Shown: positions 1-64,000 of the stretch, piece after piece | Layout: each line of letters opens with the position of its first letter | Position numbering within the stretch: the first letter of the stretch is position 1 | Source: Dehalococcoidia bacterium | GTDB lineage: Bacteria > Chloroflexota > Dehalococcoidia > Lucifugimonadales > UBA3495 | Assembly (NCBI GenBank): GCA_965237595.1 | Contig: CBDEFY010000004.1 | Coordinates: forward strand, 274,213-338,212 | Direction of reading: 5' to 3' | Length of the DNA: 64,000 bases | Notes under the pieces: generated by a model | Databases searched by the model: none | The model's input: the letters and a program-made list of their open reading frames with translations, nothing else | Told to the model about the DNA's origin: nothing | Program-made: the position numbers and the translations under genes

Positions 1-347
1 TCGATTCCCTTCTCCTGGGCTGGATCGTGCGGCCAATTTGGCGGATATCTAAGTCCTCGTGTGATCACCGTCGCCCCGTCTGACTCCCAGCGTCTGGTTT
101 GCTTTCGATGAGCAGCATAGGTGTGAGGAGCCTTGCTCGAGTCTGGACGTCCGGAATAGACATGCACAGATACCAAAGTGCAGGCTGCTCCTCCTGGACC
201 GTCTCAGCCTGCGATGAGACGTCCCAACTCCATCGGGTCGAACTGGCCATCCTTGCCGGACTGAGAATTGGGGAACAAGCAAGCGAGAGCACGCCTATAT
301 GCGTTCTGTGCGTCTATAAACAGGGCGAGCCTCAGGGGCATCGTCAT
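1..347 (-). pseudogene. NYN/LabA (DUF88) PIN-like nuclease, in-frame TGA at codon 48, runs off window
   Basis: Manual translation from ATG 347: MTMPLRLALFIDAQNAY...LIAG*DGPG...VHVYSGRP...GLRYP...QEKGI(D); FIDxxN and EKGxD are NYN motifs; TGA at 206-204. Confidence 0.8.
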
Positions 348-369
348 GACCTAGCATTGCTCCGGAGGC

Positions 370-460
370 AAAAAAATAACCTCGCCATCGGCTCGGGCAT
401 TGCCGAGTGGATGGCGAGGGAGAGTGAATTGAGAGTAGCACATATTGACGGAAACGACAA
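370..460 (-). promoter_or_regulatory. Sigma70 promoter plus structured leader RNA/terminator upstream of NYN gene
   Basis: TTGTCG (460-455)-17 nt-TACTCT (437-432); 10-bp stem CCTCGCCATC/GATGGCGAGG with inner CTCGG/CCGAG stem, followed by TTATTTTTTT on minus strand. Confidence 0.65.
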
Positions 461-484
461 TATGACTGACCAGCGGGTAGTGTC

Positions 485-1333
485 TCAGTTTGAATGCTGT
501 TCAATTAGTTCCACGATCCAGTCTAGCGACTTAGGTTCATTGGCCAACCCAGCAGCCATCGCTGGCGTGTCGCCTTGCAAAGACTTGTGCGGGCGGCAGA
601 AGTTGTAGAACACGAAATAAAGAGCTAGGGCGTAGCAGTGGTTTTGGAGTTTTTTACTAAAAGCATTGGTCAACCGGGTGAATCGCCTGAGTGACATTCG
701 TGTGGTCAGATTATGCCGCTCCACTATCGAGGTACTGATTGAGTCCCAATCGGGGTCTCCGACAACCGGAATCTTGTTAGCGCCAATGCACTGCGCCGGG
801 CTGTATCGTCGTTGCGCCTCTAAGTTCGATGCAGGCCCGTAAATCTTCACTAACTGCGCATAGTCCACATCACCGCCAAAAGCGCCCTCTATAGCCTCCA
901 GGTAAGCCCTGTGACCATCTGAGGTTATCTGTACCCGGTTAGCCAGCCTAGACCGTAAATCGTCCATGAACTCTATAGCGTACTCGCCGCCGCGCCCTGG
1001 ACTAACGGCCCAGGAGAGAATGAGCTTGGAGTCCCGATCTATACCAGTCCAGGTCCATGCATCGCCAGCGCCTTGAGGGGCCGATACAGCATGGGGCACT
1101 GTTCTGGCCTTGGCGTAGCAGAAGGCCCAAATCTCGTCAACTTCAATCCGGACGGCCGGAACGTCCCGAACCGCTTCATCGTGGAACTTCTGGCAGGCTT
1201 CCCCGGCGTCTACCAAGAGCTTTGTCACCGTGTTGATGCTGACATCCGCCACACGGGAGATTGACCGCATCGAGGAGCCTTCAACCAGCATGTGGAGTAT
1301 CTGCGTCCGCTTGGCTATTGCTAGTTTGTTCAT
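485..1333 (-). CDS. IS1-family DDE transposase
   Basis: MNKL...HTH ([16 protein letters not shown]), [21 protein letters not shown]...RFTRLT, TPAMAAG. Confidence 0.9.
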
Positions 1334-1382
1334 GCCTAAAGTATACCATAATGCTAGCAGAATGGCAAGGATTTCAGGCACG

Positions 1383-1411
1383 AAAAAGCCCCGGACCGAA
1401 CATCCGGGGCT
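1383..1411 (-). terminator. Rho-independent terminator between passenger operon and transposase
   Basis: AGCCCCGGA/TCCGGGGCT stem followed by TTTTT on minus strand. Confidence 0.7.
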
Positions 1412-1439
1412 GGCTACAGGTGTGGTGTAGAATGGTTGG

Positions 1440-1640
1440 CTACGACGGCGGGAACAAGTCCTCGTCCTCCAACCAACCGTACCGATGGGCCACACGCACC
1501 CATAGACGTTGGTTCTGAGACGCGTCGCGTCGCACCTCCTCCAAGAGGGTCTGCTGTCGCTCGGCAATAGCCTCCAACAATCGCAGACGGCCCTCATGGC
1601 CAGTAATCATTTCTTCAAGGGATTCCGCTCGTTCCACCAT
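1440..1640 (-). CDS. Small coiled-coil hypothetical protein (IS passenger)
   Basis: 66-aa ORF starting 1 nt after the upstream stop; heptad pattern. Confidence 0.65.
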
Positions 1641-1641
1641 A

Positions 1642-1851
1642 CTAACCCCAGCGAGCGGCCGCCGCCTTGCCCGCCAGCGCCTTCCGCTCCTCCGGTGTCA
1701 TGGACTCCGCCCGTGCCTTGCCGCCGTTTACCTTGCCCTGCCGGTTCTTCGGCAGGGCCTCCTCGATCTCCCCGGTGGCGATCTTGGCCACCATCACAGC
1801 CGCGCCTATGGTGTCCGCCGGTCTTTTTTCTCCGTTAGGTCCTCTTGGCAT
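1642..1851 (-). CDS. Small basic protein of the MPRGPxGEKRPAD family (often labelled RNA-binding/histone H1-like)
   Basis: MPRGPNGEKRPADTIGAAVMVAKIATGE...GGKARAESMTPEERKALAGKAAAARWG; RBS GGAGG. Confidence 0.8.
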   Translation of the reverse strand: MPRGPNGEKRPADTIGAAVMVAKIATGEIEEALPKNRQGKVNGGKARAESMTPEERKALAGKAAAARWG

Positions 1852-1860
1852 GACGACCTC

Positions 1861-2139
1861 CTACAGTCTAGCGATTGTGGGATTCCCCCATTCGTCCACC
1901 TGAACTAGTTCTCGCTTCTCGCCGCCAAGCGCTACTAGAGCTATCCACACGATGCCCCAGAAACCGAGTGTAACAATGGTGATTATTAAGTGAAGTATAT
2001 GGTTGACGGCATGCCCCCGTAGTAAGACCGCCTGGAAATCGCTCTGTGATTCCACCCGACGACCCTGGCTGAGCAAACTGCCAATCTGTCTGGAAAGGAT
2101 CTCTCTGCGCTCATCAACGGATTTGCGGTTAGCTTCCAA
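1861..2139 (-). CDS. Small membrane protein (IS passenger)
   Basis: VESQSDFQAVL...NHILHLIITIVTLGFWGIVWI; TTG start 2139 lies downstream of the promoter and has an RBS. Confidence 0.7.
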   Translation of the reverse strand: MEANRKSVDERREILSRQIGSLLSQGRRVESQSDFQAVLLRGHAVNHILHLIITIVTLGFWGIVWIALVALGGEKRELVQVDEWGNPTIARL

Positions 2140-2161
2140 CCGGACCCCCTTTCGCGCCGGA

Positions 2162-2191
2162 ATTCTACCCCTTGTCAAGGGGGGATGTCAA
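2162..2191 (-). promoter_or_regulatory. Near-consensus sigma70 promoter with palindromic spacer
   Basis: TTGACA-18 nt-TAGAAT; spacer holds palindrome CCCCTTGACAAGGGG. Confidence 0.75.
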
Positions 2192-2696
2192 CAATTTGGG
2201 TAACGGCCTAAATAGCAAACTGAGACACTACCGACCAGCGGGTACCGTTCAGCCTTGGAGGATAAAGCCATGGTAGTCTGTCGGACCCCTGAACGCTCTC
2301 CGGTCCCTCCCACCACCCACGTCTGGATCAACGCCAGCCGGAAGGTCGCCGCTGAACTTCTGGAGAGCACCAAGGCCGAGAAAGATGCCGCGAAGGGCTG
2401 ACCTGGACGGGATGCAGCGGTGATACTGGCCGGACTACCGTGCGAATCAAGCTTGGGGTCAGACACCACCAGGCGGGTTCGATACTCTCCCTGTGGGCCT
2501 ATTTTGACGGTAGACAGAACCATCTTTGAGATGCGGCTGGGAATGTGAGACTCACCAAGGGCTGCTGCCGCATGATTATGACAGGATGGCAGCGCCGGCG
2601 GCCATGAATGCACCATTTCCAGACTATCAGGCTTGGGGATCGCCCCGCCAGTGGCCAGAGAATGTACCATCCAGCGCCATACAGGAAGTTGCCATC

Positions 2697-2961
2697 ATGG
2701 TAGCTACCGACCGAGTGAGGGCGCTCTTCGCCGACGCCCGGGACCTTCAGGCCGATGCTCTGGAGATGCTGGAGCAGGGCCGCATCCGCAACGCTGCGGA
2801 GAAGGCCTGTGCGCCGCTACTACACACGGCAGGGCCACCTGCAGGGGGACTGCTTCTACGCCGGCCTCTGCGAGCCCATCGAGGAGACTGAGCGGCGGAT
2901 CCGGGAGACGTCCGACTACATCGACGACGCCGAGCGTCTGGCTGATAGACACGACCAATAA
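2697..2961 (+). pseudogene. PaREP1/HEPN-like protein with internal deletion/frameshift
   Basis: ADALEMLEQGRIRNAAEKA in one frame, then GHLQGDCFY...ETSDYIDDAERL in another. Confidence 0.55.
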
Positions 2962-3009
2962 CCTACCACAGCCCTGGTCGACGCGGGGGAGATCGACCCC
3001 GAAGGAGAC

Positions 3010-3389
3010 GTGGAGGCCCAGTTCCTGGAGTGGCGCCAGGTCCATGAGCAGGTGGTCTCGGGCGAGGTCCACTACAAGGCCATTCTCGAGGCCGCCCGGA
3101 TACGGAAGCGGAGCTTCGACCGCGGCTACCAAGCCGGTTGTGCCGCCATGTTGGGGGGCCACCCCCCGCCGGCCGACGACCAGGGTGTCTGCGACCACGA
3201 CACGCCCTGCGGCTGCTACGCCGAAGGGCACGCTGCCGGCATGGCCGCGGCGACCCCCAAACGGCGGTCCAGCCCGTTGACCGACAATGTTAGGGCCGAT
3301 GATTGCCGTCAGGCCCGCCCGGATGACGATTCGCTCGATCATCCGCGTCCGTTCCACGGAGTGTCCGACATGCCGGCGCCGGTGGGCAG
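3010..3389 (+). CDS. Hypothetical protein, 3' end cut by IS21
   Basis: GC3-rich ORF with CDH..PCGC motif; RBS GGAG. Confidence 0.4.
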
Positions 3390-4545
3390 TGTAAACGGCG
3401 GAGTAATAATGTGCCACAGAGGCGGTAGAACCGCGGCTGTGGCGGCGGTTTAAAATTGTACCGCCCGAGGTCTTCTCTCTAAGCTTAAGAATCAGAGCTA
3501 GGAGGGGAGGCCGGAGGGATGTACACCGTGGATCTATACCGGAGAGTTCGTCGGGCCCACTTCGTAGAAGGGATGAGCATCCGGGAGGTGGCCCGGGTGT
3601 TTGGGCTGCACCGGGATACGGTCAACAAGATGCTGGAGTACTCGGTGCCTCCCGGGTACCGGCGGGAACAGCCACCTCGTCGACCGAAGCTCGACCCGTA
3701 CAAGGGAGTGATCGACCGTATCCTGGAGGACGATCAATCGCTGCCGAAGAAGCAGCGTCACACAGCCAGACGTATCTATGACCGGCTGAGAGACGAGCAC
3801 GGGTTTGTGGGCAAGTACACGATAGTCAAGGACTACGTGCGGGAGCATCGTCGCCAGACCCGAGAAATGTTCGTGCCGCTGACGCATTCTCCAGGACACG
3901 CCCAGTGTGACTTCGGCGAAGCGTGGGTGGTCATCGGTGGAGCGGAGCAGAAAGCCCACTACTTTGCCATGGATCTCCCTCACAGCGATGCGTGCTATGT
4001 GAAGGCGTATCCAGCGGAGACCACTGAGGCTTTCTGTGATGGACACGTTTCCGCCTTTGCATTTCTGGGCGGGGTGCCCCAGAGCATTCTGTACGACAAC
4101 ACCACCCTGGCGGTGGCCAGGATACTGGGGGATGGCCGCCGCCAGCGGACGAGAGTGTTCTCCGAGCTGCAGTCCCACTACCTGTTCGATGACCGGTTTG
4201 GCCGTCCGGGCAAGGGAAATGATAAGGGAAAGGTGGAAGGTCTGGTGGGGTATGCTCGCCGGAACTTCCTGGTGCCCATCCCCTCTTTACGAGAACTTCG
4301 AGGGCCTGAACGCCTACCTAGAGGTGCAGTGCCGCAAGCGGCTCGATGCCCGTCTGCGAGGTCATGACGAGACGATAGGAGAGCGACTGGAGCGGGACCT
4401 GGTGGCCCTGCTCCCCCTTCCGGTAATCGCCTACGATGCCAGCGACAAGCACGCGACCCGGGTCAGCTCTCTGTCACTGGTCCGGTACCGGACCAACGAC
4501 TACTCTGTGCCGGTGGCCTACGGTCATCGGGACGTGCTGGTCCGT
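3390..4545 (+). mobile_element. istA: Truncated IS21 element (left end plus frameshifted partial istA from 3519)
   Basis: Left end TGTAAACGGCGGAG with repeated GGCGG motifs; HAQCDFGE, ILYDN, KGKVE; frameshift near 4285; no istB or right end. Confidence 0.9.
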
Positions 4546-4695
4546 GCCGGTGGCTCCTGAGACGCCGATGTCTCGGTAGACGTTGTCCCGCTGGACTCCG
4601 GCCTCTCGGAACCGGAGTTCCTGGCTGAAGGGGTCCATTCCGGCGACGCCATCCTGCAGGTGGCGGCTGGTCCGGATATATCCGAAGAGGGTCAT
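4540..4695 (-). pseudogene. Serine resolvase N-terminal fragment
   Basis: MTLFGYIRTSR...SQELRFREAGV...YRDIGVSG, fused to the istA remnant. Confidence 0.75.
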
Positions 4696-5004
4696 GCGGT
4701 CAGGTTACGTTTTATCCGCACTGGCCGCAACACGGAAATGACACCCGACCGGGGTGCGGAACAATCGGGGGTTCTTCCGCTGAGACCGGCGGGTGGGGCG
4801 AGAAAATTGCGAAACCAGAGGAAGGACAGACCAGTCCTGATGTCCCGAGCCCGACGGCCCGAAACGCGGGCATAGCGATGCTTCTATATGACGGTCCGGC
4901 GGTCCAGGGGGGAGACGTGGGCCAGGGTGCCCGCCGGTCAGCCGTGGCACCCCGGGGTCCGCTTTTTCCTTGTCATCATGCTCCCGGCATGCCATACTCC
5001 TCCC

Positions 5005-5238
5005 ATGGCTAATCTACAAGTGAAGAACATACCGGATGCCCTACACGACCGCCTTCGCGCCTACGCCCGCGAGAGCAACAGCACCATAGGTGAAGCTGTG
5101 CTCCTTGCTGTTGAGCGGGAGTTGGCTGGCTGGGAATGGCGGAAACGTCTGGCTCAGCGCCCCCAGACCGACCTCGGTATTGAAGCCACAGAACTGCTCT
5201 GGGAAGAACGTTCGCTGCGGGACCAGGAGACGGATTGA
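5005..5238 (+). CDS. FitA/VapB-like ribbon-helix-helix antitoxin
   Basis: MANLQVKNIPDALHDRLRAYA; overlaps toxin start by 4 nt. Confidence 0.85.
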   Translation: MANLQVKNIPDALHDRLRAYARESNSTIGEAVLLAVERELAGWEWRKRLAQRPQTDLGIEATELLWEERSLRDQETD

Positions 5239-5636
5239 CCGGACTGGTTGTCGATGCCTCGGTGGCAGTAGAGTATCTCCTGAGGACCCCCCTGGGCATG
5301 ACGGTGGCCAACACCCTGGACCGTGCGTCTTTGGTCGCGCCCGAACTGATGGACGCCGAGGTTCTGTCGGTGCTGCGGCGTGCGGTGTTGAACGGGGTAC
5401 TCGAAGAGGCACGGGCCGAGATGGCCGTGGAGGATCTTGCCCATTGGCCGGTGGACCGTATCTCCCACCAATCCCTGGCTGCATTGGCCTGGAGATACTA
5501 CCGGAATGTCAGCGCCTATGATGCCTTCTACGTCGCCGTTGCCCGTGTCCACGGAATCCCACTGATGACCGCCGACGGGCGGCTTTCACGGGCGCCGGGC
5601 TTGGGTGTGGTGGTGCAGCATGTGCGCATCGGATGA
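5235..5636 (+). CDS. vapC: VapC PIN-domain toxin
   Basis: VVDASVAV, E, SAYDAFYVAVA, LMTADGRL. Confidence 0.9.
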   Translation: MTGLVVDASVAVEYLLRTPLGMTVANTLDRASLVAPELMDAEVLSVLRRAVLNGVLEEARAEMAVEDLAHWPVDRISHQSLAALAWRYYRNVSAYDAFYVAVARVHGIPLMTADGRLSRAPGLGVVVQHVRIG

Positions 5637-5820
5637 CCAGGGTCCTTCGTCGAGACGGAAACCAATCCCCTAAGATCTATTTTGCCGTCCCATGGGTACA
5701 CAACTACCCAATCACCCCCAAACCGCCGTAAAACGCCGCCCTGCAGCCCCATCGGGACCATACGGAGGGAAAGGACTTATCGCCTGATATCCCTTGGCGG
5801 GACCTGTCTTGGACCTGTCT

Positions 5821-5990
5821 CTGGGCTACCGGACCCCGGCCCATGTGTTCCACGGGGACCAGACCGTCAGGGAGGAAAAGTCGAAAGAGAGGAGGGGTTC
5901 ACCGGAACCGGCGTTGCTATCGTATACGAGAGCGATGGTCCCTCCACCTAACTTCGCCTTAATTCTGTCCAACTAATGGGGTCCACCTCA
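5821..5990 (+). mobile_element. IS3-family right-end remnant
   Basis: LGYRTPA orfB tail and IR CTGTCCAACTAATGGGGTCCACCTCA, matching the IS3 ends at 30464 and 32329. Confidence 0.8.
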
Positions 5991-6277
5991 GAGATGCTCA
6001 ACTGCGAACGCTCCAGTGCAGATTGAAAGACTGGCGTGGCGTCATGGCCAAGGGGCAAGTCTACGCCGCATCTGCTGAACCTGCATCGGAACGGAGCGAG
6101 AAGGTGGAATCAGTCCTGGTTGGGGTGGGAAATAAGGGCTAGAATTTCGGTAACATGTTCTGGTGAGGCAATGCGCCGGCAGAAGTAGTTGACGCTGAAC
6201 AAGCCCATTGAACACAAGACCGACCGGCTCAGATATTGTTCAGAGGATTCCTAGAAGGCAAAAATGGAACCGCTCGG

Positions 6278-7275
6278 TTAATTCGCAATCGGACAAAAGC
6301 CCTGCTCTCTCCACCATTTGGAGGCTCGGCTGTTGGGCATCAATAGGTCAATCTCTTTTGCTTTTCTGCCGCCGCGGCCATGGTGTGCTGAAATCCCGGG
6401 GTAAGGAGCGGTCGTGTGCCGCGCAAGCAGTTGCCGGTCAGGCCAAGTTCTTCTGAGTGCCGCGATACACATTTCCTAAGTCCGCCTTCGTTGGTCACTG
6501 CGTACGAGAATCGCCGCGCCCCTTTTCAGATGTCCCTTGGATTCTTCTAGTACGTCAGTAATCAGTTCTTGGTATTCCATTTGGTTTTTGAACCGTGCTG
6601 ATTTGTGCCAGTTCTTCCGAAATGAATATCCAAGCATCCACAACCTAATCCAGTGGTCGTTCCAATAGTCGGTGACGCTACAGTAAGGAGGTGATGTCAA
6701 TAACAGTGCTGCGTCTGCCGGGGTTTGATGTTGAAGTTCTTGGCGAGAATCGCCAAGAATGGTTGTTCCTGGGGCCTGTTCCGGTAGGCCGAATTCGTAG
6801 CGGCGTCGGATTTTATTTTCCAACATGGCTACGGGGTCTACGTCTGGCGGTTTGAGTAGTCCCTTGATAGTCCACCACTTGACTGCATAAGTAGGGGAAT
6901 ACGCGATAGTTGGTGACATCGAGTTTGACAGGCCACCGCCAAGTTTATCTTGCATGTGCAGCGTTATGAATGCCATCAGAGTACGGTCCACCACGGAGTT
7001 GCTCCAATCGAGTTCACGACGGGCAGCTTTCAAGAGCGCCCGGACCTGGGGTGCCCATGCCATAACCTCAAACTTGTTGCGACCGCGTCGGTCGCTCGGT
7101 CTCCGCGCTTTCGCTACTTCGGATAGCCGCAATGTGACCTCTTCAGGTGTGGAAGCTGGCTGGAGCTTGGCTGTTGCGAAAAGCCATGCAATTAGGTTGA
7201 CGTCAATACCTAACGCAGGTCTGCCCAGGACTGTGGCGGTAAATGGGGCATTCCCTCGGCCACAGAACGGGTCCC
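6278..7275 (-). pseudogene. N4-C/N6-A DNA methyltransferase, 5'-deleted, in-frame TAG at 6478-6476
   Basis: DPFCGRG (7273) in frame with LLTSPPY; frame continues after TAG as EMCIAAL... Confidence 0.8.
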
Positions 7276-7652
7276 GCGTTGCTGCCTGGCATAATCGCCG
7301 CTAAGCTCTTTCCATCTTCCGTTTCCCTAAGTTCTCTTGGGTCTACTGACCGACTGGAAGGTAGCCTTGGAAGCGACGCCAACTTTTCGAGATTGATGAC
7401 CACGAGGCCGAGCGATACGACTCCGGCTTGGGTGTCTGGAAGCCTACCAGGGAAGTGGTCGTATACTTGGGAACCGTCTATGGCTACTAAGTGAGTTCGC
7501 GACCGGCCGGCCGGGCTCGGCCTAAAGGGCGGAAGGTTTAGTACCGTGTTCGGGCTTGGAGGTTGCAATCGAGCGCGGAAATCTTCGAGTTCGTCGCTGT
7601 CGGCTAAAGCCTGTATGGCAGCCAGTCCGGCCCTTTCATCCGCGTAAGGCAT
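7276..7652 (-). pseudogene. NurA-like nuclease N-terminal fragment
   Basis: MPY..E start and LVAIDGS motif; abuts the methyltransferase fragment out of frame. Confidence 0.65.
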
Positions 7653-8047
7653 TGGGTCTCCTATTCGTGCACCCCTCGCGTAATAGTGAGTAGCAAAATC
7701 AGGCGTGGGGGAAGGCCGCGTGGGTCATCCGGTGAAGGCCGGGGAGGCAAGCGCGGGGGACCCGGGGTGGTCCGGGAGGAGGACGGAGGAAGGAAGACTC
7801 TTCCGGGTGTGGTCCCTGGGCTTGGTCCGCTTCCCAGGGTCAATGACCTCGGAAACCGACATGGTGCTTCTGTTGCTTTGCCCGCTTCTCCGGGTCGCCC
7901 CGGTACCTGGTGTACCTGTACTCCAATGCTCCGGTGTGGTTGGGTCCGATGCCTCAGCTATCGGGGCTCCGGCCCAGCCCTTCAGGTCCAGTCCCAGCGG
8001 CAATCAGCCAGCGCCACTGAAACACGGCGGGCTCGTAATATCGCAAT

Positions 8048-8365
8048 TCAGCCCGCTGGTCTCGCCCCGTACCCCATCCGTTGAGCCAGAAGCTCCAATC
8101 CCTCGTCAACCAACTCAGACTTGCTTCGACCAGTTGTAGCAGCAGCCTGATGCAACCAATGGTAACGTTCTTCCCGAAACCTGATTGTCGTGCTGAAGGA
8201 CCCGCTCTGGTCCGGCTTACCTACCGATGTACGCCGCCACCGGACTTCGGTTGCCGGGGCTGTACTTCGCGGCTTATTCTGCTCTTCCGGCACGACGGTC
8301 AGCTCTGCTTCTGGTTGGTTGGTCTGCACATACCGTCTGCCCTTTCCTTTCGACACTGACGTCAT
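8048..8365 (-). CDS. ParG/CopG-like RHH partner of ParA
   Basis: Disordered N-terminus plus TTIRF...WLHQAAATTGRSKSELVDEGLELL; directly downstream of parA. Confidence 0.7.
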   Translation of the reverse strand: MTSVSKGKGRRYVQTNQPEAELTVVPEEQNKPRSTAPATEVRWRRTSVGKPDQSGSFSTTIRFREERYHWLHQAAATTGRSKSELVDEGLELLAQRMGYGARPAG

Positions 8366-8367
8366 AG

Positions 8368-9012
8368 TCACCTCGATCCCACATTGATTTGGCCGGCTAA
8401 CCAGGTCCACAGTGTCCGTATCTCAGCGGCTGCCTGACTCTCCGGTTCGTACTCGCACACCCCCACCCCCATCTCCGATGAATCTTGGAGCGACACCCAC
8501 CGGCTAATTCGAACCGGCGCCACAGAAAATTCCCCGGACTCCAGATCTTCCACTAAACCGTCCTGCCGCGCCCGTGACGGCCGCAGATTGTTAGGGACGA
8601 ACACCAACCGCCAGTTTCTGCTCTTAGCCATCCACCCCATGCGAGTCATAACCGTACGATCCTGTGCCGAGGTGCTGATCGGGGCGATCAGCAAATCCAT
8701 CCGATCCATGTACGCAGCCGAGAAGAATGTGTTGAATCCGGGGCAGTCGCATATGACCAAATCCACATCGTTCAGGCCGCTCATATCCAACTCATTCTCT
8801 GGAGGAGCGTCTATCCGCCGGGGCTCCGCCTCCCACAATGGTCGACCAGTCTCAGCCCGCCACATCGTGTGGTGCGTGGCCGACTGCTCTGGGTCCAGGT
8901 CCCACATCATCACCCGGAGGCCCGCATCTTGGGCGCGCTCAGCCATCTGGAAAGCCAGAAGAGTCTTTCCAGAGCCTCCCTTGAATCCAACAAAACCGAC
9001 GATGGGTGGCAT
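8368..9012 (-). CDS. parA: ParA-family ATPase (short, type Ib-like)
   Basis: KGGSGKT, DLDPEQS, VICDCPG, AAAEIRTLW. Confidence 0.9.
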   Translation of the reverse strand: MPPIVGFVGFKGGSGKTLLAFQMAERAQDAGLRVMMWDLDPEQSATHHTMWRAETGRPLWEAEPRRIDAPPENELDMSGLNDVDLVICDCPGFNTFFSAAYMDRMDLLIAPISTSAQDRTVMTRMGWMAKSRNWRLVFVPNNLRPSRARQDGLVEDLESGEFSVAPVRISRWVSLQDSSEMGVGVCEYEPESQAAAEIRTLWTWLAGQINVGSR

Positions 9013-9026
9013 GACGACGCCTCAAA

Positions 9027-9110
9027 CTGGGATATTGGCAAATGATAGCATTGCAATATTGGAATACGACGATGCGTTCCTACACCAGTTTCAGCGAGTT
9101 CACCGCGATT
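9027..9110. repeat. Degenerate 8-bp tandem repeats upstream of parA (putative centromere/operator)
   Basis: CTGGGATA TTGGCAAA TGATAGCA TTGCAATA TTGGAATA; related arrays at ~10199-10270 and ~10662-10700. Confidence 0.5.
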
Positions 9111-9705
9111 AACCACCAAGTACCGTAATGGGGAAAGTTGATCCCCACCCCTCAAGTAGCACAACCCCTGGGTCCACTGAGGCACTGACCTTGTTCGGCA
9201 TATCAGCCCTTAGCCGGCACGAGAAAAGTGGCCAGGACCACGATTACCTCGCAGCCGCGTCCACGCCTCTCAGATACAGTGTTTCCAGGCCAAGAAGCCC
9301 GTCGAAGGCGACAGCAGAAGAGATGGACTCCAAGTAGTCCAGGTCCAGCGCCTGAGGTTGGCCATCGCTGTGAAGGCCCCAGACATAAACACCCGGCCGC
9401 TGACCCCCAATGCCCGCAGACATTGGGGGTCACCGCCGGTGATGGACTGCCACGATGGGATTCTCAGGGTCTCGATGATCTGATATCGGTCCTCGGGGAC
9501 AGCATCCACAGATACCAACCCAACCGTCAGATATCGAGGCTACCTGAGCGACGTCGCCGGCGACTTCCGTCTCCATCAGGGACCCGCGGCGGTGGCCAGC
9601 GTCGACGTGACTCCGGCCGGGGAAACGAGCAGGTGGCGAGATACAGCAGCGCAGCTTCTCGGGCCGGGTGGATCAGGAGGATTGCATTTGGGAGGTCATG
9701 TTGGG

Positions 9706-9990
9706 TCACGGTGACACCCGCGTGGGGCTCTGCAGACGGTCCATAACCCAGGTCAGCCCATCCATCGCGTTGCAGTGATCCGCCCAACCGTCGAGGAGTT
9801 CATCAAGACCGCTGTACCATCTGTCCCTCGAGTCGACCGGCCCATCGGGTGGGAATGTGCCCAGGAGGAATACAGGGCCCGCGCCTACCAGGTAGACCGC
9901 GTAGATCTCCCCGGTGGTCCGGATGTAGAAGACACGCCAGGTGTGGCGCCAGGGTTGAAGATGCCAGCGAACCCCGTAGTCAGACTCCAC
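9706..9990 (-). CDS. Hypothetical protein
   Basis: Aromatic-rich ORF (DYGVRW..WRVFYIRTTGEIYAV); frame is open further upstream. Confidence 0.5.
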   Translation of the reverse strand: MESDYGVRWHLQPWRHTWRVFYIRTTGEIYAVYLVGAGPVFLLGTFPPDGPVDSRDRWYSGLDELLDGWADHCNAMDGLTWVMDRLQSPTRVSP

Positions 9991-10951
9991 GCTGCTCTGC
10001 TGAGCCGGGTTATCAGCGTAAAATGCCTCCCAGGTCTTTAAACATTCAGACCCACCTCCAACTGCGCTTCCAGCCGCTTTATGGACTTGCCCTATTCATC
10101 GGTCTGACCGGTGGTCGGCACTCGCATTGATTCTTGAACGGACGATACGTTCGGAGACCCGCTGGAATCCACAGCTCCCTTCATACGACATCCCATAACT
10201 GTAATGTTGCGATATTACAAAATTACAATTTGCCAATACGTTGATACACCAATCCTGGCAAGTTCACCGCAACCATCACGAGGCAGGAACAAATCTGGCT
10301 GCAGTCATTTAATGTGAGGCACTACCTCAACCCCGACGGCGGACAGGCCATTGTCGCCGGCAAAGGGCTGCCAGGGAGCTATTGAGGCCCCCGGGGATCA
10401 CTCAGGTACACCCATGGCTGATGCCCGACCAACGGGCCGCTACAGGTCCTCCGGGGTTTCGTAAATCTGCTTGGTCAAGGGCGCCAACCGCCCGAACAGG
10501 TCGTCAACGGTGAGGGAGCACCGAGGCCGCACCGGGACTCGTCCGGCCCCAAGGTGTTACTAATCGGGAAATTCCGTTCCCTTGCGGGTGGCAGTCGGAC
10601 CAGCTGACTTCGATAGCATTTTACCCCTGCATACCCTGACCCAAGCGGCAAGCTTTCGACACTGTAATACTACAATATGGCAACGTGCCAATATGTCAGT
10701 TGGAACAGGATGGGCCGTCACCAACCCCCAAGGGACTACTCGGCCCACTCCGATATCGAGTCCTCCGAGCCCACCACCAAGGAGCCCGTCGCACTCCCTA
10801 CCGATCCCCGGCCACCACCACTTGCTCGGAACATCTCGGGGGACGCTATTAACGTCGCCGTCACCGCCGACCTGACCCCATCCTTGACACCCCATACCCC
10901 CTGTGTGTACATTGCACACAATAGCCAGGATACATAGGCAGGGATACGACG

Positions 10952-11188
10952 ATGGTTCACTACCATATTTGGACATTTCGGAACCGCCGAATGGGCACCG
11001 GTGTCGTTGCAACCATGCTGACCCTCCCCGAGGTCTTCAAGCACCGGGAGCAGGCTTACCGGGAACGGGCCAGAATCTGCGCCCGAGATGGTATCCATAA
11101 AGGACTGGTTCAGGTCAAGCAGTGTCGAGGCATGGGAGATCGATGTTCGGAGGTTACACCCGACGCCCGAGTGACCAGTAATGCCTGA
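10952..11188 (+). CDS. Hypothetical protein upstream of primase
   Basis: 78-aa ORF overlapping the primase start. Confidence 0.45.
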   Translation: MVHYHIWTFRNRRMGTGVVATMLTLPEVFKHREQAYRERARICARDGIHKGLVQVKQCRGMGDRCSEVTPDARVTSNA

Positions 11189-12305
11189 CTGGCCTACCCT
11201 CGCGCAGACCGTCGCCCTGGAATTGCTAGGACAGCCCCAAGTCCGGACCCGCCGGGAATGGCGTTGGGGTCGGCGTGGGAGTTTCTGCCTGATATTGGAC
11301 ACAGGGAGCTGGCGGGACTTCGAGGCCGGCACATCCGGGGGTGTCCTGGACATGGTCTCACAAATCGCCAATGTGCCCCGCACCTCAGCCTGGGAGTGGC
11401 TCCTAGAACGGGGCCACGTGGACCTACATGGCTCTGCCACAGCCATTTTAAATCCCCCTCCACAATCGCGGCACAACCCTCCGCAATCAACCCCTGGGAA
11501 AGCTTTGAGAAACGATCCCCGCCGGCACCGGTGGGCCCTTGAGACCTGGGAGAATACCCAGGAGATTCCATCCAATGCCAACCATCCGGCCCGACGTTGG
11601 ATGGCGTTTCGGAACCTCTGGAGACCGGAGATACCCGTCCCCGGTCCATTAAGGTGGCTCCCCGCTGATCGTCACGGGAACCGGACCGGGCACACTGGGG
11701 CTGGAAGCATAGTCGCCCTGGCCTCTCCACCTGCAACCTGGTCAGATGCATGGCCCCAACTGCCGACGCCGCGAGCTGTGCAATTGATAGCGGTCCATCA
11801 GGACGGCAGGCCTGCAAGCATCGAGACCGCCTCCGGAGAGTTGGGCAAACAGACCCGAGGCCTACCATCCGGCACGGCTGTGATCCTGGGCAACCCAAAG
11901 ATCGGAGACGCTCAGGGTGAAGTGAGGGTTTGCGAAGGGGTGGCCGACGCGCTCGCACTTTCCAGTCGGTACAAGGGTCCGGCGGTGGCGGTTCTGGGAA
12001 CCGGGGGAATGAGATCGAGAGAATTGTCCGAGTGGTTGGCTACCACCGTCCCAGGCGTCATTATCCACGCCGACGCTGACATCCCGGGACGAGCTGCCGG
12101 CGAGTTGCGCCGAATGGTCCAAGAGGCCGGAGGAAAATGCATGGCCTTCCTGCCCAGTATAGGCAAAGACCCCGCCGAGGCTGCTGCCGCAAAGCCCTTT
12201 GAGGAACTGCCCCGAGACTGGCGCAGCTACGCCCAGACCCTCGAGGAAATCAATAATTGGCCACCCTGGGAGATTGCCAGGGCAGCGACCACCGCGATTT
12301 TATGA
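11181..12305 (+). CDS. Plasmid/phage-type TOPRIM primase-like protein
   Basis: WRWGRRGS...GSWRDFE..GGVLDMV N-terminal domain; VCEGVADALAL and IHADAD TOPRIM motifs; GKDPAE. Confidence 0.8.
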   Translation: MPDWPTLAQTVALELLGQPQVRTRREWRWGRRGSFCLILDTGSWRDFEAGTSGGVLDMVSQIANVPRTSAWEWLLERGHVDLHGSATAILNPPPQSRHNPPQSTPGKALRNDPRRHRWALETWENTQEIPSNANHPARRWMAFRNLWRPEIPVPGPLRWLPADRHGNRTGHTGAGSIVALASPPATWSDAWPQLPTPRAVQLIAVHQDGRPASIETASGELGKQTRGLPSGTAVILGNPKIGDAQGEVRVCEGVADALALSSRYKGPAVAVLGTGGMRSRELSEWLATTVPGVIIHADADIPGRAAGELRRMVQEAGGKCMAFLPSIGKDPAEAAAAKPFEELPRDWRSYAQTLEEINNWPPWEIARAATTAIL

Positions 12306-12321
12306 ACCACTATGAGGGGAC

Positions 12322-12606
12322 GTGATGAGCACCGACGGACAACCTGCAGAGGATGGCAGACTGGCCGGGAATGAATTGCCCAGGGACGCCTTGGACCTGG
12401 CATCCGAGCTGAAGGCCTACCTGGGTGCCAATCCGCACGACAACACAGCCTTGGAAGCGATGAGGGACGTCCTGAGGGTCATCGAACAGGTGCAGGGAGA
12501 CTCGCCGATCGAATGGTCCACATGGACGGCCCACCCCGAGGAACCGTCACCCCGACGGTGGCTGGTACAGAAAACGTGGGGAATGACATCGGCAGGCCTG
12601 TGGTAG
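12322..12606 (+). pseudogene. Probable N-terminus of AAA_25/RepA-like helicase, truncated
   Basis: Follows the primase; similarity ends just after EPSPRRWLV, a typical start of AAA_25 domains. Confidence 0.4.
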
Positions 12607-13038
12607 CGGCGTCTCAATGACATTAGGCCCCGGAAAACGCGATTGAAGTGGGGGTGCAGGACGTGGCGGTTTTGCGGCTGTCAGAGGCATCTTTGGCCCT
12701 CTGAGAGGCGTTGACGCAACCCTCGTCGAGGTCGTGGCGGGGTGACACGTCAACCACGTTGCGAGGTTTGATGTCGGGTCGCTCAGGGTCTCGAAGCCGG
12801 TCTCCCAAGGCCTCCAGCCCGGCACGGGTTCCCGGCGCGTCGGCGGGGACGGCGGCCCAGGTTGGCACATCGGATTGGCCGCCGATTGCAGTCAGGGGGG
12901 TGTATACGGAAATGTGTAAAAGGCGGAGTTAAAGTGGACCACCTGGACGGATTGACCGCCTGACATTGTGGCGGTTGAAAAATGTACCGTCCTGTGCCAT
13001 CGATAGGTTCGAAGTCGTGCTTATGGGTGGTGGGATGG

Positions 13039-14554
13039 ATGTACCAGGTGGACGTGTATCTACGGATCCGACGGGCGGTGATGGTGGATGGGATGAGCAT
13101 CCGGGAGGTCTCCCGGGTGTTCGGGTTGCACCGGGACACGGTGCGCAAGATTCTGGCCTACTCAGCGCCGCCGGGCTACCGGCGACAGACTCCGCCCCGG
13201 CGTCCTAACCCTTCGACAAGCTCAGGAGGAGCCCTTCACCGCCGTCATCGACCAAATCCTGGTAGACGACCTCAAGCGTCCCAGGAAGCAGCGCCACACA
13301 GCCCAGCGGATCTTCCAGCGGCTCAGGGACGAGCATGGGTTCGGCGGCCAGTACACCATAGTCAAGGACTACGTAAGGGAGCACCGCCGCCGGTCGCAGG
13401 AGATGTTCGTCCCTCTGTCTCATCCGCCGGGCCTCGCCAAAGTCGCACTGGGCGTGGCCCTGGTGATCATTGGCGGGGTGGAACAGAAAGCCCACTGCTT
13501 CGTCCTGGACCTGCCCCATAGCGACGGATGCTTCGTCAAGGCTTACCCGGCCGAGACCACCGAGGCCTTCCTGGACGGCCATGTCTCGGCCTTCGCATTC
13601 CTGGGCGGAGTGCCCCAGAGCATCCTGTACGACAACACCAAGCTGGCGGTGGCCAGGATCCTGGGGGATGGACGCCGTAAACGCACCCGGGCCTTCACGG
13701 AACTCCAGTCCCACTACCTGTTCTCGGACCGGTTCGGCCGTCCCGGCAAGGGCAACGACAAGGGGAAGGTCGAGGGGATGGTCGGCTATATGCGGCGCAA
13801 CTTCCTGGTGCCGGTCCCGTCCTTCGAGAGCTTTGAGGCGCTGAACGCCCACCTGGAGCGTCGCTGCCTGGCGCGGATGGATGCCAGGTTGAGGGGCCAC
13901 TCAGAGAGCATAGGCCAGCGGATGGAACGGGACCTGGAGGCCCTGCTGCCTCTGCCGGCGGTGGCCTACGACGCCTGCGAGAAGCAGGCAGGCCGGGTGA
14001 GTTCGCTGTCGCTGGTGAGGTACAGGACCAACGATTACTCGGCCCCGGTGGCCTACGGGCACCGGGACGTTCTGGTAAAAGGCTACGTGGACCGGGTGGT
14101 CATCAGTTGCGGGTCCGAGGTCATCGCCCGCCATCACCGCTCCTACCAGCGAGATGATTTTGTGTTCGACCCCGTCCACTACCTGCCCCTGCTGGAGCAG
14201 AAGACGGCGGCCCTGGACCAGGCCGCTCCCCTGCAGGGATGGGACCTTCCCGAGGAGTTTGCCACGCTGCGCCGGTTGCTGGAGTCCCGCATGGGACGAA
14301 GGGGCAAGCGGGAGTTCGTCCAGGTACTGCGGCTATTCGAGCATTTTTCGCCTGGGGAGGTCCACGCCGCGGTTCGGGACGCCCTCCGTCTGGGGGCGTT
14401 GAGCTTCGACGCCGTGAAGCACCTGGTGCTCTGCCGTCTGGAGGGCCGGCCGCCCCGCCTCGACCTGGAGCTCTATCCCTACCTGCCCAGGGTGCGGGTC
14501 AGCATCACTTCCGCCGGGGATTACATGACATTGCTGTGGGGGAGGGCGGCATGA
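13039..14554 (+). pseudogene. istA: IstA transposase disrupted by REP-like insertion (~13207-13227) and micro-inversion (13434-13455)
   Basis: Paralogous to istA at 3519; frame breaks after RRP; HAQCDFGEA replaced by LAKVALGVA. Confidence 0.9.
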
Positions 14555-15333
14555 ACAGCCGGTCCACGCTGCTGCTGGAACACCATCTGAAGGAACTGAA
14601 GCTGCCCAGCTTCTTCCGGGAATACGGGAAGATGGCCGCCCAGTGCGCCGCCGAGGGAGTGGACCACCCAGGGTACCTGCTCAGGCTCGCCGAACCGGAA
14701 CTCATCGACCGCCACCAGCGCATGGTGGAGCGGCGGATCCGGTCCGCCCGCTTCCCTGCCGTCAAGACCTTCGACACCTTCGACTTTACGGCCATCCCGT
14801 CGGTGAACAAGGCGCTGGTGATGGAACTGGCCCGGTGCGAATACGTCCAAAACCGGGAGAACGTCATCGCCGTCGGCAACAGCGGCACCGGCAAGACCCA
14901 CGTGGCCCTGGGACTGGGCCTGGCCGCCTGCCAGCGGGGGATGTCCGTGGGCTTCACCACCGCCGCCGCCCTGGTCCACGAGTTGATGGAGGCCCGAGAC
15001 GAGAGGCGTCTGCTTAATCTACAGAGACAACTTTCCCGCCTCAGCCTGCTGATCATCGACGAACTGGGCTTCGTGCCCCTGTCACCCACCGGGGCGGAAC
15101 TGCTCTTCGAGGTCTTCAGCCAGCGCTACGAGCGGGGCTCAATCCTGGTGACCACCAACCTTCCCTTCGACGAGTGGACCGAGGTCTTCGGGTCGGAGAG
15201 GCTCACCGGGGCCCTGCTGGACCGCCTCACCCACCACGTCCACATCCTGGAGATGAACGGCGAGAGCTACCGGCTCAAGCGTAGCAGAGAGGGAGTTGCC
15301 TCCCAAACTCAAGACAAGCCTCACGAAGAATAG
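14551..15333 (+). CDS. istB: IstB AAA+ helper ATPase
   Basis: GNSGTGKT, LLIIDELG, TTNLPF, LLDRL, GESYR. Confidence 0.95.
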   Translation: MNSRSTLLLEHHLKELKLPSFFREYGKMAAQCAAEGVDHPGYLLRLAEPELIDRHQRMVERRIRSARFPAVKTFDTFDFTAIPSVNKALVMELARCEYVQNRENVIAVGNSGTGKTHVALGLGLAACQRGMSVGFTTAAALVHELMEARDERRLLNLQRQLSRLSLLIIDELGFVPLSPTGAELLFEVFSQRYERGSILVTTNLPFDEWTEVFGSERLTGALLDRLTHHVHILEMNGESYRLKRSREGVASQTQDKPHEE

Positions 15334-15515
15334 GTAGCATCAAGACCTTCCTGCCTGTCCTCTGCTGACCCACCCGTAAGCAGGCCATTTCCCTCAACAA
15401 GTGGTGCGGACATTTATGCTGGCCAGTTAGCTCGGGCTTTTTCGCTGAACATGAACACACCAGGTGGTACAGTTTCACTCCGCCCCAGTGGCCCAACATG
15501 CCTCCGCCATTGACA

Positions 15516-16252
15516 CCTAAGAAGTCTCTTCTGTGGATGGCACAGCCCAAGGGAATGACACGGCTACTGCCCAGAACACTCAACAACGAATCTAATTGGG
15601 GATTCATTCGTGCCAGCCCCTGCAGGTTGTCCTGTTGGGTCAGAGTTTCAGTTTCAAAGCGGCTCACGGTGTTGGTGCTGGCGGCGTTCCGGTCTGATCC
15701 TTGCCAGCCCACGACGACTCTCATGGCTGGGTCTTGGGAAAGGCGTTCGGCATCATTGGTGTCATCGTAGCCGGCCAAGCGGCTGTAGATGGACTGTCTG
15801 AGCAGCGGGACGAGGTGGTGTCGGATGTTGCGACCGGAGCGGCTTTCCTGGAGATAGTCGGCAGCAATATGGGTAAGGCCCAGGGCATCATCCAGCTCTC
15901 GAATGGGCAAGAGTCCGGCATCGGAAGTGATGGTGGCACCGTGAAACTCCAGACGGACTTTGGGGTTGAACTGGAGCCGGAGAGGGGTTTTGTCGCCGTC
16001 ACCCATCAGGTGCCTCCGGGGTTGTTACGCTATCTGAAGAATCTTACTCCCTTCCCAACCACGATACTGCCCTTTGCCTCCGAAGAAATCGTTTGAGTGG
16101 AACTCAGGAACTCCAAACTGACGCAAGACTTGTTGCCACCCAGACCTAGCGGTTTGCCAGTCCTGTGTTGTCCCTACAAAGCCACCCATCAGGAAGTACT
16201 CGGCTTCTCCATCAAGTCCGCTCTCATCCCCGTAGGCGATAATTCGTGTCAC
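15516..16252 (-). pseudogene. DUF3800-family protein, interrupted by an IS1380 internal fragment and cut by IS21
   Basis: IAYGDESG...FLMGGFVG...PEFHS...YRGW, then QLDSLLSVLG...IPLGCAIHRRDF after the insert. Confidence 0.7.
15596..16048 (-). mobile_element. Internal fragment of the IS1380 (no IRs)
   Basis: Matches the 5' third of the IS1380 copies (MGDGDKTPL...RMNPQ). Confidence 0.9.
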
Positions 16253-16571
16253 AGGAACCCTAGCCTCTTGACCGGTATTTCCCATATTGGGAGTCTTCAG
16301 CCTCAAAGGGCAGCCCGAACGAGATGCTAGCATCATAGTCAGAGCCTGCAAGGCCAGTCAATTGAGTCCTATAGCTGTTGCTCCTCCAGAGTCAAGTGAA
16401 TTCGTTAGGCGTCTGGGGATTCCAGCGTCTCCCCCTTCGGCATCCGGTAGCCGACGCGAGGCTCGGTGAGGATGTAGGTTTGGCGCTTTCGCATAATTCG
16501 GCCCTTTCCCTGTACAATACTGCGGGACCGCCTCAAAGGAACAAAGCCAGCTTAACCTGGGAGGATACCTA

Positions 16572-17790
16572 GTACTCAGTCAACTTGGTTTTGGGATTTG
16601 TTTAAGAAAGGGGCCAATTGAGCTATCCTGCCTGGTGGGAAGTGTTGATGGCGGGGGTGGTGATGGTCAGGGACAAATACGCGGTGCGGCTGGCACAGGA
16701 ACAACGGGAAGAGCTCCAGCGACTGATCCGGGTTGGCAAAAACTCAGCCCGAGTGACCGCTAGAGCGCGGATTCTCCTAAAGAGCGACGACGGTTGGGCG
16801 GCACCCCAAGTGGCCGAAGCTTTGGATGTGGCCCTGAGCACCGTATACCGGGTCAAGCAGCGCTTTGCCGAAGAAGGGTTGGAGAGGGTTTTGCAGGACC
16901 GTCCCCAGGCCAACCGGCCCCGGAAGTTGGACGACCGGGGCGAAGCCCACCTGATTGCTTTGGCCTGCAGCCCGCCGCCGGAAGGGCATGACCACTGGAC
17001 CCTGCGTCTGCTGGCCGGGAAGGTGGTCGAGTTGGGGCTGACGCCCTCCATGTCCCACGAGGGGGTGCGCAAGCGTCTCAAAAAAACGCCCTCAAGCCGT
17101 GGCAGAAGAAGGAGTGGTGCATTCCCAAGGTGAGCGCGGAATTTGTGGCTAACATGGAGGATGTCCTGGATCTCTACGCCGAACCCTATGATCCCCAACG
17201 TCCGGTGGTTTGCTTTGACGAGACATCCACCCAGTTGTTGGCGGAGACCCAGCCCGCTCTGCCGCCCCGGCCGGGACTTCCGCTGCGGCAGGACTACGAA
17301 TACCGGCGGGAGGGTACCCGCAACCTGTTCTTGGCCTGCGAGCCCTTGGCGGGTTGGCGAGGGGTGGCGGTCACGGAGCGGCGCACGATGCAAGACTTCG
17401 CCCGCCGGATGCGCTGGCTGGCGGATGAAGCCTACCCGGAAGCCGAGGTGGTAAGGGTTGTCTTGGACAATCTGAATACCCATCGCCGGGCATCGCTGTA
17501 CGAGACTTTCCCGGCTGAGGAAGCCCGGAGGATTGCCAGGCGGCTGGAGTTTCATTACACGCCCAAGCACGGGAGTTGGTTGAACATGGCGGAGATCGAG
17601 TTCAGCGTCCTGTCCCGCTCCTGCCTGAAGCAGCGGCTCTCCGGCGAGGAGGCCCTCAGGAGGGAAGTCGATGCTCTGGTCAAGGAGCGCAACGCCGCCA
17701 GAGCCACCATCAACTGGCGGTTCAACACCCGGGACGCACGAACCAAACTTCACCGCCTTTACCCTTCCGATTTTACGGTTGACTGAGTAC
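16572..17790 (+). mobile_element. IS630-family element; transposase in two frames (16648-17133, 17130-17786) joined by probable -1 frameshift
   Basis: IRs GTACTCAGTCAAC/GTTGACTGAGTAC inserted at CTAG with TA duplication; slippery AAAAAAAC at ~17080; CFDE, LDN, SWLNMAEIE. Confidence 0.93.
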
Positions 17791-17793
17791 TAG

Positions 17794-19050
17794 GTGGAGA
17801 CTCTCTACGATGCAAATGAGTCGATAAAGTTAGCTAGAACTATTGTCAAGCTTGTGGATGGCCCTTCTTGTCCGGCTGAAGTTGTGCTGAGACTCTCTCC
17901 GGTGCCAACGATACACTTTGACCTGCTGGAGTCTCCGCCAGAGTTTCAAAGGGCACTCTTCGACGTCTCCTTGGAGCATGGTCCTATGGTAATTGGATTG
18001 CCGTCAGGCCAGAAAGTGCAAGTGTTGGACGGCAAACAAAGTCTGATACCCACATCCGAACCAGTAGCAGGCCTGGATACAGGGGAGCCTCTGCATGTTG
18101 TTCGATTCGGTCTCATAAACTTCCCAGACTTCATGAAGCCAAGATCTACTGAGTCCCAAACTGACGCCGAAACCCCTTGGAGTATCGAAGAGCTGCGGAC
18201 CATACATCTGGAAAGTGACCTTTGGTTGGTAGAGATCAGGCCGGTTGGTAATCGAACACAAGTGTATGAGTCCTTAAAGGAACAACGAGGATTTGCGCTG
18301 ACCCACTGGGGAAAAGTGACACGAATTGACGGCAAGCCTTTTCCCAATGAGAGTGTGCAGCCATTTATGGCTACGCTGAATCAATTTCTTTCGTTTGCCA
18401 GGGGTGTTTCTTGCGGAATGACGCTCATTAAGGGTCTTGATGAAGCCGGTGAGACTGTTTGGGAAGAGTGGGGCGTCACCAAGGTCCAGCCGTGGAAGGG
18501 ACACAGATCGTGTCTAGATATACGGAATGGAGCTACCCTGGAAGACCTGTTTGTGGGATTCTGGTGTTACTCTCGAGTGCTTCCACAGGACTCCCAGACA
18601 TATCCCGCCCTTGAATGGTATTTGGAGAGCAATGCACAGGAGGCGTCCCATACGAGCATTGTCTTAAACCAAGCAGCACTGGAACGTCTGACTGTCGAGA
18701 TGGTGGGTACCAAGACAAAAAGAGAGAAGAAAGGCGATTGGATAGCAAGGGCTCTCCGCAAGGTGCAGGCAGACGTTAGAATCCCAGCTCCCTTCAAGGA
18801 GGACTTGGGGAAGAAGGGTTTTGAGCACGGCCCGCACGCCCTTGTCGATCTTCGCAACGGCCTAGTTCACCAGAAAATGAAAAATGGCATCCTCTCTTCT
18901 GAAGCCCAAAGGCAGGCAAGGGAACTGGGTTTGTGGTACGTCGAGCTATTGCTGCTGGAACTTTTCGGGTATAGCGGGCTGTATTCGAATCGCCTGACCA
19001 GGAAATGGACCGGCGATGTAGAAACAGTTCCGTGGGCCAGTCCCGTTTAG
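17794..19050 (+). CDS. ApeA/YopA-like protein with C-terminal HEPN motif (putative defence RNase)
   Basis: 418 aa, lower GC than flanks; QAALERL and RNGLVH (Rx4H) motif. Confidence 0.6.
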   Translation: METLYDANESIKLARTIVKLVDGPSCPAEVVLRLSPVPTIHFDLLESPPEFQRALFDVSLEHGPMVIGLPSGQKVQVLDGKQSLIPTSEPVAGLDTGEPLHVVRFGLINFPDFMKPRSTESQTDAETPWSIEELRTIHLESDLWLVEIRPVGNRTQVYESLKEQRGFALTHWGKVTRIDGKPFPNESVQPFMATLNQFLSFARGVSCGMTLIKGLDEAGETVWEEWGVTKVQPWKGHRSCLDIRNGATLEDLFVGFWCYSRVLPQDSQTYPALEWYLESNAQEASHTSIVLNQAALERLTVEMVGTKTKREKKGDWIARALRKVQADVRIPAPFKEDLGKKGFEHGPHALVDLRNGLVHQKMKNGILSSEAQRQARELGLWYVELLLLELFGYSGLYSNRLTRKWTGDVETVPWASPV

Positions 19051-19216
19051 GGCAGTCGTGGCCTCGCCAACGTGTGCCGAGGGAGATCCCAGAACGTACG
19101 CCCTTTGGGGTGGTATTTCGTGGACCTAGGCTCGGCCAGACATAAGATCGTGGGGCTTATCGAGTGTCGTGGCCCGACTGCTTATATTAGGACCTCCCAG
19201 CGAAAAGTTCGCAATT

Positions 19217-20896
19217 GAGCCTGTCCCAGAAGTGGAAATTGCGGATAGGGGGAGCAGATAGAGGTCAAAGGGTTCGCTGAAAGGCCCTGGCCTGAGCGGG
19301 TAGGACAGGCGACGGAGCGATGGGTCAGCTGCTGTCATCACTGCAGGTCAGGAGACGGGACAAGGCTCCGGGCCATTAAATAGACCGATGAAGGGGCTGA
19401 GCGCCACACCCGCCAGAGAGTGCGCAGGTTGAAGGCTGTGGCCAGCATTGTCCACTCGGCCGCCACGTTAACGAGGCCGCGCAGCAGGAATCTCCGTGCC
19501 CCCTGTTGCTCCTTGATGATTCCGAAGACAGGCTCGACCAGTTGCTTTCTCAGCTTGTACGCCTCTCTAGCTGCTGAGGTGGACATCCAGGCACGATGAC
19601 GGCGCAGCACTGCGTCATGCGGACCTATCGCCAGGCTCCGCCCAATCTCTTTGGCCTTCGTGCAGACTCCGAAGGCTGGGCACACTTGGCAGACGACCCC
19701 GGAGGCCCGGTACAGACGCAACGGGACTCCATGCGTATGTTGGATACGAACGAACTTGAGCGTCTATCCCTGCGGACACGTAAAGCTGTCGCTCTGCTCG
19801 TCGTAGGTGAATCGGTCCTTGTGATATGGGTCTTTGAGGAACCGTTGCCGCGACTCCGACACTACCACCTGCTGATCTCGACGGGCGCATTCTTCCAAGT
19901 GACTCGCGGCGAAGTATCCGGCATCGGCCAACGTCATCTGCGACTTCGTCCCCATAGTCTCCTCGGCCTGCTCGACCATCGGCACCAGCAGGGCATTGTC
20001 ATTGGCTGCATCCACCACGTCCACGGCGGTGACCAACATGCCGGTCGCTCCCCCATCCGTCTCTGTGGGTGAGACCATAGCCTGAGCGTTGTAGCCAGCC
20101 ACGATGCCTTGCCTACCCTTCATCAGCCTGGCGTCTGGGTCGGTCAGGTTGATGCGCTTGTGGCGCTTCTGACTCGTGAGATCGTCCATCGCCTGCCTCA
20201 CCTGCTCTCTCAAGACCTCCTTGTCAGCCAACTCCTCAGGCAGATGGGCAACAGCAGTGTCTTCTCCCGCTTCGTTCTGAGCCTCAAGGTCGGCTATCGC
20301 ACGCTCCAGCCGCTCCAACAGACCACGCAGTCCCTCGGCGTCGTAGCTCCTGTTCAGCGACGCGTTGGCGACCACCTTCGTACCATCCACCGCCTGAACC
20401 GCCAGGTCCACCAACTTCATCGTCACTGCCATACGCACCGTCCGCTCGAACAGCTTCCTCATGGCCTGCCGATGCCCTTTGTAGAACCTCCACAGGGTGT
20501 TGTGGTCAGGATGCTGCCACCCGGTCAGCCACAGGTATGGTATCTGGTCCCGGCAGGCCGCCTCCAGCTTCCGGCACGAGCGCACCCCGGTCATGAAGCC
20601 GTACAGCCACACGCTCAACAGCGCACGTGGATGGTAGGCTGGCGCTCCCAGCACCTCCCCGTCTATCTTCACCCCAAGCTCCGCCCAGTCCTCCCGGTCC
20701 AAAGCGTCAACGAACTCGGCCACGAATCGCGCTGGATGGTCCAACGGCAACAGTTCGTCAAGCGTCGGCGGCAATATCCATATCTGCTCTCGGCCCATCT
20801 CTCGAAACGGCATCTCAACATCTCCCCAATTTATGTCGCCTCGAAAATACACCCAACGACATACCCATGGCCAGTTCAGACTTCTGAGACAGGCTC
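19217..20896 (-). mobile_element. IS1182-family element; transposase 19338-20813 with in-frame TAG at 19766-19764
   Basis: IRs GAGCCTGTCCCAGAAGT/ACTTCTGAGACAGGCTC; TSD AATT; AVDGTK, TDPDARLM, GYNAQ, LADAGY, VEPVFGIIK. Confidence 0.92.
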
Positions 20897-21151
20897 AATT
20901 CGGTACGTGTAGGCCCAGCTATTGCTTCAACGAACTCTTTGGGAGTTAGGCCGGAAATGGCGGAGCGCGGGTGAATCGAAGAAAAAGTAAACAACTCTTG
21001 GTTCAATCGCTCCTTGGGCGTCATCTATCTGTCAGAGGGACACATCAGATGGATAAATATCCTCAAGAAGGATAGGTCAAAGAACAGCCCACCTAAATGG
21101 TGGATCAACCTTTGCATTCCAAGTGAAGGCGTCAGGTAGGCCGGTATTTGA

Positions 21152-21403
21152 ATGACCGTTCACGAAGCTGTCCGGATGTTGCGTGGAATGTACGATGTCG
21201 ACCCATTGGGAGACAAGACGGTAACGATTCACCTGTTCGCAATTAAGTACTGACAAGATATAAGGGCGAGCAGGTTGAGGCCGTCAGAGATTGTGGAGCG
21301 GGCTGGTATAGGGAAGTGGGAGGCGCAAATTAACGACGGGATTAAGCTGGCACAGTACGTGGTGCTGAAGGACGAGGAGAATGACCCCTCAGATTCGATT
21401 TAG
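21152..21403 (+). pseudogene. Small HTH-like protein, in-frame TGA
   Basis: MTVHEAVRMLRGMYD...TIHLFAIKY*QDI...EIVERAGI...INDGIKLAQYV. Confidence 0.55.
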
Positions 21404-22295
21404 CTGGAATACGAAGAATTCCGTGAACGCTAGGTGTGTCAGTTTTATTCTAGTGATTCTGCTGCTGGTAGTCGGGTGCCAAGGCTCGCCAGGAGAACCT
21501 GGTGAGCGTGGAGAGAGAGGTGAGCAAGGAATACAAGGTGAACGCGGCCCACGGGGATTGCAAGGCGCACAAGGTCCAAGAGGGGATACCGGGGCCAGAG
21601 GATCTACCGGATCCATCGGACCACGAGGCCCTACTGGCCTGACAGGTGATCAAGGTCCCACTGGACCAACGGGTCCGAGACGTGGTCCAGACTATGCTTT
21701 CGAGGATTTCATCGCGACCAAAAGGAACGCGGTAGTCGCGATCTTCGAGGGAAACCAGTTTGTTGGTTCCGGTGTACGCATCTCTGACACGGAAGTCCTC
21801 ACAGCCGCGCACGTTGTTACCAACCAATCGTCCGTCAATCTGTCCGTAAAAGGCGAGGGTTTAGTTTTCGGTCAGGTTCGTGGGTACGACAGCGATAGAG
21901 ATGTTGCGCTAATCACCTTCACCGGTACGGGCGGTGGGGAAACGCTAGCCTTCGACGGGTTTTTTCTTGGTACAGGGAGTGACGGTGAACTTTACAACAA
22001 ATGGGAGATTGGGAGTGAGATAGCGATTGTTGGCTACATTTCTAGCATATCGACTACTACCCCGATCATCTGCTACGGGCGGATAAGCGTGATATGGACC
22101 ATCGTCCCAGGTGACTATGTCGAAATACAAACTGATGCTTGCTCCGATTCAGGGATGAGCGGTTCTCCCGTGCTCAATCGCCACGGAGACTTGATTGGCA
22201 TCCACGTAAGCCGGAGCCAACCATTGAGTAGATTCCTGTCCGTTGGCGAGATAGAAGAGGTGTTGACGGATCTGAGAGCGGGAATTAAGCAATAA
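21381..22295 (+). CDS. Lipoprotein with collagen-like stalk and trypsin-like (S1) serine protease domain
   Basis: Lipobox LVVGC (likely start GTG 21423); 22 consecutive Gly-X-Y triplets; VLTAAHV, DVALI, GMSGSP catalytic motifs. Confidence 0.88.
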   Translation: MTPQIRFSWNTKNSVNARCVSFILVILLLVVGCQGSPGEPGERGERGEQGIQGERGPRGLQGAQGPRGDTGARGSTGSIGPRGPTGLTGDQGPTGPTGPRRGPDYAFEDFIATKRNAVVAIFEGNQFVGSGVRISDTEVLTAAHVVTNQSSVNLSVKGEGLVFGQVRGYDSDRDVALITFTGTGGGETLAFDGFFLGTGSDGELYNKWEIGSEIAIVGYISSISTTTPIICYGRISVIWTIVPGDYVEIQTDACSDSGMSGSPVLNRHGDLIGIHVSRSQPLSRFLSVGEIEEVLTDLRAGIKQ

Positions 22296-22464
22296 AGAGG
22301 TGGGGCGGAGATGAGAGGAGAATAGGGGACCTTCGTCGTGAGATCGAATCAGGCAGCAGTAGATGGACTGGTCCTTTGGAAGGGTCGGCTCCCGCATCTA
22401 CTCTGGCCTATTTCGAGGGGAAAACATGTCCAGGCTCTCCTATTCGAGTTGGAGAACTCTTTGG

Positions 22465-24300
22465 CCCATATTTCCCAGTTAGGATAACAGTGTGATGCGG
22501 TATATAGGCAACGTTCTTGCTTTTGTAGTCGTCTCATGAACTTTTCACCAACATCTCGGCTATAATACATTCATTAGAATAGTAAGATTCTTCAGATAGC
22601 GTAACAACCCCGGAGGCACCTGATGGGTGACGGCGACAAAACCCCTCTCCGGCTCCAGTTCAACCCCAAAGTCCGTCTGGAGTTTCACGGTGCCACCATC
22701 ACTTCCGATGCCGGACTCTTGCCCATTCGAGAGCTGGATGATGCCCTGGGCCTTACCCATATTGCTGCCGACTATCTCCAGGAAAGCCGCTCCGGTCGCA
22801 ACATCCGACACCACCTCGTCCCGCTGCTCAGACAGTCCATCTACAGCCGCTTGGCCGGCTACGATGACACCAATGATGCCGAACGCCTTTCCCAAGACCC
22901 AGCCATGAGAGTCGTCGTGGGCTGGCAAGGATCAGACCGGAACGCCGCCAGCACCAACACCGTGAGCCGCTTTGAAACTGAAACTCTGACCCAACAGGAC
23001 AACCTGCAGGGGCTGGCACGAATGAATCCCCAATGGGTGGAAGATGCTATGGCCCATACTCCACACCAGCGAGTGATTCTGGACATGGACAGCTCGGAGA
23101 GTCCAGTGCATGGCCATCAGGAGGGTGCCGCCTACAATGGGCACTTCGAGTGTGTCTGCTATCATCCCCTCTTTCTATTCAACCAGGTCGGCGATTGTGA
23201 AGGAGCGACGCTACGCCCCGGCAACGTCCATAGCGCCGAGGGCTGGCCCACGGGAACTCCTTGAGCCGGTGGTGAAAAGATACCAGAGGAAGGGACGGCG
23301 GCCTGTTGTTCCGGGGTGATCGGACCCGAGGCCTTTGGCAAGCCAGAGGTGTCACGAGTACTTGGACCAAGAGATGATTGGGTACGCCATCCGGCTTTCA
23401 GCTAACGCGGTACTTCAGAGAGAAATCGCGCACCTGCTGGTACGACCTGCCGACTGATCTTCCAGGGAGGCCGATCGTTCTCCGGTACTACGACTTCACT
23501 TACCAGGCCCAGAGCTGGCAGTATTTCCCGGCGAGTAGTCCGCCAAGGTGGAGTGGTATCAGGGGGAGTTATTTCCCAGGGTAGGCTTCATCGTGACCAA
23601 CCTGAGCTATCCACCCAAAGGCATAGTTGCGCTTTTACAATGGCCGTGGCACAGCGGTAGCAGTGGATCAAGGAGGGAAAGCTACGCCCTGAACTGGACC
23701 AGACTGTCCTGTCACAAGTTCGTGGCCAACCAGGCGAGGCTATGGCTGTTCGTTCTGGCGTACAATCTGGGAAACTTCATGAGAAGGATTGGCTTTGCCG
23801 GAGGATATGAAGCATTGGACTCTGACCAGTCTTCAGACTAGGCTGATCAAGACGGGTGGGCGACTGGTACGCCATGCCAGGAGGATGGTGTTTCATGCTT
23901 GCCGAGGTTCTGGTGACCAGCGGAAATGCTCACCGGGATACTAGAACGGATCAGCCGGCTTCGGCTGGCACCTGGCTAGCTTGCTTTGAGAGCACCGGTA
24001 TTTAGGACAGTTGATGGGGTCATCCAGAGTAAGCCGGAGCCAACCATTGAGGTAGATTCCTGTCCGTTGGCGAGGATAGAAGATTTGGAATGTTCTACGG
24101 ATCGTGAGAGACGATGGAATTAAGCAATAAAGAGGTGGGGCGGAGATGAGAGGAGAATAGGGGACCTTCGTCGTGAGATCGAATCAGCGCAGCAGTAGAT
24201 GGACTGGTCCTTTGGAAGGGTCGGCTCGCCGCATCTACTCTGGCACTATTTCGAGGGGAAAACATGTCCAGGCTCTCCTATTCGAGTTGGAGAACTCAGG
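22465..24300 (+). mobile_element. IS1380 copy A, no cargo; 3' half garbled (probable consensus artefact)
   Basis: IRL CCCATATTTCCCAG; TSD TTTGG (22460-22464, 24301-24305); many indels after ~23200. Confidence 0.85.
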
Positions 24301-24601
24301 TTTGGATGTATCTGGAACAAGAGAGACCACCGCAAGGGTTAAGTTGCATGGATCCACTACCACAGCAATTCAACGGAGGAAACGAGAGTCAGTCCGCCCT
24401 CAGGTTGGACGACGGCACCGGACTGCGCGTGGTGAACGCCCGGTTCGTGGGAGAGCGGCAGTTTGACTGGGACCTGTTTACCGGCTGCGGGTGCTCACCT
24501 ACTCCGCCAGCGTCAAGGCTATCGTCAGAATGCTGGACCAATACTCCTTCTGTAATTTTGAGTGTGTGTTCGGGTACGAAGGCACACTGAGGGACATCAA
24601 G

Positions 24602-24806
24602 TGTAGACCGTCAGCGAAAATGGGACAGATCTGGGGGTAAGAAAACCCGAGAGAAGGAAAGTGGCGTGAGCTCCTGTGAAGGTAAGGTACTCACAGAAAG
24701 GAGCAGATGTGTCCCAACCAGATACAGACAAAGCGCTGGCCGCTGAGGAGCGTACGGAGGAAGCCAGATCCTTCGTTCGAACAGTCAGAACGGCCACCAG
24801 GCGTAA
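24602..24806 (+). mobile_element. IS3-like left-end remnant with start of orfA
   Basis: TGTAGACCGTC...GGGACA end; ...SFVRTVRTATRRK. Confidence 0.55.
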
Positions 24807-25264
24807 GTGCAGGGCGCATTGCCCCACTATCGGCAACGAGGGATGCTCCCGGTCCACCATCTCCCGCCGCCGGGCCGGGTTCATGGACCGGACCTCTCGG
24901 CCAAGAAATCCCGCTCCACCTTCAACTAGCCGATCTCCTGGTACAACCGGGCGACCAGGGCGGCGTCGCTCTTGGCCTTCTGATCCTGACCGTTGCCGAA
25001 CACACCGGCGGCTCCCTCGGTCAGGACCTTCTTCCAGGCTTGAATCTGGCTCGGGTGGACCTCGTACTGGACGGCCAGTTGGGCCACCGTCTCCTCCCCC
25101 TTCACCACATCCAGGGCCACCCTCGCCTTGAAGGCCGGGCTGTGTTTCCTTCTTCCTTGCGCCATGTCCTTCTCCTTCCAGACAGCAACAGCTGCCCTTA
25201 GTTTAGGAGCAGGGCTCTCACTTAACTCCACCCCAATTCTGTCCAGTTTCCTGGGTCCACCTCA
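24807..25264 (-). mobile_element. IS3-family left part (orfA with premature TAG, start of orfB)
   Basis: IR TGAGGTGGACCCAGG; RRKHSPAFKARVAL...LYQEIG*LKVERDFL. Confidence 0.85.
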
Positions 25265-25566
25265 CCTACCCTGCGTTAGGGCTGGGTCAGCATCGAGTTA
25301 GCTGGTATTCTCTCCAGAGCCACTAGATGTAGTCACAGTGCGAATGCACTCTAGAAGATACGCAGTGCTGTCGGCCTTGGATGGACACGAAGGCTTGGCG
25401 CCCCGATAACCCGGTAGGGTCCTATAGGGGCGCTCATGAGTGAGCATCCCCATAAGACCACCCGAAGAGGCTCGAACTCCCCGTGAGGGTGGCGATCCCG
25501 GGGATCACAGGCCGCCTAACCACATCTCGAAGACGGTTCTGTCTATCGTGCACGTTGGTCCCGCCC

Positions 25567-25644
25567 CCTACCTACATTTTCACCGAGTCCCGCGTCGGCT
25601 ATCGGATGCCGAAGGGGGAGACGCGGGAGCCGGAGGACTCGTAG
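25567..25644 (+). pseudogene. C-terminal tail of OmpR/KdpE-type response regulator
   Basis: PTYIFTESRVGYRMPKGE. Confidence 0.6.
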
Positions 25645-25918
25645 ACCGGGGCGCTCCCACTCTTAGGTCCGGGCATCGCACTGCTGCCGTATGACTTGGC
25701 GAAGCGGCTGGTCGTAATGAGGGAGATCACCGACCTCCTTTGAGGGGATGGCTGTCTGCGCGGGCTTGGCCTCGGCAGTTGAAGCAACGGCGGGATGGCG
25801 GAACGGCCAGTGGCGGGCCATACGTCGCTGGTAGAATTGGCCATGCAAGTGCCGGGGACCCTGGGGACATTGCTGAACGTGGACCCCATAGCGGTTTACA
25901 GAGGGAGGAGGTAGGACT

Positions 25919-26200
25919 TTGGACGCAGGTAAGCGGATAGAGGACTCTCACCCGGAGCTCTTCCCGACAGATTTCGGGGAGCGGCTGGAGCGGCTCAGGG
26001 AGCTCGTCGGATTATCGTGGGAGCAATTCGCCGAGCGACTCGGCGTCGATGATGGCCGTGTGACGGAGTGGCGCAAGGGCTCGATCCCCTCCGGCGGAGA
26101 GGTGTGGCACATCATGCATCTGGCATCGACGGTTCCCGGGGGGGGGGGGGTCGAGTTGATGCTTACTGAGGCGATCGAGCACGAGCGAACTGCGGAGTAG
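25919..26200 (+). CDS. XRE-family HTH regulator
   Basis: FGERLERLRELVGLSWEQFAERLGVDDGRVTEWRKG. Confidence 0.8.
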   Translation: MDAGKRIEDSHPELFPTDFGERLERLRELVGLSWEQFAERLGVDDGRVTEWRKGSIPSGGEVWHIMHLASTVPGGGGVELMLTEAIEHERTAE

Positions 26201-26272
26201 CCCGCCGCCAGTTCATCCTCGGCCCTTGGTTCTGCGACAGACTGTGAGTGATGACGGTGGAGAGTTCCCGCT

Positions 26273-26515
26273 ATGACCCGTGCCAGACAACGGCGAGGGG
26301 TACGCAAACGCCGAGAGGCTCATGAAGCCAGAGAGCGCAAAGCTAGGCGTGTATGGGCGGCCAGCCTGCCGCCTCCGCCCCTTGAATTGAGCGAAGGACC
26401 GGAGCCCTGCCGGCACACGTGGCAAGACCCCGCGACAGTCAGCCTCTCCAGCGGCAGCCGGGATGTGATAAGGGTCTGCGAGACGTGCCAGGGCTTTGTG
26501 CGAAGGTGTAAGTGA
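26273..26515 (+). CDS. Small basic hypothetical protein with CxH/CxxC
   Basis: 80-aa ORF with RBS; PCRHTW...VCETC. Confidence 0.5.
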   Translation: MTRARQRRGVRKRREAHEARERKARRVWAASLPPPPLELSEGPEPCRHTWQDPATVSLSSGSRDVIRVCETCQGFVRRCK

Positions 26516-26539
26516 TGCCGTCGGTTCCATCTGGTCTAC

Positions 26540-26746
26540 GTGGGACAGGGCGGCCAATACGTGATGCCGTCGTGGGTTTCTGAGTCGTGGCTCAAGGAGC
26601 ACGGGTGCGCTCGCAGGGATTTCGGAGACGTGCCCTTACCGTTCGTGTGGATGCCTGATGCCAATGAACTCCCAATGTTTGACCTTGCCACCTACGGGGA
26701 GATCGACGGGGAGCCCGGGCGCTACGAGCTGGAGTGGTTCAGTTGA
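26540..26746 (+). CDS. Hypothetical protein (start uncertain)
   Basis: ORF continuing the putative operon; protein-like composition. Confidence 0.35.
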   Translation: MGQGGQYVMPSWVSESWLKEHGCARRDFGDVPLPFVWMPDANELPMFDLATYGEIDGEPGRYELEWFS

Positions 26747-26898
26747 CGGGGACGGCTGCCGGGGGACATTGCGATCCACCCGGCCGGGGCGGTTCGGCTC
26801 AGCCCCTTGGAGGACGAAGCCGGAATTTCGATCCGTCCGTCGCGTACCATACGCGTCCCCGCGGCGACCCTCCTCCGCCGGTCCCTGTGGGGCGCACG

Positions 26899-28572
26899 CT
26901 ATTGTCTAAAAATCCTACCCGGCTTGAATGGACCCAAACCGACCGCCCATGAGTATCTGAGTTTTCCGTGTTTATTGATTCCAAAGAATGAAGGTTCTTG
27001 AGTTTGTACAGATTCTAAAGTTTGTACGGAAACGGAATCGTCCGTAGTGGGCTTACTGTCAACGGGTATAGCCAAGGTGATGTCCACGTTGTCATTCCTG
27101 TCGATGATGACCTCTTCCACGAACATCTGCAGAAACTCCTTTCGCTGCTCGGGGGTCGACTCGTCCAGGCCCTGGCTCACCTTCCTCGCCCATGCAAAGA
27201 CAGCCTCTGTCAGCCGTATTTTCTCAGCGTCGCTCGCCGCCCAGGCACGGTAATCGTCAAGCTTCGCCCGGACGTTCTCAAGTCGCTCGGTGATGAACTT
27301 GCGCTGATTGTCGAGTTGGGCCTCGGTGATCTTCCCAGACACGAACAGCGTGATGGCGCGTTCCTCTCTTGTTTGGGTGGTCCGCAGGTTTCGCTCAGCC
27401 AGGACGATCTGCTCCTCCAACCCGCCGGTCTCCTGAGAATCGAGGGGGATGATGCCGTCGACGATGAGGTTGGGGTTCTGGACTACCCGTTTCACCTCGC
27501 TCCATATCGGTTCCTCCAACTGCTCAGCCCGGATGTAGGGCCGCTCCCGGCAGGGTAGCCGGAGACTCTGCATCCCGTTGCATATGTAGTAGCGGCGAGG
27601 AGTGGGCAGGTCGTAGCGGTACTTCTTGCCGTTGCGAACGCTGGTGGTTTTCCACGTGGACCTTGCATGGAAGTTGCGTCCGCACTCGCCGCATCTCAGA
27701 AGGTGCTGCAACAGGTAGACCACCTTCGTATTCCTCTTGGCCCTGCTGCTCCGCTGCTTCTTCACCTTCTGCACCCGTTCCCAGGTCTCATCGTCGATTA
27801 GCTGCGGGAGCGGGATCTCAATCCAGGTGTCCCTCGGCTGGTCGTAGACCTTCATGCCGTCCTCAGTGGAGATGTGGCGGGACTTTCCGTAGACCCAGGT
27901 GCCCGTGTAGGTGGCATTCCCCAGAACGTGATGTACGTAGGACTGACGCCACATCGGCTTGCCGGTCTGGGTGGGGATTCCCTCGTCGGTCAGCCGCACG
28001 GCAATGGAGCGGGACCCCATGCCCTCATGAACGTACATGTGGAAGATGCGGCGCACAACTTCGGTCTGCCCTTCCACGACCTGGGGACTGCCGTCGTCTC
28101 CGATGCGGTACCCATAGGGGAGGCCGCCCGTAGGCGCCCGCCCCTGCTTGGCCGTCCCACGCTTGCCCATGGTGGACCGCTCCCGGAAGTTGTCCAGCTC
28201 GATCTTGCCGATGGCCGCCATCAGGCCGAAGGTCTTCATGTCGACAGCGTCCAACACGGCTTCAAGGCGAATCTGGTGGGCCTCGACGACCTCCATCAGG
28301 GCGGCGGCGGGGTATATGCCCCTGCTGAGGCGGTCGGACTTCCAGCACACGATGGTGTCGAAGCGTCCCTTCTTGGCGTCGGCCAGCATCCTTTGGAACT
28401 CAGGGCGCTTCTTGGACCAGCCTCTGCCCACCTCCTGGTAGCGGGCGATGATGGTCAGCCCCTTGCTCTCGCAGTAGGCTTCCATGTCGCCTATCTGCTC
28501 GGCGATGGAGGTCTTATCCTCCCCGTCCTGGCTCTTGTCCGAGACGCGGGCGTAGATGGCTGCCCGATTCAC
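26899..28572 (-). CDS. Large serine recombinase (resolvase + recombinase + zinc ribbon)
   Basis: AAIYARVS, DRLSR, PYGY, LLRCGECG...YYIC; likely start GTG 28572. Confidence 0.95.
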   Translation of the reverse strand: MNRAAIYARVSDKSQDGEDKTSIAEQIGDMEAYCESKGLTIIARYQEVGRGWSKKRPEFQRMLADAKKGRFDTIVCWKSDRLSRGIYPAAALMEVVEAHQIRLEAVLDAVDMKTFGLMAAIGKIELDNFRERSTMGKRGTAKQGRAPTGGLPYGYRIGDDGSPQVVEGQTEVVRRIFHMYVHEGMGSRSIAVRLTDEGIPTQTGKPMWRQSYVHHVLGNATYTGTWVYGKSRHISTEDGMKVYDQPRDTWIEIPLPQLIDDETWERVQKVKKQRSSRAKRNTKVVYLLQHLLRCGECGRNFHARSTWKTTSVRNGKKYRYDLPTPRRYYICNGMQSLRLPCRERPYIRAEQLEEPIWSEVKRVVQNPNLIVDGIIPLDSQETGGLEEQIVLAERNLRTTQTREERAITLFVSGKITEAQLDNQRKFITERLENVRAKLDDYRAWAASDAEKIRLTEAVFAWARKVSQGLDESTPEQRKEFLQMFVEEVIIDRNDNVDITLAIPVDSKPTTDDSVSVQTLESVQTQEPSFFGINKHGKLRYSWAVGLGPFKPGRIFRQ

Positions 28573-28810
28573 CTCTGCCTTCCCTTTGGTGACTCTTCCA
28601 GGCACTACTGCCTCCACCGTTGGCAGGCCCGGAGCCGGAGAAGTCGTCGTTTTCCTGGGCGAAAGTTCATGAAGGGCTAGTGAGGCCCACCTTCTGCGGG
28701 TACCTCTCGGTACCCGGTGGTCCCGTCATCGAAATAGCCTCTCCTTCTCAGTGATCCGCTGCGCCTACAGTAGCCTGTACGTCTCGACAAGTCTGTTCAC
28801 AGGGCTTTTT

Positions 28811-28840
28811 TTGACACTCCAAAGCTGGCATGTGCATACT
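28811..28840 (+). promoter_or_regulatory. Sigma70 promoter of the XRE-membrane gene (near leaderless)
   Basis: TTGACA-18 nt-CATACT, ATG 5 nt downstream. Confidence 0.6.
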
Positions 28841-28870
28841 GATTTATGGGAGACCGTGATGTGCAGCGGG

Positions 28871-30223
28871 GGTCACGTCCCGTCAAGTGGTGTAAGAGTG
28901 CGGCATCCTGTTGATGTAGTTTAGGTGGGTGTCGCCTCCGCGAGATCGGCCTCTGGAAGAGCTTCGTTGAAGGTCAGCACGACAGGTGTGATGTATCGAC
29001 GGCCGACGGCCCATTCGTCGTGCTGCTCAGCCAGGACGGCGCCAACGAGGCGGCGCACGGCCGGCCGGTTAGGGAAGATGCCCACCACATCGGTGCGTCG
29101 CCGGATCTCCTTGTTGAGACGCTCCTGTGGGTTGTTGGACCAGACCTTCTTCCAGTGGGCGAGTGGGAAGTTGGAGAAGGCCAGGAAGTCGGGTCCGGCC
29201 TCGTCCAGTAGAGAGGCGACCTGAGGGAACCGGTCCTGGAGTTGATCGGTCACCCTGTCGAGCTGGGCGTGTACCTCATCGGGGGAGGGTTGCTGGTAGA
29301 TGGTGCGCACCATGGTGACTACCCATGGCTGGGCGCGCCTGGGGACCCGAGTGAGCAGGTTGGTCATGAAGTGGGTGCGGCACCGTTGCCAGCTGGCTCC
29401 GCCGAAGACTGCGGCGATGGCGCCTCGGAGTCCTTGATGAGCGTCCGATACCACCAGCTCCACCCCGCCGAGGCCCCTGGCGGACAGCGAGCGTAGGAAG
29501 GCCAGCCAGAAGGCGCCGTCTTCACTCGTACCCACGTCCATCCCGATGATCTCCCGCTTGCCCTCGCCATTGACCGCCGTTGCCACCACCACGCTGACGT
29601 TGACGATCCTGCCGGCCTCCCTGACCTTCTGGGTCAGTGCGTCCAGCCACAGGTAGGGGTAGGGTCCACCGCCCAGCGGACGGCCCATGAAGCTATCCAC
29701 CACCACGTCCAGTTCCTGACAGATGCGCGACACCTGGCTCTTGGAGATACCCTCACACCCCAGGGCCTTGACCAGATCGTCCACCCGCCTTGTGGATACC
29801 CCTTCCACGTAGGCCTGCTGGATCACAGCCAGCAGAGCTCGCTCGCTGCGACGCCGTGGCTCCAGCAGGCTCGGGAAGTAGCTCCCTTCTCTGAGCTTCG
29901 GGATGTGCAGATCCATCGTCCCTACACGGGTATCCCACGCCCGGGACCGATACCCGTTGTGCTGGGTCACCCGCTCAGGGCTGCGTTCTCCATACTCAGC
30001 ACCGATCCTCGATGACACCTCCGCATCCATGATCCCCTCTACCAGCACTCTCAGTGCCTCCCGTAGGAAGTCCACGTCGCGCAATAGCTCCAGCAGGTCC
30101 ATCCTTTCCTTGACCACTGTTGTCCTCCTTTCTCGAGCTTTCTTCTTTGCCCGCTAAGGATGACGCGGTGGTCTCTCTTTCTCCAGACCCTCTCCCTCTT
30201 ACACCACTTCCTGGGACTCTACT
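28871..30223 (-). mobile_element. IS256-family element
   Basis: IR core GTCCC..AAGTGGTGTAAGAG at both ends; TSD GCAGCGGG (28863-28870, 30224-30231). Confidence 0.92.
28921..30117 (-). CDS. IS256 (Mutator) transposase
   Basis: YLWLDA, VVSDAH, WQRCRTHF, SNNPQERLNKEIRRR. Confidence 0.95.
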   Translation of the reverse strand: MVKERMDLLELLRDVDFLREALRVLVEGIMDAEVSSRIGAEYGERSPERVTQHNGYRSRAWDTRVGTMDLHIPKLREGSYFPSLLEPRRRSERALLAVIQQAYVEGVSTRRVDDLVKALGCEGISKSQVSRICQELDVVVDSFMGRPLGGGPYPYLWLDALTQKVREAGRIVNVSVVVATAVNGEGKREIIGMDVGTSEDGAFWLAFLRSLSARGLGGVELVVSDAHQGLRGAIAAVFGGASWQRCRTHFMTNLLTRVPRRAQPWVVTMVRTIYQQPSPDEVHAQLDRVTDQLQDRFPQVASLLDEAGPDFLAFSNFPLAHWKKVWSNNPQERLNKEIRRRTDVVGIFPNRPAVRRLVGAVLAEQHDEWAVGRRYITPVVLTFNEALPEADLAEATPT

Positions 30224-30463
30224 GCAGCGGGCCAGAGCGGCCCAGGTGGGCCTATTGATGAGGTCCTACCGCGAGTCCTTTTCCCCGGGAGGCGGTCGGC
30301 GGAGGCTGACGCAGGAAGCCCTGTTGGAGCGGATGGGGTCGGTGGACAGTGACTACGCGGAGCGGTACAGCCACGCGACCGTCTCGCGATGGGAATCCGG
30401 CGGCACCCGCCCCACTCTCCAGCGGCTCAAGGTATTTGGCAGAGCCCTCGACCTGTCGCGGAC

Positions 30464-31796
30464 TGAGGTGGACCCAATCAGTTGGACAGGTTTGGTGCAA
30501 AACTAAGTGAGAGTTCCGCCGTCTTTCCAAGGTCTGAGAACGCTCCGTTCGGTGCCCGTTTCCCATTGATTGACCGTTCATCTGATGGCGCCAAGTCTCC
30601 TTTGAACACCTCAGCCGGTGTCCGGTAGCCCAAGGCCTGGTGGGGTCTTTGGTTGTTGTAGAAGCTGAAGTATGCGTCAAGCCCGGCCTTGGCTTCTCGC
30701 CCGTTGGAGTAGGCTTTCAGGTAGACCTCCTCGTACTTAACCGTGCGCCACAGCCGCTCCAACAAGATGTTGTCGGTGTAGCGTCCCTTCCCGTCCATGC
30801 TGATTCTCACTCCGTGCTGCTCTAGGAGACCGGTAAAGGCTTCGCCGGTGAACTGGCTGCCCTGGTCGGTGTTGAAGACCTCTGGCTTCCCCTTGCCAAG
30901 CGCTTCCTCCAATGTCTCGACACAGAAATCAGCATCCAAGGTGTTGGAAAGACGCCAGGCCACCACGTACCGCGTGTACCAATCCATGATGGCCACCAGG
31001 TATAAGAAACCCTTGGCCATGGGGATGTAGGTGATGTCGGCGGCCCACACCTGATTTGGTCTGGTGATCTCCATGCCGCTCAGGAGGTAGGGATACACCT
31101 TGTGCCCTGGCCCCGGCTTGCTGGTCCGGGGCCACCGGTAGATGGCACGTAGTCCCATGGTCCGCATCAGACGCTGGACCCGCTTCCGGTTCACCCTGTG
31201 GACCTTGAGTGCCCAGCCAGACCCTCATGCGCCGCGACCCGTAGAAGGGGGTACTTAGGTACTGGTGGTCCATCGCCTTCATCACGGTCAGGTTCTCCAA
31301 GCAAGTCCCCTTGCGCCGGTAGTTTAGGCTGGACCTGCTGATGCTCAGTAAGGCGCACTGTCTCACTGTGGACAAGGCTGGGTGCCGCCGGTCCACCATC
31401 GTCCCGCCGCCGCTCCCGGCTCATGGACCGAGCCTCTCCGCCAAGAAATCCCGCTCAACCTTCAGTTGGCCGATCTGCTGATAGAGCCGGGCAACAAGGA
31501 CCGCATCGCTCTTCTGGCGTTTGTCTTGGTTCCCACCAAAGACGCCGACCGCTCCTTCCAACAAGGACTTCTTCCAGGCCTGGATCTGCCCGGGATGGAC
31601 CTCGTAGGGGGCGGCCAGTTGGGCCACCGTCCTCTTCACCCTTCACCGCTTCCAGGGCCACCTTGGCCTTGAATGTTGGGCTGTGCTTCCTCCGCTCTTT
31701 TGACATGTCCCACTCCTCCCTCACAGCAACAGCTGTGGCTATTTTAGGAGCAGAACTCTCACTTAACCACCCGTCCGAATTTCCGGGTCCACCTCA
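30464..31796 (-). mobile_element. IS3-family element (orfA ~31421-31706, orfB ~30478-31424, frameshifted)
   Basis: IRs TGAGGTGGACCC at both ends; WAADITY, FNTDQGSQF, ERLWRTVKYE. Confidence 0.92.
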
Positions 31797-32329
31797 GCCA
31801 TCATGGATTGGTACACGCGGTACGTGGTGGCCTGGCGTCTTTCCAACACCTTGGATGCTGATTTCTGTGTCGAGACATTGGAGGAAGCGCTTGGCAAGGG
31901 GAAGCCAGAGGTCTTCAACACCGACCAGGGCAGCCAGTTCACCGGCGAAGCCTTTACCGGTCTCCTAGAGCAGCACGGAGTGAGAATCAGCATGGACGGG
32001 AAGGGACGCTACACCGACAACATCTTGTTGGAGCGGCTGTGGCGCACGGTTAAGTACGAGGAGGTCTACCTGAAAGCCTACTCCAACGGGCGAGAAGCCA
32101 AGGCCGGGCTTGACGCATACTTCAGCTTCTACAACAACCAAAGACCCCCACCAGGCCTTGGGCTACCGGACACCGGCTGAGGTGTTCAAAGGAGACTTGG
32201 CGCCATCAGATGAACGGTCAATCAATGGGAAAACGGGCACCGAACGGAGCGTTCTCAGACCTTGGAAAGACGGCGGAACTCCCACTTAGTTTTTGCACCA
32301 AACCTGTCCAACTGATTGGGTCCACCTCA
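31797..32329 (+). mobile_element. Inverted partial duplicate (3' half plus IRR) of the adjacent IS3
   Basis: Near-identical to reverse complement of 30464-30993; 3-bp TSD GAC flanks the composite 30464-32329. Confidence 0.85.
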
Positions 32330-32508
32330 GACAGAGGTAGCCGGTCTCATCCCATATTTCCCAGTTAGGATAACAGTGTGATGCGGTATATAGGCAACGT
32401 TCTTGCTTTTGTAGTCGTCTCATGAACTTTTCACCAACATCTCGGCTATAATACATTCATTAGAATAGTAAGATTCTTCAGATAGCGTAACAACCCCGGA
32501 GGCACCTG

Positions 32509-33840
32509 ATGGGTGACGGCGACAAAACCCCTCTCCGGCTCCAGTTCAACCCCAAAGTCCGTCTGGAGTTTCACGGTGCCACCATCACTTCCGATGCCGG
32601 ACTCTTGCCCATTCGAGAGCTGGATGATGCCCTGGGCCTTACCCATATTGCTGCCGACTATCTCCAGGAAAGCCGCTCCGGTCGCAACATCCGACACCAC
32701 CTCGTCCCGCTGCTCAGACAGTCCATCTACAGCCGCTTGGCCGGCTACGATGACACCAATGATGCCGAACGCCTTTCCCAAGACCCAGCCATGAGAGTCG
32801 TCGTGGGCTGGCAAGGATCAGACCGGAACGCCGCCAGCACCAACACCGTGAGCCGCTTTGAAACTGAAACTCTGACCCAACAGGACAACCTGCAGGGGCT
32901 GGCACGAATGAATCCCCAATGGGTGGAAGATGCTATGGCCCATACTCCACACCAGCGAGTGATTCTGGACATGGACAGCTCGGAGAGTCCAGTGCATGGC
33001 CATCAGGAGGGTGCCGCCTACAATGGGCACTTCGAGTGTGTCTGCTATCATCCCCTCTTTCTATTCAACCAGTTCGGCGATTGTGAAGGAGCGACGCTAC
33101 GCCCCGGCAACGTCCATAGCGCCGAGGGCTGGCAGGAACTCCTTGAGCCGGTGGTGAAAAGATACCAGAGGAAGGGACGGCGGCTGTTGTTCCGGGGTGA
33201 TGCCGCCTTTGGCAAGCCAGAGGTGTACGAGTACTTGGAACAAGAGATGATTGGGTACGCCATCCGGCTTTCAGCTAACGCGGTACTTCAGAGAGAAATC
33301 GCGCACCTGCTGGTACGACCTGCCGACTGGTCTTCCAGGAGGCCGATCGTCTCCTACTACGACTTCACTTACCAGGCCCAGAGCTGGAGTATTTCCCGGC
33401 GAGTAGTAGCCAAGGTGGAGTGGCATCAGGGGGAGTTATTTCCCAGGGTAGGCTTCATCGTGACCAACCTGAGCTATCCACCCAAAGGCATAGTCCGCTT
33501 TTACAATGGCCGTGGCACAGCGGAGCAGTGGATCAAGGAGGGCAAGTACGCCCTGAACTGGACCAGACTGTCCTGTCACAAGTTCGTGGCCAACCAGGCG
33601 AGGCTATGGCTGTTCGTTCTGGCGTACAATCTGGGAAACTTCATGAGAAGGTTGGCTTTGCCGGAGGATATGAAGCATTGGACTCTGACCAGTCTTCAGA
33701 CTAGGCTGATCAAGACGGGTGGGCGACTGGTACGCCATGCCAGGAGGATGGTGTTTCAGCTTGCCGAGGTGCTGGTGACCAGGGAAATGCTCACCGGGAT
33801 ACTAGAACGGATCAGCCGGCTTCGGCTGGCACCTGGCTAG
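32509..33840 (+). CDS. IS1380-family transposase
   Basis: ITSDAGLL, ILDMDS, FRGDAAF, YNGRGTAEQWIKEGK. Confidence 0.95.
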   Translation: MGDGDKTPLRLQFNPKVRLEFHGATITSDAGLLPIRELDDALGLTHIAADYLQESRSGRNIRHHLVPLLRQSIYSRLAGYDDTNDAERLSQDPAMRVVVGWQGSDRNAASTNTVSRFETETLTQQDNLQGLARMNPQWVEDAMAHTPHQRVILDMDSSESPVHGHQEGAAYNGHFECVCYHPLFLFNQFGDCEGATLRPGNVHSAEGWQELLEPVVKRYQRKGRRLLFRGDAAFGKPEVYEYLEQEMIGYAIRLSANAVLQREIAHLLVRPADWSSRRPIVSYYDFTYQAQSWSISRRVVAKVEWHQGELFPRVGFIVTNLSYPPKGIVRFYNGRGTAEQWIKEGKYALNWTRLSCHKFVANQARLWLFVLAYNLGNFMRRLALPEDMKHWTLTSLQTRLIKTGGRLVRHARRMVFQLAEVLVTREMLTGILERISRLRLAPG

Positions 33841-34093
33841 CTTGCTTTGAGAGCACCGGTATTTAGGACAGTTATGGGGTCGTCAAGAGTAAATGGGCCG
33901 CCACGAGGGAGACGCTTGGGCAAGGGCAGAGGATTTGGAATTTCTACGCTCGTTAGGACGATGGATATCCTATGAGAGTGGAGCAATTGAGTGAATCGGA
34001 GCGCAGTTGACGCGCTCAGGATACCGTACTATAGTTCCCGCCGCACAGGATGACACCGGTTCAGGGAAATCAGGTTGATCTGGGAAATTCAGG

Positions 34094-34352
34094 CTAAGAG
34101 GGGTTCCAGGAACGAGTATGCGACAGTCATTTCACGACTGGAGATGATGCCGCCAGGTTTCAAGATCCTCTTCACCTCGGCCAGTACAGCCTGTGTATCC
34201 AGAACGTGCATGAGAACGGCATGGCAGTGGGCTGCATCGAAGGAGTCATCTTCGAAGGGAAGGTCAGTCACACCGCCGACGTGGAATGTCGGGTTCTCGT
34301 GTCCACCTGCCCCGGCGACAGATCGGGCCAGACTAATCTGCCACTCTTCCAT
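34094..34352 (-). pseudogene. Class I SAM methyltransferase fragment (cargo)
   Basis: LPFEDDSFDAAHCHAVLMHV...VKRILKPGG. Confidence 0.8.
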
Positions 34353-34432
34353 GAGCGGTCCTTGTACTGAACGCAACCCCACCCACCTCGGCGCAACATC
34401 CAGGTATCCCTAGAAGCGTAGCCCCCTGGGGT

Positions 34433-34776
34433 CTAGCTGGAGTCCTGATTCAGCTTCGTGAACAAGTCCCGCCACCACCCCTTGCCCTGGGTACCGAAGC
34501 CGGACCGTACTCGGACGACTCCGTTTCTATCTATGGCGATTTTCGTTGACTGGCTTGTTACTCGGTAGGAACGGATGGTATCCGAGGCGGTCACGGCCAT
34601 TGGGAAGGTATACCCTTGCGAATCTCTATATGATCTGATCTTCTCCAACCCCTCGTTGGGGTCGGTGCCCACAGCCACAACTGCCACGTCACCGAACTGG
34701 CTTGTCAACTCATGCAGCGTCCGTAACTCGGCGCGGCAGTGGGGTCACCAGGTGGCAAAGAAATAGAGGATAAAGG
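34433..34776 (-). pseudogene. Thioredoxin-fold (TlpA/peroxiredoxin-like) C-terminal fragment (cargo)
   Basis: LYFFATW*PHCRAE motif with TGA at the first Cys position; STKIAIDRNG. Confidence 0.7.
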
Positions 34777-35990
34777 CTCATATTGCTGGCAGGGCTGGCG
34801 ACTGACTTTCGAGCGGCCTTGGGTCACGTCACCGGGAGCGATGGTGACAGGGCCATTGGCAATGGCGCAACGCCTGACCCGAGATCTGCCCCCTACGTTG
34901 CGGCCGACGCCGAAGCTTCGAAAACCGAAAGCACCCCGTCAATCCTCAGGGCCGCAGCGCGTTTTGGGTTTCTAAGGGTCCTGCCGCTCGGGATGTGCAT
35001 AGTTTGGTGGGTATGTGCTGTCGTTCTACGGCTGGAACAACGCCTGGATGCCCACGGCGTACGTCGCTTTCGCAATTGGGATCGTATTAGTGCAGGGATT
35101 CTTGCTGCCGGACCGTGGAGCTCCCTTCAGGGAGTTCTTCTGGGTTTCGCTGTTCTTCCTGTTGACCACGCCCCTGCTGCAGTTCGCCTCGACACGCGTG
35201 GACCACTACAACTTCCACACGATTGGGAACCTTGCTGGCACCCAGATACCCTACATGCTGGCGCTTCTCCTGAACCTGGTGGTCGCATCTGCAGCCGGGC
35301 TGATGTTCCAGCTGCTATGGAAACGGCAGTACGCGGGCGACAGCGACAGGAGCAGCGCCCTCCAGCGGGCGGCCTGGGTGGCACTGCCGCCGGTCATCTC
35401 CGTGTACGCTGTTGTCGTTGTCGTCACCAACAGTTCGGTATCGATACAGCTGGCGGTCCTGTTGCCAGTGCTGGCTGCTGTCTTCACCGCATTGCTGGTC
35501 TTGCGCGACCCCGCCTTCAACCCCAGCGAGCGCGACAGGCTGTTCCTGCTCTCGACGACGTCGGCCTTGGCCATGATCTCGGGAGCCTTGGGGATAGTTA
35601 CCATGCTGGCGATATACCTGTCGCCGGACCTGCCGCGCGTTCTGCCGGACCACAACCTGCTGCGCTCCTGGGAAATCAATTTCGCAGAGTTGGGCCTTAG
35701 CCGAGAAGAGGCGCTGGACGGGTTGAACTTGGGATACATGTGGCACGCGATCTGGGTCTTCGCCTTCATGTTCTTTGTTGTCGGCGGCAGACTGATTGTG
35801 TCCATCTACCGGATTGATGGCGGCCGACGACGATGAGGACCCTGGGACAGAGGAGGAGAAGAAGCCCCACCAACGTAGCCCCGGGGGGCTCTACGGCTTC
35901 GTAGACTGCTTCCTGGCCGTCCGAGTCCAGAATGCCTTCACGCCCTAGCTCTACGAGCAGCTTCCCGTGGAAGTGCTCCTCATTGAGCGC

Positions 35991-36090
35991 TTGACGCCAT
36001 ATGGCGCACTGGCTACAGTATAGCTACCACCCCTATCGCTTCGCCGGTAGGGTCGAGACCGCCTCGTAGGGCGGCCTCTGTCTTTGTTGG
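35991..36090 (+). promoter_or_regulatory. Promoter plus two-hairpin leader RNA upstream of second NYN remnant
   Basis: TTGACG-17 nt-TACAGT; hairpins CCCTATCG/CGGTAGGG and GAGACCGCC/GGCGGCCTC (one mismatch), then TGTCTTTGTT. Confidence 0.55.
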
Positions 36091-36100
36091 GGAGCAACGG

Positions 36101-36165
36101 TTGATCAACAACATCAAAATAGACGGCTTCGATCTCTAATACCGCACCCTCAAGGACACCCCCTC
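36101..36165 (+). pseudogene. Degenerate N-terminus of NYN nuclease
   Basis: RBS GGGAG, TTG start, MINNIKIDGFDL*YRTLKDTP, resembling the consensus YIDGFNLYYRALKxTP. Confidence 0.55.
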
Positions 36166-36299
36166 AAGACCAGAGGATACCACCCGCGCTGACTGGCTCA
36201 GCCTCCCCGTTTCCGTCTCCAGGGCGAGCGCCCTTCAGGGGACTCTACGGACGCGGGTTCGAACCGTAGGCCCAGGTATACAGCCGATTCATTCGGCAA

Positions 36300-36874
36300 C
36301 TCCAGGCGGGAAGACAGGTGCGGATCCTGACAGGCACATCAGCGGCGCCCTCGTCAAGGCAGGCTACGCAATCACCGCCACCACCAACCCGGACGACGTC
36401 TTCGGCCTCATCGAGCAGGAGAGGCCTGATCTGGTGCTGCTCAACCTGATGCTCCCGGGTGTTGACGGGATCGAACCGATGAAGGACATCACGAAACCGG
36501 ACGGCACGCCGGTCATCTTCGTGTCCGCCTACGGGCAGGACCAACTCCTCGCCAGGGAGTTCGAGGCGGGGGTCGCCCACTACGTCGTCAAACCCTTCTC
36601 CCCAACGGAGCTCGTGGCCCGGATCAGAGCAGCCCTGCGGAAGCGGGAGACGCCGGAGCCGTCAGGCCCATACGTCCTGGTCAACCTGACCATCGACTAC
36701 GCCGCACGCCGTGCGACCTTTGCCGGCAGTCCGGTCCTGCCTACCTCCATCGAGTACCGCACGCTGGTAGAGCTGTCGGCGAACGCCGGGCGCGTGCTGA
36801 CCTATGAGATCTGCTGCTCTGGGTGTGGGACAGAGAGCTCGACACCGCCGTGCGGCCCATACGAACCGTCATAA
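36300..36874 (+). pseudogene. OmpR/KdpE-type response regulator fragment
   Basis: PDLVLLNLMLPGVDG, PVIFVSA, YVVKPFSPTELVARIRAALR, GRVLTYE. Confidence 0.8.
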
Positions 36875-37069
36875 GCACTGAATCCTACCGGCGATCAACT
36901 CCTCGAAGCGGCGAGCGCTCAGCCTAGGCGATTCGCAACTCCCGCTGCCCCGTTTCATCAGGGATGGGCAGACATAGTGGTAGAACCTGCCTCTCTTGGA
37001 GTCCTGGCCCGAGAGAGCCCTCTTGCATCTGCACTTGACCAGTGCACTGAACGGGCAGGAGCTACTCAC
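36869..37069 (-). pseudogene. Zinc-ribbon fragment of a second large serine recombinase
   Basis: SALVKCRCKRALSGQ...FYHYVCPSLMKRGSGSCESPRL. Confidence 0.65.
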
Positions 37070-37196
37070 TCTCCATGGGTGAGTGATCCGAGGTGCCTAG
37101 GAGCGCAGCACACTGCAGGATGGCGTGGATGCTGGCCTTGACAGCAATTTGGGAACACTTTACTATTTGCATTACTGGGAGGTATAATATGGCGTT

Positions 37197-37490
37197 GTGC
37201 GGATCATATCAAAAAGAGAGCTCCGAGAATTCTGGGAGCGTCATCCAGAATCCGAGCAACCACTACTTGCATGGTATCGAGAGGTAGAACAAGCGGACTG
37301 GCCTACTCCGGCTCACGTTGTCGAACGCTACCCCAACGCCAGCATAGTCGGAGGAGACAGGGTAGTGTTTCGAATTCGACACAATGACTATCGGATTGTC
37401 GCAAGGTTTTTCTACCCGGGGCGAATAGCGTACATCCGCTTTGTTGGCACCCATAGGGAATATGACCGCATCAATGCAGAGGAGGTGTAA
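37197..37490 (+). CDS. higB: HigB toxin
   Basis: MRIISKRELREFW...LLAWY...RVVFRI...YIRFVGTHREYD; upstream TTGCAT...TATAAT. Confidence 0.92.
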   Translation: MRIISKRELREFWERHPESEQPLLAWYREVEQADWPTPAHVVERYPNASIVGGDRVVFRIRHNDYRIVARFFYPGRIAYIRFVGTHREYDRINAEEV

Positions 37491-37492
37491 TC

Positions 37493-38746
37493 ATGGCACG
37501 AGTCCGGGCGATCCGCTCAGAAGAGGACTATGACGCTGCGTTGGCCCGGATAACCGAACTCATGGGCAGGCTGTCTGGCGCCGAAGGGCAGGTAGACGAC
37601 GGGGATGATCCTAACCGGGTCGAATTGGACGTACTTGCTGACCTTGTGGAGCTCTACGAAGAACGACACCACCCTATCGGCTTTCCCGACCCTGTGTCCG
37701 CCATCATGTTCCGGATGGACCAAGCGAACCTGAACCCCCGCGACCTCGTACCCTTCATCGGGAGTCGGGCCAAGGTATCGGAGGTTCTTGCGGGAAAACG
37801 GGCGATCACCATGTCCATAGCCCGGGCACTTCACCAACACCTGGAAATACCAGCCGATGTCCTATTGCAGGAACCTGGGGCTAGCCTGCCGGACACAATG
37901 CCAAGTTTTGAGTATTCCAGATTCCCCCTCAGAGCTATGGCCAAAGCAGGCTGGATTCCCCACATCCAAGACCTGAAGGACCACGCCGAGGAGTTAATCA
38001 CCGAGCTGATGGAGCGTGCCGGTGGTCGAGCGTTTGCTGCGGCTCCCCTGTACCGGAAGAACGATAGCCGGCGAATAAACGCTAAGACTGATGACTATGC
38101 CCTTAGAGCCTGGTGCTGGCAGGTGCTGGCCCAAGCCAGAGAGAATCAGTCGGGTGCGGATTACCAGGCGGGGGTGGTTACTCCCGAGCTTCTGCGCCAG
38201 GTAGCCCGGATGAGCGTTTTGGAGGACGGGCCGATCAAGGCGAGAGACCTGCTAGTACAGCACGGGGTGGAGGTCGAGTATGTTGGTCATCTACCCAGGA
38301 CCCACCTTGACGGTGCTGCGCTGAGACTGGCAAACGGCAGGCCGGTCATCGGCCTAACCCTACGCTATGACCGCATTGATAACTTCTGGTTCACGGTGTT
38401 GCACGAGTTGGCGCACATAGGCCTCCACTTAGGCGATTGCAGCGAAGAAACCGGCTTCATAGATGACCATAGCCTGCGAGGCGTGCAATCTGTTGGTAGC
38501 GACACAACAGAACAGGAAGCGGACCGACTGGCGCAGGACGCCCTAATACCCTCTGAAATCTGGGGTGAAGGGGAAATCCTTGCCGAGCCGGCGCCTATGG
38601 CTGTGCTGAGCATGGCGTGGGAAGCTCAGGTGCATCCGGCGATTGTCGCCGGTCGCGTTCGTTACGAAACAGGCAACTACAGGCTTCTTTCTCAGTTCGT
38701 GGGCACCGGCTCAGTGCGGTGGCAGTTTGAGTACAAATCTGGCTAA
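37493..38746 (+). CDS. higA: HigA antitoxin fused to ImmA/IrrE metallopeptidase
   Basis: IRSEEDYDAAL, HTH GSRAKVSEVL, DNFWFTVLHELAH, EQEAD. Confidence 0.9.
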   Translation: MARVRAIRSEEDYDAALARITELMGRLSGAEGQVDDGDDPNRVELDVLADLVELYEERHHPIGFPDPVSAIMFRMDQANLNPRDLVPFIGSRAKVSEVLAGKRAITMSIARALHQHLEIPADVLLQEPGASLPDTMPSFEYSRFPLRAMAKAGWIPHIQDLKDHAEELITELMERAGGRAFAAAPLYRKNDSRRINAKTDDYALRAWCWQVLAQARENQSGADYQAGVVTPELLRQVARMSVLEDGPIKARDLLVQHGVEVEYVGHLPRTHLDGAALRLANGRPVIGLTLRYDRIDNFWFTVLHELAHIGLHLGDCSEETGFIDDHSLRGVQSVGSDTTEQEADRLAQDALIPSEIWGEGEILAEPAPMAVLSMAWEAQVHPAIVAGRVRYETGNYRLLSQFVGTGSVRWQFEYKSG

Positions 38747-38756
38747 TCATGAGGGA

Positions 38757-39038
38757 ATGAGAATGGCAGATAGACCCGTGAAGTGCAGCAGTTGCGATGT
38801 CCCAGCGCAGGTGATCCTTGAAGAGAACATCCCCCAGAAGGTGGTCTGCCCCTGGTGTGGGATGTCGGAGAGTTACGAGGAATTCCAGCGATCGGTTGGT
38901 CACCAAGCTTCGGCCTATGCCTCCAAGGAATTGGGCAAAGCCTTTAGAGATATGGCTAGGGGAAACAAGAACATTAGATACAAGCCGGGAAACATCCGAT
39001 CCCATCGTCCCAACTTTCGCGTGGAGATCTCTGAGTAA
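38757..39038 (+). CDS. Small zinc-binding hypothetical protein
   Basis: CSSC...CPWC; RBS GAGGG. Confidence 0.6.
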   Translation: MRMADRPVKCSSCDVPAQVILEENIPQKVVCPWCGMSESYEEFQRSVGHQASAYASKELGKAFRDMARGNKNIRYKPGNIRSHRPNFRVEISE

Positions 39039-39268
39039 TGCAGGAGGACTTCATGCCAAAGGAGCGGAGGAAACCTGCCCTCCTAAGGAACACGGCGTGG
39101 AGTCAAGGGATGCATCTATCTCCGCGTAGCGCCTCTACTGGGAAAAGCCTCGACCGAGGGGGCTAATGGAGAGGTGAGGTTGCCGAAGCTGCCTGCAGGG
39201 GAGATGAGCATGTTGTCTGGCGATGGGCACCGTCACATGTAGGGATCCAGTCAGTGAGGTGAACAAAG

Positions 39269-39529
39269 ATGAAGGAGTACAAGTACGAGGGCGAGACGTT
39301 TCTAATCGAGGATACAGACGCTTGCGAGATCAAGGTATCAGACAAGACGAACTCTGTGTCGGTCACTCTGAACAGCGGCGGCCCCAGCGTGTATAAGGTC
39401 TCGACCGCCAAGGGTGGTTGGTGGTGGCACACCAATACCGTGGAAGAATCGGTTGCACGAGCTTGCCGCGAACTGATCGAGTACCGCAGTTCGATTTCCA
39501 AGGAAGCTGCGTGCGAGGCTCTGCACTAA
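39269..39529 (+). CDS. Hypothetical protein
   Basis: RBS GAGGTG; 86 aa. Confidence 0.6.
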   Translation: MKEYKYEGETFLIEDTDACEIKVSDKTNSVSVTLNSGGPSVYKVSTAKGGWWWHTNTVEESVARACRELIEYRSSISKEAACEALH

Positions 39530-40249
39530 TACGTAGAGGACCTCTGAATCGAACGTTGGTCGACAAGTAGCAGCGGCCCATTCGCGCTTCACGCGATTCC
39601 AAGAACCGCGTTCCATTTGGGACATGCTGACTTCTCAACCGCCATATGTCGGCAGTCGATCCGCCCACCTGGTCCACTTTACCTCTGCCCTTTACAGTTA
39701 TTGCCTAGCAGTTCTCGGATTCTTCCCCTGTCTGTCTACCCGAGGAACGCTGTTCCTTGCTCGGCTTGGCGACGCGAGGAGAGATGCTCCGGGTAGAATT
39801 GAGGCGATCGGGCGGTGATGAGGTGTGGCGGTGGTGGCGCATGAGGATGAAGTGGCGGAAGTGGCCCAGTGGACTGAGGGGATTGAAGGGGTCCATGAGT
39901 GCGTTACAAGGCGGTACCGGCGTCCAAAGCCCCGCCATCGGCGGGTGCTGGAAGGCATCGAGACGGTTCCCTGGTGTCCCATAGAAGTGGCCGGATGTCG
40001 CTTGGGGTCCCAGGTGCGCGTCTTGTTAACTTGCTTTTGGACTTAGAGCAATGTCGATCACCTAGGTAGAAGTACGACGCGGTAGTTTGATATGAGTACT
40101 CTCTTTGGCTTGCCGGACATCGCCCCTCTGGGAGCGGGGATTGAACTGGTCGACGAAAACGACCCGGCTGTAACTCCCCGTTTCCTTGCTATCGAGGCTT
40201 CCTCCTATGGGAGAAGCCACTAGAATCATCAAGAAATACCACGATTACC

Positions 40250-40495
40250 GATTACATATACATTCTCCGTAGCGAGCGTAACGGCCGTTTTTACATAGGG
40301 AGTACCGGCGATCTACAAAATCGGGTAGAGCAGCACAACGCTGGGATGAGCAAGTCGACGAGAACCTTTCGTCCCTGGCAGTTGATTTATCAAGAAGAGT
40401 ACGAATCTCTTTCTGCAGCTCGACAAAGGGAATCTCAGCTAAAATCTTGGAAGAGCCACACATATCTCGAGTCCCAGTTAAACCTCAATGTATAG
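40250..40495 (+). pseudogene. Small GIY-YIG nuclease (UPF0213/YhbQ-like) copy 1, start codon lost
   Basis: YIYILRSERNGRFYIGSTGDLQNRVEQHN...RPWQLIYQEEY...ARQRESQLKSWK; not in the ORF track. Confidence 0.88.
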
Positions 40496-40573
40496 CTCAT
40501 CTGGGAGAGCGTCCCGATCGCCATCGGGAAGGTACGGGGTTCCCCCGGTAAATCGGGGCCCGCAGCTCCACCA
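40493..40573 (+). repeat. tRNA-Ala-like sequence lacking 5' acceptor strand, with inserted hairpins (copy 1)
   Basis: TAGCTCATCTGGGAGAGCG D-arm, GGTACGGGGTTC T-arm start, CCCGCAGCTCCACCA 3' end. Confidence 0.8.
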
Positions 40574-40583
40574 CTGTCCTGTC

Positions 40584-40830
40584 ATGTATTACATATACAT
40601 TCTCCGCAGCGAGCGTAACGGCCGTTATTAGTTCGGATGCACCGGTCACGTGAAAACTCGCGTGGAGCAACACAACGCCGGTATGACCAAGTCGACGAGA
40701 ACCTTTCGTCCCTGGCAGTTGATTCATCAAAGAGTATGAGTCCCCGTCCGTCGCAAGAAAAAGGGAATCCCAGATAAAATCTTGGAAGAACCGCTCCTAT
40801 GTCGAGTCCCAATTGAACCTCAGTGCATAG
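40584..40830 (+). pseudogene. Small GIY-YIG nuclease copy 2 (internal TAG plus frameshift)
   Basis: MYYIYILRSERNGRY*FGCTG...RPWQLIHQ/EYESPSVARKRESQIKSWK. Confidence 0.85.
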
Positions 40831-40908
40831 CTCATGTGGGATAGCGTCCCGATTGTCATCGGGAAGGTACGGGGTTCCCCCGATAAATCGGGGCCCGCAG
40901 CTCCACCA
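40828..40908 (+). repeat. tRNA-Ala-like sequence with inserted hairpins (copy 2)
   Basis: Same layout as 40493-40573 with a few substitutions. Confidence 0.8.
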
Positions 40909-40982
40909 CATCCAGCCCGATAAAGCACTTCGTCTTCCCTTCCCGCGCTTTCTAGTAGTTTCTGGCAATAGCCCCTTCACTC

Positions 40983-41789
40983 TTATCGCACTACGGTTAT
41001 ATCTAGGAGGTTGCCCTGACCGCGCCGAATCTGGATGTTCATTTCCTGCCCCGGCTCGCGGTCGCGGACGGCGGTCTGGAGCTGGGGCACGGACCCAATT
41101 GCCTGGCCGTCGACTACTAAGATGACATCCCCTTCACGCAGGTCAGATTTGGCGACGGCGCTATTGGCCCGCGATATCCGCACCGCAATCCCATCGTCGG
41201 CAGTTACCGGTGCCGTTTCAAACCACTCCTGCACGACTGTAGCTGTGCCGTGGGGCGCGCACACGCACACGCCCAAACCGCATGAAGGGCATCCACACTC
41301 ACAGTCTAGGCCTTCATTGCTCAACTCCCATACCACCACGTCGGCGAGCAGTTGGTTAACCTCTTGGGCGGCCCCTGTGTAGCCGCGCAGGTGGGCCTCC
41401 GCCAGATCGGCGGTCTCACCATCGAAGAAGCGGTGCGCGGTGGCGTGAAGAATCCCATATCCAAAGGCGGCGTGGTTAAGAGCTGAGTGGATGCCGTGTA
41501 GCGCCGCGACCCTATCAACGCTACCGTTAATCGACTGTCCGACGGAGACAACCTGGCTGGCCTCGACGGAGCGGGAATCTTTGCCACCTATGGCGTGCAA
41601 GCGGTTTTGCAGCGCTTCGCGCTGGACGTTGACCATAGTTTGGAGCCGCTCGACGGTCTCGGCGGCTCCCTAGTGACCTCTTATTCGGGTGAGCCCTTGG
41701 TTAAGAATCTCTGCATTCTGGGTTTCCAAGGTCACCATGTCAGCCAGGCGTTGCTGTAATCTGTTTACAGGCTCAGAATTGCTCATCAT
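40983..41789 (-). pseudogene. Ferritin-like (DUF892-like) + Cys-rich + PDZ protein, in-frame TAG at 41672-41670
   Basis: Helical N-terminal region; CECGCPSCGLGVCVC; LREGDVILVVDG PDZ motif. Confidence 0.65.
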
Positions 41790-42065
41790 TTCACCTCAGA
41801 GAGTTCTCTACTGGGCGCCATTTCACTGTCGCGTGTTGTTTATTCAGCGCTGGTTATTGGGCTGAGATTGAATGATCACCCTCTAACTTTGCCATAAATT
41901 TTGGTCCTACCCGCCCGCCTTGCTGGCAAAGTAACGTGTTCACACAAAGTTTTCAATCCGAAAAAATTTATCATGGTCATAAACGCGCGTATATTTAATA
42001 TTTTCGAATCGCGGCGAATAGTTCCGGATCTGCTGACCACCAGTTTCGAACAAAAGTAACAAAGT

Positions 42066-42446
42066 ATGACCACCGAATCCCTGAACCCTCCCGCGCCGGG
42101 CCAGACCCGCGTGTTCTCCATTATCGAGGCGGCGTTGTTCCTGAACAACACTGATGCTCTGATGCTAGGGCCACTGTGGCCATCGCCACCGGTGCGTTAC
42201 CGCTGTTAAGCATCAGTTGGCCGGTGTTGATAACTCTCACGATCGAGATCTTGGGCCAGCCCCGGGTGGCCGGCGTCGGGATGTTGGGCGCCAGCAACCC
42301 GTTGGGGGGCGTCGGCGGGGCCGCTCTCGGTGGCGTATTGTTGGCCTCCAGCGGGTTCCCTGTTTGGGTACCTGGGTCTGGACGCGGCGGCGTTCTCGGC
42401 GGTGGTTATCGGTCTGTTCATGCGGCAGCCGAATACCCAGGAATAA
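42066..42446 (+). pseudogene. MFS transporter remnant (large internal deletion)
   Basis: N-terminal LFLNNTDALMLGP joined to C-terminal ASNPLGGVGGAALGGVLL. Confidence 0.55.
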
Positions 42447-42555
42447 GGTACCGCTTGCCCCACCGGACAGGGTGCGATAGGATTTTGACTCCCTCTCCAG
42501 CGCCAAACTTGGCGCAGGAGAAAGCAAATACTGATCGCGGAGCGGCTCTTCCCTT

Positions 42556-42864
42556 ATGCTGGAACACGATGGGATACGATGGGGCTACGTCTTCTTGAAG
42601 GCGTCGTCTTACCTGAACACCGAGGAATTCCATGAGCTGATGGTCCAGGCGGTGGAGATGTATCTGGCCGGGGAGGAACAGCGGAACGTAAAAGGGGCTG
42701 AATACGAGGGCCGGCTCTACACCGAGCAACGTTACGAACTCATCGGCACCATCGGCGGCCAACGGTTCGACGCCGACCTGGAAACCTCCCGCGGCCATGA
42801 CAGCGCCGCCTTTCTCGTTAACGAGCAGACCCAAGGAGCCGGGGCGGCCATATCATTGAACTAG
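42556..42864 (+). CDS. Hypothetical protein
   Basis: 102-aa ORF with host-like codon usage. Confidence 0.75.
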   Translation: MLEHDGIRWGYVFLKASSYLNTEEFHELMVQAVEMYLAGEEQRNVKGAEYEGRLYTEQRYELIGTIGGQRFDADLETSRGHDSAAFLVNEQTQGAGAAISLN

Positions 42865-42976
42865 GGCACCGGGGAACTAGCCGCCGCCCCGTTGACTCGC
42901 CAACCGGCCTAATCTACACTCCAGCCTCTTTCAGGTGCGCCCCATCTTATCCGGCTAAACGCCCCGCGAGGGAACC

Positions 42977-44092
42977 ATGACCAGCATCAACGATTTTCCA
43001 TTGGTCAAAGAGATAGGACGAGTACCGTCCTCCACCGTCCCCCTGAACTCCCAGGAAGAATCCCGGTTCCAGGGACTGGCCGAAGAAGTTGTCATGATTG
43101 ACGTGCACCAGCACCCCTTCGTGCTGCCGCAAGCCATGGACCGGTTCATCGACTTCCTCCGCACCAACCGCTACGCCTGGGGGTTCGAGGCGGTGAAGCA
43201 CGGCGGCTGGTCCACGGTGACCACCTCCAACGTGTTCGGCGCGTTGCAGAACGCTACCGAGATGTCTTTCGTGGAGTACGAAGACGTGGCGGCGGAAGTG
43301 GGCATGATGCTGGCCGACGTGGCGGCCCAGGAAGACGTGGTGCGGGTGGGCAACGCCGACGAGATTCTGGCGGCACGGCAGGCCGGCAAGGTCGGCTTCA
43401 TGCCAACGCTGGAGCACCTGCCCATCGGCAACCGCATCGAGCGCCTCGACCAACTCCACACCATGGGAGTGCGTCTCGCTGGCATCACCTACAACCGCAA
43501 GAACTACATCGGCGACGGCATGTACGAGCGCAACCCCGGTGGCCTGAGCGAATTCGGCATTGAAGTCATCCACCGGATGAACGACTTGGGCATGGTTGTC
43601 GACCTCTCCCACGCCTCCATCCCCACGGTGATGGACGTCATCGAGTTCTCCCGGGCGCCGGTGGTCTTCAGCCATAACGCCGCTTACACCCTGCGGCCCA
43701 ACCGTCGAACCCGGAAAGACGAGGAACTGAAGGCCTGCGCGGCCAAGGGAGGCCTGGTCTGCATCACCGCCGTGCCCAATTCCCTGAGCGACGACCCGGA
43801 ACAGGACATCGAGTGCGTCCTGGACCACTACGACTACATGGTGAACCTTATCGGCATCGACCACGTGGGAATCGGCACCGATACCGTCATCGGCGACCAC
43901 GTGATATTCCAGCATTTCATGTTGGGCCGGGAAATGAGCGAGATGCCGGCACCCTACCTGAGCGGCTTGGAATCCCCGGCCGACGGCAAGAACATCATCC
44001 GGGGTCTGATCCGCCGGGGCTATTCGGACACCGACGTCAAGAAGATTGTCGGCGGCAACGCCCTGGACCTGTTCCGCCGGGTCATGGCGTAG
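42977..44092 (+). CDS. Membrane dipeptidase (peptidase M19)
   Basis: IDVH, GLSEFG, VDLSH, FSH, HVGIGTD, GGNAL. Confidence 0.93.
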   Translation: MTSINDFPLVKEIGRVPSSTVPLNSQEESRFQGLAEEVVMIDVHQHPFVLPQAMDRFIDFLRTNRYAWGFEAVKHGGWSTVTTSNVFGALQNATEMSFVEYEDVAAEVGMMLADVAAQEDVVRVGNADEILAARQAGKVGFMPTLEHLPIGNRIERLDQLHTMGVRLAGITYNRKNYIGDGMYERNPGGLSEFGIEVIHRMNDLGMVVDLSHASIPTVMDVIEFSRAPVVFSHNAAYTLRPNRRTRKDEELKACAAKGGLVCITAVPNSLSDDPEQDIECVLDHYDYMVNLIGIDHVGIGTDTVIGDHVIFQHFMLGREMSEMPAPYLSGLESPADGKNIIRGLIRRGYSDTDVKKIVGGNALDLFRRVMA

Positions 44093-44120
44093 CCGGGTTT
44101 TGGTCTAGGAGAAAGAGGAC

Positions 44121-44957
44121 ATGACCACCACCGACGCCGGCCCAGGCACTGAATCCCACCACATCGATCTCCAGCGCTACGGCGATATTGCGGTGATAAC
44201 GCTGCAACGGCCAGACCGATTGAACGCCCTCAACCGGCAGATGGCCCAGGAGTTGCACGATGTATTTGACCAACTGGCCGCAGAGTTTCCAGACACCCGG
44301 GCAGTTGTCATTACCGGCGCGGGCCGGGGGTTCTGCTCCGGGGCCGACGTGGGCGACCTCGCCAAGCGGATGGCCGATACCATTGATGGAGACTCGAGTC
44401 CTTCCACCAGCACAGACCAAGGCCCGTCCATCACCATGCGCTTGGCGCCCCACCTGCGTGAGATTCCCCAGCCGGTGATCGCGGCAGTGAACGGGGTGGC
44501 CGCCGGAGCGGGACTGGGCATCGCCCTGTCCTGTGACATCAGAATAGCCTCGGATGAGGCTCGGTTCACATCGGTGTTCGTTAAAAGGTCACTGATGCCC
44601 GACGCCGGTGTTTCCCAGATCCTTGGGGCCCTAGCCGGACCCGGCATCGCCGCCGAGATGGCCCTCACCGGCAGGGTATACGACGCCCAGTGGGCGCTGG
44701 CCAAAGGGTTGGTTAACCAGGTCGTCCCCGCGGGCGAACCTATATCCCATGCCGAGTCCTTGGCTCAAGAGATAGCCGCCAACCCGCCGCTGGCGGTGAA
44801 GGCAACCAAGGAATTACTCAACAGCCACTACCCAGACCTGAACCAAGTGATCCAGGCCGAGCACCGAGCCAACGACGCGGTCCGCGGCACCGCCGACCAG
44901 AAGGAAGCAGTGCAGGCCTTTTTGGAGAAAGGGCAGCCGAAGTTCACCGGCAGCTAA
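44121..44957 (+). CDS. Enoyl-CoA hydratase/isomerase family
   Basis: RPDRLNAL, FCSGAD, PVIAAVNGVAAGAG, DIRIAS. Confidence 0.95.
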   Translation: MTTTDAGPGTESHHIDLQRYGDIAVITLQRPDRLNALNRQMAQELHDVFDQLAAEFPDTRAVVITGAGRGFCSGADVGDLAKRMADTIDGDSSPSTSTDQGPSITMRLAPHLREIPQPVIAAVNGVAAGAGLGIALSCDIRIASDEARFTSVFVKRSLMPDAGVSQILGALAGPGIAAEMALTGRVYDAQWALAKGLVNQVVPAGEPISHAESLAQEIAANPPLAVKATKELLNSHYPDLNQVIQAEHRANDAVRGTADQKEAVQAFLEKGQPKFTGS

Positions 44958-45083
44958 GCCGTCCATCCAAAAGCCGGGCGTCTGCGTATTCAATGTCGTG
45001 TACAGCTCGATTCCGGCTTACTCTGAAAAGTACGCTTATGCTATCCTGGCCAGACAACCCCAATATTTGAGTGAGGGACCAGA

Positions 45084-45521
45084 TTGAACTGCCCACGCTG
45101 CGATGTCGCTCTGAACGAAAAATCCCTTAAAGGGATCGAGATTGACCACTGTCCCGAATGCAGGGGCCTTTGGCTGGACTTTCACGAGTTGGACCAACTA
45201 GAAGACCACGCCATGGATGAGGACAACAGCAAGGGGATGATTGAGTACGCGAGGCGGGAGAGCGACATCTCCTGCCCCCATTGCAACGAGGTCATGGAGA
45301 CCTTCAACTACCGGGCCCACGACCTGCCCATCGACCACTGCAAGAACCAATGCGGTTATTGGCTGGACGAGGGGGAAGAGAAGAAGGTTCTGGAGGTCAT
45401 GAAGCAGCGCGTCCAGGGCCTGAAGCGCTCCGGCTCTGCCGAGGAGTCGTGGGCCAAGTTCATGGAAAGCGGCGGGTCCCGCTCCTTCCTAACCAAGGTC
45501 AAGGACCTGTTTACGGGCTAA
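45084..45521 (+). CDS. Double zf-TFIIB domain protein
   Basis: CPRC...IDHCPECRGLWLD and CPHC...IDHC..CGYWLD. Confidence 0.9.
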   Translation: MNCPRCDVALNEKSLKGIEIDHCPECRGLWLDFHELDQLEDHAMDEDNSKGMIEYARRESDISCPHCNEVMETFNYRAHDLPIDHCKNQCGYWLDEGEEKKVLEVMKQRVQGLKRSGSAEESWAKFMESGGSRSFLTKVKDLFTG

Positions 45522-45546
45522 TCCCAGGAACATGACTTCCACCTTG

Positions 45547-45832
45547 TCATTCTGAAGCGGGAGCCGAAGAATCTCTTTGTCGCTGGACTAACTTTCCCCA
45601 GTAGAAACGAGACCTTCGCGCGCTCACGGCGCTATCAAGGTGACATTAGCGGGTATTGCTACTATTCCCAAAGGCAGAGGGCACCACAGCGTCACATCCG
45701 TCTACGGTCAACCTCACTCCAACTCCACCATGAACAGCGCCAGTGAGGCGTAAGCGCGCGAAGGGCCTCGTTGTTCCTGATCAGGGCTAATTCTAAGCAA
45801 CGAAATTCTTCGGTTGAAGCCTCAGAATGTAA
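45547..45832. repeat. Cluster of REP-like palindromes between convergent genes
   Basis: GTCATTCTGAAGCG..CGAAGAATCT and inverted ATTCTTCG..CTCAGAATG; GTCAC/GTGAC-tagged partners. Confidence 0.55.
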
Positions 45833-45855
45833 TGTGTTGGAAGAGCGGTACGAGC

Positions 45856-46473
45856 CTATTTATAGGGAGTATCCCAACGGTCGATGCTGCAGACCTCTTC
45901 CAAGGGCTTACGTGTGACCGAGCCGAACTCGCCGCGTGGGTACCCCAGGGGCATGCAGTACACGATTTCGGCGGTTTCGGGGATGTTAAGCAGCTTGTGT
46001 ACTCGCTCGTCGGTTACGGCGTGCAGGGTGGTGATGGTGCCGCCGATGCCGTGGGCCCTGGCCGCCAGCAACAAGTTCTGAGCCGATGGGATGATTCCGG
46101 CGGCACCACCCTTGGAGAGTGCGCAGATGAGGACCATCACGGGCGCGTCGCCGAATTCATTGGCCAGCCGCATGGCCGACCGCATTGTACTCTTGCCCGG
46201 TGGGATGTCCTCGGGCCCCATGATCCCAGCGCCCTTCCGCTTGGCCCACCAAGCCTCGTGATACAGTTCGCCCAGTTTCTTCCGGGTCTCATCGTCCTTC
46301 ACCACGATGAAGTGCCACTGCTGTGTATTGCCGCTGTTGGGGGCGCGGATGGCCGCCTCCATGATGTCCCGCATCACGTCGTCGGGGATGGGGTCAGGTT
46401 TTAGCCTGCGCATGGCCCGCTGGGTGAACATCGCTTCGCCAAGAGACATGGTCAACCGGTCGGCGGTGGTCAT
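45856..46473 (-). CDS. Nitroreductase family protein
   Basis: QRAMRRLKPDP, APNSGNTQQWHF, QNLLLAARAHGIG, LGYP. Confidence 0.93.
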   Translation of the reverse strand: MTTADRLTMSLGEAMFTQRAMRRLKPDPIPDDVMRDIMEAAIRAPNSGNTQQWHFIVVKDDETRKKLGELYHEAWWAKRKGAGIMGPEDIPPGKSTMRSAMRLANEFGDAPVMVLICALSKGGAAGIIPSAQNLLLAARAHGIGGTITTLHAVTDERVHKLLNIPETAEIVYCMPLGYPRGEFGSVTRKPLEEVCSIDRWDTPYK

Positions 46474-46503
46474 CTTTCGTTCTCCAATATCATTTTCTGA
46501 ATC

Positions 46504-47262
46504 TTATACAACGCTGCTGGAGCTCCTACGCAAATCGACCCGGGGCTCGGCCAGAAGACGGCCGTATCCGTACACCGGTTCGGTCTCTCCGGCCTGACTC
46601 AGGACACTCCAAAGGGTGGCCGAATGTGAGGTGACCACCGGCTTTCCAATCTCGTCTTCCAAAGCTTGGGCGGCGGCCATACCGTCGTAGTTCATACAGC
46701 TGATGAACAGGCCGTCGGCTTCATCGGCGTAGTCCCTCCAGGCGTTCAGGAAAAACTCGTAAATCTCATCGGGCGGCACAGACGCAAAACCCTCGGCGGT
46801 CTCCAGACCCATCCCCTGCATCGTTAGGGCCTCGATACCGGCTTCCTTCAGATAGGCGCGCTCGGCGTCATGATGGCTGTCGGGATAGGGGGTCGACACC
46901 ACGATCCTCTTCAAGCCAAGGTGCTGCAATGCCTCGGTAACTGCCAGCATGGTCGACGTGATGGGCGTGCCCCACTGGGCCCGGCAGAACTGGCGGTCTT
47001 TCTCCATCCCGCGCAGCGCGCCGCTAACGGTGCAGCAGTAGGCCACCGAATCGACTTTGGCGCTGGCCAGTTCGCCCACCGCGCGGACGGCATGGCCCTC
47101 CATCTCAATCAGGGCGTCGATGCTCTCACCCTCGGCCAGCATCATGCGGCTGGTGAAGAAACCCACCCCCGGAGGCGCAACCTTGGGGTACCTCAACTCG
47201 GAGATTGTCGATGCGCTGACCACCACCAGTCCAATCTTGGTCCGCAGGTCCAGCTTGTCCAT
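46504..47262 (-). CDS. Maleate cis-trans isomerase / Asp-Glu racemase family
   Basis: YCCT, VSTPY, FISCMN, GKPVVTS. Confidence 0.9.
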   Translation of the reverse strand: MDKLDLRTKIGLVVVSASTISELRYPKVAPPGVGFFTSRMMLAEGESIDALIEMEGHAVRAVGELASAKVDSVAYCCTVSGALRGMEKDRQFCRAQWGTPITSTMLAVTEALQHLGLKRIVVSTPYPDSHHDAERAYLKEAGIEALTMQGMGLETAEGFASVPPDEIYEFFLNAWRDYADEADGLFISCMNYDGMAAAQALEDEIGKPVVTSHSATLWSVLSQAGETEPVYGYGRLLAEPRVDLRRSSSSVV

Positions 47263-47485
47263 CTGCCCTTCTCCCAGCCTAGGATTGATTGGAAGATTGC
47301 CGTCACGATAACCCTTGTGTTTCGGTTGCCAATTCTATCACAGCGCCAGGCTGGAAATGGCAGCCCTTGATATCGGGGCAAGCGGGAAACAAACTATGAG
47401 GTCCGTCGGCCAATGGCCGAGGCGCTGAGTTGCTATAATGTGGCCCATCTCTACCGTGGGTGGCGTTAGCCCCTGATGAGGACCC

Positions 47486-48622
47486 GTGGCGAGCTTCCCG
47501 TTGGACGCAGGACAAGCCTATCAACATTTGGGCGTTAGACCCATCATCAATGCCGCCGGTTCCGTCACCAAATACGGCGGCACCAGGACCCGGCCCGAGG
47601 TCCTGGAGGTGATGGCCGGGGCCGCCCGAATCATGGTCAATGTGGAAGATTTAAACCGGAAGGCCGGCGAAGAGGTCGCCCGGCTGACCGGGGCGGAGGC
47701 AGGGTTCGTTTGCAGCGGCGCGGCGGGCGGCTTGGTGCTTCAGGCTGCGGCCTGCATCGCTGGCAAAGACCCGGTCAAGATGCGGCGACTGCCCGACACC
47801 ACGGGCATGCCGGACGAGATAATCATCCAGAACATGCACCGTTTTCCGTACGAGCAGGCCTACCGGGCCGCCGGCGGCAAGTTGGTGGAGATTGGCGATT
47901 CCAGATACACCCATCCTTGGGAATTGGAAGGGGCCATCGGAGAAAACACGGCGGCGGTGGCTTTCCTCTGCGCTCCCTTGACCAATCGGCGGGCCCTATC
48001 CCTTCCCCAGGTATGCGAGATCGCCCACAATCGCGGCGTGCCAGTAATCGTTGACGCCGCCTCGATGCTCCCGCCCAGGGAGAACTTGAGGCGATATCTG
48101 GCCGATGGCGCCGACATGGTTGCCTTCAGCGGTGGAAAGGGCGTGCGCGGACCCCAGGGCACGGGCCTCCTCTGCGGGCGGGCCGACCTGATTGAAGCGG
48201 CCGCTGCCCACGCCAACCCGGCCCAGTTCTTGGGACGGCCCATGAAGGTGGCCAAGGAGGAAGTGGTGGGACTGGTGACCGCCCTGAACCTGTTCGTCGA
48301 GGAGGACGAAGAAGCCGAGATGCGGGCCTACCGGACCCTGGCCCAACGGGTGGTGGACGCCCTTAGCGAGGTCCCCGGCCTAAAAATCACCCTGGAACAT
48401 GACGAGCACGACTACCTAATCCCCCACGCCCTCATGCGCTTCGGCCGGGACTGGCGCGGGCCCAGCAGAGATGAGATTGCCAAGGCCTTGGAAGAGGGCG
48501 AGCCCGCCATCTACCTGCACCAGTTGGGCCAGCCCGACGAATTGGCGGTGGACCCGTTGAACCTGACCGAAGATGAGACCGAAACCGTGGTGCGGCGTCT
48601 GCGGGAAGAACTGACCCGCTAG
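47486..48622 (+). CDS. SelA-like PLP-dependent enzyme (DgaE-related)
   Basis: PIINAAG, VIVDAA, FSGGKGVRGPQ, RPMKVAKEE. Confidence 0.9.
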   Translation: MASFPLDAGQAYQHLGVRPIINAAGSVTKYGGTRTRPEVLEVMAGAARIMVNVEDLNRKAGEEVARLTGAEAGFVCSGAAGGLVLQAAACIAGKDPVKMRRLPDTTGMPDEIIIQNMHRFPYEQAYRAAGGKLVEIGDSRYTHPWELEGAIGENTAAVAFLCAPLTNRRALSLPQVCEIAHNRGVPVIVDAASMLPPRENLRRYLADGADMVAFSGGKGVRGPQGTGLLCGRADLIEAAAAHANPAQFLGRPMKVAKEEVVGLVTALNLFVEEDEEAEMRAYRTLAQRVVDALSEVPGLKITLEHDEHDYLIPHALMRFGRDWRGPSRDEIAKALEEGEPAIYLHQLGQPDELAVDPLNLTEDETETVVRRLREELTR

Positions 48623-48691
48623 CACCAAGCGCCCCCATCTCCGACTTCGCCGGACCTGACCTTCCCCCTTGCGAGGAGGAAGGGACAAATT

Positions 48692-48990
48692 CATGAGTCA
48701 TCCCGGAGTTTGCCAGGGATGACAAATCCAGGCACATTGACAGTACGCGGGCGGCGATTTGCCATTGAATAACGGCAGCGCCGCCTTCGTCTTTCCGGCG
48801 AAAGCCGGAATACAGTTACCCCGTGCCAAGCCGCCTTTGTGCCGCCGTACGCATTGCATCTGATTAGGGCCAGAGCGCCGTTTTCCCTGTCCTCGAGGCG
48901 GTAACTACAAGGTAGCCGCTCTGGGTTCCGGCCTGCGCCGGCGTTGGCGCCCAGGTGTGTTTGTTCGAGTAAACTCCGGGATGACTCATG
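48692..48990. mobile_element. MITE-like 299-bp element containing a REP-like pair
   Basis: Perfect 20-bp IRs CATGAGTCATCCCGGAGTTT; internal TTCCGGCGAAAGCCGGAA and TTCCGGCCTGCGCCGG; no ORF. Confidence 0.7.
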
Positions 48991-49071
48991 TTAGAGTGAG
49001 GGTGAAATCGTCGTCCGAAATCGGCTACGTTAGGCTAAGGAGAAGGAAATGGCCATCAAGATCGACTTAAG

Positions 49072-49477
49072 AGCAAATAATCTGGGCCAAGGCCCGTGGG
49101 GTGCTGACTCATAGCCATTATCTGTGGGCCCACGAGCCATGTTTCTACGGCTGGGTTGAAGGCCACCAACCCTCTAAGAAGCCCCCGGCTAGCGAGAGGA
49201 CCATCTGGCAGCTGGACCAGCAGGGTTCCAGCATGAACATCCATCCTACCCAGAAACCGTTGGAACTCTTCTTGCGGCCGATCGAGTACCACACCGAGGT
49301 TGGAGACCTCTGCTATGAGCCCTTCTTGGGCAGCGGCACTCAGCTGATCGCGGCGGAAAAGCTTGGTCGGGTCTGCTATGCGTTGGAACGGGAGCCTCAG
49401 TACGTTGATGTGGCGGTCAAGCGGTGGGAGTCATTCACCGGAGAGCAGGCCGTGAAGGAGAACCAATGGCAACAAAC
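49072..49477 (+). pseudogene. Phage-type DNA methyltransferase C-terminal fragment (extra cargo)
   Basis: QIIWAK...HEPCFYGW...HPTQKPLEL...YEPFLGSGTQLIAAE. Confidence 0.85.
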
Positions 49478-50413
49478 CCTTTATCCTCTATTTCTTTGCC
49501 ACCTGGTGACCCCACTGCCGCGCCGAGTTACGGACGCTGCATGAGTTGACAAGCCAGTTCGGTGACGTGGCAGTTGTGGCTGTGGGCACCGACCCCAACG
49601 AGGGGTTGGAGAAGATCAGATCATATAGAGATTCGCAAGGGTATACCTTCCCAATGGCCGTGACCGCCTCGGATACCATCCGTTCCTACCGAGTAACAAG
49701 CCAGTCAACGAAAATCGCCATAGATAGAAACGGAGTCGTCCGAGTACGGTCCGGCTTCGGTACCCAGGGCAAGGGGTGGTGGCGGGACTTGTTCACGAAG
49801 CTGAATCAGGACTCCAGCTAGACCCCAGGGGGCTACGCTTCTAGGGATACCTGGATGTTGCGCCGAGGTGGGTGGGGTTGCGTTCAGTACAAGGACCGCT
49901 CATGGAAGAGTGGCAGATTAGTCTGGCCCGATCTGTCGCCGGGGCAGGTGGACACGAGAACCCGACATTCCACGTCGGCGGTGTGACTGACCTTCCCTTC
50001 GAAGATGACTCCTTCGATGCAGCCCACTGCCATGCCGTTCTCATGCACGTTCTGGATACACAGGCTGTACTGGCCGAGGTGAAGAGGATCTTGAAACCTG
50101 GCGGCATCATCTCCAGTCGTGAAATGACTGTCGCATACTCGTTCCTGGAACCCCTCTTAGCCTGAATTTCCCAGATCAACCTGATTTCCCTGAACCGGTG
50201 TCATCCTGTGCGGCGGGAACTATAGTACGGTATCCTGAGCGCGTCAACTGCGCTCCGATTCACTCAATTGCTCCACTCTCATAGGATATCCATCGTCCTA
50301 ACGAGCGTAGAAATTCCAAATCCTCTGCCCTTGCCCAAGCGTCTCCCTCGTGGCGGCCCATTTACTCTTGACGACCCCATAACTGTCCTAAATACCGGTG
50401 CTCTCAAAGCAAG

Positions 50414-51745
50414 CTAGCCAGGTGCCAGCCGAAGCCGGCTGATCCGTTCTAGTATCCCGGTGAGCATTTCCCTGGTCACCAGCACCTCGGCAAGCTGAAA
50501 CACCATCCTCCTGGCATGGCGTACCAGTCGCCCACCCGTCTTGATCAGCCTAGTCTGAAGACTGGTCAGAGTCCAATGCTTCATATCCTCCGGCAAAGCC
50601 AACCTTCTCATGAAGTTTCCCAGATTGTACGCCAGAACGAACAGCCATAGCCTCGCCTGGTTGGCCACGAACTTGTGACAGGACAGTCTGGTCCAGTTCA
50701 GGGCGTACTTGCCCTCCTTGATCCACTGCTCCGCTGTGCCACGGCCATTGTAAAAGCGGACTATGCCTTTGGGTGGATAGCTCAGGTTGGTCACGATGAA
50801 GCCTACCCTGGGAAATAACTCCCCCTGATGCCACTCCACCTTGGCTACTACTCGCCGGGAAATACTCCAGCTCTGGGCCTGGTAAGTGAAGTCGTAGTAG
50901 GAGACGATCGGCCTCCTGGAAGACCAGTCGGCAGGTCGTACCAGCAGGTGCGCGATTTCTCTCTGAAGTACCGCGTTAGCTGAAAGCCGGATGGCGTACC
51001 CAATCATCTCTTGTTCCAAGTACTCGTACACCTCTGGCTTGCCAAAGGCGGCATCACCCCGGAACAACAGCCGCCGTCCCTTCCTCTGGTATCTTTTCAC
51101 CACCGGCTCAAGGAGTTCCTGCCAGCCCTCGGCGCTATGGACGTTGCCGGGGCGTAGCGTCGCTCCTTCACAATCGCCGAACTGGTTGAATAGAAAGAGG
51201 GGATGATAGCAGACACACTCGAAGTGCCCATTGTAGGCGGCACCCTCCTGATGGCCATGCACTGGACTCTCCGAGCTGTCCATGTCCAGAATCACTCGCT
51301 GGTGTGGAGTATGGGCCATAGCATCTTCCACCCATTGGGGATTCATTCGTGCCAGCCCCTGCAGGTTGTCCTGTTGGGTCAGAGTTTCAGTTTCAAAGCG
51401 GCTCACGGTGTTGGTGCTGGCGGCGTTCCGGTCTGATCCTTGCCAGCCCACGACGACTCTCATGGCTGGGTCTTGGGAAAGGCGTTCGGCATCATTGGTG
51501 TCATCGTAGCCGGCCAAGCGGCTGTAGATGGACTGTCTGAGCAGCGGGACGAGGTGGTGTCGGATGTTGCGACCGGAGCGGCTTTCCTGGAGATAGTCGG
51601 CAGCAATATGGGTAAGGCCCAGGGCATCATCCAGCTCTCGAATGGGCAAGAGTCCGGCATCGGAAGTGATGGTGGCACCGTGAAACTCCAGACGGACTTT
51701 GGGGTTGAACTGGAGCCGGAGAGGGGTTTTGTCGCCGTCACCCAT
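50414..51745 (-). CDS. IS1380-family transposase
   Basis: Same 443-aa protein as 32509-33840. Confidence 0.95.
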   Translation of the reverse strand: MGDGDKTPLRLQFNPKVRLEFHGATITSDAGLLPIRELDDALGLTHIAADYLQESRSGRNIRHHLVPLLRQSIYSRLAGYDDTNDAERLSQDPAMRVVVGWQGSDRNAASTNTVSRFETETLTQQDNLQGLARMNPQWVEDAMAHTPHQRVILDMDSSESPVHGHQEGAAYNGHFECVCYHPLFLFNQFGDCEGATLRPGNVHSAEGWQELLEPVVKRYQRKGRRLLFRGDAAFGKPEVYEYLEQEMIGYAIRLSANAVLQREIAHLLVRPADWSSRRPIVSYYDFTYQAQSWSISRRVVAKVEWHQGELFPRVGFIVTNLSYPPKGIVRFYNGRGTAEQWIKEGKYALNWTRLSCHKFVANQARLWLFVLAYNLGNFMRRLALPEDMKHWTLTSLQTRLIKTGGRLVRHARRMVFQLAEVLVTREMLTGILERISRLRLAPG

Positions 51746-53056
51746 CAGGTGCCTCCGGGGTTGTTACGCTATCTGAAGAATCTTACTATTCTAATGAATG
51801 TATTATAGCCGAGATGTTGGTGAAAAGTTCATGAGACGACTACAAAAGCAAGAACGTTGCCTATATACCGCATCACACTGTTATCCTAACTGGGAAATAT
51901 GGGTTAAGAGTTCCCCCCTGCAAACCCGTTCCGGAGATCACAGCCTTTGTGAGAGAGTGCGAGGACGCTGGCTTCGACGGCGTGGGCATGTTGGACTCCC
52001 AGATGCTGGAGCGGGACGTATTCGTCTCCATGGCCCATGCTTTGCTTAACACCTCCACCATCCGGGTGGCCTCGGCAGTAACCAACCCGGTGACCCGGCA
52101 TCCGTCGGTGCTGGCCTCGGCGGCCCAGACCGTCTCCGAGATTGCGCCGGGCCGGGCCCAGATCTGGATCGGGCGGGGTTATAGCTCCGCCAACGTCATT
52201 GGCATTCCTCCGGCCACCGTGCGCCAGATGCGGGACTCGGTCATCATGATGAAAGAACTCATGGCTGGGAGCCAGGTCGATTTCGGTAGCGCTTCGAGCC
52301 GCATGCGCCACGGAGGCGGCGTCACGACCCCGGTCTACATCGCGGCCACCGGCCCCAGGGTCATGAAGGTGGCCGGTGAGGTGGCCGACGGCGCAGTCTT
52401 GATGACCGGCATCCACCCGAATGCCGTGGCGGAAGCACGGGAGTTGATTGCCGACGGGGCCAAGTCCGCCGGGCGGGACCCCAACGACATAGAGGCCATC
52501 TTCACGTGCACGACCATCATCCGAAACAACCTGAAGGAAGCAAGGGAGGTCGCCCGGCCCCTGGCGGTCCAGAGACTGATGGAGTCCACCTATGTGCGGT
52601 GGCTGAAGGCCGCCGGCCTGGACTTCAGTGACTTGGAACTGCCCCGGGGACTCTGGGACCTCTACCCCGACGTCCCCCACGCGGAGGACTGGGAGAAGGC
52701 CAAGGAGCTGTGCGCATTCCTGCCCGACGACGCGCTGGCCCAGCTCTGCGACACCATGGGCCTGATTGGCTCGCCGGAGTATTGCGCCGAACGCATCCAG
52801 CAGGCGGAGAAGGCGGGATTGGAGCACCTCTACCTGATGACCGACCAGACCTACGAGTTCGCTACCGGCGAATTGAAGGCCTTCAAAGACAAGATATTTC
52901 CGGCGCTATGCCGGACCGAGCAGCCGGCGTAGGGTCAAACGGGGTTTCGTGGCCTAAGCAAGGGGTACCTGTTGATTCGGCAGGGCCGACCCTCTGAAAA
53001 AGCAGATTTACTCAGAGTCGGCAGCGGCGGCAAAGTTAGCATGAGAGCATTACTCG

Positions 53057-53584
53057 ATGAGTGGAGCCGGGGCGTTGTATTTCATTGTCGTCGGTGGGCT
53101 ACTTTTAGCCCTATATTTGCTATGGATCCAGCCAGCGAGTAATCGCGGAAGCGGTAGCGACAATTGCCCATTTACACTTGGAACTATAGTCGATTCCGAA
53201 TTAAAAAAATGCAGTACAGGCGGGGGGCCTGGGTCTTCATCAAATTCCGGAGTAAAAGTAAGATTCCAATACGAATACACGGTCGATGGCATCACGCATA
53301 CAAACGACAGGCTCAGATTCGGAGTTAATAGGTGTCAGACTTCTAACGCCGCAGAAGATATTGCTAGAAACGATTTTTCAACATTTCCCGTTGGGGCAGA
53401 CATCACAGTCTACTACGACCCAGCAGACCCACAGGAATCAGTTCTGGTTAAGGGCACTGCAGGGCTATTTGGCACTAGAATCGGGTGGCTTTTCGGAGCC
53501 GCTTTTGTATTTCTAGTGCTTCCGGCGATTTCGGTTGTCTACGGTTTTATTAAGAAGCTCTGGACCCGGAACAATGACCCCTAA
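53057..53584 (+). CDS. DUF3592-like membrane protein
   Basis: Two TM helices; GTIVDS, YEYTVDG, ITVYYDPADPQESVL; lower GC. Confidence 0.8.
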   Translation: MSGAGALYFIVVGGLLLALYLLWIQPASNRGSGSDNCPFTLGTIVDSELKKCSTGGGPGSSSNSGVKVRFQYEYTVDGITHTNDRLRFGVNRCQTSNAAEDIARNDFSTFPVGADITVYYDPADPQESVLVKGTAGLFGTRIGWLFGAAFVFLVLPAISVVYGFIKKLWTRNNDP

Positions 53585-53779
53585 CCTTTGCCATCTCTTG
53601 ACGGTCTCTTTTCTCACCGGCCCGTCATAGCCCGAATGTCACAAACAGGTGAACCGTCATTCACGACCCACAGTTGACTCGGATCCGCGAATGGAAATCC
53701 CGTACTGACTCCTATGACACCCCCTGAGAGTGGACGCCTAGTCGCGCACCGCGCGGATAACTCAAACGATTCCTCTGTT

Positions 53780-54115
53780 CAATCGGAGCCATCAGTCCAC
53801 CGGGGCACCCCTTTCCTGCTCGGTCAGCACCCGCCGCAGTATCTTGTCGGAAGGGTTCTTTGGGATGGCGTCCACGAATTGGACCCGGCGTATCTGCTTG
53901 AATGTGGCCACCTGTCCGGCGATATACTCCATGATTTCTTCCGCCGACGGAGTCTGCCCATCTTAGGTAACCACAAATGCCTTGGGGACCTCGCCGGCTT
54001 CCACGTCTTGAATCCCGATAACGGCGGCGTCGGCGACGGCGGGGCGGCCCAACAGCAGGCCCTCAAGTTCAGCTGGAGGCACTTGGAACCCCTGATACTT
54101 GATTAACCCCTTCTT
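53780..54115 (-). pseudogene. AMP-binding (acyl-CoA ligase) C-terminal fragment
   Basis: [18 protein letters not shown]...GEVPKAFVV*; then VAGQVATFKQIRRVQFVDAIPKNPSDKILRR. Confidence 0.8.
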
Positions 54116-54192
54116 GCAGGTGGGATTGAATAGGGACAGGGAAGAATCCCATTGGAGGGTTGAAGCATCAAATTCTAATAGGAGATAGATTG

Positions 54193-55548
54193 ATGCCAAG
54201 CCTTCGCGCTCTCGGACTGTTATCAGGGGCGGTTGCCCTCGTAGCGATTGCCTGCGGCAGTGCCTCATCTTCGCCCACCGGCACACCGGGACCAACGGCG
54301 TCCACGGCTAACGAGGCGGCACAGCCAACACCGTCTCCAACTACGGCGCCTACCGACGTCATTTCCACCCCGGATAGCGTCATTCCCACCCCGGATAGCA
54401 CAGCCCGGTCCGCGCCGCCAGAAGTGGCAGGTCCGTTCGTGAATGTGGAGCCGACCGGGCTGGTGGAACAGGACCCCGATTTCCAAGATGGTTTGAGAGC
54501 AGCCCGGTTCTCCGTGTTCGGCTGGAAAACGGATTTCAGCTACCATACCGTGCCCTATACCGATTTCCTTTCAGGCGGTCCACCTCGGGATGGCATACCA
54601 CCATTGGATAACCCCAGTTTCGTCGCCATAGACCAAGCAGATACGTGGTTGTCCGACATGGAGCCGGTAATCTCCTTTGAGCTTAACGGCGTCCACCGGG
54701 CATACCGGTTGCAGGTCCTCATGTGGCATGAAGTGGTGAATGACGAAGTGGGCGGAGTGCCGGTGACGGTAACCTTCTGTCCCCTCTGCAACAGCGCCAT
54801 CGTTTTCGAGCGGACTGTAAACGGGATGGTCCTGGATTTCGGGACCTCGGGCAATCTGCGCAACAGTGACCTGGTGATGTGGGACCGGCAGACCGAGTCC
54901 TGGTGGCAGCAGCTCACCGGCGAGGCCCTTGTCGGTGTTATGGCCGGGACCAAGCTCGCCTTCTTGCCCGCGCCAATCGTATCCTGGCAGGACTTTAGGA
55001 CCCATCAACCCGACGGCATGGTCCTTTCGAAGGACACTGGGTTCGGGCGCAGATACGGGGAGAACCCTTACGTCGGCTACGACCGGGTCGATAATCCCCC
55101 GTTCCTGTTCGATGGCGATTTGGACGGCCGTTTACAGCCCAAGGAGCGGGTCGCCGCCATCTCGGTGGACGGCGTTGACGCCGCGTTTCCTTTCTCAATC
55201 CTGGCCCAAGAGCGCGCGGTGAACTATCCGGTCAATGGGGTGGCGGTGGCCGTGTTCTTCAAGTCCGGGACTTCATCGGCCTTGGACGGCGCATCAATCG
55301 GGTTATCCCGGGATATCGGCTCCGCCGTCGTCTTCAACGGGGAATTGGAAGGACGTAAACTAACCTTCAGCGCCAACGGTAGCGGGTTCACCGACGCCGA
55401 AACGGGCTCTTCCTGGAACATTCTGGGAGAAGCCACGGACGGTCAGTTGGCCGGCAAGCAGTTGACCAAGATAGTTCATAGCGACCATTTCTGGTTCGCT
55501 TGGGCCGCATTTAAGCCAGACACACTCATCTATCAAGGCCAGGGCTAA
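54193..55548 (+). CDS. DUF3179 lipoprotein
   Basis: Lipobox VAIAC, P/T-rich linker, [30 protein letters not shown]. Confidence 0.9.
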
Positions 55549-55684
55549 ATGCGCCAGAAGGTCGGTGAGCGACGATATACTTATTCGGACACGGGCCACG
55601 CCTTGCAGCCCATCTCAAGGACGCATACACTTGATTGATAGCCGCCTGACCGATAGCCGCCCAGGCACTTCCCAGGAGACTTGG

Positions 55685-56281
55685 ATGTCGTCCCAAGACC
55701 AGTCCGCCTCTGTAGACCTAGAGCGGTCGTTCACCGAGATGGTGGAACAGTATTCCGACTTGGCCTACAGCGTCGCCTTCCGCATGCTCCGAAACGCCGA
55801 GGATGCCGAGGACGCGGTGCAGGAAGCCTATATCTCGGCTTTCAAGGCGCTACCCACCTTCAAAGGCCAGTCCAAGCTGTCCACCTGGCTCTACCGTATC
55901 GTCGTCAACGCCTGCTTGATGAAGATCCGCAAGGACAAGTCCAGGGCCAAGTATATTGCGGAAAAAGGCTACGACGACGCCATAGCCTACGACTGGAAGA
56001 ACGACCCCGAAGATGCCGCAGTGAACAGTGAACTCCGCTCCGTGTTGGAAATGGGGCTGGACCAACTCTCTCCCTACCTCCGTGTCGCCGTGGTCCTGCG
56101 GGACATCCAAGGGCTCTCCACCGAGGAATCCGCCGAGGCACTGAACATCTCAATCGTCTGGTTGAAGTCCCGTCTTCACCGCGCCAGAGTTCTGCTTCGC
56201 AAGCACTTGGATGGGTACTCCGCGCTGGCGCTATTGAAAGCCCCAGAAACCCAGGCTGAAACCGACCCCGGACCCCGTTGA
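55685..56281 (+). CDS. ECF sigma-70 factor
   Basis: DAEDAVQEAY, STWLYRIVVN, KSRLHRAR. Confidence 0.92.
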   Translation: MSSQDQSASVDLERSFTEMVEQYSDLAYSVAFRMLRNAEDAEDAVQEAYISAFKALPTFKGQSKLSTWLYRIVVNACLMKIRKDKSRAKYIAEKGYDDAIAYDWKNDPEDAAVNSELRSVLEMGLDQLSPYLRVAVVLRDIQGLSTEESAEALNISIVWLKSRLHRARVLLRKHLDGYSALALLKAPETQAETDPGPR

Positions 56282-56462
56282 AGTAGGCGACATAATGCCC
56301 TATTCTCCAGGCGTTATTGCTAGTGACAACCCAGCCCTGGTTCGCTAATATGTCTTGGGGAATTCGGTTCCCTTCAGATTCAAAGCCACCCGATTCGAGA
56401 TATCAGGCCTTGGGCAGCCGGAGTATTTGGGCACGTCCCGCAGGCGTTAAGGGGGTTCCACC

Positions 56463-58475
56463 TTGGCAGACCCGGCCCTCGACCAACTCTGTATAAACAC
56501 CATCCGATTTCTGGCCGTCGATTCGGTGCAGAAGGCGAAATCGGGACACCCAGGCGCTCCCATGGGAGCGGCGCCCATGGCCTATGCCCTTTGGGACCGG
56601 TTCCTCAAACACAACCCCGCCGACCCGGCCTGGCCCAACCGCGACCGCTTTGTCCTCTCCTGCGGCCACGCATCGGCATTGCTGTATTCCTTGCTCCACC
56701 TGACCGGCTACGACCTGCCTATGGAGGAGTTGAAGCGGTTCCGCCAGTGGGGCAGCAAGACACCGGGGCACCCCGAGCACGGTCTTACCCCAGGCGTGGA
56801 AGCCACCACCGGGCCCCTGGGCCAAGGCTTTGGGAACGCCGTTGGCATGGCCCTGGCCGAGCGCTGGCTGGCTGGCCGGTTCAACCGGCCCGGTCACGAG
56901 ATAATCAATCATCATACCTACGCCATCGTGTCCGACGGTGACCTTCAAGAGGGCATCGCATCGGAGGCCGCATCCATGGCGGGCACCCTGGGTCTGGGCA
57001 AGCTCATCCTGCTCTACGACGACAACGATGTCTCCATCGAGGGCAGCACCGATATAACCTTCCGCGAGAACGTGGCCCAACGGTTTGAGGCCTACGGCTG
57101 GCACGTGATCGGCCCCATCGAAGGGATGGACCTCGAGGTGGTTTCGTCGGCATTGGCCGCCGCCAAATCGGAAACCGAAAAGCCCAGCATAATCGTCTGC
57201 CGCACCGTGATTGGATACGGCAGCCCCAACAAGGCAGGCACGGGGTCGGCCCACGGGGAGCCCCTAGGCGAAGAGGAAGTCGGCCTGGCCAAAGAAAAGT
57301 TGAGATGGCGATTTGAAGAGGCGTTTTCCATCCCTGCTGAAGCCGGAGCCCACCTTGGTTCGGCCCGCGAGCGGGGCAAATCCAAGCAGGCCGAGTGGGA
57401 CTCGGCATTCAGCGAGTACCGGGAGGCCTACCCCGCAGAGGCCCAACAACTGGACGATGCTCTGCACAGAAGGCTTCCCCAAGGCTGGGACGAAGGACTC
57501 GACGGCCTGTTTGATGAGCCCAATCCCATTGCGACCCGGGAGGCCTCCGGCCGGGTGATGAACGCCATATCCAAGGGCGTTCCGGTATTCCTGGGCGGGT
57601 CAGCCGACCTTTCCCCGTCCACCAAGACCATCTTGAATGACCGCGGCCACATAGGTCCCGGAGAATTTTCCGGTCACAACATTCACTTCGGAGTGCGGGA
57701 GCACGCCATGGGCGCGGTGGGCAACGGCATGGCCCTCCACGGCGGAGTTATCCCCTACACCGCCACCTTCCTGATCTTCTCCGACTACATGCGCCCGGCC
57801 GTCCGTCTGGGTTCGCTGATGGGCCAGCAAGTGATCTACGTTTTCACCCACGATTCCATCGGCCTTGGTGAAGACGGCCCCACCCACCAACCCATCGAGC
57901 ATCTGATGGCGCTGCGGGAGATACCCGGCCTGGTGGTCAGCCGGCCGGCGGACGCCACCGAGACGGTTGAAGCATGGCGCGCGGCAATCTCCAGACAGGA
58001 CGGCCCCACCGCCATGGCTTTCACCCGCCAGAACCTGCCGGTATTGGACCGGTCCACGTTGAACCCGGCATCCGGCGTTCACAGGGGGGGTTACATCCTC
58101 TGGGAGAGCAACAGCTCCCCTCAGGTGGTCATCATCGCCACCGGGTCCGAGGTACACATCGCCCTGGAGGCCGGTCAGAAGCTGGACAGCGAAGGCATTG
58201 CCGCAAGGGTGGTATCCATGCCCTCCTGCGAGATTTTCGACTCTCAGCCAAAAGAGTACCGGGACAATGTACTGCCGCCGTCGCTGCGGGCCCGGGTCTC
58301 CGTGGAGGCGGGCAGCACCAAGGGATGGGAGCGGTATGTCGGCTTGGACGGGGTTTCCGTGGGCATGACCGGCTACGGCGCGTCAGCCCCTGCTGGGTTG
58401 CTCTACGAGAAATTCGGCATCACGGCCGAACGGGTCGCCGACGAGTCTCGAAAATTGGTCAACGGGGCAAGTTAA
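56463..58475 (+). CDS. tkt: Transketolase
   Basis: [44 protein letters not shown]. Confidence 0.97.
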
Positions 58476-58555
58476 CCACCGGCACATAAAACGGCGCCTG
58501 CCCGTCCGCCATTTACCCGTTCGCCATTTGCCAGTTCGCCAGTTGAATAAGGGAT

Positions 58556-59950
58556 GTGATGCGGAAATTCGACCTTATCGTGATTGGCTCCGGCTCCGGC
58601 CTGGAGGTTTCCGCCGAGACTTCGGACGCCGGCTGGTCTGTGGCCGTGGTTGAAGAAGGCCCCTTCGGAGGCACCTGCCTGAACCGCGGCTGTATCCCCT
58701 CCAAGATGCTCATCCACTGCGCCGACGTGATGCAAACGGTCCAGAACGCCGCCTCATTCGGTATCCACGCTACGGTCCAGAAAGTCGACTGGCCCTTCGT
58801 CGTAAAGCGCGCCTTCGAAGAGGTGGACGCCGATGCCGCCATGATCGAGCGGGGCAACCGGCAGAGCCCCAATATCGAGGTTTTCAAGGGCCGCGGCCGG
58901 TTCACCGGCCCCAAGACACTTGAAGTAACTGGGGAAGTAACCGGTGGGGAAGTCAACATCGAACAACTCACCGCCGACACCATCCTCATCGCCGCCGGCA
59001 CCCGCCCCTGGGTCCCCGAGATACCGGGCCTGGAACAGACGCCTTACATCACCTCAGACCAGGCGCTGCGGCTGCCCGAACAACCTCGTAGGCTGACAGT
59101 AGTGGGAGGCGGGTACATTGCCGCCGAGTTGGCCAATTTCTTCGGCGCACTGGGCACCGAAGTGACCATCATCCACCGGCGGGGACAGATGCTCCGGGAA
59201 GAGGACGACGACGTTGCCCGCCGGTTCACCGAGGTCTATCAACGCCGGTTCAACATGGTGTTGGACGCCCAGGTCGCTGGGGTCTCATCAAATGATGGCG
59301 AGATAACGGTGGATGTCACCACCGCTGACGGCGGGCGGTCAATCACCTCGGATACCCTGCTGATGGCCACCGGCCGTGTCCCCAACACGGACATCCTTGA
59401 AGTCGCCAACACTGGGGTGGAGGTCGACGAGCGCGGCTACGTCAAGACTGATGAGTATCTCCGGACCAACGTGCCCGGAATCTGGGCCTTGGGCGACGTA
59501 GTGGGCCGGTATCTCCTCAAACATAGCGCCAACCTGGAAGCGGCCTACGTGGCCAACAACATCCTCGACCCAGGAAACCCGGCGGCCGTGGACTATCACG
59601 CCATGCCCCACGCCGTGTTCTCCTCCCCCCAGGTCGCCTCGGTGGGCTTAACCCAGCAAGAGGCCGAGGGTAAGGGCGCAGCCTATGCTGCCGCCGCGTA
59701 CGACTACTCGGACACCGCCCACGGAGCTTCCATTGAGGACAAAGCCGGCTTCGTCAAGGTCCTAGCCGACCCCAAGTCCGGCGAGATCTTGGGCTGCCAC
59801 ATCATCGGCAGCGACGCCGTCACCCTCATTCAAGAGGCCGCCAACGCCATGCGGCTACGCTTGAGTGTGGACGCCATAACCCAGTCCATCTACGTGCACC
59901 CTGCCCTGCCCGAGGTGGTCCAAAGAGCCTTTGGCCAACTGCCCGGGTGA
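58556..59950 (+). CDS. Pyridine nucleotide-disulfide oxidoreductase (mycothione reductase/dihydrolipoamide dehydrogenase family)
   Basis: IGSGSG, GGTCLNRGCIPSK, GGGYIAAE, YVHPALPE. Confidence 0.9.
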   Translation: MMRKFDLIVIGSGSGLEVSAETSDAGWSVAVVEEGPFGGTCLNRGCIPSKMLIHCADVMQTVQNAASFGIHATVQKVDWPFVVKRAFEEVDADAAMIERGNRQSPNIEVFKGRGRFTGPKTLEVTGEVTGGEVNIEQLTADTILIAAGTRPWVPEIPGLEQTPYITSDQALRLPEQPRRLTVVGGGYIAAELANFFGALGTEVTIIHRRGQMLREEDDDVARRFTEVYQRRFNMVLDAQVAGVSSNDGEITVDVTTADGGRSITSDTLLMATGRVPNTDILEVANTGVEVDERGYVKTDEYLRTNVPGIWALGDVVGRYLLKHSANLEAAYVANNILDPGNPAAVDYHAMPHAVFSSPQVASVGLTQQEAEGKGAAYAAAAYDYSDTAHGASIEDKAGFVKVLADPKSGEILGCHIIGSDAVTLIQEAANAMRLRLSVDAITQSIYVHPALPEVVQRAFGQLPG

Positions 59951-60030
59951 CCAGGCCGTATCCAACAACACTTAATCAGCATCCCATGATTGGAATAAAG
60001 GCATGATCGCGATAAAGGGGGGTTAATCCT

Positions 60031-60942
60031 GTGGAATTGGGAATGATTGGCCTGGGCCGGATGGGCGGCAACATGGCCCAACGCTTGATAAGCGGCGGAC
60101 ACCGGGTGGTGACCTACGACCGCGACTCGGAGGCGGTTACGGCCAGCAAAGGGTTCGGCGGCGAGGGAGCGTCTTCGCTGCAGGACATTGTGGCCCGGCT
60201 CGGTGCTCCCAGAGCCCTGTGGGTCATGGTGCCCGCCGGACAGCCGACGGAGGACACAATTGACGCGCTGGCCCCGCTGCTCGGTCCCGGAGACGCCATA
60301 TTGGACGGTGGCAATGCCAACTACAAAGACAGCATGCGCCGCGCCGCCAAGTTGGCCGGTCACGGGATCAATTTCATCGACGTGGGCACCAGCGGCGGAA
60401 TCTGGGGCCTGACCGAGGGCTATTGCCTGATGGTCGGCGGCGACGAAGCGGCAGTAAAGCGCCTGGAACCCATCTTCCATACCCTGGCGCCCAGTCCCGA
60501 CCGGGGCTATAGCCGGGTTGGCCCCAGCGGCTCTGGACATTTCACCAAGATGGTGCACAACGGGGTGGAATATGGGCTGATGCAAGCCTACGCTGAGGGA
60601 TTCGAGTTGATGGCGGCCAAAGAGGAGTTCGGCCTGGACCTGCCGGCCATCGCCGAGGTCTGGCGCCACGGCAGCGTGGTGCGCTCCTGGCTGTTGGACC
60701 TGGCCGCCGACGCGTTGAAGCAGGACCACGGCTTGGAGTCCCTTGATTCCTATGTGGATGACTCGGGAGAAGGCCGCTGGACCGTGGAGGAATCGGTGGA
60801 GTTGGCCGTGCCGACCCCGGTGATAACCCTGGCCCTGCAGGCCCGTTTCCGATCCCGGCAGGACCAGCCCTTTGGCGGCCGGCTTTTGGCGGCATTGCGA
60901 CAGCAGTTTGGCGGCCATTCCGTCCGCAAGGCCGGTGAATGA
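60031..60942 (+). CDS. gnd: 6-phosphogluconate dehydrogenase, decarboxylating (short form)
   Basis: GLGRMG, DGGN, SGG, KMVHNGVEYG, DSGEGRW, FGGH. Confidence 0.95.
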   Translation: MELGMIGLGRMGGNMAQRLISGGHRVVTYDRDSEAVTASKGFGGEGASSLQDIVARLGAPRALWVMVPAGQPTEDTIDALAPLLGPGDAILDGGNANYKDSMRRAAKLAGHGINFIDVGTSGGIWGLTEGYCLMVGGDEAAVKRLEPIFHTLAPSPDRGYSRVGPSGSGHFTKMVHNGVEYGLMQAYAEGFELMAAKEEFGLDLPAIAEVWRHGSVVRSWLLDLAADALKQDHGLESLDSYVDDSGEGRWTVEESVELAVPTPVITLALQARFRSRQDQPFGGRLLAALRQQFGGHSVRKAGE

Positions 60943-62405
60943 CCTCCAACTCCGGCAACCAGACTACCTCCATCGTAATTTTCGGCGCGTCTGGAGACCT
61001 GACCCGCCGAAAGCTGATTCCCTCACTGTGCAGCCTTTTTTGCAAGGGAAAGTTGGGACCGGAAGTCCGCATCGTGGGGATGGCCCGCAGCAATCGGACA
61101 GACCAAGAGTTCCGAGACACGCTGGCCGATGGTATGGACGCATTTGAAGAATTCAGCCCGGACCGGGATGAATGGACGGAATTCGCCTCACGGATCCACT
61201 ACTGCTTCGGCGACGTTTCTTCCCCCGGCGACCTCAAGAAGTTGGAGGATACTCTTCATGGAATCGAATCTCCCGGCAGGCCCGCGAACCGCTTGTACTA
61301 CCTGGCTTTGGCGCCATCCCTCTACGGACCGGCAATCTTGAACCTGGGGGCTACGGGCATGGCGCGCGAATCGGACTGCTGGCGGCGGGTGGTAATCGAA
61401 AAGCCCTTCGGCACCGACCTGGCGTCGGCGAAGGACCTCAACCTGTTGGTCCACTCGGTGTTCGCAGAGAGCCAGGTTTTCCGTATCGACCACTACTTGG
61501 GCAAGGAAACGGTCCAAAACCTGCTTGTGTTCCGGTTCGCCAACACCATTTTCGAACCCATCTGGACCAGAAATTACATCAACAACGTCCAAATCACAGT
61601 TTCCGAGACGGTGCCGGTTTCCGACCGGGCGGGGTATTACGACCAAGCCGGAGTCTTCCGGGACATGTTTCAGAACCATCTGCTGCAATTGTTGACGGTA
61701 GTCGCCATGGAGCCGCCTTCCAATTTCCAGGCCGACCTGCTCCGCAATGAAAAGGTCAAGGTGCTGAACGCCGTGCGCCTCACCTCTCCCGCGTCGGCAA
61801 GCCAGACCGCAGTCCACGCCCAGTACGAAGGGTGCCTTGGAGAGCAGGATGTGCCAGCAGACTCACGGACTGCCACGTATGCGGCCGTGCGCTTGGACGT
61901 GGACAATTGGCGATGGCAGGGTGTGCCCTTTTATCTGCGTTCGGGCAAGGCCCTGGACGACAAGCGGACCGAGATTGTGATTCAGTTCCGAAGGCCTCCC
62001 CACGTGATGTTTCCTCAAGAGATCGGCCCCAATATTTTGGCCATCCAGGTCCAACCCGATGAGGGGCTGCATCTGGAGTTTCAGGCCAAGACCCCTGACG
62101 AGAAGATGGAACTGCGGCCCGTGGAATTGGAGTTCCATTACGATGACTCCTTCGGCGGCCAGGCCATCCCCGACGCCTACGAGCGCCTGTTGTTGGACGC
62201 GATGAACGGAGATGCCTCCCTCTTCACCCGCAGCGACGAAATCGAAGAAGCCTGGGAAATAATCGACCCCATCATCCAGGGACTGGCCTCTCCGGACGCC
62301 CCTCCACCGGCCAGCTACGCCGTCGGAAGTAAGGGCCCTGAAGCAGCCGACAGCTTCTTGGCCAAGGACGGCCGCCAATGGTTGCAGCGGTCCAAACAGC
62401 ACTGA
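60939..62405 (+). CDS. zwf: Glucose-6-phosphate 1-dehydrogenase
   Basis: GASGDL, EKPFG, RIDHYLGKE, RWQGVPFYLRSGK. Confidence 0.97.
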   Translation: MTSNSGNQTTSIVIFGASGDLTRRKLIPSLCSLFCKGKLGPEVRIVGMARSNRTDQEFRDTLADGMDAFEEFSPDRDEWTEFASRIHYCFGDVSSPGDLKKLEDTLHGIESPGRPANRLYYLALAPSLYGPAILNLGATGMARESDCWRRVVIEKPFGTDLASAKDLNLLVHSVFAESQVFRIDHYLGKETVQNLLVFRFANTIFEPIWTRNYINNVQITVSETVPVSDRAGYYDQAGVFRDMFQNHLLQLLTVVAMEPPSNFQADLLRNEKVKVLNAVRLTSPASASQTAVHAQYEGCLGEQDVPADSRTATYAAVRLDVDNWRWQGVPFYLRSGKALDDKRTEIVIQFRRPPHVMFPQEIGPNILAIQVQPDEGLHLEFQAKTPDEKMELRPVELEFHYDDSFGGQAIPDAYERLLLDAMNGDASLFTRSDEIEEAWEIIDPIIQGLASPDAPPPASYAVGSKGPEAADSFLAKDGRQWLQRSKQH

Positions 62406-62428
62406 AGTTTGCAGCGCGGTGGTTGTTC

Positions 62429-64000
62429 TTGACCTATAAGCCCATATACGAATACGGCCTCATTGGCGATATGCACGGTTCTGCCCTGGTTGGGACCGAC
62501 GGCTCCATCGACTGGTGCTGTATCCCCCGCTTCGACTCTCCAGCGTTGTTCAGCCGGATTCTCGACTCCAATAAGGGTGGCTTTTTCAAGTTGTCGCCCG
62601 CCGGTGTCAACGATGTCACCCGTCGTTACCGCCCAAACACCAACATCCTCGAGACCAGTTTCACGACTGCCAGCGGTTCGGGGGTCCTCATCGACTTCAT
62701 GCCGGTTCACCACCCCTCGCAAATGCCTCGCCAGGCCATGGAAGTCACCGATAGTCAACGGGTGGTGCGTATCCTTCACTGTACCGGAGGCCGTCTAGAT
62801 TTTGAGATGGACTGCTACCCCAAGTTCGATTACGGGACCATCGTGCCCCATGCGTCATTGAGCAGCCCAAACACCGGCATGGCCCACGGCGGAGGGGAAG
62901 CGGTGTCGGTCTATTGCTCTGCCCGGCTCACGGTGGAGAGCGACGGGTTCCGGTCGAGGGGTGCAATCTTCGAAGGGGAGAAGCTGTACGCCACCATCTC
63001 CAATCAGCCTACTTTCTCCCATCATACCGAGCCACTGACCCCAGCGGAATTGGAACAGGAACTGGAGGATGCTACGGATTTCTGGGTGGAATGGTCGTCC
63101 CGATGCACCTTCAAGGGCGAGCATCGAGACGCGGTGGTCCGCAGCGCCCTCACCCTAAAGGCCCTCATCTATGCCCCCTCAGGCGGTTTGGTCGCGGCAC
63201 CGACAACATCGCTGCCGGAGTCCATCGGCGGAGCGCGCAACTGGGATTACCGCTATACCTGGATCAGGGACGCCACGTTCGCCCTCTACGCCCTGTCCAT
63301 CATCGGCTATACCGAGGAGGTAAGGGCGTTCAAGGATTGGCTGGAGTGGAGCACCTCCGGCCGGGCGCGGGACCTACAGGTGATGTACGGACTGGGTGGC
63401 GAACGCCGGCTGACCGAGATCGAGATTCCGGTATTGGAAGGCTACCAGCGCTCCCGGCCGGTGCGGATCGGAAATGGGGCCTATTCCCAGTTCCAGTTGG
63501 ACATCTACGGCGAGATCATGGACTCGGCCCACATCTTCCGCAAGTTCGGCGGCTCGGTGGACCCTGAGTACTGGGAATACCTGGGGCGGGTGGTCAACTT
63601 CGTTATAGACCATTGGAAGGAGCCGGACGAGGGCATCTGGGAAACCCGGGGCGGGCGCCAGCATTTTGTCTTTTCCAAAGTGATGTGTTGGGTGGCCATG
63701 GACCGGGCCATAAAAGCCGCTACGGCCCTGGGACTACCGGGCGATATCAACGTCTGGCGAAAGGTCCGAACGGAGATTCGGAACGAGGTCATGGCAAAGG
63801 GCTATTCTCCGGAACGACAGGCCTTTGTCCAATGCTACGACAGCAAGAATTTGGACGCCGCCAACCTGATGCTTCCCCTGGTCGGCTTCATCCCCGCAAC
63901 GGATCCAAAGATGCGTTCTACCATCCGGGCCATTCAATCGGAACTCACCAGCCCGCAAGGTTTTGTGTTCCGCTACGATGACTTCGACGACGGGCTGGGC
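62429..64000 (+). CDS. Glycoside hydrolase family 15 (glucoamylase/trehalase-like), runs off window
   Basis: Manual translation from TTG 62429: [53 protein letters not shown]. Confidence 0.92.

Follow-up and report, generated by a model that had tools for sequence, protein, structure and literature searches.

Apparent stepwise capture of neighbouring DNA by a read-through IS1380-family element in an uncultured marine Chloroflexota genome

A 64,000-nucleotide stretch of a Dehalococcoidia genome (the window) holds several copies of one insertion sequence (IS), two of which are followed by 683 and 1089 bp of additional DNA. How did the IS come to carry this DNA, and in what order were its parts acquired? 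A first-pass annotation of the window had proposed that an active IS1380 element accumulates gene fragments over successive jumps. We examined this proposal by mapping all IS copies in the 3.56-Mb assembly. Read-through past the right IS end, with two successive captures, explains the units of the window and of the genome with a probability that we put at about 0.88.

Members of the IS1380 family are usually about 1.7 kb long and generate short target duplications of 4-5 bp. The IS studied here is 1743 bp long and has one transposase ORF (443 aa). In profile searches the transposase scored 406.7 bits with NF033539 (cutoff 180; residues 19-420) and E 8.6e-137 with PF13701 (residues 11-439), which places it in the IS1380 family. 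The left and right ends of the IS (IRL and IRR) agree at 12/20 positions (AnCTGGGAAATnnnGG).

The unit at 32351-34776 (2426 bp) consists of the IS plus 683 bp, with CTCAT on either side (Table 1). Its cargo holds a SAM-methyltransferase fragment (34089-34382; PF08241, E 2.1e-15) and an AhpC/TSA-redoxin gene of thioredoxin fold, which is N-terminally cut, extends up to 34776 and was identified via its full-length copy. Both are oriented towards the IS. With the unit excised, an XRE-membrane gene again reads "…SRTEVAGLILLAGLATDF…"; it resumes at 32329-32350, then at 34777-35004 and, past a frameshift, at 34991-35836. At the DNA level the mid-unit flank matched none of 19 same-genus genomes, and a protein search was used instead. 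The insertion point was read straight through in all six homologues examined, and the homologue in genome G083 aligned to 30225-30470, 34777-35004 and 34991-35818. A search of G000 revealed no paralogue of either the XRE part or the membrane part.

The unit at 49072-51903 (2832 bp) contains the same 2426 bp plus 406 bp, is inverted relative to the first unit and is flanked by TTAAG. Its cargo also holds an N6_N4 DNA methylase fragment (PF01555, E 9.8e-15). Excision gave an uninterrupted frame of a luciferase-like monooxygenase (LLM oxidoreductase), MAIKIDL followed directly by RVPPCKP… (PF00296, E 7.8e-46). The site was empty, with the same uninterrupted sequence, in 7/7 same-genus loci examined. 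The first-pass annotation had described both units with these boundaries and duplications, a cargo that is a mosaic of gene fragments, and host frames that are restored on excision; all of this held.

The third copy had been described as a bare 1743-bp IS with a TTTGG duplication. The duplication stood, and contigs with the empty site were found, but the copy itself is not intact: identity to other copies is confined to the first 783 bp, after which there are 39 gap positions (96% identity). The first stop in its ORF comes at residue 213. Similarity to the other copies is gradually lost around IS position ~1540; in place of the last ~200 bp stands a noisy second copy of the left flank (231/246 identical to the 232-bp flank 22227-22459, with 14 gaps), and IRR was not found in this copy. 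The right TTTGG does not adjoin position 24207, where it had been placed, but lies at 24301-24305. The flank copy probably arose when the assembler merged occupied and empty molecules into one consensus. Reads of public runs were examined on one stretch only. The joint 22459->24301, with five shared letters (TTTGG), was present in contigs of two of the four runs examined (X15 and X19), and no contig bridging the occupied junction was among those listed. Most of the read depth in these runs fell on the IS, a multi-copy sequence with relatives in other organisms.

Table 1. Features of the window (window coordinates) and classes of IS copy in the genome (number of copies).
Feature	Position or number	Strand	Remark
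Isolated internal IS fragment (IS positions 117-570)	15595..16048	-	100% identical
Left TTTGG duplication, bare copy	22460..22464		joint 22459->24301 in public-run contigs
Bare IS1380-family copy	22465..24040	+	many 1-4-nt insertions past first 783 bp; no right end
Noisy second copy of left flank 22227-22459	24052..24297		occupies place of IS right end
Right TTTGG duplication, bare copy	24301..24305
XRE helix-turn-helix, N-terminal part of XRE-membrane gene	30120..30470	+	PF13560, E 2.6e-7
Left CTCAT duplication, IS+683 unit	32346..32350
IS copy	32351..34093	+	1743 bp; start CCCATATTTCCCAG (IRL), end CTGGGAAATTCAGG (IRR)
Transposase gene	32509..33840	+	443 aa, IS1380 family; PF13701, NF033539
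683-bp cargo, donor locus 1	34094..34776	-	SAM-methyltransferase fragment and AhpC/TSA-redoxin gene
Right CTCAT duplication, IS+683 unit	34777..34781
LLM gene, first 7 codons (MAIKIDL)	49049..49071	+	rest at 51909-52932
TTAAG duplication, cargo end of IS+1089 unit	49067..49071
391 bp, donor locus 2	49072..49462	+	3' end of ParB-N6/N4 DNA methylase gene, repeated mobile-element module
CCAAT scar (ATTGG in IS orientation)	49463..49467		duplication of earlier IS+693 insertion, C7:788388
10 extra bases of donor locus 1 (redoxin gene)	49468..49477		complete the IS+693 intermediate
683-bp cargo, inverted copy of 34094-34776	49478..50160	+
IS copy, 100% identical along its 1743 bp	50161..51903	-	transposase gene 50414-51745
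TTAAG duplication, IRL end of IS+1089 unit	51904..51908
Bare IS	n=12 in genome		9 with perfect duplication
IS+683 units	n=4 in genome		3 with duplication: CTCAT, TTTAG, TCAAT
IS+693 unit	n=1, C7:788388		duplication ATTGG
IS+912 unit	n=1		duplication TCAAG
IS+1089 units	n=2		duplications CTTAA and CTGAG (IS orientation)
Unit terminating inside IS at position 1411	n=1		duplication CTTAT
Donor copy	n=1 of 23 left ends
313-bp fragment	n=1 of 23 left ends

Exact IRL ends number 23 in the assembly, against 20 IRR ends. The DNA beyond IRR measures 0, 683, 693, 912 or 1089 bp across the copies. A perfect 5-bp target duplication surrounds the entire unit in 17 of the 21 complete units; the chance of one such duplication is 1/1024 per unit. 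IRL is constant, and right ends with their own duplication occur at +683 (three units), +693 (one), +912 (one) and +1089 (two), in the manner that the first-pass annotation had cited for ISEcp1. The four complete units without a duplication (C1:620616, C2:60436, C5:102536 and C7:897292) have shared or swapped flanks, suggesting either IS-IS recombination or repeats that the assembly did not resolve. The end inside the transposase gene yields a 1411-bp non-autonomous derivative. This unit and the copy at C7:1074485 both have CTTAT followed by "acc" and were considered as a single event; their flanks are otherwise unlike, and they were taken as independent.

Seventeen of 22 copies are identical over the full 1743 bp, and 18 of 22 have an identical 443-aa ORF. 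Perfect identity could in part be a product of consensus polishing of a repeat-rich long-read assembly. The identical ORFs and the empty-site contigs of the two public runs support the view that the IS is currently or very recently transposing in this genome, as the first-pass annotation had suggested.

Both sources of the cargo were located. The first 693 bp are one contiguous locus, still present beside the IS copy at C1:565039, where C1:566782-568032 continues from IRR across the entire redoxin gene. This region is 96.7% identical over 1252 bp to locus L013 of genome G032, which is IS-free and in which the methyltransferase gene extends beyond the insertion point. Because the left flank of the donor (…TTAAG) is not the methyltransferase continuation and the expected CTAAG is matched at only 4/5 positions, donor 1 is not fully native: either it is rearranged, or it is itself a still longer unit. 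No TTAAG was found after the point where the G032 homology ends, as a longer unit would have, and the left flank was absent from all 19 same-genus genomes searched. Metagenome contigs gave 0 matches each to the 40-mer of the IRR-cargo junction and to an IRL 24-mer; thus, neither scan revealed further copies or the native left flank elsewhere. In a search for a SECIS element, folding of the 75 nt that follow the in-frame TGA in the redoxin gene gave a z-score of -0.8 against shuffles.

Donor 2 is the IS+693 unit (2436 bp) at C7:788388, which lies at the 3' end of a ParB-DNA-methylase gene. Its flanks match C6:666602-667939 (99.25%, 1338 bp) and C6:667934-669162 (99.92%, 1229 bp). The paralogous site C6:667935-667939 is exactly empty (...gggctatcATTGGttctcc...), the 2436-bp unit being missing. 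The 912- and 1089-bp units hold ATTGG followed by the C7 flank, from which they have taken 214 and 391 bp of methylase sequence, respectively. The intermediate is evidently IS+693, rather than IS+683. What the sequences show directly is the anatomy of the units, their duplications, the loci from which the cargo came and the sites that lack an insertion.

The following course of events is proposed. The transposase would act on a constant left end but often overrun IRR and stop further downstream, so that the IS and its right-hand neighbour DNA move as a single unit surrounded by one 5-bp target duplication. In the first step, an IS beside the methyltransferase fragment and redoxin gene at C1:565039 would have given rise to units with 683 and 693 bp. 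In the second, IS+693 would have landed at the 3' end of the methylase gene, creating the ATTGG duplication, and read-through from there to two further ends would have produced the 912- and 1089-bp units with their internal ATTGG scar. We infer that the transposase itself mis-recognizes the end, and that transposition is copy-like, because both donors are still occupied.

The first-pass annotation had left open whether the large unit preceded the small one. In that order, the longest unit would have come first and shorter ones would have arisen in later jumps through the inner ends (+912, +693, +683 and IRR). This is possible but unlikely. All inner ends are present in every longer unit, so any copy can yield shorter units, and the four IS+683 units are indistinguishable by origin, all cargo copies being 100% identical. 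However, the 693 bp are natively continued at C1:565039, methylase-side sequence at C7 runs 1229 bp past IS+693, and the module at C6, which has no IS, natively contains the 391 bp that follow the ATTGG scar. The sequences at C7 and C6 require that the 912- and 1089-bp units originated at C7, later than the IS+693 insertion. The small-to-large order could thus be established for the second capture step; the IS+683 units may go back either to the donor or to one of the longer units, and for them a large-to-small order is possible.

Far less probable is a one-step origin, in which one donor site yielded every cargo length by read-through over different distances and no intermediate jump took place. 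Both the 683-bp and the 693-bp end do lie within one contiguous gene at C1:565039, where the redoxin reading "GNKPFILYFFATW" spans the 683-bp end. Past +693, however, the sequence changes to another locus; the 5-bp ATTGG stands at the switch and is repeated on the IRL side of the C7 copy, and the C6 paralogue is without cargo at that site. Native adjacency of the redoxin and ParB-methylase genes was not seen in G032 or G000. Least credible is that the cargo copies are chimeric assembler joins or products of IS-IS recombination with fortuitous duplications: the assembly does contain bad stretches (the garbled bare copy in the window, a noisy second IS copy at C7:419271, and IS flanks common to contigs C1, C2 and C5), but the eight cargo or odd-ended units are found in as many separate contexts, and every one has its perfect 5-bp repeat, which a chimeric join would not create, and host genes are exactly restored when checked against other genomes. 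Two successive captures by read-through thus remain the preferred reading, and the accumulation over successive jumps that had been proposed is borne out by the two source loci, the empty C6 paralogue and the ATTGG scar.

The choice of alternative ends was compared with IRR. The +683 end agrees with IRR at 9/17 positions, the weak resemblance noted earlier, and 35 of 1483 donor-region positions score equally. The +912 end agrees at 8/17 positions, and the +693 and +1089 ends at 6/17 each, no better than about 30% of positions. The scores are weak, many unused positions score equally, and the comparison offers no explanation for the choice of these ends. The +693, +1089 and 1411 ends finish in GC followed by a pyrimidine, and in 4/4 insertions with such ends the repeat is readable as 6 bp, which may suggest that ends are also cleaved in a second way. 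A non-IRR end was used in 8 of the 17 insertions with verified duplication, a rough gauge of the rate at which IRR is overrun. That overshoot is normal in this IS1380 branch, rather than a rare slip, is doubtful; this frequency, the end inside the transposase gene and the lack of selectable cargo to enrich such events speak for it. If it were true, elements of this type would continually supply dispersed gene fragments and chimeric reading frames to IS-rich symbiont genomes. The read-through habit was not seen in the related ISs examined in G021 (87% identity) and G032 (84% identity). The three G021 copies sit inside 6-7.7-kb repeats near contig ends and are uninformative on this point.

The Chloroflexota units reveal no new mechanism. 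Read-through is already known for ISEcp1 and ISPme1, and what is new is its occurrence in a distant family member; among the papers listed in a literature search on Chloroflexi, sponge, SAR202 or Dehalococcoidia, none contained IS1380. Capture of this kind is known mainly where antibiotic selection reveals it, as for ISEcp1 with blaCTX-M. The target duplication of ISEcp1 is 5 bp. In ISEcp1 units, which vary in size, IRL stays the same and the right end can lie at alternative positions past IRR; the units carry DNA that adjoined the previous site, and their history can hence be read from their content (PMC10100714). In Paracoccus, a single IS (ISPme1 or IS1247a) mobilizes adjacent 3' DNA of variable length through a mis-recognized end, and these elements are environmental rather than clinical (PMC9330008, section 7.3).

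The units described here share with the ISPme1 and IS1247a transposable modules (TMos) an environmental setting and the mobilization of adjacent 3' DNA by a single IS; unlike ISPme1, which was demonstrated experimentally with trap plasmids and has a strong outward promoter, they are known from sequence comparison alone. An outward promoter would be irrelevant for the captured genes, because all cargo fragments are oriented towards the IS. The present case differs from ISEcp1 in its transposase (only 23.6% identical over 91% of length), in its host, an uncultured marine Chloroflexota, and in a cargo that consists of gene fragments only, with no selectable gene and no promoter-out expression; one unit also terminates inside the transposase gene. 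Because the cargo is useless, the spectrum of ends should be close to an unselected one. The units resemble those of ISEcp1 (ISEc9) in Enterobacterales in having one IS with a constant IRL, alternative right ends, a 5-bp duplication around the whole unit, and a cargo of DNA that adjoined IRR at an earlier insertion site, both donors being found here. Because both source loci survive in one genome, together with a paralogous site that is empty and the internal scar of a duplication, the case is a clean natural record of two successive captures.

A repeat scan of the window revealed a 2.43-kb inverted repeat (32345-34776 and 49478-51909), with partial matches from 22465 onwards and at 15595-16048. 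The IS within this repeat is 1743 bp long; it begins CCCATATTTCCCAG… at 32351 and stops …CTGGGAAATTCAGG at 34093. Its transposase matched PF13701 (E 8.6e-137) and NF033539 (406.7 bits; cutoff 180) over the full length, and had 23.6% identity to the ISEcp1 transposase across 91% of length; the closest plasmid-borne relatives had 59% and 51% identity. Among 41 genomes searched, the exact IS was present only in the source genome (G000), and ISs in relatives were ≤87% identical to it. The match at 15595-16048 is a lone 454-bp internal piece (IS positions 117-570, 100% identical), surrounded by other G000 repeat families (a 716-bp repeat and a ~335-bp multi-copy repeat).

BLAST and motif scans of the assembly (3.56 Mb, 7 contigs; the window is C4:274213-338212) located 23 left ends of the IS, all exact, and 20 right ends. 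This mapping, which the first-pass annotation had called for, showed a perfect 5-bp duplication in 17 of 21 complete units. All 1743 bp were identical in 17 of 22 copies, and the transposase ORF in 18 of 22. The four units lacking a duplication (C1:620616, C2:60436, C5:102536, C7:897292) have flanks that are common or swapped among them; e.g., TTCAG is the right flank of the C7:897292 unit and the left flank of C1:620616 and C2:60436. We interpret these units as products of IS-IS recombination or as repeats that the assembly left unresolved where contigs end. The left or right flanks in common among the three copies without duplications in C1:617000-627000, C2:56000-63000 and C5:102500-104300 likewise point to IS-IS recombination or alternative assembly paths through repeats; the C1 region also contains an older IS1380 relative (73% identical).

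Unit classes of the IS in the assembly, and genes of the IS and its cargo
Feature	Location	Copies	Copies with perfect 5-bp duplication	Details
Transposase ORF	32509-33840			443 aa, sole ORF of IS
SAM-methyltransferase fragment	cargo			PF08241, E 2.1e-15
AhpC/TSA-redoxin gene without first part	34433-34776 (-), 49468-49821 (+)
DNA methylase, last ~130 codons	long unit only			PF01555, E 9.8e-15
Bare IS		12	9
IS+683 bp		4	3	CTCAT (window unit), TTTAG, TCAAT
IS+693 bp		1	1	ATTGG
IS+912 bp		1	1	TCAAG
IS+1089 bp	window, C6:610757	2	2	TTAAG (window, as read on the + strand), CTGAG (C6:610757)
Unit ending at IS position 1411, within transposase gene		1	1	CTTAT
IS with cargo continuing into native DNA	C1:565039	1	not counted
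313-bp IS fragment		1	not counted

Both window units with cargo are, on comparison with uninterrupted homologues, true insertions. Excision of the 2832-bp unit and one TTAAG joined …ATGGCCATCAAGATCGAC TTAAG AGTTCCCCCCTGC… and gave back a luciferase-like monooxygenase gene (LLM; PF00296, E 7.8e-46) with its start, MAIKIDLRVPPCKP…, as had been claimed from the window alone. Of 19 other genomes in the genus, 17 carry this gene; in 7/7 loci examined the site was empty, with abutting flanks and a single-copy target. The nearest LLM orthologues (≤93% amino-acid identity) came from MAG records with Chloroflexota, Dehalococcoidia or SAR202 cluster in the title. The flank of the 2426-bp unit was found at the DNA level in 0/19 same-genus genomes. 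A protein search revealed the membrane part of its host gene in 26 of 150 other genomes of the order (frames of 436-464 aa), and 6/6 loci examined read …SR(T/V)E(V/M/L)AGL(I/V)LLAGLA… unbroken across the insertion point (L057, whose match contains TGA, was excluded). Because these loci are unbroken and the protein of one other genome (G083) aligned to three separate window segments (30225-30470, 34777-35004 and 34991-35818), the earlier identification of this host as an XRE-membrane gene was right. The gene is broken two further times, by IS3-family debris at ~30471-32328 (rve domains) and by a frameshift near 35000.

The debris (30471-32328) comprises two partial IS3-family copies inverted to each other, with a 352-bp perfect inverted repeat (30642-30993 and 31797-32148) and outer ends that are both the same IS end. 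At the frameshift (~34991-35015), CIVGGYVLSFYGWNN is single-frame in homologues and in two frames in the window; either a genuine mutation or an indel introduced in assembly could account for this. A ~310-bp element (~48690-48995) with terminal inverted repeats (…GAGTCATCCCGGAGTTT … AAACTCCGGGATGACTC…), located immediately upstream of the LLM gene, was missing at that position from the same-genus loci examined, and has several copies elsewhere in G000 (76-82% identical); it looks like a MITE. Two tandem ~336-bp units (85% identity) were found at 40251-40909.

The cargo genes are oriented towards the IS, and their domains bore out the description of the cargo as a mosaic of SAM-methyltransferase, thioredoxin-fold and DNA-methyltransferase fragments. 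The search for donor loci was successful for both cargo segments. At the first, C1:565039, the same 693 bp adjoin the IS, and beyond them the sequence runs uninterrupted through the entire redoxin gene; the +683 and +693 ends both lie within this gene (…GGATAAAGG|GTTTGTTGCC|taggaag…). C1:566782-568032 had 96.7% identity over 1252 bp to a locus in G032, a genome of the same order and a different family. The G032 locus is without the IS, and its methyltransferase gene extends beyond the insertion point (…CTCTTAG|GGAGC…). The left flank of the donor 1 IS is TTAAG (expected, CTAAG) and is not the remainder of the methyltransferase gene; therefore, either this locus has undergone rearrangement or it is a longer unit in its own right.

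The redoxin gene has an in-frame TGA where its CxxC motif would have the first Cys (FFATW-TGA-PHC). The full-length gene in G000 (C1:566782-568032; L070 9122-9934, -) and its 97%-identical counterpart in G032 (L013 5324-6118) share this TGA; the two genes are too similar to serve as independent evidence. A tRNA-Sec (anticodon tca) is located at C6:152953-153049 of G000, and the fold of the 75 nt downstream of the TGA was not distinctive (z -0.8). The captured gene may encode a selenocysteine redoxin. G000 and G032 share several 96-98%-identical segments across families (L013 vs. C5:123445-125145, C7:1006379-1007323 and C1:566782-568032), whereas their IS1380 copies are just 84% identical, suggesting recent mobile-DNA exchange between the two lineages.

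The second donor, C7:788388, is an IS+693 unit between two ATTGG copies. Its flanks matched C6:666602-667939 (99.25%) and C6:667934-669162 (99.92%), where the site is empty and reads …gggctatcATTGGttctccttcacgg… without an insert. The target lies at the 3′ end of a ParB-N6/N4 methylase gene, which shares its module with primase-like genes. The 912- and 1089-bp units consist of the IS, 693 bp, ATTGG, and 214 or 391 bp of C7 flank; to judge from this composition, they can only have formed at C7 after IS+693 arrived. The internal scar in the window is CCAAT at 49463-49467. This establishes two successive captures, as proposed in the first-pass annotation, and for the second capture the small-to-large order is settled. 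The C6 paralogue has a 2.5-kb insert (C6:664068-666601; L002 3068-5601), absent from the C7 copy, that includes a 488-aa fusion of an N6_N4 DNA methylase and an HNH nuclease domain.

The copy at 22465 had been described as a bare 1743-bp IS flanked by TTTGG. The duplication held up and the clean IS did not: 783 identical bases are followed by 39 gap positions, mostly 1-4-nt insertions, and similarity to the IS is gradually lost near position 1540. The 232-bp left flank then recurs as a noisy second copy (24052-24297), ending …CAGG TTTGG. The proposed empty-site search showed 22459 joined directly to 24301 in contigs of two public runs (X15, 1366 bp without differing letters; X19, 374 bp), the five letters TTTGG fitting either side; the joint was not found in runs X16 and X1. 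The insertion is therefore real, with TTTGG duplicated at 22460-22464 and 24301-24305, and its site is empty in other populations. As assembled, the 3′ part of this copy resembles either a consensus built from both occupied and empty molecules or sequence that was left unpolished.

The observed pattern combines an unchanging IRL, right ends that vary, a 5-bp duplication typical of the IS around each whole unit, and cargo equal to the former right-hand neighbour of the IS. From what is known of the family, we infer mis-recognition of ends by the transposase itself. The IS still occupies both donors, as would be compatible with copy-like transposition. Non-IRR ends were used in 8 of 17 verified insertions. 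The +683, +912, +693 and +1089 ends resemble IRR weakly (9, 8, 6 and 6 of 17 positions, respectively), and many unused positions score equally; thus, IRR likeness leaves the basis of end choice unexplained. In 4/4 insertions with a +693, +1089 or 1411 end, the match extends to the base preceding the duplication, so that the boundary is uncertain by one base (a repeat of 5 or 6 bp); most of this match could reflect preferred insertion at targets preceded by T. The 1411-bp unit (C1:245567-246977) runs from IRL to a point within the transposase gene (…GGTGTTTCAGCT) with CTTAT on either side, and looks like a non-autonomous derivative formed through an internal end. The other CTTAT insertion, at C7:1074485, has flanks with no relation to those of this unit. 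The cargo is useless, and the capture events are therefore unselected.

Among the papers listed in a literature search that paired IS1380 with Chloroflexi, SAR202, Dehalococcoidia or sponge, none contains IS1380. The read-through mechanism, including the tracing of history by captured flanks, is already known from ISEcp1 and ISPme1 of the IS1380 family (PMC10100714, PMC9330008). Particular to the present case are the occurrence of both donors, the empty paralogue and the internal scar within one genome, the useless cargo, the use of a non-IRR end in 8 of 17 verified insertions, and a unit that ends within the transposase gene.

What the first reader, a model, noticed from the sequence alone, without database searches (positions are those of the whole stretch)
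40250..40908. Tandem GIY-YIG nuclease plus hairpin-modified tRNA-mimic units
Seen: two diverged ~335-bp direct units, each a small stand-alone GIY-YIG gene followed by a tRNA-Ala-like sequence from about position 8 to CCA. The nuclease stop codon TAG is the tRNA's U8-A9-G10. The 5' acceptor strand is missing, the anticodon arm is a TCCCGAT-N4-ATCGGGA palindrome, and the T-loop carries CCCCG(A/G)TAAATCGGGG. The next unit's ATG begins 10 nt after CCA. Known: such small GIY-YIG proteins (UPF0213) have poorly defined roles, and tRNA genes are integration hotspots. Inference: a minimal selfish element that homes into or amplifies at tRNA genes and uses palindromes as recognition marks, comparable to RAYT/REP but with a GIY-YIG enzyme. 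It sits at the island/core boundary, and the ORF track missed both genes.
Basis: partly seen in the sequence, partly recalled or inferred. Interest (0 to 1): 0.88.

Follow-up and report, generated by a model that had tools for sequence, protein, structure and literature searches.

The report
Dead tRNA-gene-riding GIY-YIG nuclease elements
Two broken copies of a tiny nuclease gene, each fused to a deliberately crippled copy of an alanine tRNA gene, are relics of a widespread and apparently undescribed kind of selfish DNA that lives beside tRNA genes in many bacterial phyla.

Summary
Window 40251-40908 carries two direct units of about 335 bp. Each is a minimal GIY-YIG (UPF0213/Slx1-like) gene whose TAG stop is positions 8-10 of a tRNA-Ala(GGC) copy. 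In that copy the anticodon arm is swapped for a perfect palindrome and a second palindrome sits in the T-loop.

Both genes are dead. Unit 1 lost its start codon at a rearrangement breakpoint (40250/40251). Unit 2 has an early TAG and a 2-nt deletion.

A same-genus genome keeps the true tRNA-Ala(GGC), a 10-nt spacer and a vestige of the nuclease gene at the syntenic site.

Relatives of the protein lie within 120 nt of a true tRNA gene in 25 of 31 loci from six or more phyla. About 21 of these also have a palindrome-substituted partial copy of that same tRNA. One arm of the copy matches the neighbouring tRNA perfectly and the other is vestigial.

The nuclease genes evolve under purifying selection. 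Near-identical proteins sit at different tRNA-Ala genes.

Best reading: a homing or recombination-driven selfish mini-element of tRNA genes, fossilised here. Whether the palindrome is the nuclease's recognition mark is open. The same palindrome is also dispersed genome-wide in non-tRNA repeats. I found no published description.

The parts
40191..40250 (+). Left flank. It is the upstream region plus the first 15 codons of an unrelated gene, a paralogue of one on contig C6. It ends at the rearrangement breakpoint 40250/40251.
   Evidence: 93% identity over 60 nt to C6, ending exactly at 40250. The rest of that gene is absent from the window. Contigs of other runs follow the window up to 40250 and then diverge into the C6-like continuation.
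40251..40495 (+). Unit 1 GIY-YIG gene remnant. It is 5'-truncated and has no canonical start codon. All 19 family-invariant residues are kept. The stop TAG is at 40493-40495.
   Evidence: Pfam GIY-YIG E 5.8e-18. ORF listing. Translation. Invariant columns.
40493..40573 (+). Unit 1 partial tRNA-Ala(GGC) copy, positions 8 to CCA, with no 5' acceptor strand.
   Evidence: 19/19, 13/13 and 15/16 identity to the true tRNA of same-genus G408 outside the two substituted segments. Not called a tRNA by ARAGORN or Rfam.
40512..40529 (.). Unit 1 palindrome (7-bp stem, 4-nt loop). It replaces the 17-nt anticodon arm exactly.
   Evidence: It forms in the predicted fold.
40543..40558 (.). Unit 1 second palindrome, inserted in the T-loop directly after GGTTC.
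   Evidence: Palindromes at the same position occur in L076 (Bacteroidota) and L037.
40574..40583 (+). 10-nt spacer between CCA and the ATG of unit 2.
   Evidence: G408 has a 10-nt spacer between its true tRNA and the vestigial ORF start.
40584..40830 (+). Unit 2 GIY-YIG pseudogene. ATG at 40584, in-frame TAG at 40629-40631, 2-nt deletion after about 40729, terminal TAG at 40828-40830.
40828..40908 (+). Unit 2 partial tRNA-Ala(GGC) copy. Its anticodon-arm palindrome is at 40847-40864 and its T-loop palindrome at 40878-40893.

Best explanation
What it is. The locus is a fossil tandem pair of a selfish mini-element that lives at tRNA genes. One unit is a roughly 80-aa GIY-YIG nuclease gene (UPF0213/Slx1-like, catalytic domain only). 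It starts 10-20 nt after a tRNA gene. It ends in a partial copy of that same tRNA, in which the anticodon arm, and sometimes the T-loop, is replaced by a perfect GC-rich palindrome.

How it likely works (inferred). The nuclease makes a break in or next to the tRNA gene or the palindrome. Host homologous recombination then uses the tRNA-derived arm of the element. A crossover or copy event on the T-arm side gives 'tRNA - gene - crippled 3' copy'. One on the D-arm side gives 'crippled 5' copy - gene - tRNA'. Either way an intact tRNA is regenerated and the spare copy is dead. Repeated events give tandem arrays.

History in this genome. The element sat downstream of tRNA-Ala(GGC). Two diverged units accumulated there. 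Later a rearrangement removed the tRNA and the first start codon, and the second gene acquired a stop and a frameshift.
For: SHOWN - local history:
- Same-genus G408 has the true tRNA-Ala(GGC), a 10-nt spacer and a vestige of the ORF start (23/30 identical). This lies about 1.5 kb upstream of genes syntenic with window 42556-45985.
- The left end of unit 1 is a breakpoint.

SHOWN - tie to tRNA genes:
- Of 31 loci picked by a peptide pattern alone, the script found a true same-strand tRNA within 120 nt in 23. Two more were wrongly excluded by my filter, giving 25. About 21 have a palindrome-substituted fragment of that tRNA.
- The loci come from Chloroflexota, Patescibacteria, Bacteroidota, Desulfobacteraceae, Planctomycetota and Gammaproteobacteria.
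- Arm rule: in 11 of 12 'tRNA upstream' loci the arm 3' of the palindrome matches the neighbouring tRNA at 30-33 of 30-33 nt, while the 5' arm matches only 9-18 of 19. In 4 'tRNA downstream' loci the reverse holds: 20-26 of 26 against 9-17 of 25-33.

SHOWN - clade specificity in the order:
- One clade sits at Ala, Val, Ile or SeC genes.
- One sits at tRNA-Asn: 5 of 7 by ARAGORN, and the other 2 by eye.
- A third clade is tRNA-linked in 0 of 8 loci.

SHOWN - selection and movement:
- dN/dS is 0.08-0.38 among four intact relatives.
- Proteins 85% identical sit at tRNA-Ala(TGC) and tRNA-Ala(CGC) genes.
- Tandem units that are 97.7-99.7% identical occur in L065 and L068.
- The two window ORFs differ mostly at third codon positions (11/9/24), with dN/dS about 0.2. 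Their tRNA parts differ only 6.2%, against 18.3% for the ORF parts (Fisher p=0.007). This fits two separate arrivals at one tRNA.

PRECEDENT: the phage GIY-YIG enzyme SegB cuts inside tRNA genes and drives recombination-dependent tandem amplification of tRNA+segB units (PMC13096335, sections 9-10 read).
Against: - No nuclease activity, cut site or movement has been observed. All mechanism steps are inferred from anatomy.
- An 80-aa catalytic domain has no evident DNA-binding part that could read a specific tRNA gene.
- The intact tRNA next to the element would remain a target if the tRNA gene is what is cut.
- A mere 'inactivating' substitution does not explain two things. The palindrome core (TCCCG...CGGGA in 17 of 22 listed cases, GTCCG in 3) is kept across phyla. 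The same palindrome is also dispersed in non-tRNA repeats.
- A clean filled-versus-empty pair in near-identical strains was not found.
- The family is nearly absent from phage records (3 of 50,697) and viral contigs (7 weak partial matches). The vehicle between cells is therefore unknown.
- The predicted fold of the tRNA-like part is not more stable than shuffles (z -0.76 and -0.97).
Confidence: 0.55

Rival explanations
1. Palindrome-directed nuclease, a RAYT/REP analogue. The Slx1-like enzyme recognises the extruded or single-stranded palindrome itself, not the tRNA gene. It nicks there and so drives duplication of the unit. In trans, it spreads the palindrome into other stem-loops around the genome. 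The tRNA arms only supply homology and a safe harbour.
For: - The palindrome core is conserved across phyla and host GC contents, and the stems are always perfect.
- A second palindrome of the same type sits in the T-loop in this window, in a Bacteroidota locus and in L037.
- The closest solved relatives are UPF0213 proteins and SLX1, which the depositors name a structure-specific endonuclease (passages of PMC1564403).
- TCCCGAT-N2-5-ATCGGGA is found in 39 of 121 genomes of the order, patchily. Counts are 30 here, 102 and 112 in two others, and 0-1 for the control pattern.
- Loop-length subtype agrees between the tRNA copy and the dispersed copies in G098.
- Of the 5 genomes among those 121 with a close homologue (E<1e-15), 4 hold 12 or more palindromes. 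Of the other 116, 11 hold 10 or more. Related genomes are not independent and the threshold is mine.
Against: - Several palindrome-rich genomes (G019, G034, G046) gave no match, and G059 only a distant one, to this nuclease.
- G001 has the element but only one exact palindrome genome-wide.
- Dispersed copies lie in at least 8 unrelated repeat families with no tRNA sequence.
- This genome has no intact copy of the nuclease.
- With the looser pattern CCCGA..TCGGG the count (119) is no higher than one of three control palindromes (55, 58, 122).
Confidence: 0.22
2. A host-serving, non-mobile module. The small nuclease gene is co-transcribed with the tRNA. The crippled tRNA copy acts at the RNA level, for example as a 3' stabiliser or processing signal of the nuclease mRNA, or as a tRNA-like decoy. 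The arrangement is inherited vertically.
For: - The ORF starts 10-20 nt after the tRNA with no visible promoter or ribosome-binding site between them.
- The stop codon lies inside the tRNA-like structure.
- The proteins are under purifying selection.
- Contigs from an RNA library contain a 5' tRNA-Ala copy with this palindrome. This does not prove transcription.
Against: - The distribution is patchy.
- Units form tandem arrays, orphan units and pseudogenes.
- Near-identical proteins sit at different tRNA genes.
- The one-long-arm rule holds.
- The element has decayed in both genomes of this genus.
- Most copies have no acceptor stem, so tRNA-processing enzymes have no usual handle.
Confidence: 0.1
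3. Ordinary leftovers of integrase-mediated islands at a tRNA gene (displaced att fragments), with the GIY-YIG gene as a passenger.
For: - tRNA genes are common integration sites and leave partial copies (passages of bioRxiv 10.1101/2022.07.05.498093).
- The region to the left is rich in transposases.
- In G096 a near-full tRNA-Ala copy without a palindrome flanks a small two-gene insert.
Against: - The unit is only about 335 bp.
- No integrase was found among the 15 ORFs scanned between 28.9 and 48.6 kb.
- The duplicated part starts at position 8 and is welded to the ORF stop.
- The same architecture, with palindrome substitution, recurs in several phyla.
Confidence: 0.04

Closest known systems
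SegB, the free-standing GIY-YIG homing endonuclease of T-even phages (PMC13096335; abstract and sections 9-10 read)
   Same: It is a GIY-YIG nuclease gene sitting among tRNA genes. It cuts inside tRNA genes at a T-loop-like motif. It drives recombination-dependent tandem amplification of units made of a tRNA gene plus the (truncated) nuclease gene. It is associated with many tRNA isotypes.
   Different: - SegB is a phage gene and, as I recall (not checked here), a larger multi-domain protein. Here the gene is chromosomal, a bare catalytic domain of about 80 aa, and nearly absent from phage records.
- SegB units carry full tRNAs. Here the spare copy is partial and has a palindrome in place of the anticodon arm.
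- No cleavage data exist for this family.
UPF0213 / prokaryotic Slx1-like minimal GIY-YIG proteins (PDB 1ywl, 1zg2; PMC1564403, passages read)
   Same: Sequence family: the profile of the clade hits 1ywl at E 1.5e-11, 1zg2 at 3.9e-11 and SLX1 at about 1e-5. The proteins are a single domain with no auxiliary domain.
   Different: These proteins are described as of unknown role or as repair-related. The passages I read in that survey mention no link to tRNA genes or palindromes, only one fusion to a tRNA methyltransferase.
Genomic islands integrated in tRNA genes (regenerated tRNA plus displaced fragment)
   Same: An intact tRNA is kept and a partial copy marks the other end of the insert.
   Different: - There is no integrase.
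- The insert is a single 240-bp gene.
- The fragment begins at position 8 or ends near position 50.
- The fragment's anticodon arm is replaced.
- Homology arms are long on one side only.
REP elements and their RAYT (Y1) transposases
   Same: Short perfect palindromes are dispersed through the genome, some with GTAG...CTAC outer arms. A small nuclease gene is flanked by them.
   Different: The enzyme class differs (GIY-YIG, not HUH/Y1). The only Y1_Tnp match in this genome is a weak 26-bit partial hit far away. The link between enzyme and dispersed palindromes is untested.

Membership tests
GIY-YIG nuclease superfamily (Pfam PF01541) | Profile match above the curated cut-off, with the motif residues | tested here: met
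   Unit 1 scores 65.4 bits against a cut-off of 22.6. It keeps all 19 columns that are invariant in the 10-sequence clade alignment. Unit 2 scores 29.3 bits but has an internal TAG.
UPF0213 / Slx1-like minimal GIY-YIG | Closest to UPF0213 and SLX1 by sequence; a single domain without extensions | tested here: met
   The clade profile hits 1ywl (E 1.5e-11), 1zg2 (3.9e-11) and SLX1 chains (1e-5 to 3e-4). ORFs are 78-90 aa.
Functional gene (either unit) | Start codon and uninterrupted frame | tested here: not met
   Unit 1 has no ATG/GTG/TTG before the motifs. Unit 2 has TAG at codon 16 and a 2-nt deletion.
tRNA gene | Cloverleaf with acceptor stem and anticodon loop, detected by tRNA finders | tested here: not met
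   ARAGORN finds 0 tRNAs in the window. Rfam gives no tRNA match at E<=10. The 5' acceptor strand is absent, and the anticodon arm is a 7-bp stem with a 4-nt loop.
Free-standing homing endonuclease gene | Gene lies beside its conserved target, and the element-bearing copy of the target is altered | tested here: inconclusive
   Adjacency to tRNA genes holds in 25 of 31 loci, and the spare copy is altered by palindromes. However, the functional tRNA beside the gene is unaltered and the target is unknown.
Free-standing homing endonuclease gene | Site-specific double-strand cut of the gene-less allele, and conversion of that allele | not testable with these tools
   Needs enzyme assays and crosses.
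Free-standing homing endonuclease gene | Presence/absence polymorphism at one site among close relatives | tested here: inconclusive
   Same-genus G408 keeps the tRNA plus only a vestige of the gene. 85%-identical proteins sit at different tRNA-Ala genes. No clean empty site in a near-identical strain was seen.
REP/RAYT system | HUH/Y1 transposase flanked by the genome's REP palindromes | tested here: not met
   The enzyme here is GIY-YIG. The only Y1_Tnp match is 26 bits, at C4:444642, which is not at this locus.
Integrase att duplication at a tRNA gene | Integrase gene at one end, and a displaced fragment identical to the native tRNA 3' part | tested here: not met
   No integrase was found among the 15 ORFs scanned. 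The fragment differs from native tRNAs by two palindrome substitutions.

The most novel reading that the evidence does not exclude
A cross-phylum class of roughly 330-bp mobile modules, each made of a minimal Slx1-like GIY-YIG nuclease and a palindrome-substituted pseudo-tRNA. The nuclease reads DNA structure (the palindrome, or the cloverleaf-forming tRNA gene) rather than sequence. The pseudo-tRNA serves as a one-armed homology handle for integration at the cognate tRNA gene while an intact tRNA is regenerated. The nuclease also seeds or mobilises the same palindrome into other stem-loops, founding the genome-wide REP-like families seen in some hosts. This would be a second, non-HUH route to REP-type repeats.
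Probability: 0.2. Interest if true: 0.92.

Novelty: new variant of a known kind. Interest (0 to 1): 0.8.

Why it matters
- Small UPF0213/Slx1-like GIY-YIG proteins are very common in bacteria and have no agreed role. For at least two of their clades, these data tie them to a concrete, testable life style at tRNA genes.
- The architecture suggests a very small self-contained way to enter an essential gene without harming it. It consists of one long perfect homology arm, one vestigial arm and an exactly swapped anticodon arm.
- It explains a class of odd 'tRNA-like' or 'undetermined anticodon' calls beside real tRNA genes. ARAGORN called several such copies tRNA-??? or gave them a wrong isotype.
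- It offers a possible origin for dispersed palindromic repeats in Dehalococcoidia-type genomes.
- It extends the recent SegB result, nuclease-driven amplification at tRNA genes, from phages to bacterial chromosomes.

Tried and rejected
- Rfam scan of 39800-41300 at E<=10 gave only a chance-level sRNA match (E 1.9) and no tRNA.
- ARAGORN finds nothing in the window.
- The genome's own tRNA-Ala(CGC) is not the source. It differs in the T arm and acceptor. No tRNA-Ala(GGC) or (TGC) gene is in this 89%-complete assembly. The only other tRNA-Ala-like 3' end looks by eye like the end of tmRNA (no tmRNA finder was run there).
- No further tRNA-Ala pieces occur in the window.
- Predicted folding of the tRNA-like parts is not more stable than shuffles (z -0.76 and -0.97). 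This gives no support for a special RNA fold beyond the two hairpins.
- The other small GIY-YIG genes of this genome (C4:59050 and C4:234962) have no tRNA or palindrome beside them.
- G096, which looked like a filled/empty pair, holds a different small insert between a tRNA-Ala and a palindrome-free copy.
- A search for the right-flank PDZ protein in 30 genomes of the family found nothing at E<=1e-10. That gene could not serve as an anchor.
- Phage records gave 3 of 50,697. Viral contigs gave 7 weak partial matches.
- Read laying: all four runs are contigs. Parts without cover, depth figures and the presence of contigs in RNA libraries are not used as evidence of absence or of transcription.
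- Six literature searches found no paper on small bacterial GIY-YIG genes with palindrome-substituted tRNA copies. Subscription journals and supplements were not searchable.
- Ideas considered and set aside for lack of any test: an RNA-guided nuclease using the tRNA-like RNA, and frameshift-suppressor tRNAs with 8-nt anticodon loops. Most copies lack an acceptor stem.

Full report
**1. What is in the window.**
- Bases 40251-40908 hold two head-to-tail units of about 335 bp (84% identity by blastn).
- Each unit begins with a small reading frame that matches the GIY-YIG catalytic domain. Unit 1 scores E 5.8e-18. Unit 2 scores 29.3 bits with an internal stop.
- Each unit ends in a tRNA-like stretch.
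- The TAG that closes the unit 1 frame (40493-40495) is followed by sequence that runs to CCA at 40573. The ATG of unit 2 follows 10 nt later.
- The 19-nt D-arm string occurs only at these two places in the window, against 0.02 expected by chance.
- ARAGORN and Rfam do not call either stretch a tRNA.

**2. Both genes are dead.**
- In unit 1 the frame is open, but there is no ATG, GTG or TTG ahead of the catalytic motifs. The first in-frame start gives only a 49-aa tail.
- Unit 2 has an ATG, then TAG at codon 16 and a 2-nt deletion.
- The inactivation is recent. Unit 1 keeps all 19 residues invariant in a 10-sequence alignment of the clade.
- The 44 differences between the two frames fall 11/9/24 by codon position, with dN/dS about 0.2 and dS about 0.6.
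- So the two genes diverged while they were still coding. Their tRNA-like parts differ by only 5 of 81 bases, against 44 of 240 for the frames (Fisher p=0.007).

**3. Where the tRNA-like part comes from.**
- The genome's only detected tRNA-Ala (anticodon CGC, contig C7) is not the source.
- A genome of the same genus (G408) has a true tRNA-Ala(GGC) about 1.5 kb upstream of genes that are syntenic with window 42556-45985.
- The window copies equal that tRNA from position 8 onward: 19/19, 13/13 and 15/16 bases. There are two exceptions.
  - The 17-nt anticodon arm is replaced by an 18-nt perfect palindrome.
  - Four bases of the T-loop are replaced by a second palindrome.
- In G408 the tRNA is followed by a 10-nt spacer and a decayed start of the same nuclease gene (23 of 30 bases identical).
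- The ancestral locus was therefore tRNA-Ala(GGC) followed by nuclease unit(s).

**4. The left edge.**
- Bases 40191-40250 are the first 15 codons, plus leader, of a gene whose paralogue lies on contig C6. The remainder of that gene is not in the window.
- Contigs from other public runs follow the window up to 40250 and then continue as the C6-type gene does.
- Position 40250/40251 is thus a rearrangement breakpoint. It removed the tRNA and the start codon of unit 1.
- Upstream lie two transposase genes.
- The gene directly to the right (PDZ protein) has no counterpart in 30 genomes of the family.

**5. The same architecture elsewhere.**
- In the same order, the window protein finds small GIY-YIG frames in 189 of 401 genomes.
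- Its closest relatives are followed, at or just after the stop codon, by partial tRNA-Ala, -Val or -Ile copies whose anticodon arm is the same kind of palindrome. True tRNAs of the same isotype lie just upstream.
- A second clade sits at tRNA-Asn: 5 of 7 by ARAGORN, the other two by eye. Its frame can run through the D-arm of the copy.
- A third clade is never tRNA-linked (0 of 8).
- A scan of one genome per species, using only a peptide pattern, returned 31 loci from six or more phyla, including the cultured Maribellus sediminis.
  - A true same-strand tRNA lies within 120 nt in 23 by script. Two more were wrongly excluded by my filter because of natural 6-bp anticodon stems, giving 25.
  - Of the other six loci, three start inside an upstream tRNA at a contig edge, one has the tRNA one unit further away, one is an orphan like ours, and one starts at the ORF.
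  - About 21 loci have a palindrome-substituted fragment of that tRNA.
- Two layouts occur: tRNA-gene-crippled 3' copy, and crippled 5' copy-gene-tRNA. In the second layout the frame may end on positions 8-10 of the true tRNA (L090).
- Several loci have crippled copies on both sides.
- Arrays of 8, 6 and 3 gene-less crippled copies occur next to true tRNAs in G172, G152 and G001.

**6. A rule for the arms.**
- In 11 of 12 loci of the first layout, the arm 3' of the palindrome is identical or nearly identical to the neighbouring tRNA (30-33 of 30-33 bases). The 5' arm is truncated or diverged (9-18 of 19). The twelfth locus is interrupted by a T-loop palindrome.
- In the four loci of the second layout the reverse holds.
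- Each element thus carries one long perfect homology arm and one vestige.

**7. Signs of selection and movement.**
- Intact relatives have dN/dS of 0.08-0.38.
- Proteins 85% identical sit at tRNA-Ala(TGC) in one genome and tRNA-Ala(CGC) in another. In each case the long arm matches the local tRNA.
- Tandem units 97.7-99.7% identical occur in two loci.
- The family is almost absent from phage records and viral contigs.

**8. The palindromes.**
- They replace the anticodon arm exactly. They are always perfect, with stems of 6-9 bp. They keep a common core across phyla: TCCCG...CGGGA in 17 of 22 listed cases and GTCCG...CGGAC in 3.
- In this genome the strict pattern occurs 30 times, against 0 for the control. 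In the order it is found in 39 of 121 genomes, very unevenly.
- The dispersed copies sit inside at least eight unrelated repeat families, some nested in longer palindromes with GTAG...CTAC ends. None of these has tRNA sequence.
- With a looser pattern the excess is not clear: 119, against controls of 55, 58 and 122.

**9. Mechanism.**
- Shown: the anatomy, the tie to tRNA genes, the arm rule, purifying selection, and the local history.
- Inferred: a break made by the nuclease, followed by host recombination through the long tRNA arm.
  - A crossover or copy event on the T-arm side yields the first layout.
  - One on the D-arm side yields the second layout.
  - Either restores an intact tRNA and leaves the palindrome-bearing copy dead.
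  - Repeated events or unequal exchange give arrays.
- The diverged frames but similar tRNA parts in this window fit two separate arrivals at one tRNA gene.
- What the nuclease cuts is unknown. The conserved palindrome core argues that the palindrome is more than a scar.

**10. Comparison with what is known.**
- The nearest described system is phage SegB, a GIY-YIG enzyme that cuts in tRNA genes and drives recombination-dependent amplification of tRNA+segB units (PMC13096335; abstract and sections 9-10 read).
- By sequence the protein belongs with UPF0213/Slx1-like minimal GIY-YIG proteins. The passages I read in the 2006 survey of the superfamily mention no tRNA-gene link (PMC1564403).
- Six full-text searches found no description of this architecture. 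Papers outside the open library and supplements could not be checked.

**11. Verdict.** The local instance is a fossil. It points to a widespread and apparently undescribed variant of nuclease-driven selfish DNA at tRNA genes.

Noticed in passing
whole genome G000, e.g. C7:843170, C7:696675, C4:78220: About 30 strict (TCCCGAT-N2-5-ATCGGGA) palindromes are dispersed in at least 8 repeat families. Some are nested in longer palindromes with GTAG...CTAC ends, like REP elements. Others sit on terminator-like stems.
   Followed up: partly
window 39632-39696: A 67-nt repeat with at least 9 further copies (82-83% identical) on five contigs of the genome. Read depth over it is very high in public runs.
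   Followed up: no
L003 (G096:C1), about 1480-2170 on the reversed locus: A true tRNA-Ala(CGC) is followed by a small two-gene insert and then a near-full second tRNA-Ala copy (from about position 6) with a normal anticodon arm. By eye, untested, the insert looks like a HicB/HicA-type pair. Small inserts with tRNA duplication therefore also occur without GIY-YIG genes or palindromes.
   Followed up: no
L048, L052, L053, L055-L057, L059 (order relatives): A different small GIY-YIG clade (about 90 aa) is never next to tRNAs. It is followed by runs of another short hairpin repeat (GGATTCCGGC...GCCGGAATGACGG type). This is a second possible nuclease-palindrome pairing.
   Followed up: no
L050, L054 (and L043, L047, L049, L051, L058): A tRNA-Asn-linked GIY-YIG clade. 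In L050 and L054 the last 11 codons are encoded by the D-arm and a palindrome of the crippled tRNA-Asn copy, and the stop TAA lies in the remnant of the anticodon loop.
   Followed up: partly
L013 (G172:C7), L020 (G152:C4), L007 (G001:C1): Arrays of 8, 6 and 3 tandem gene-less partial tRNA copies (Ile, Ile, Ala), each with the palindrome in place of the anticodon arm, directly beside the true tRNA. The Ile units include the tRNA's leader.
   Followed up: partly
genome G000: No tRNA-Ala(GGC) or tRNA-Ala(TGC) gene is in the assembly (44 tRNAs found, 89% complete). tRNA-Ile(GAT) at C4:203658 is not followed by a tRNA-Ala.
   Followed up: partly
window 28921-30117 (-) and 32509-33840 (+): Two transposase genes (Pfam Transposase_mut and DDE_Tnp_1_4) and a truncated response-regulator frame (36434-36874) lie upstream. 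The stretch 38.7-40.2 kb has no convincing gene.
   Followed up: no
L024/L034 (G033:C27): One crippled 5' copy has a hybrid anticodon arm. Its left half is from the true tRNA-Ala(GGC) and its right half from the palindrome, as if exchange had occurred within the loop.
   Followed up: no
window 40909-40960: The bases after the second CCA align weakly with the start of a unit. This may be the vestige of a third unit.
   Followed up: no
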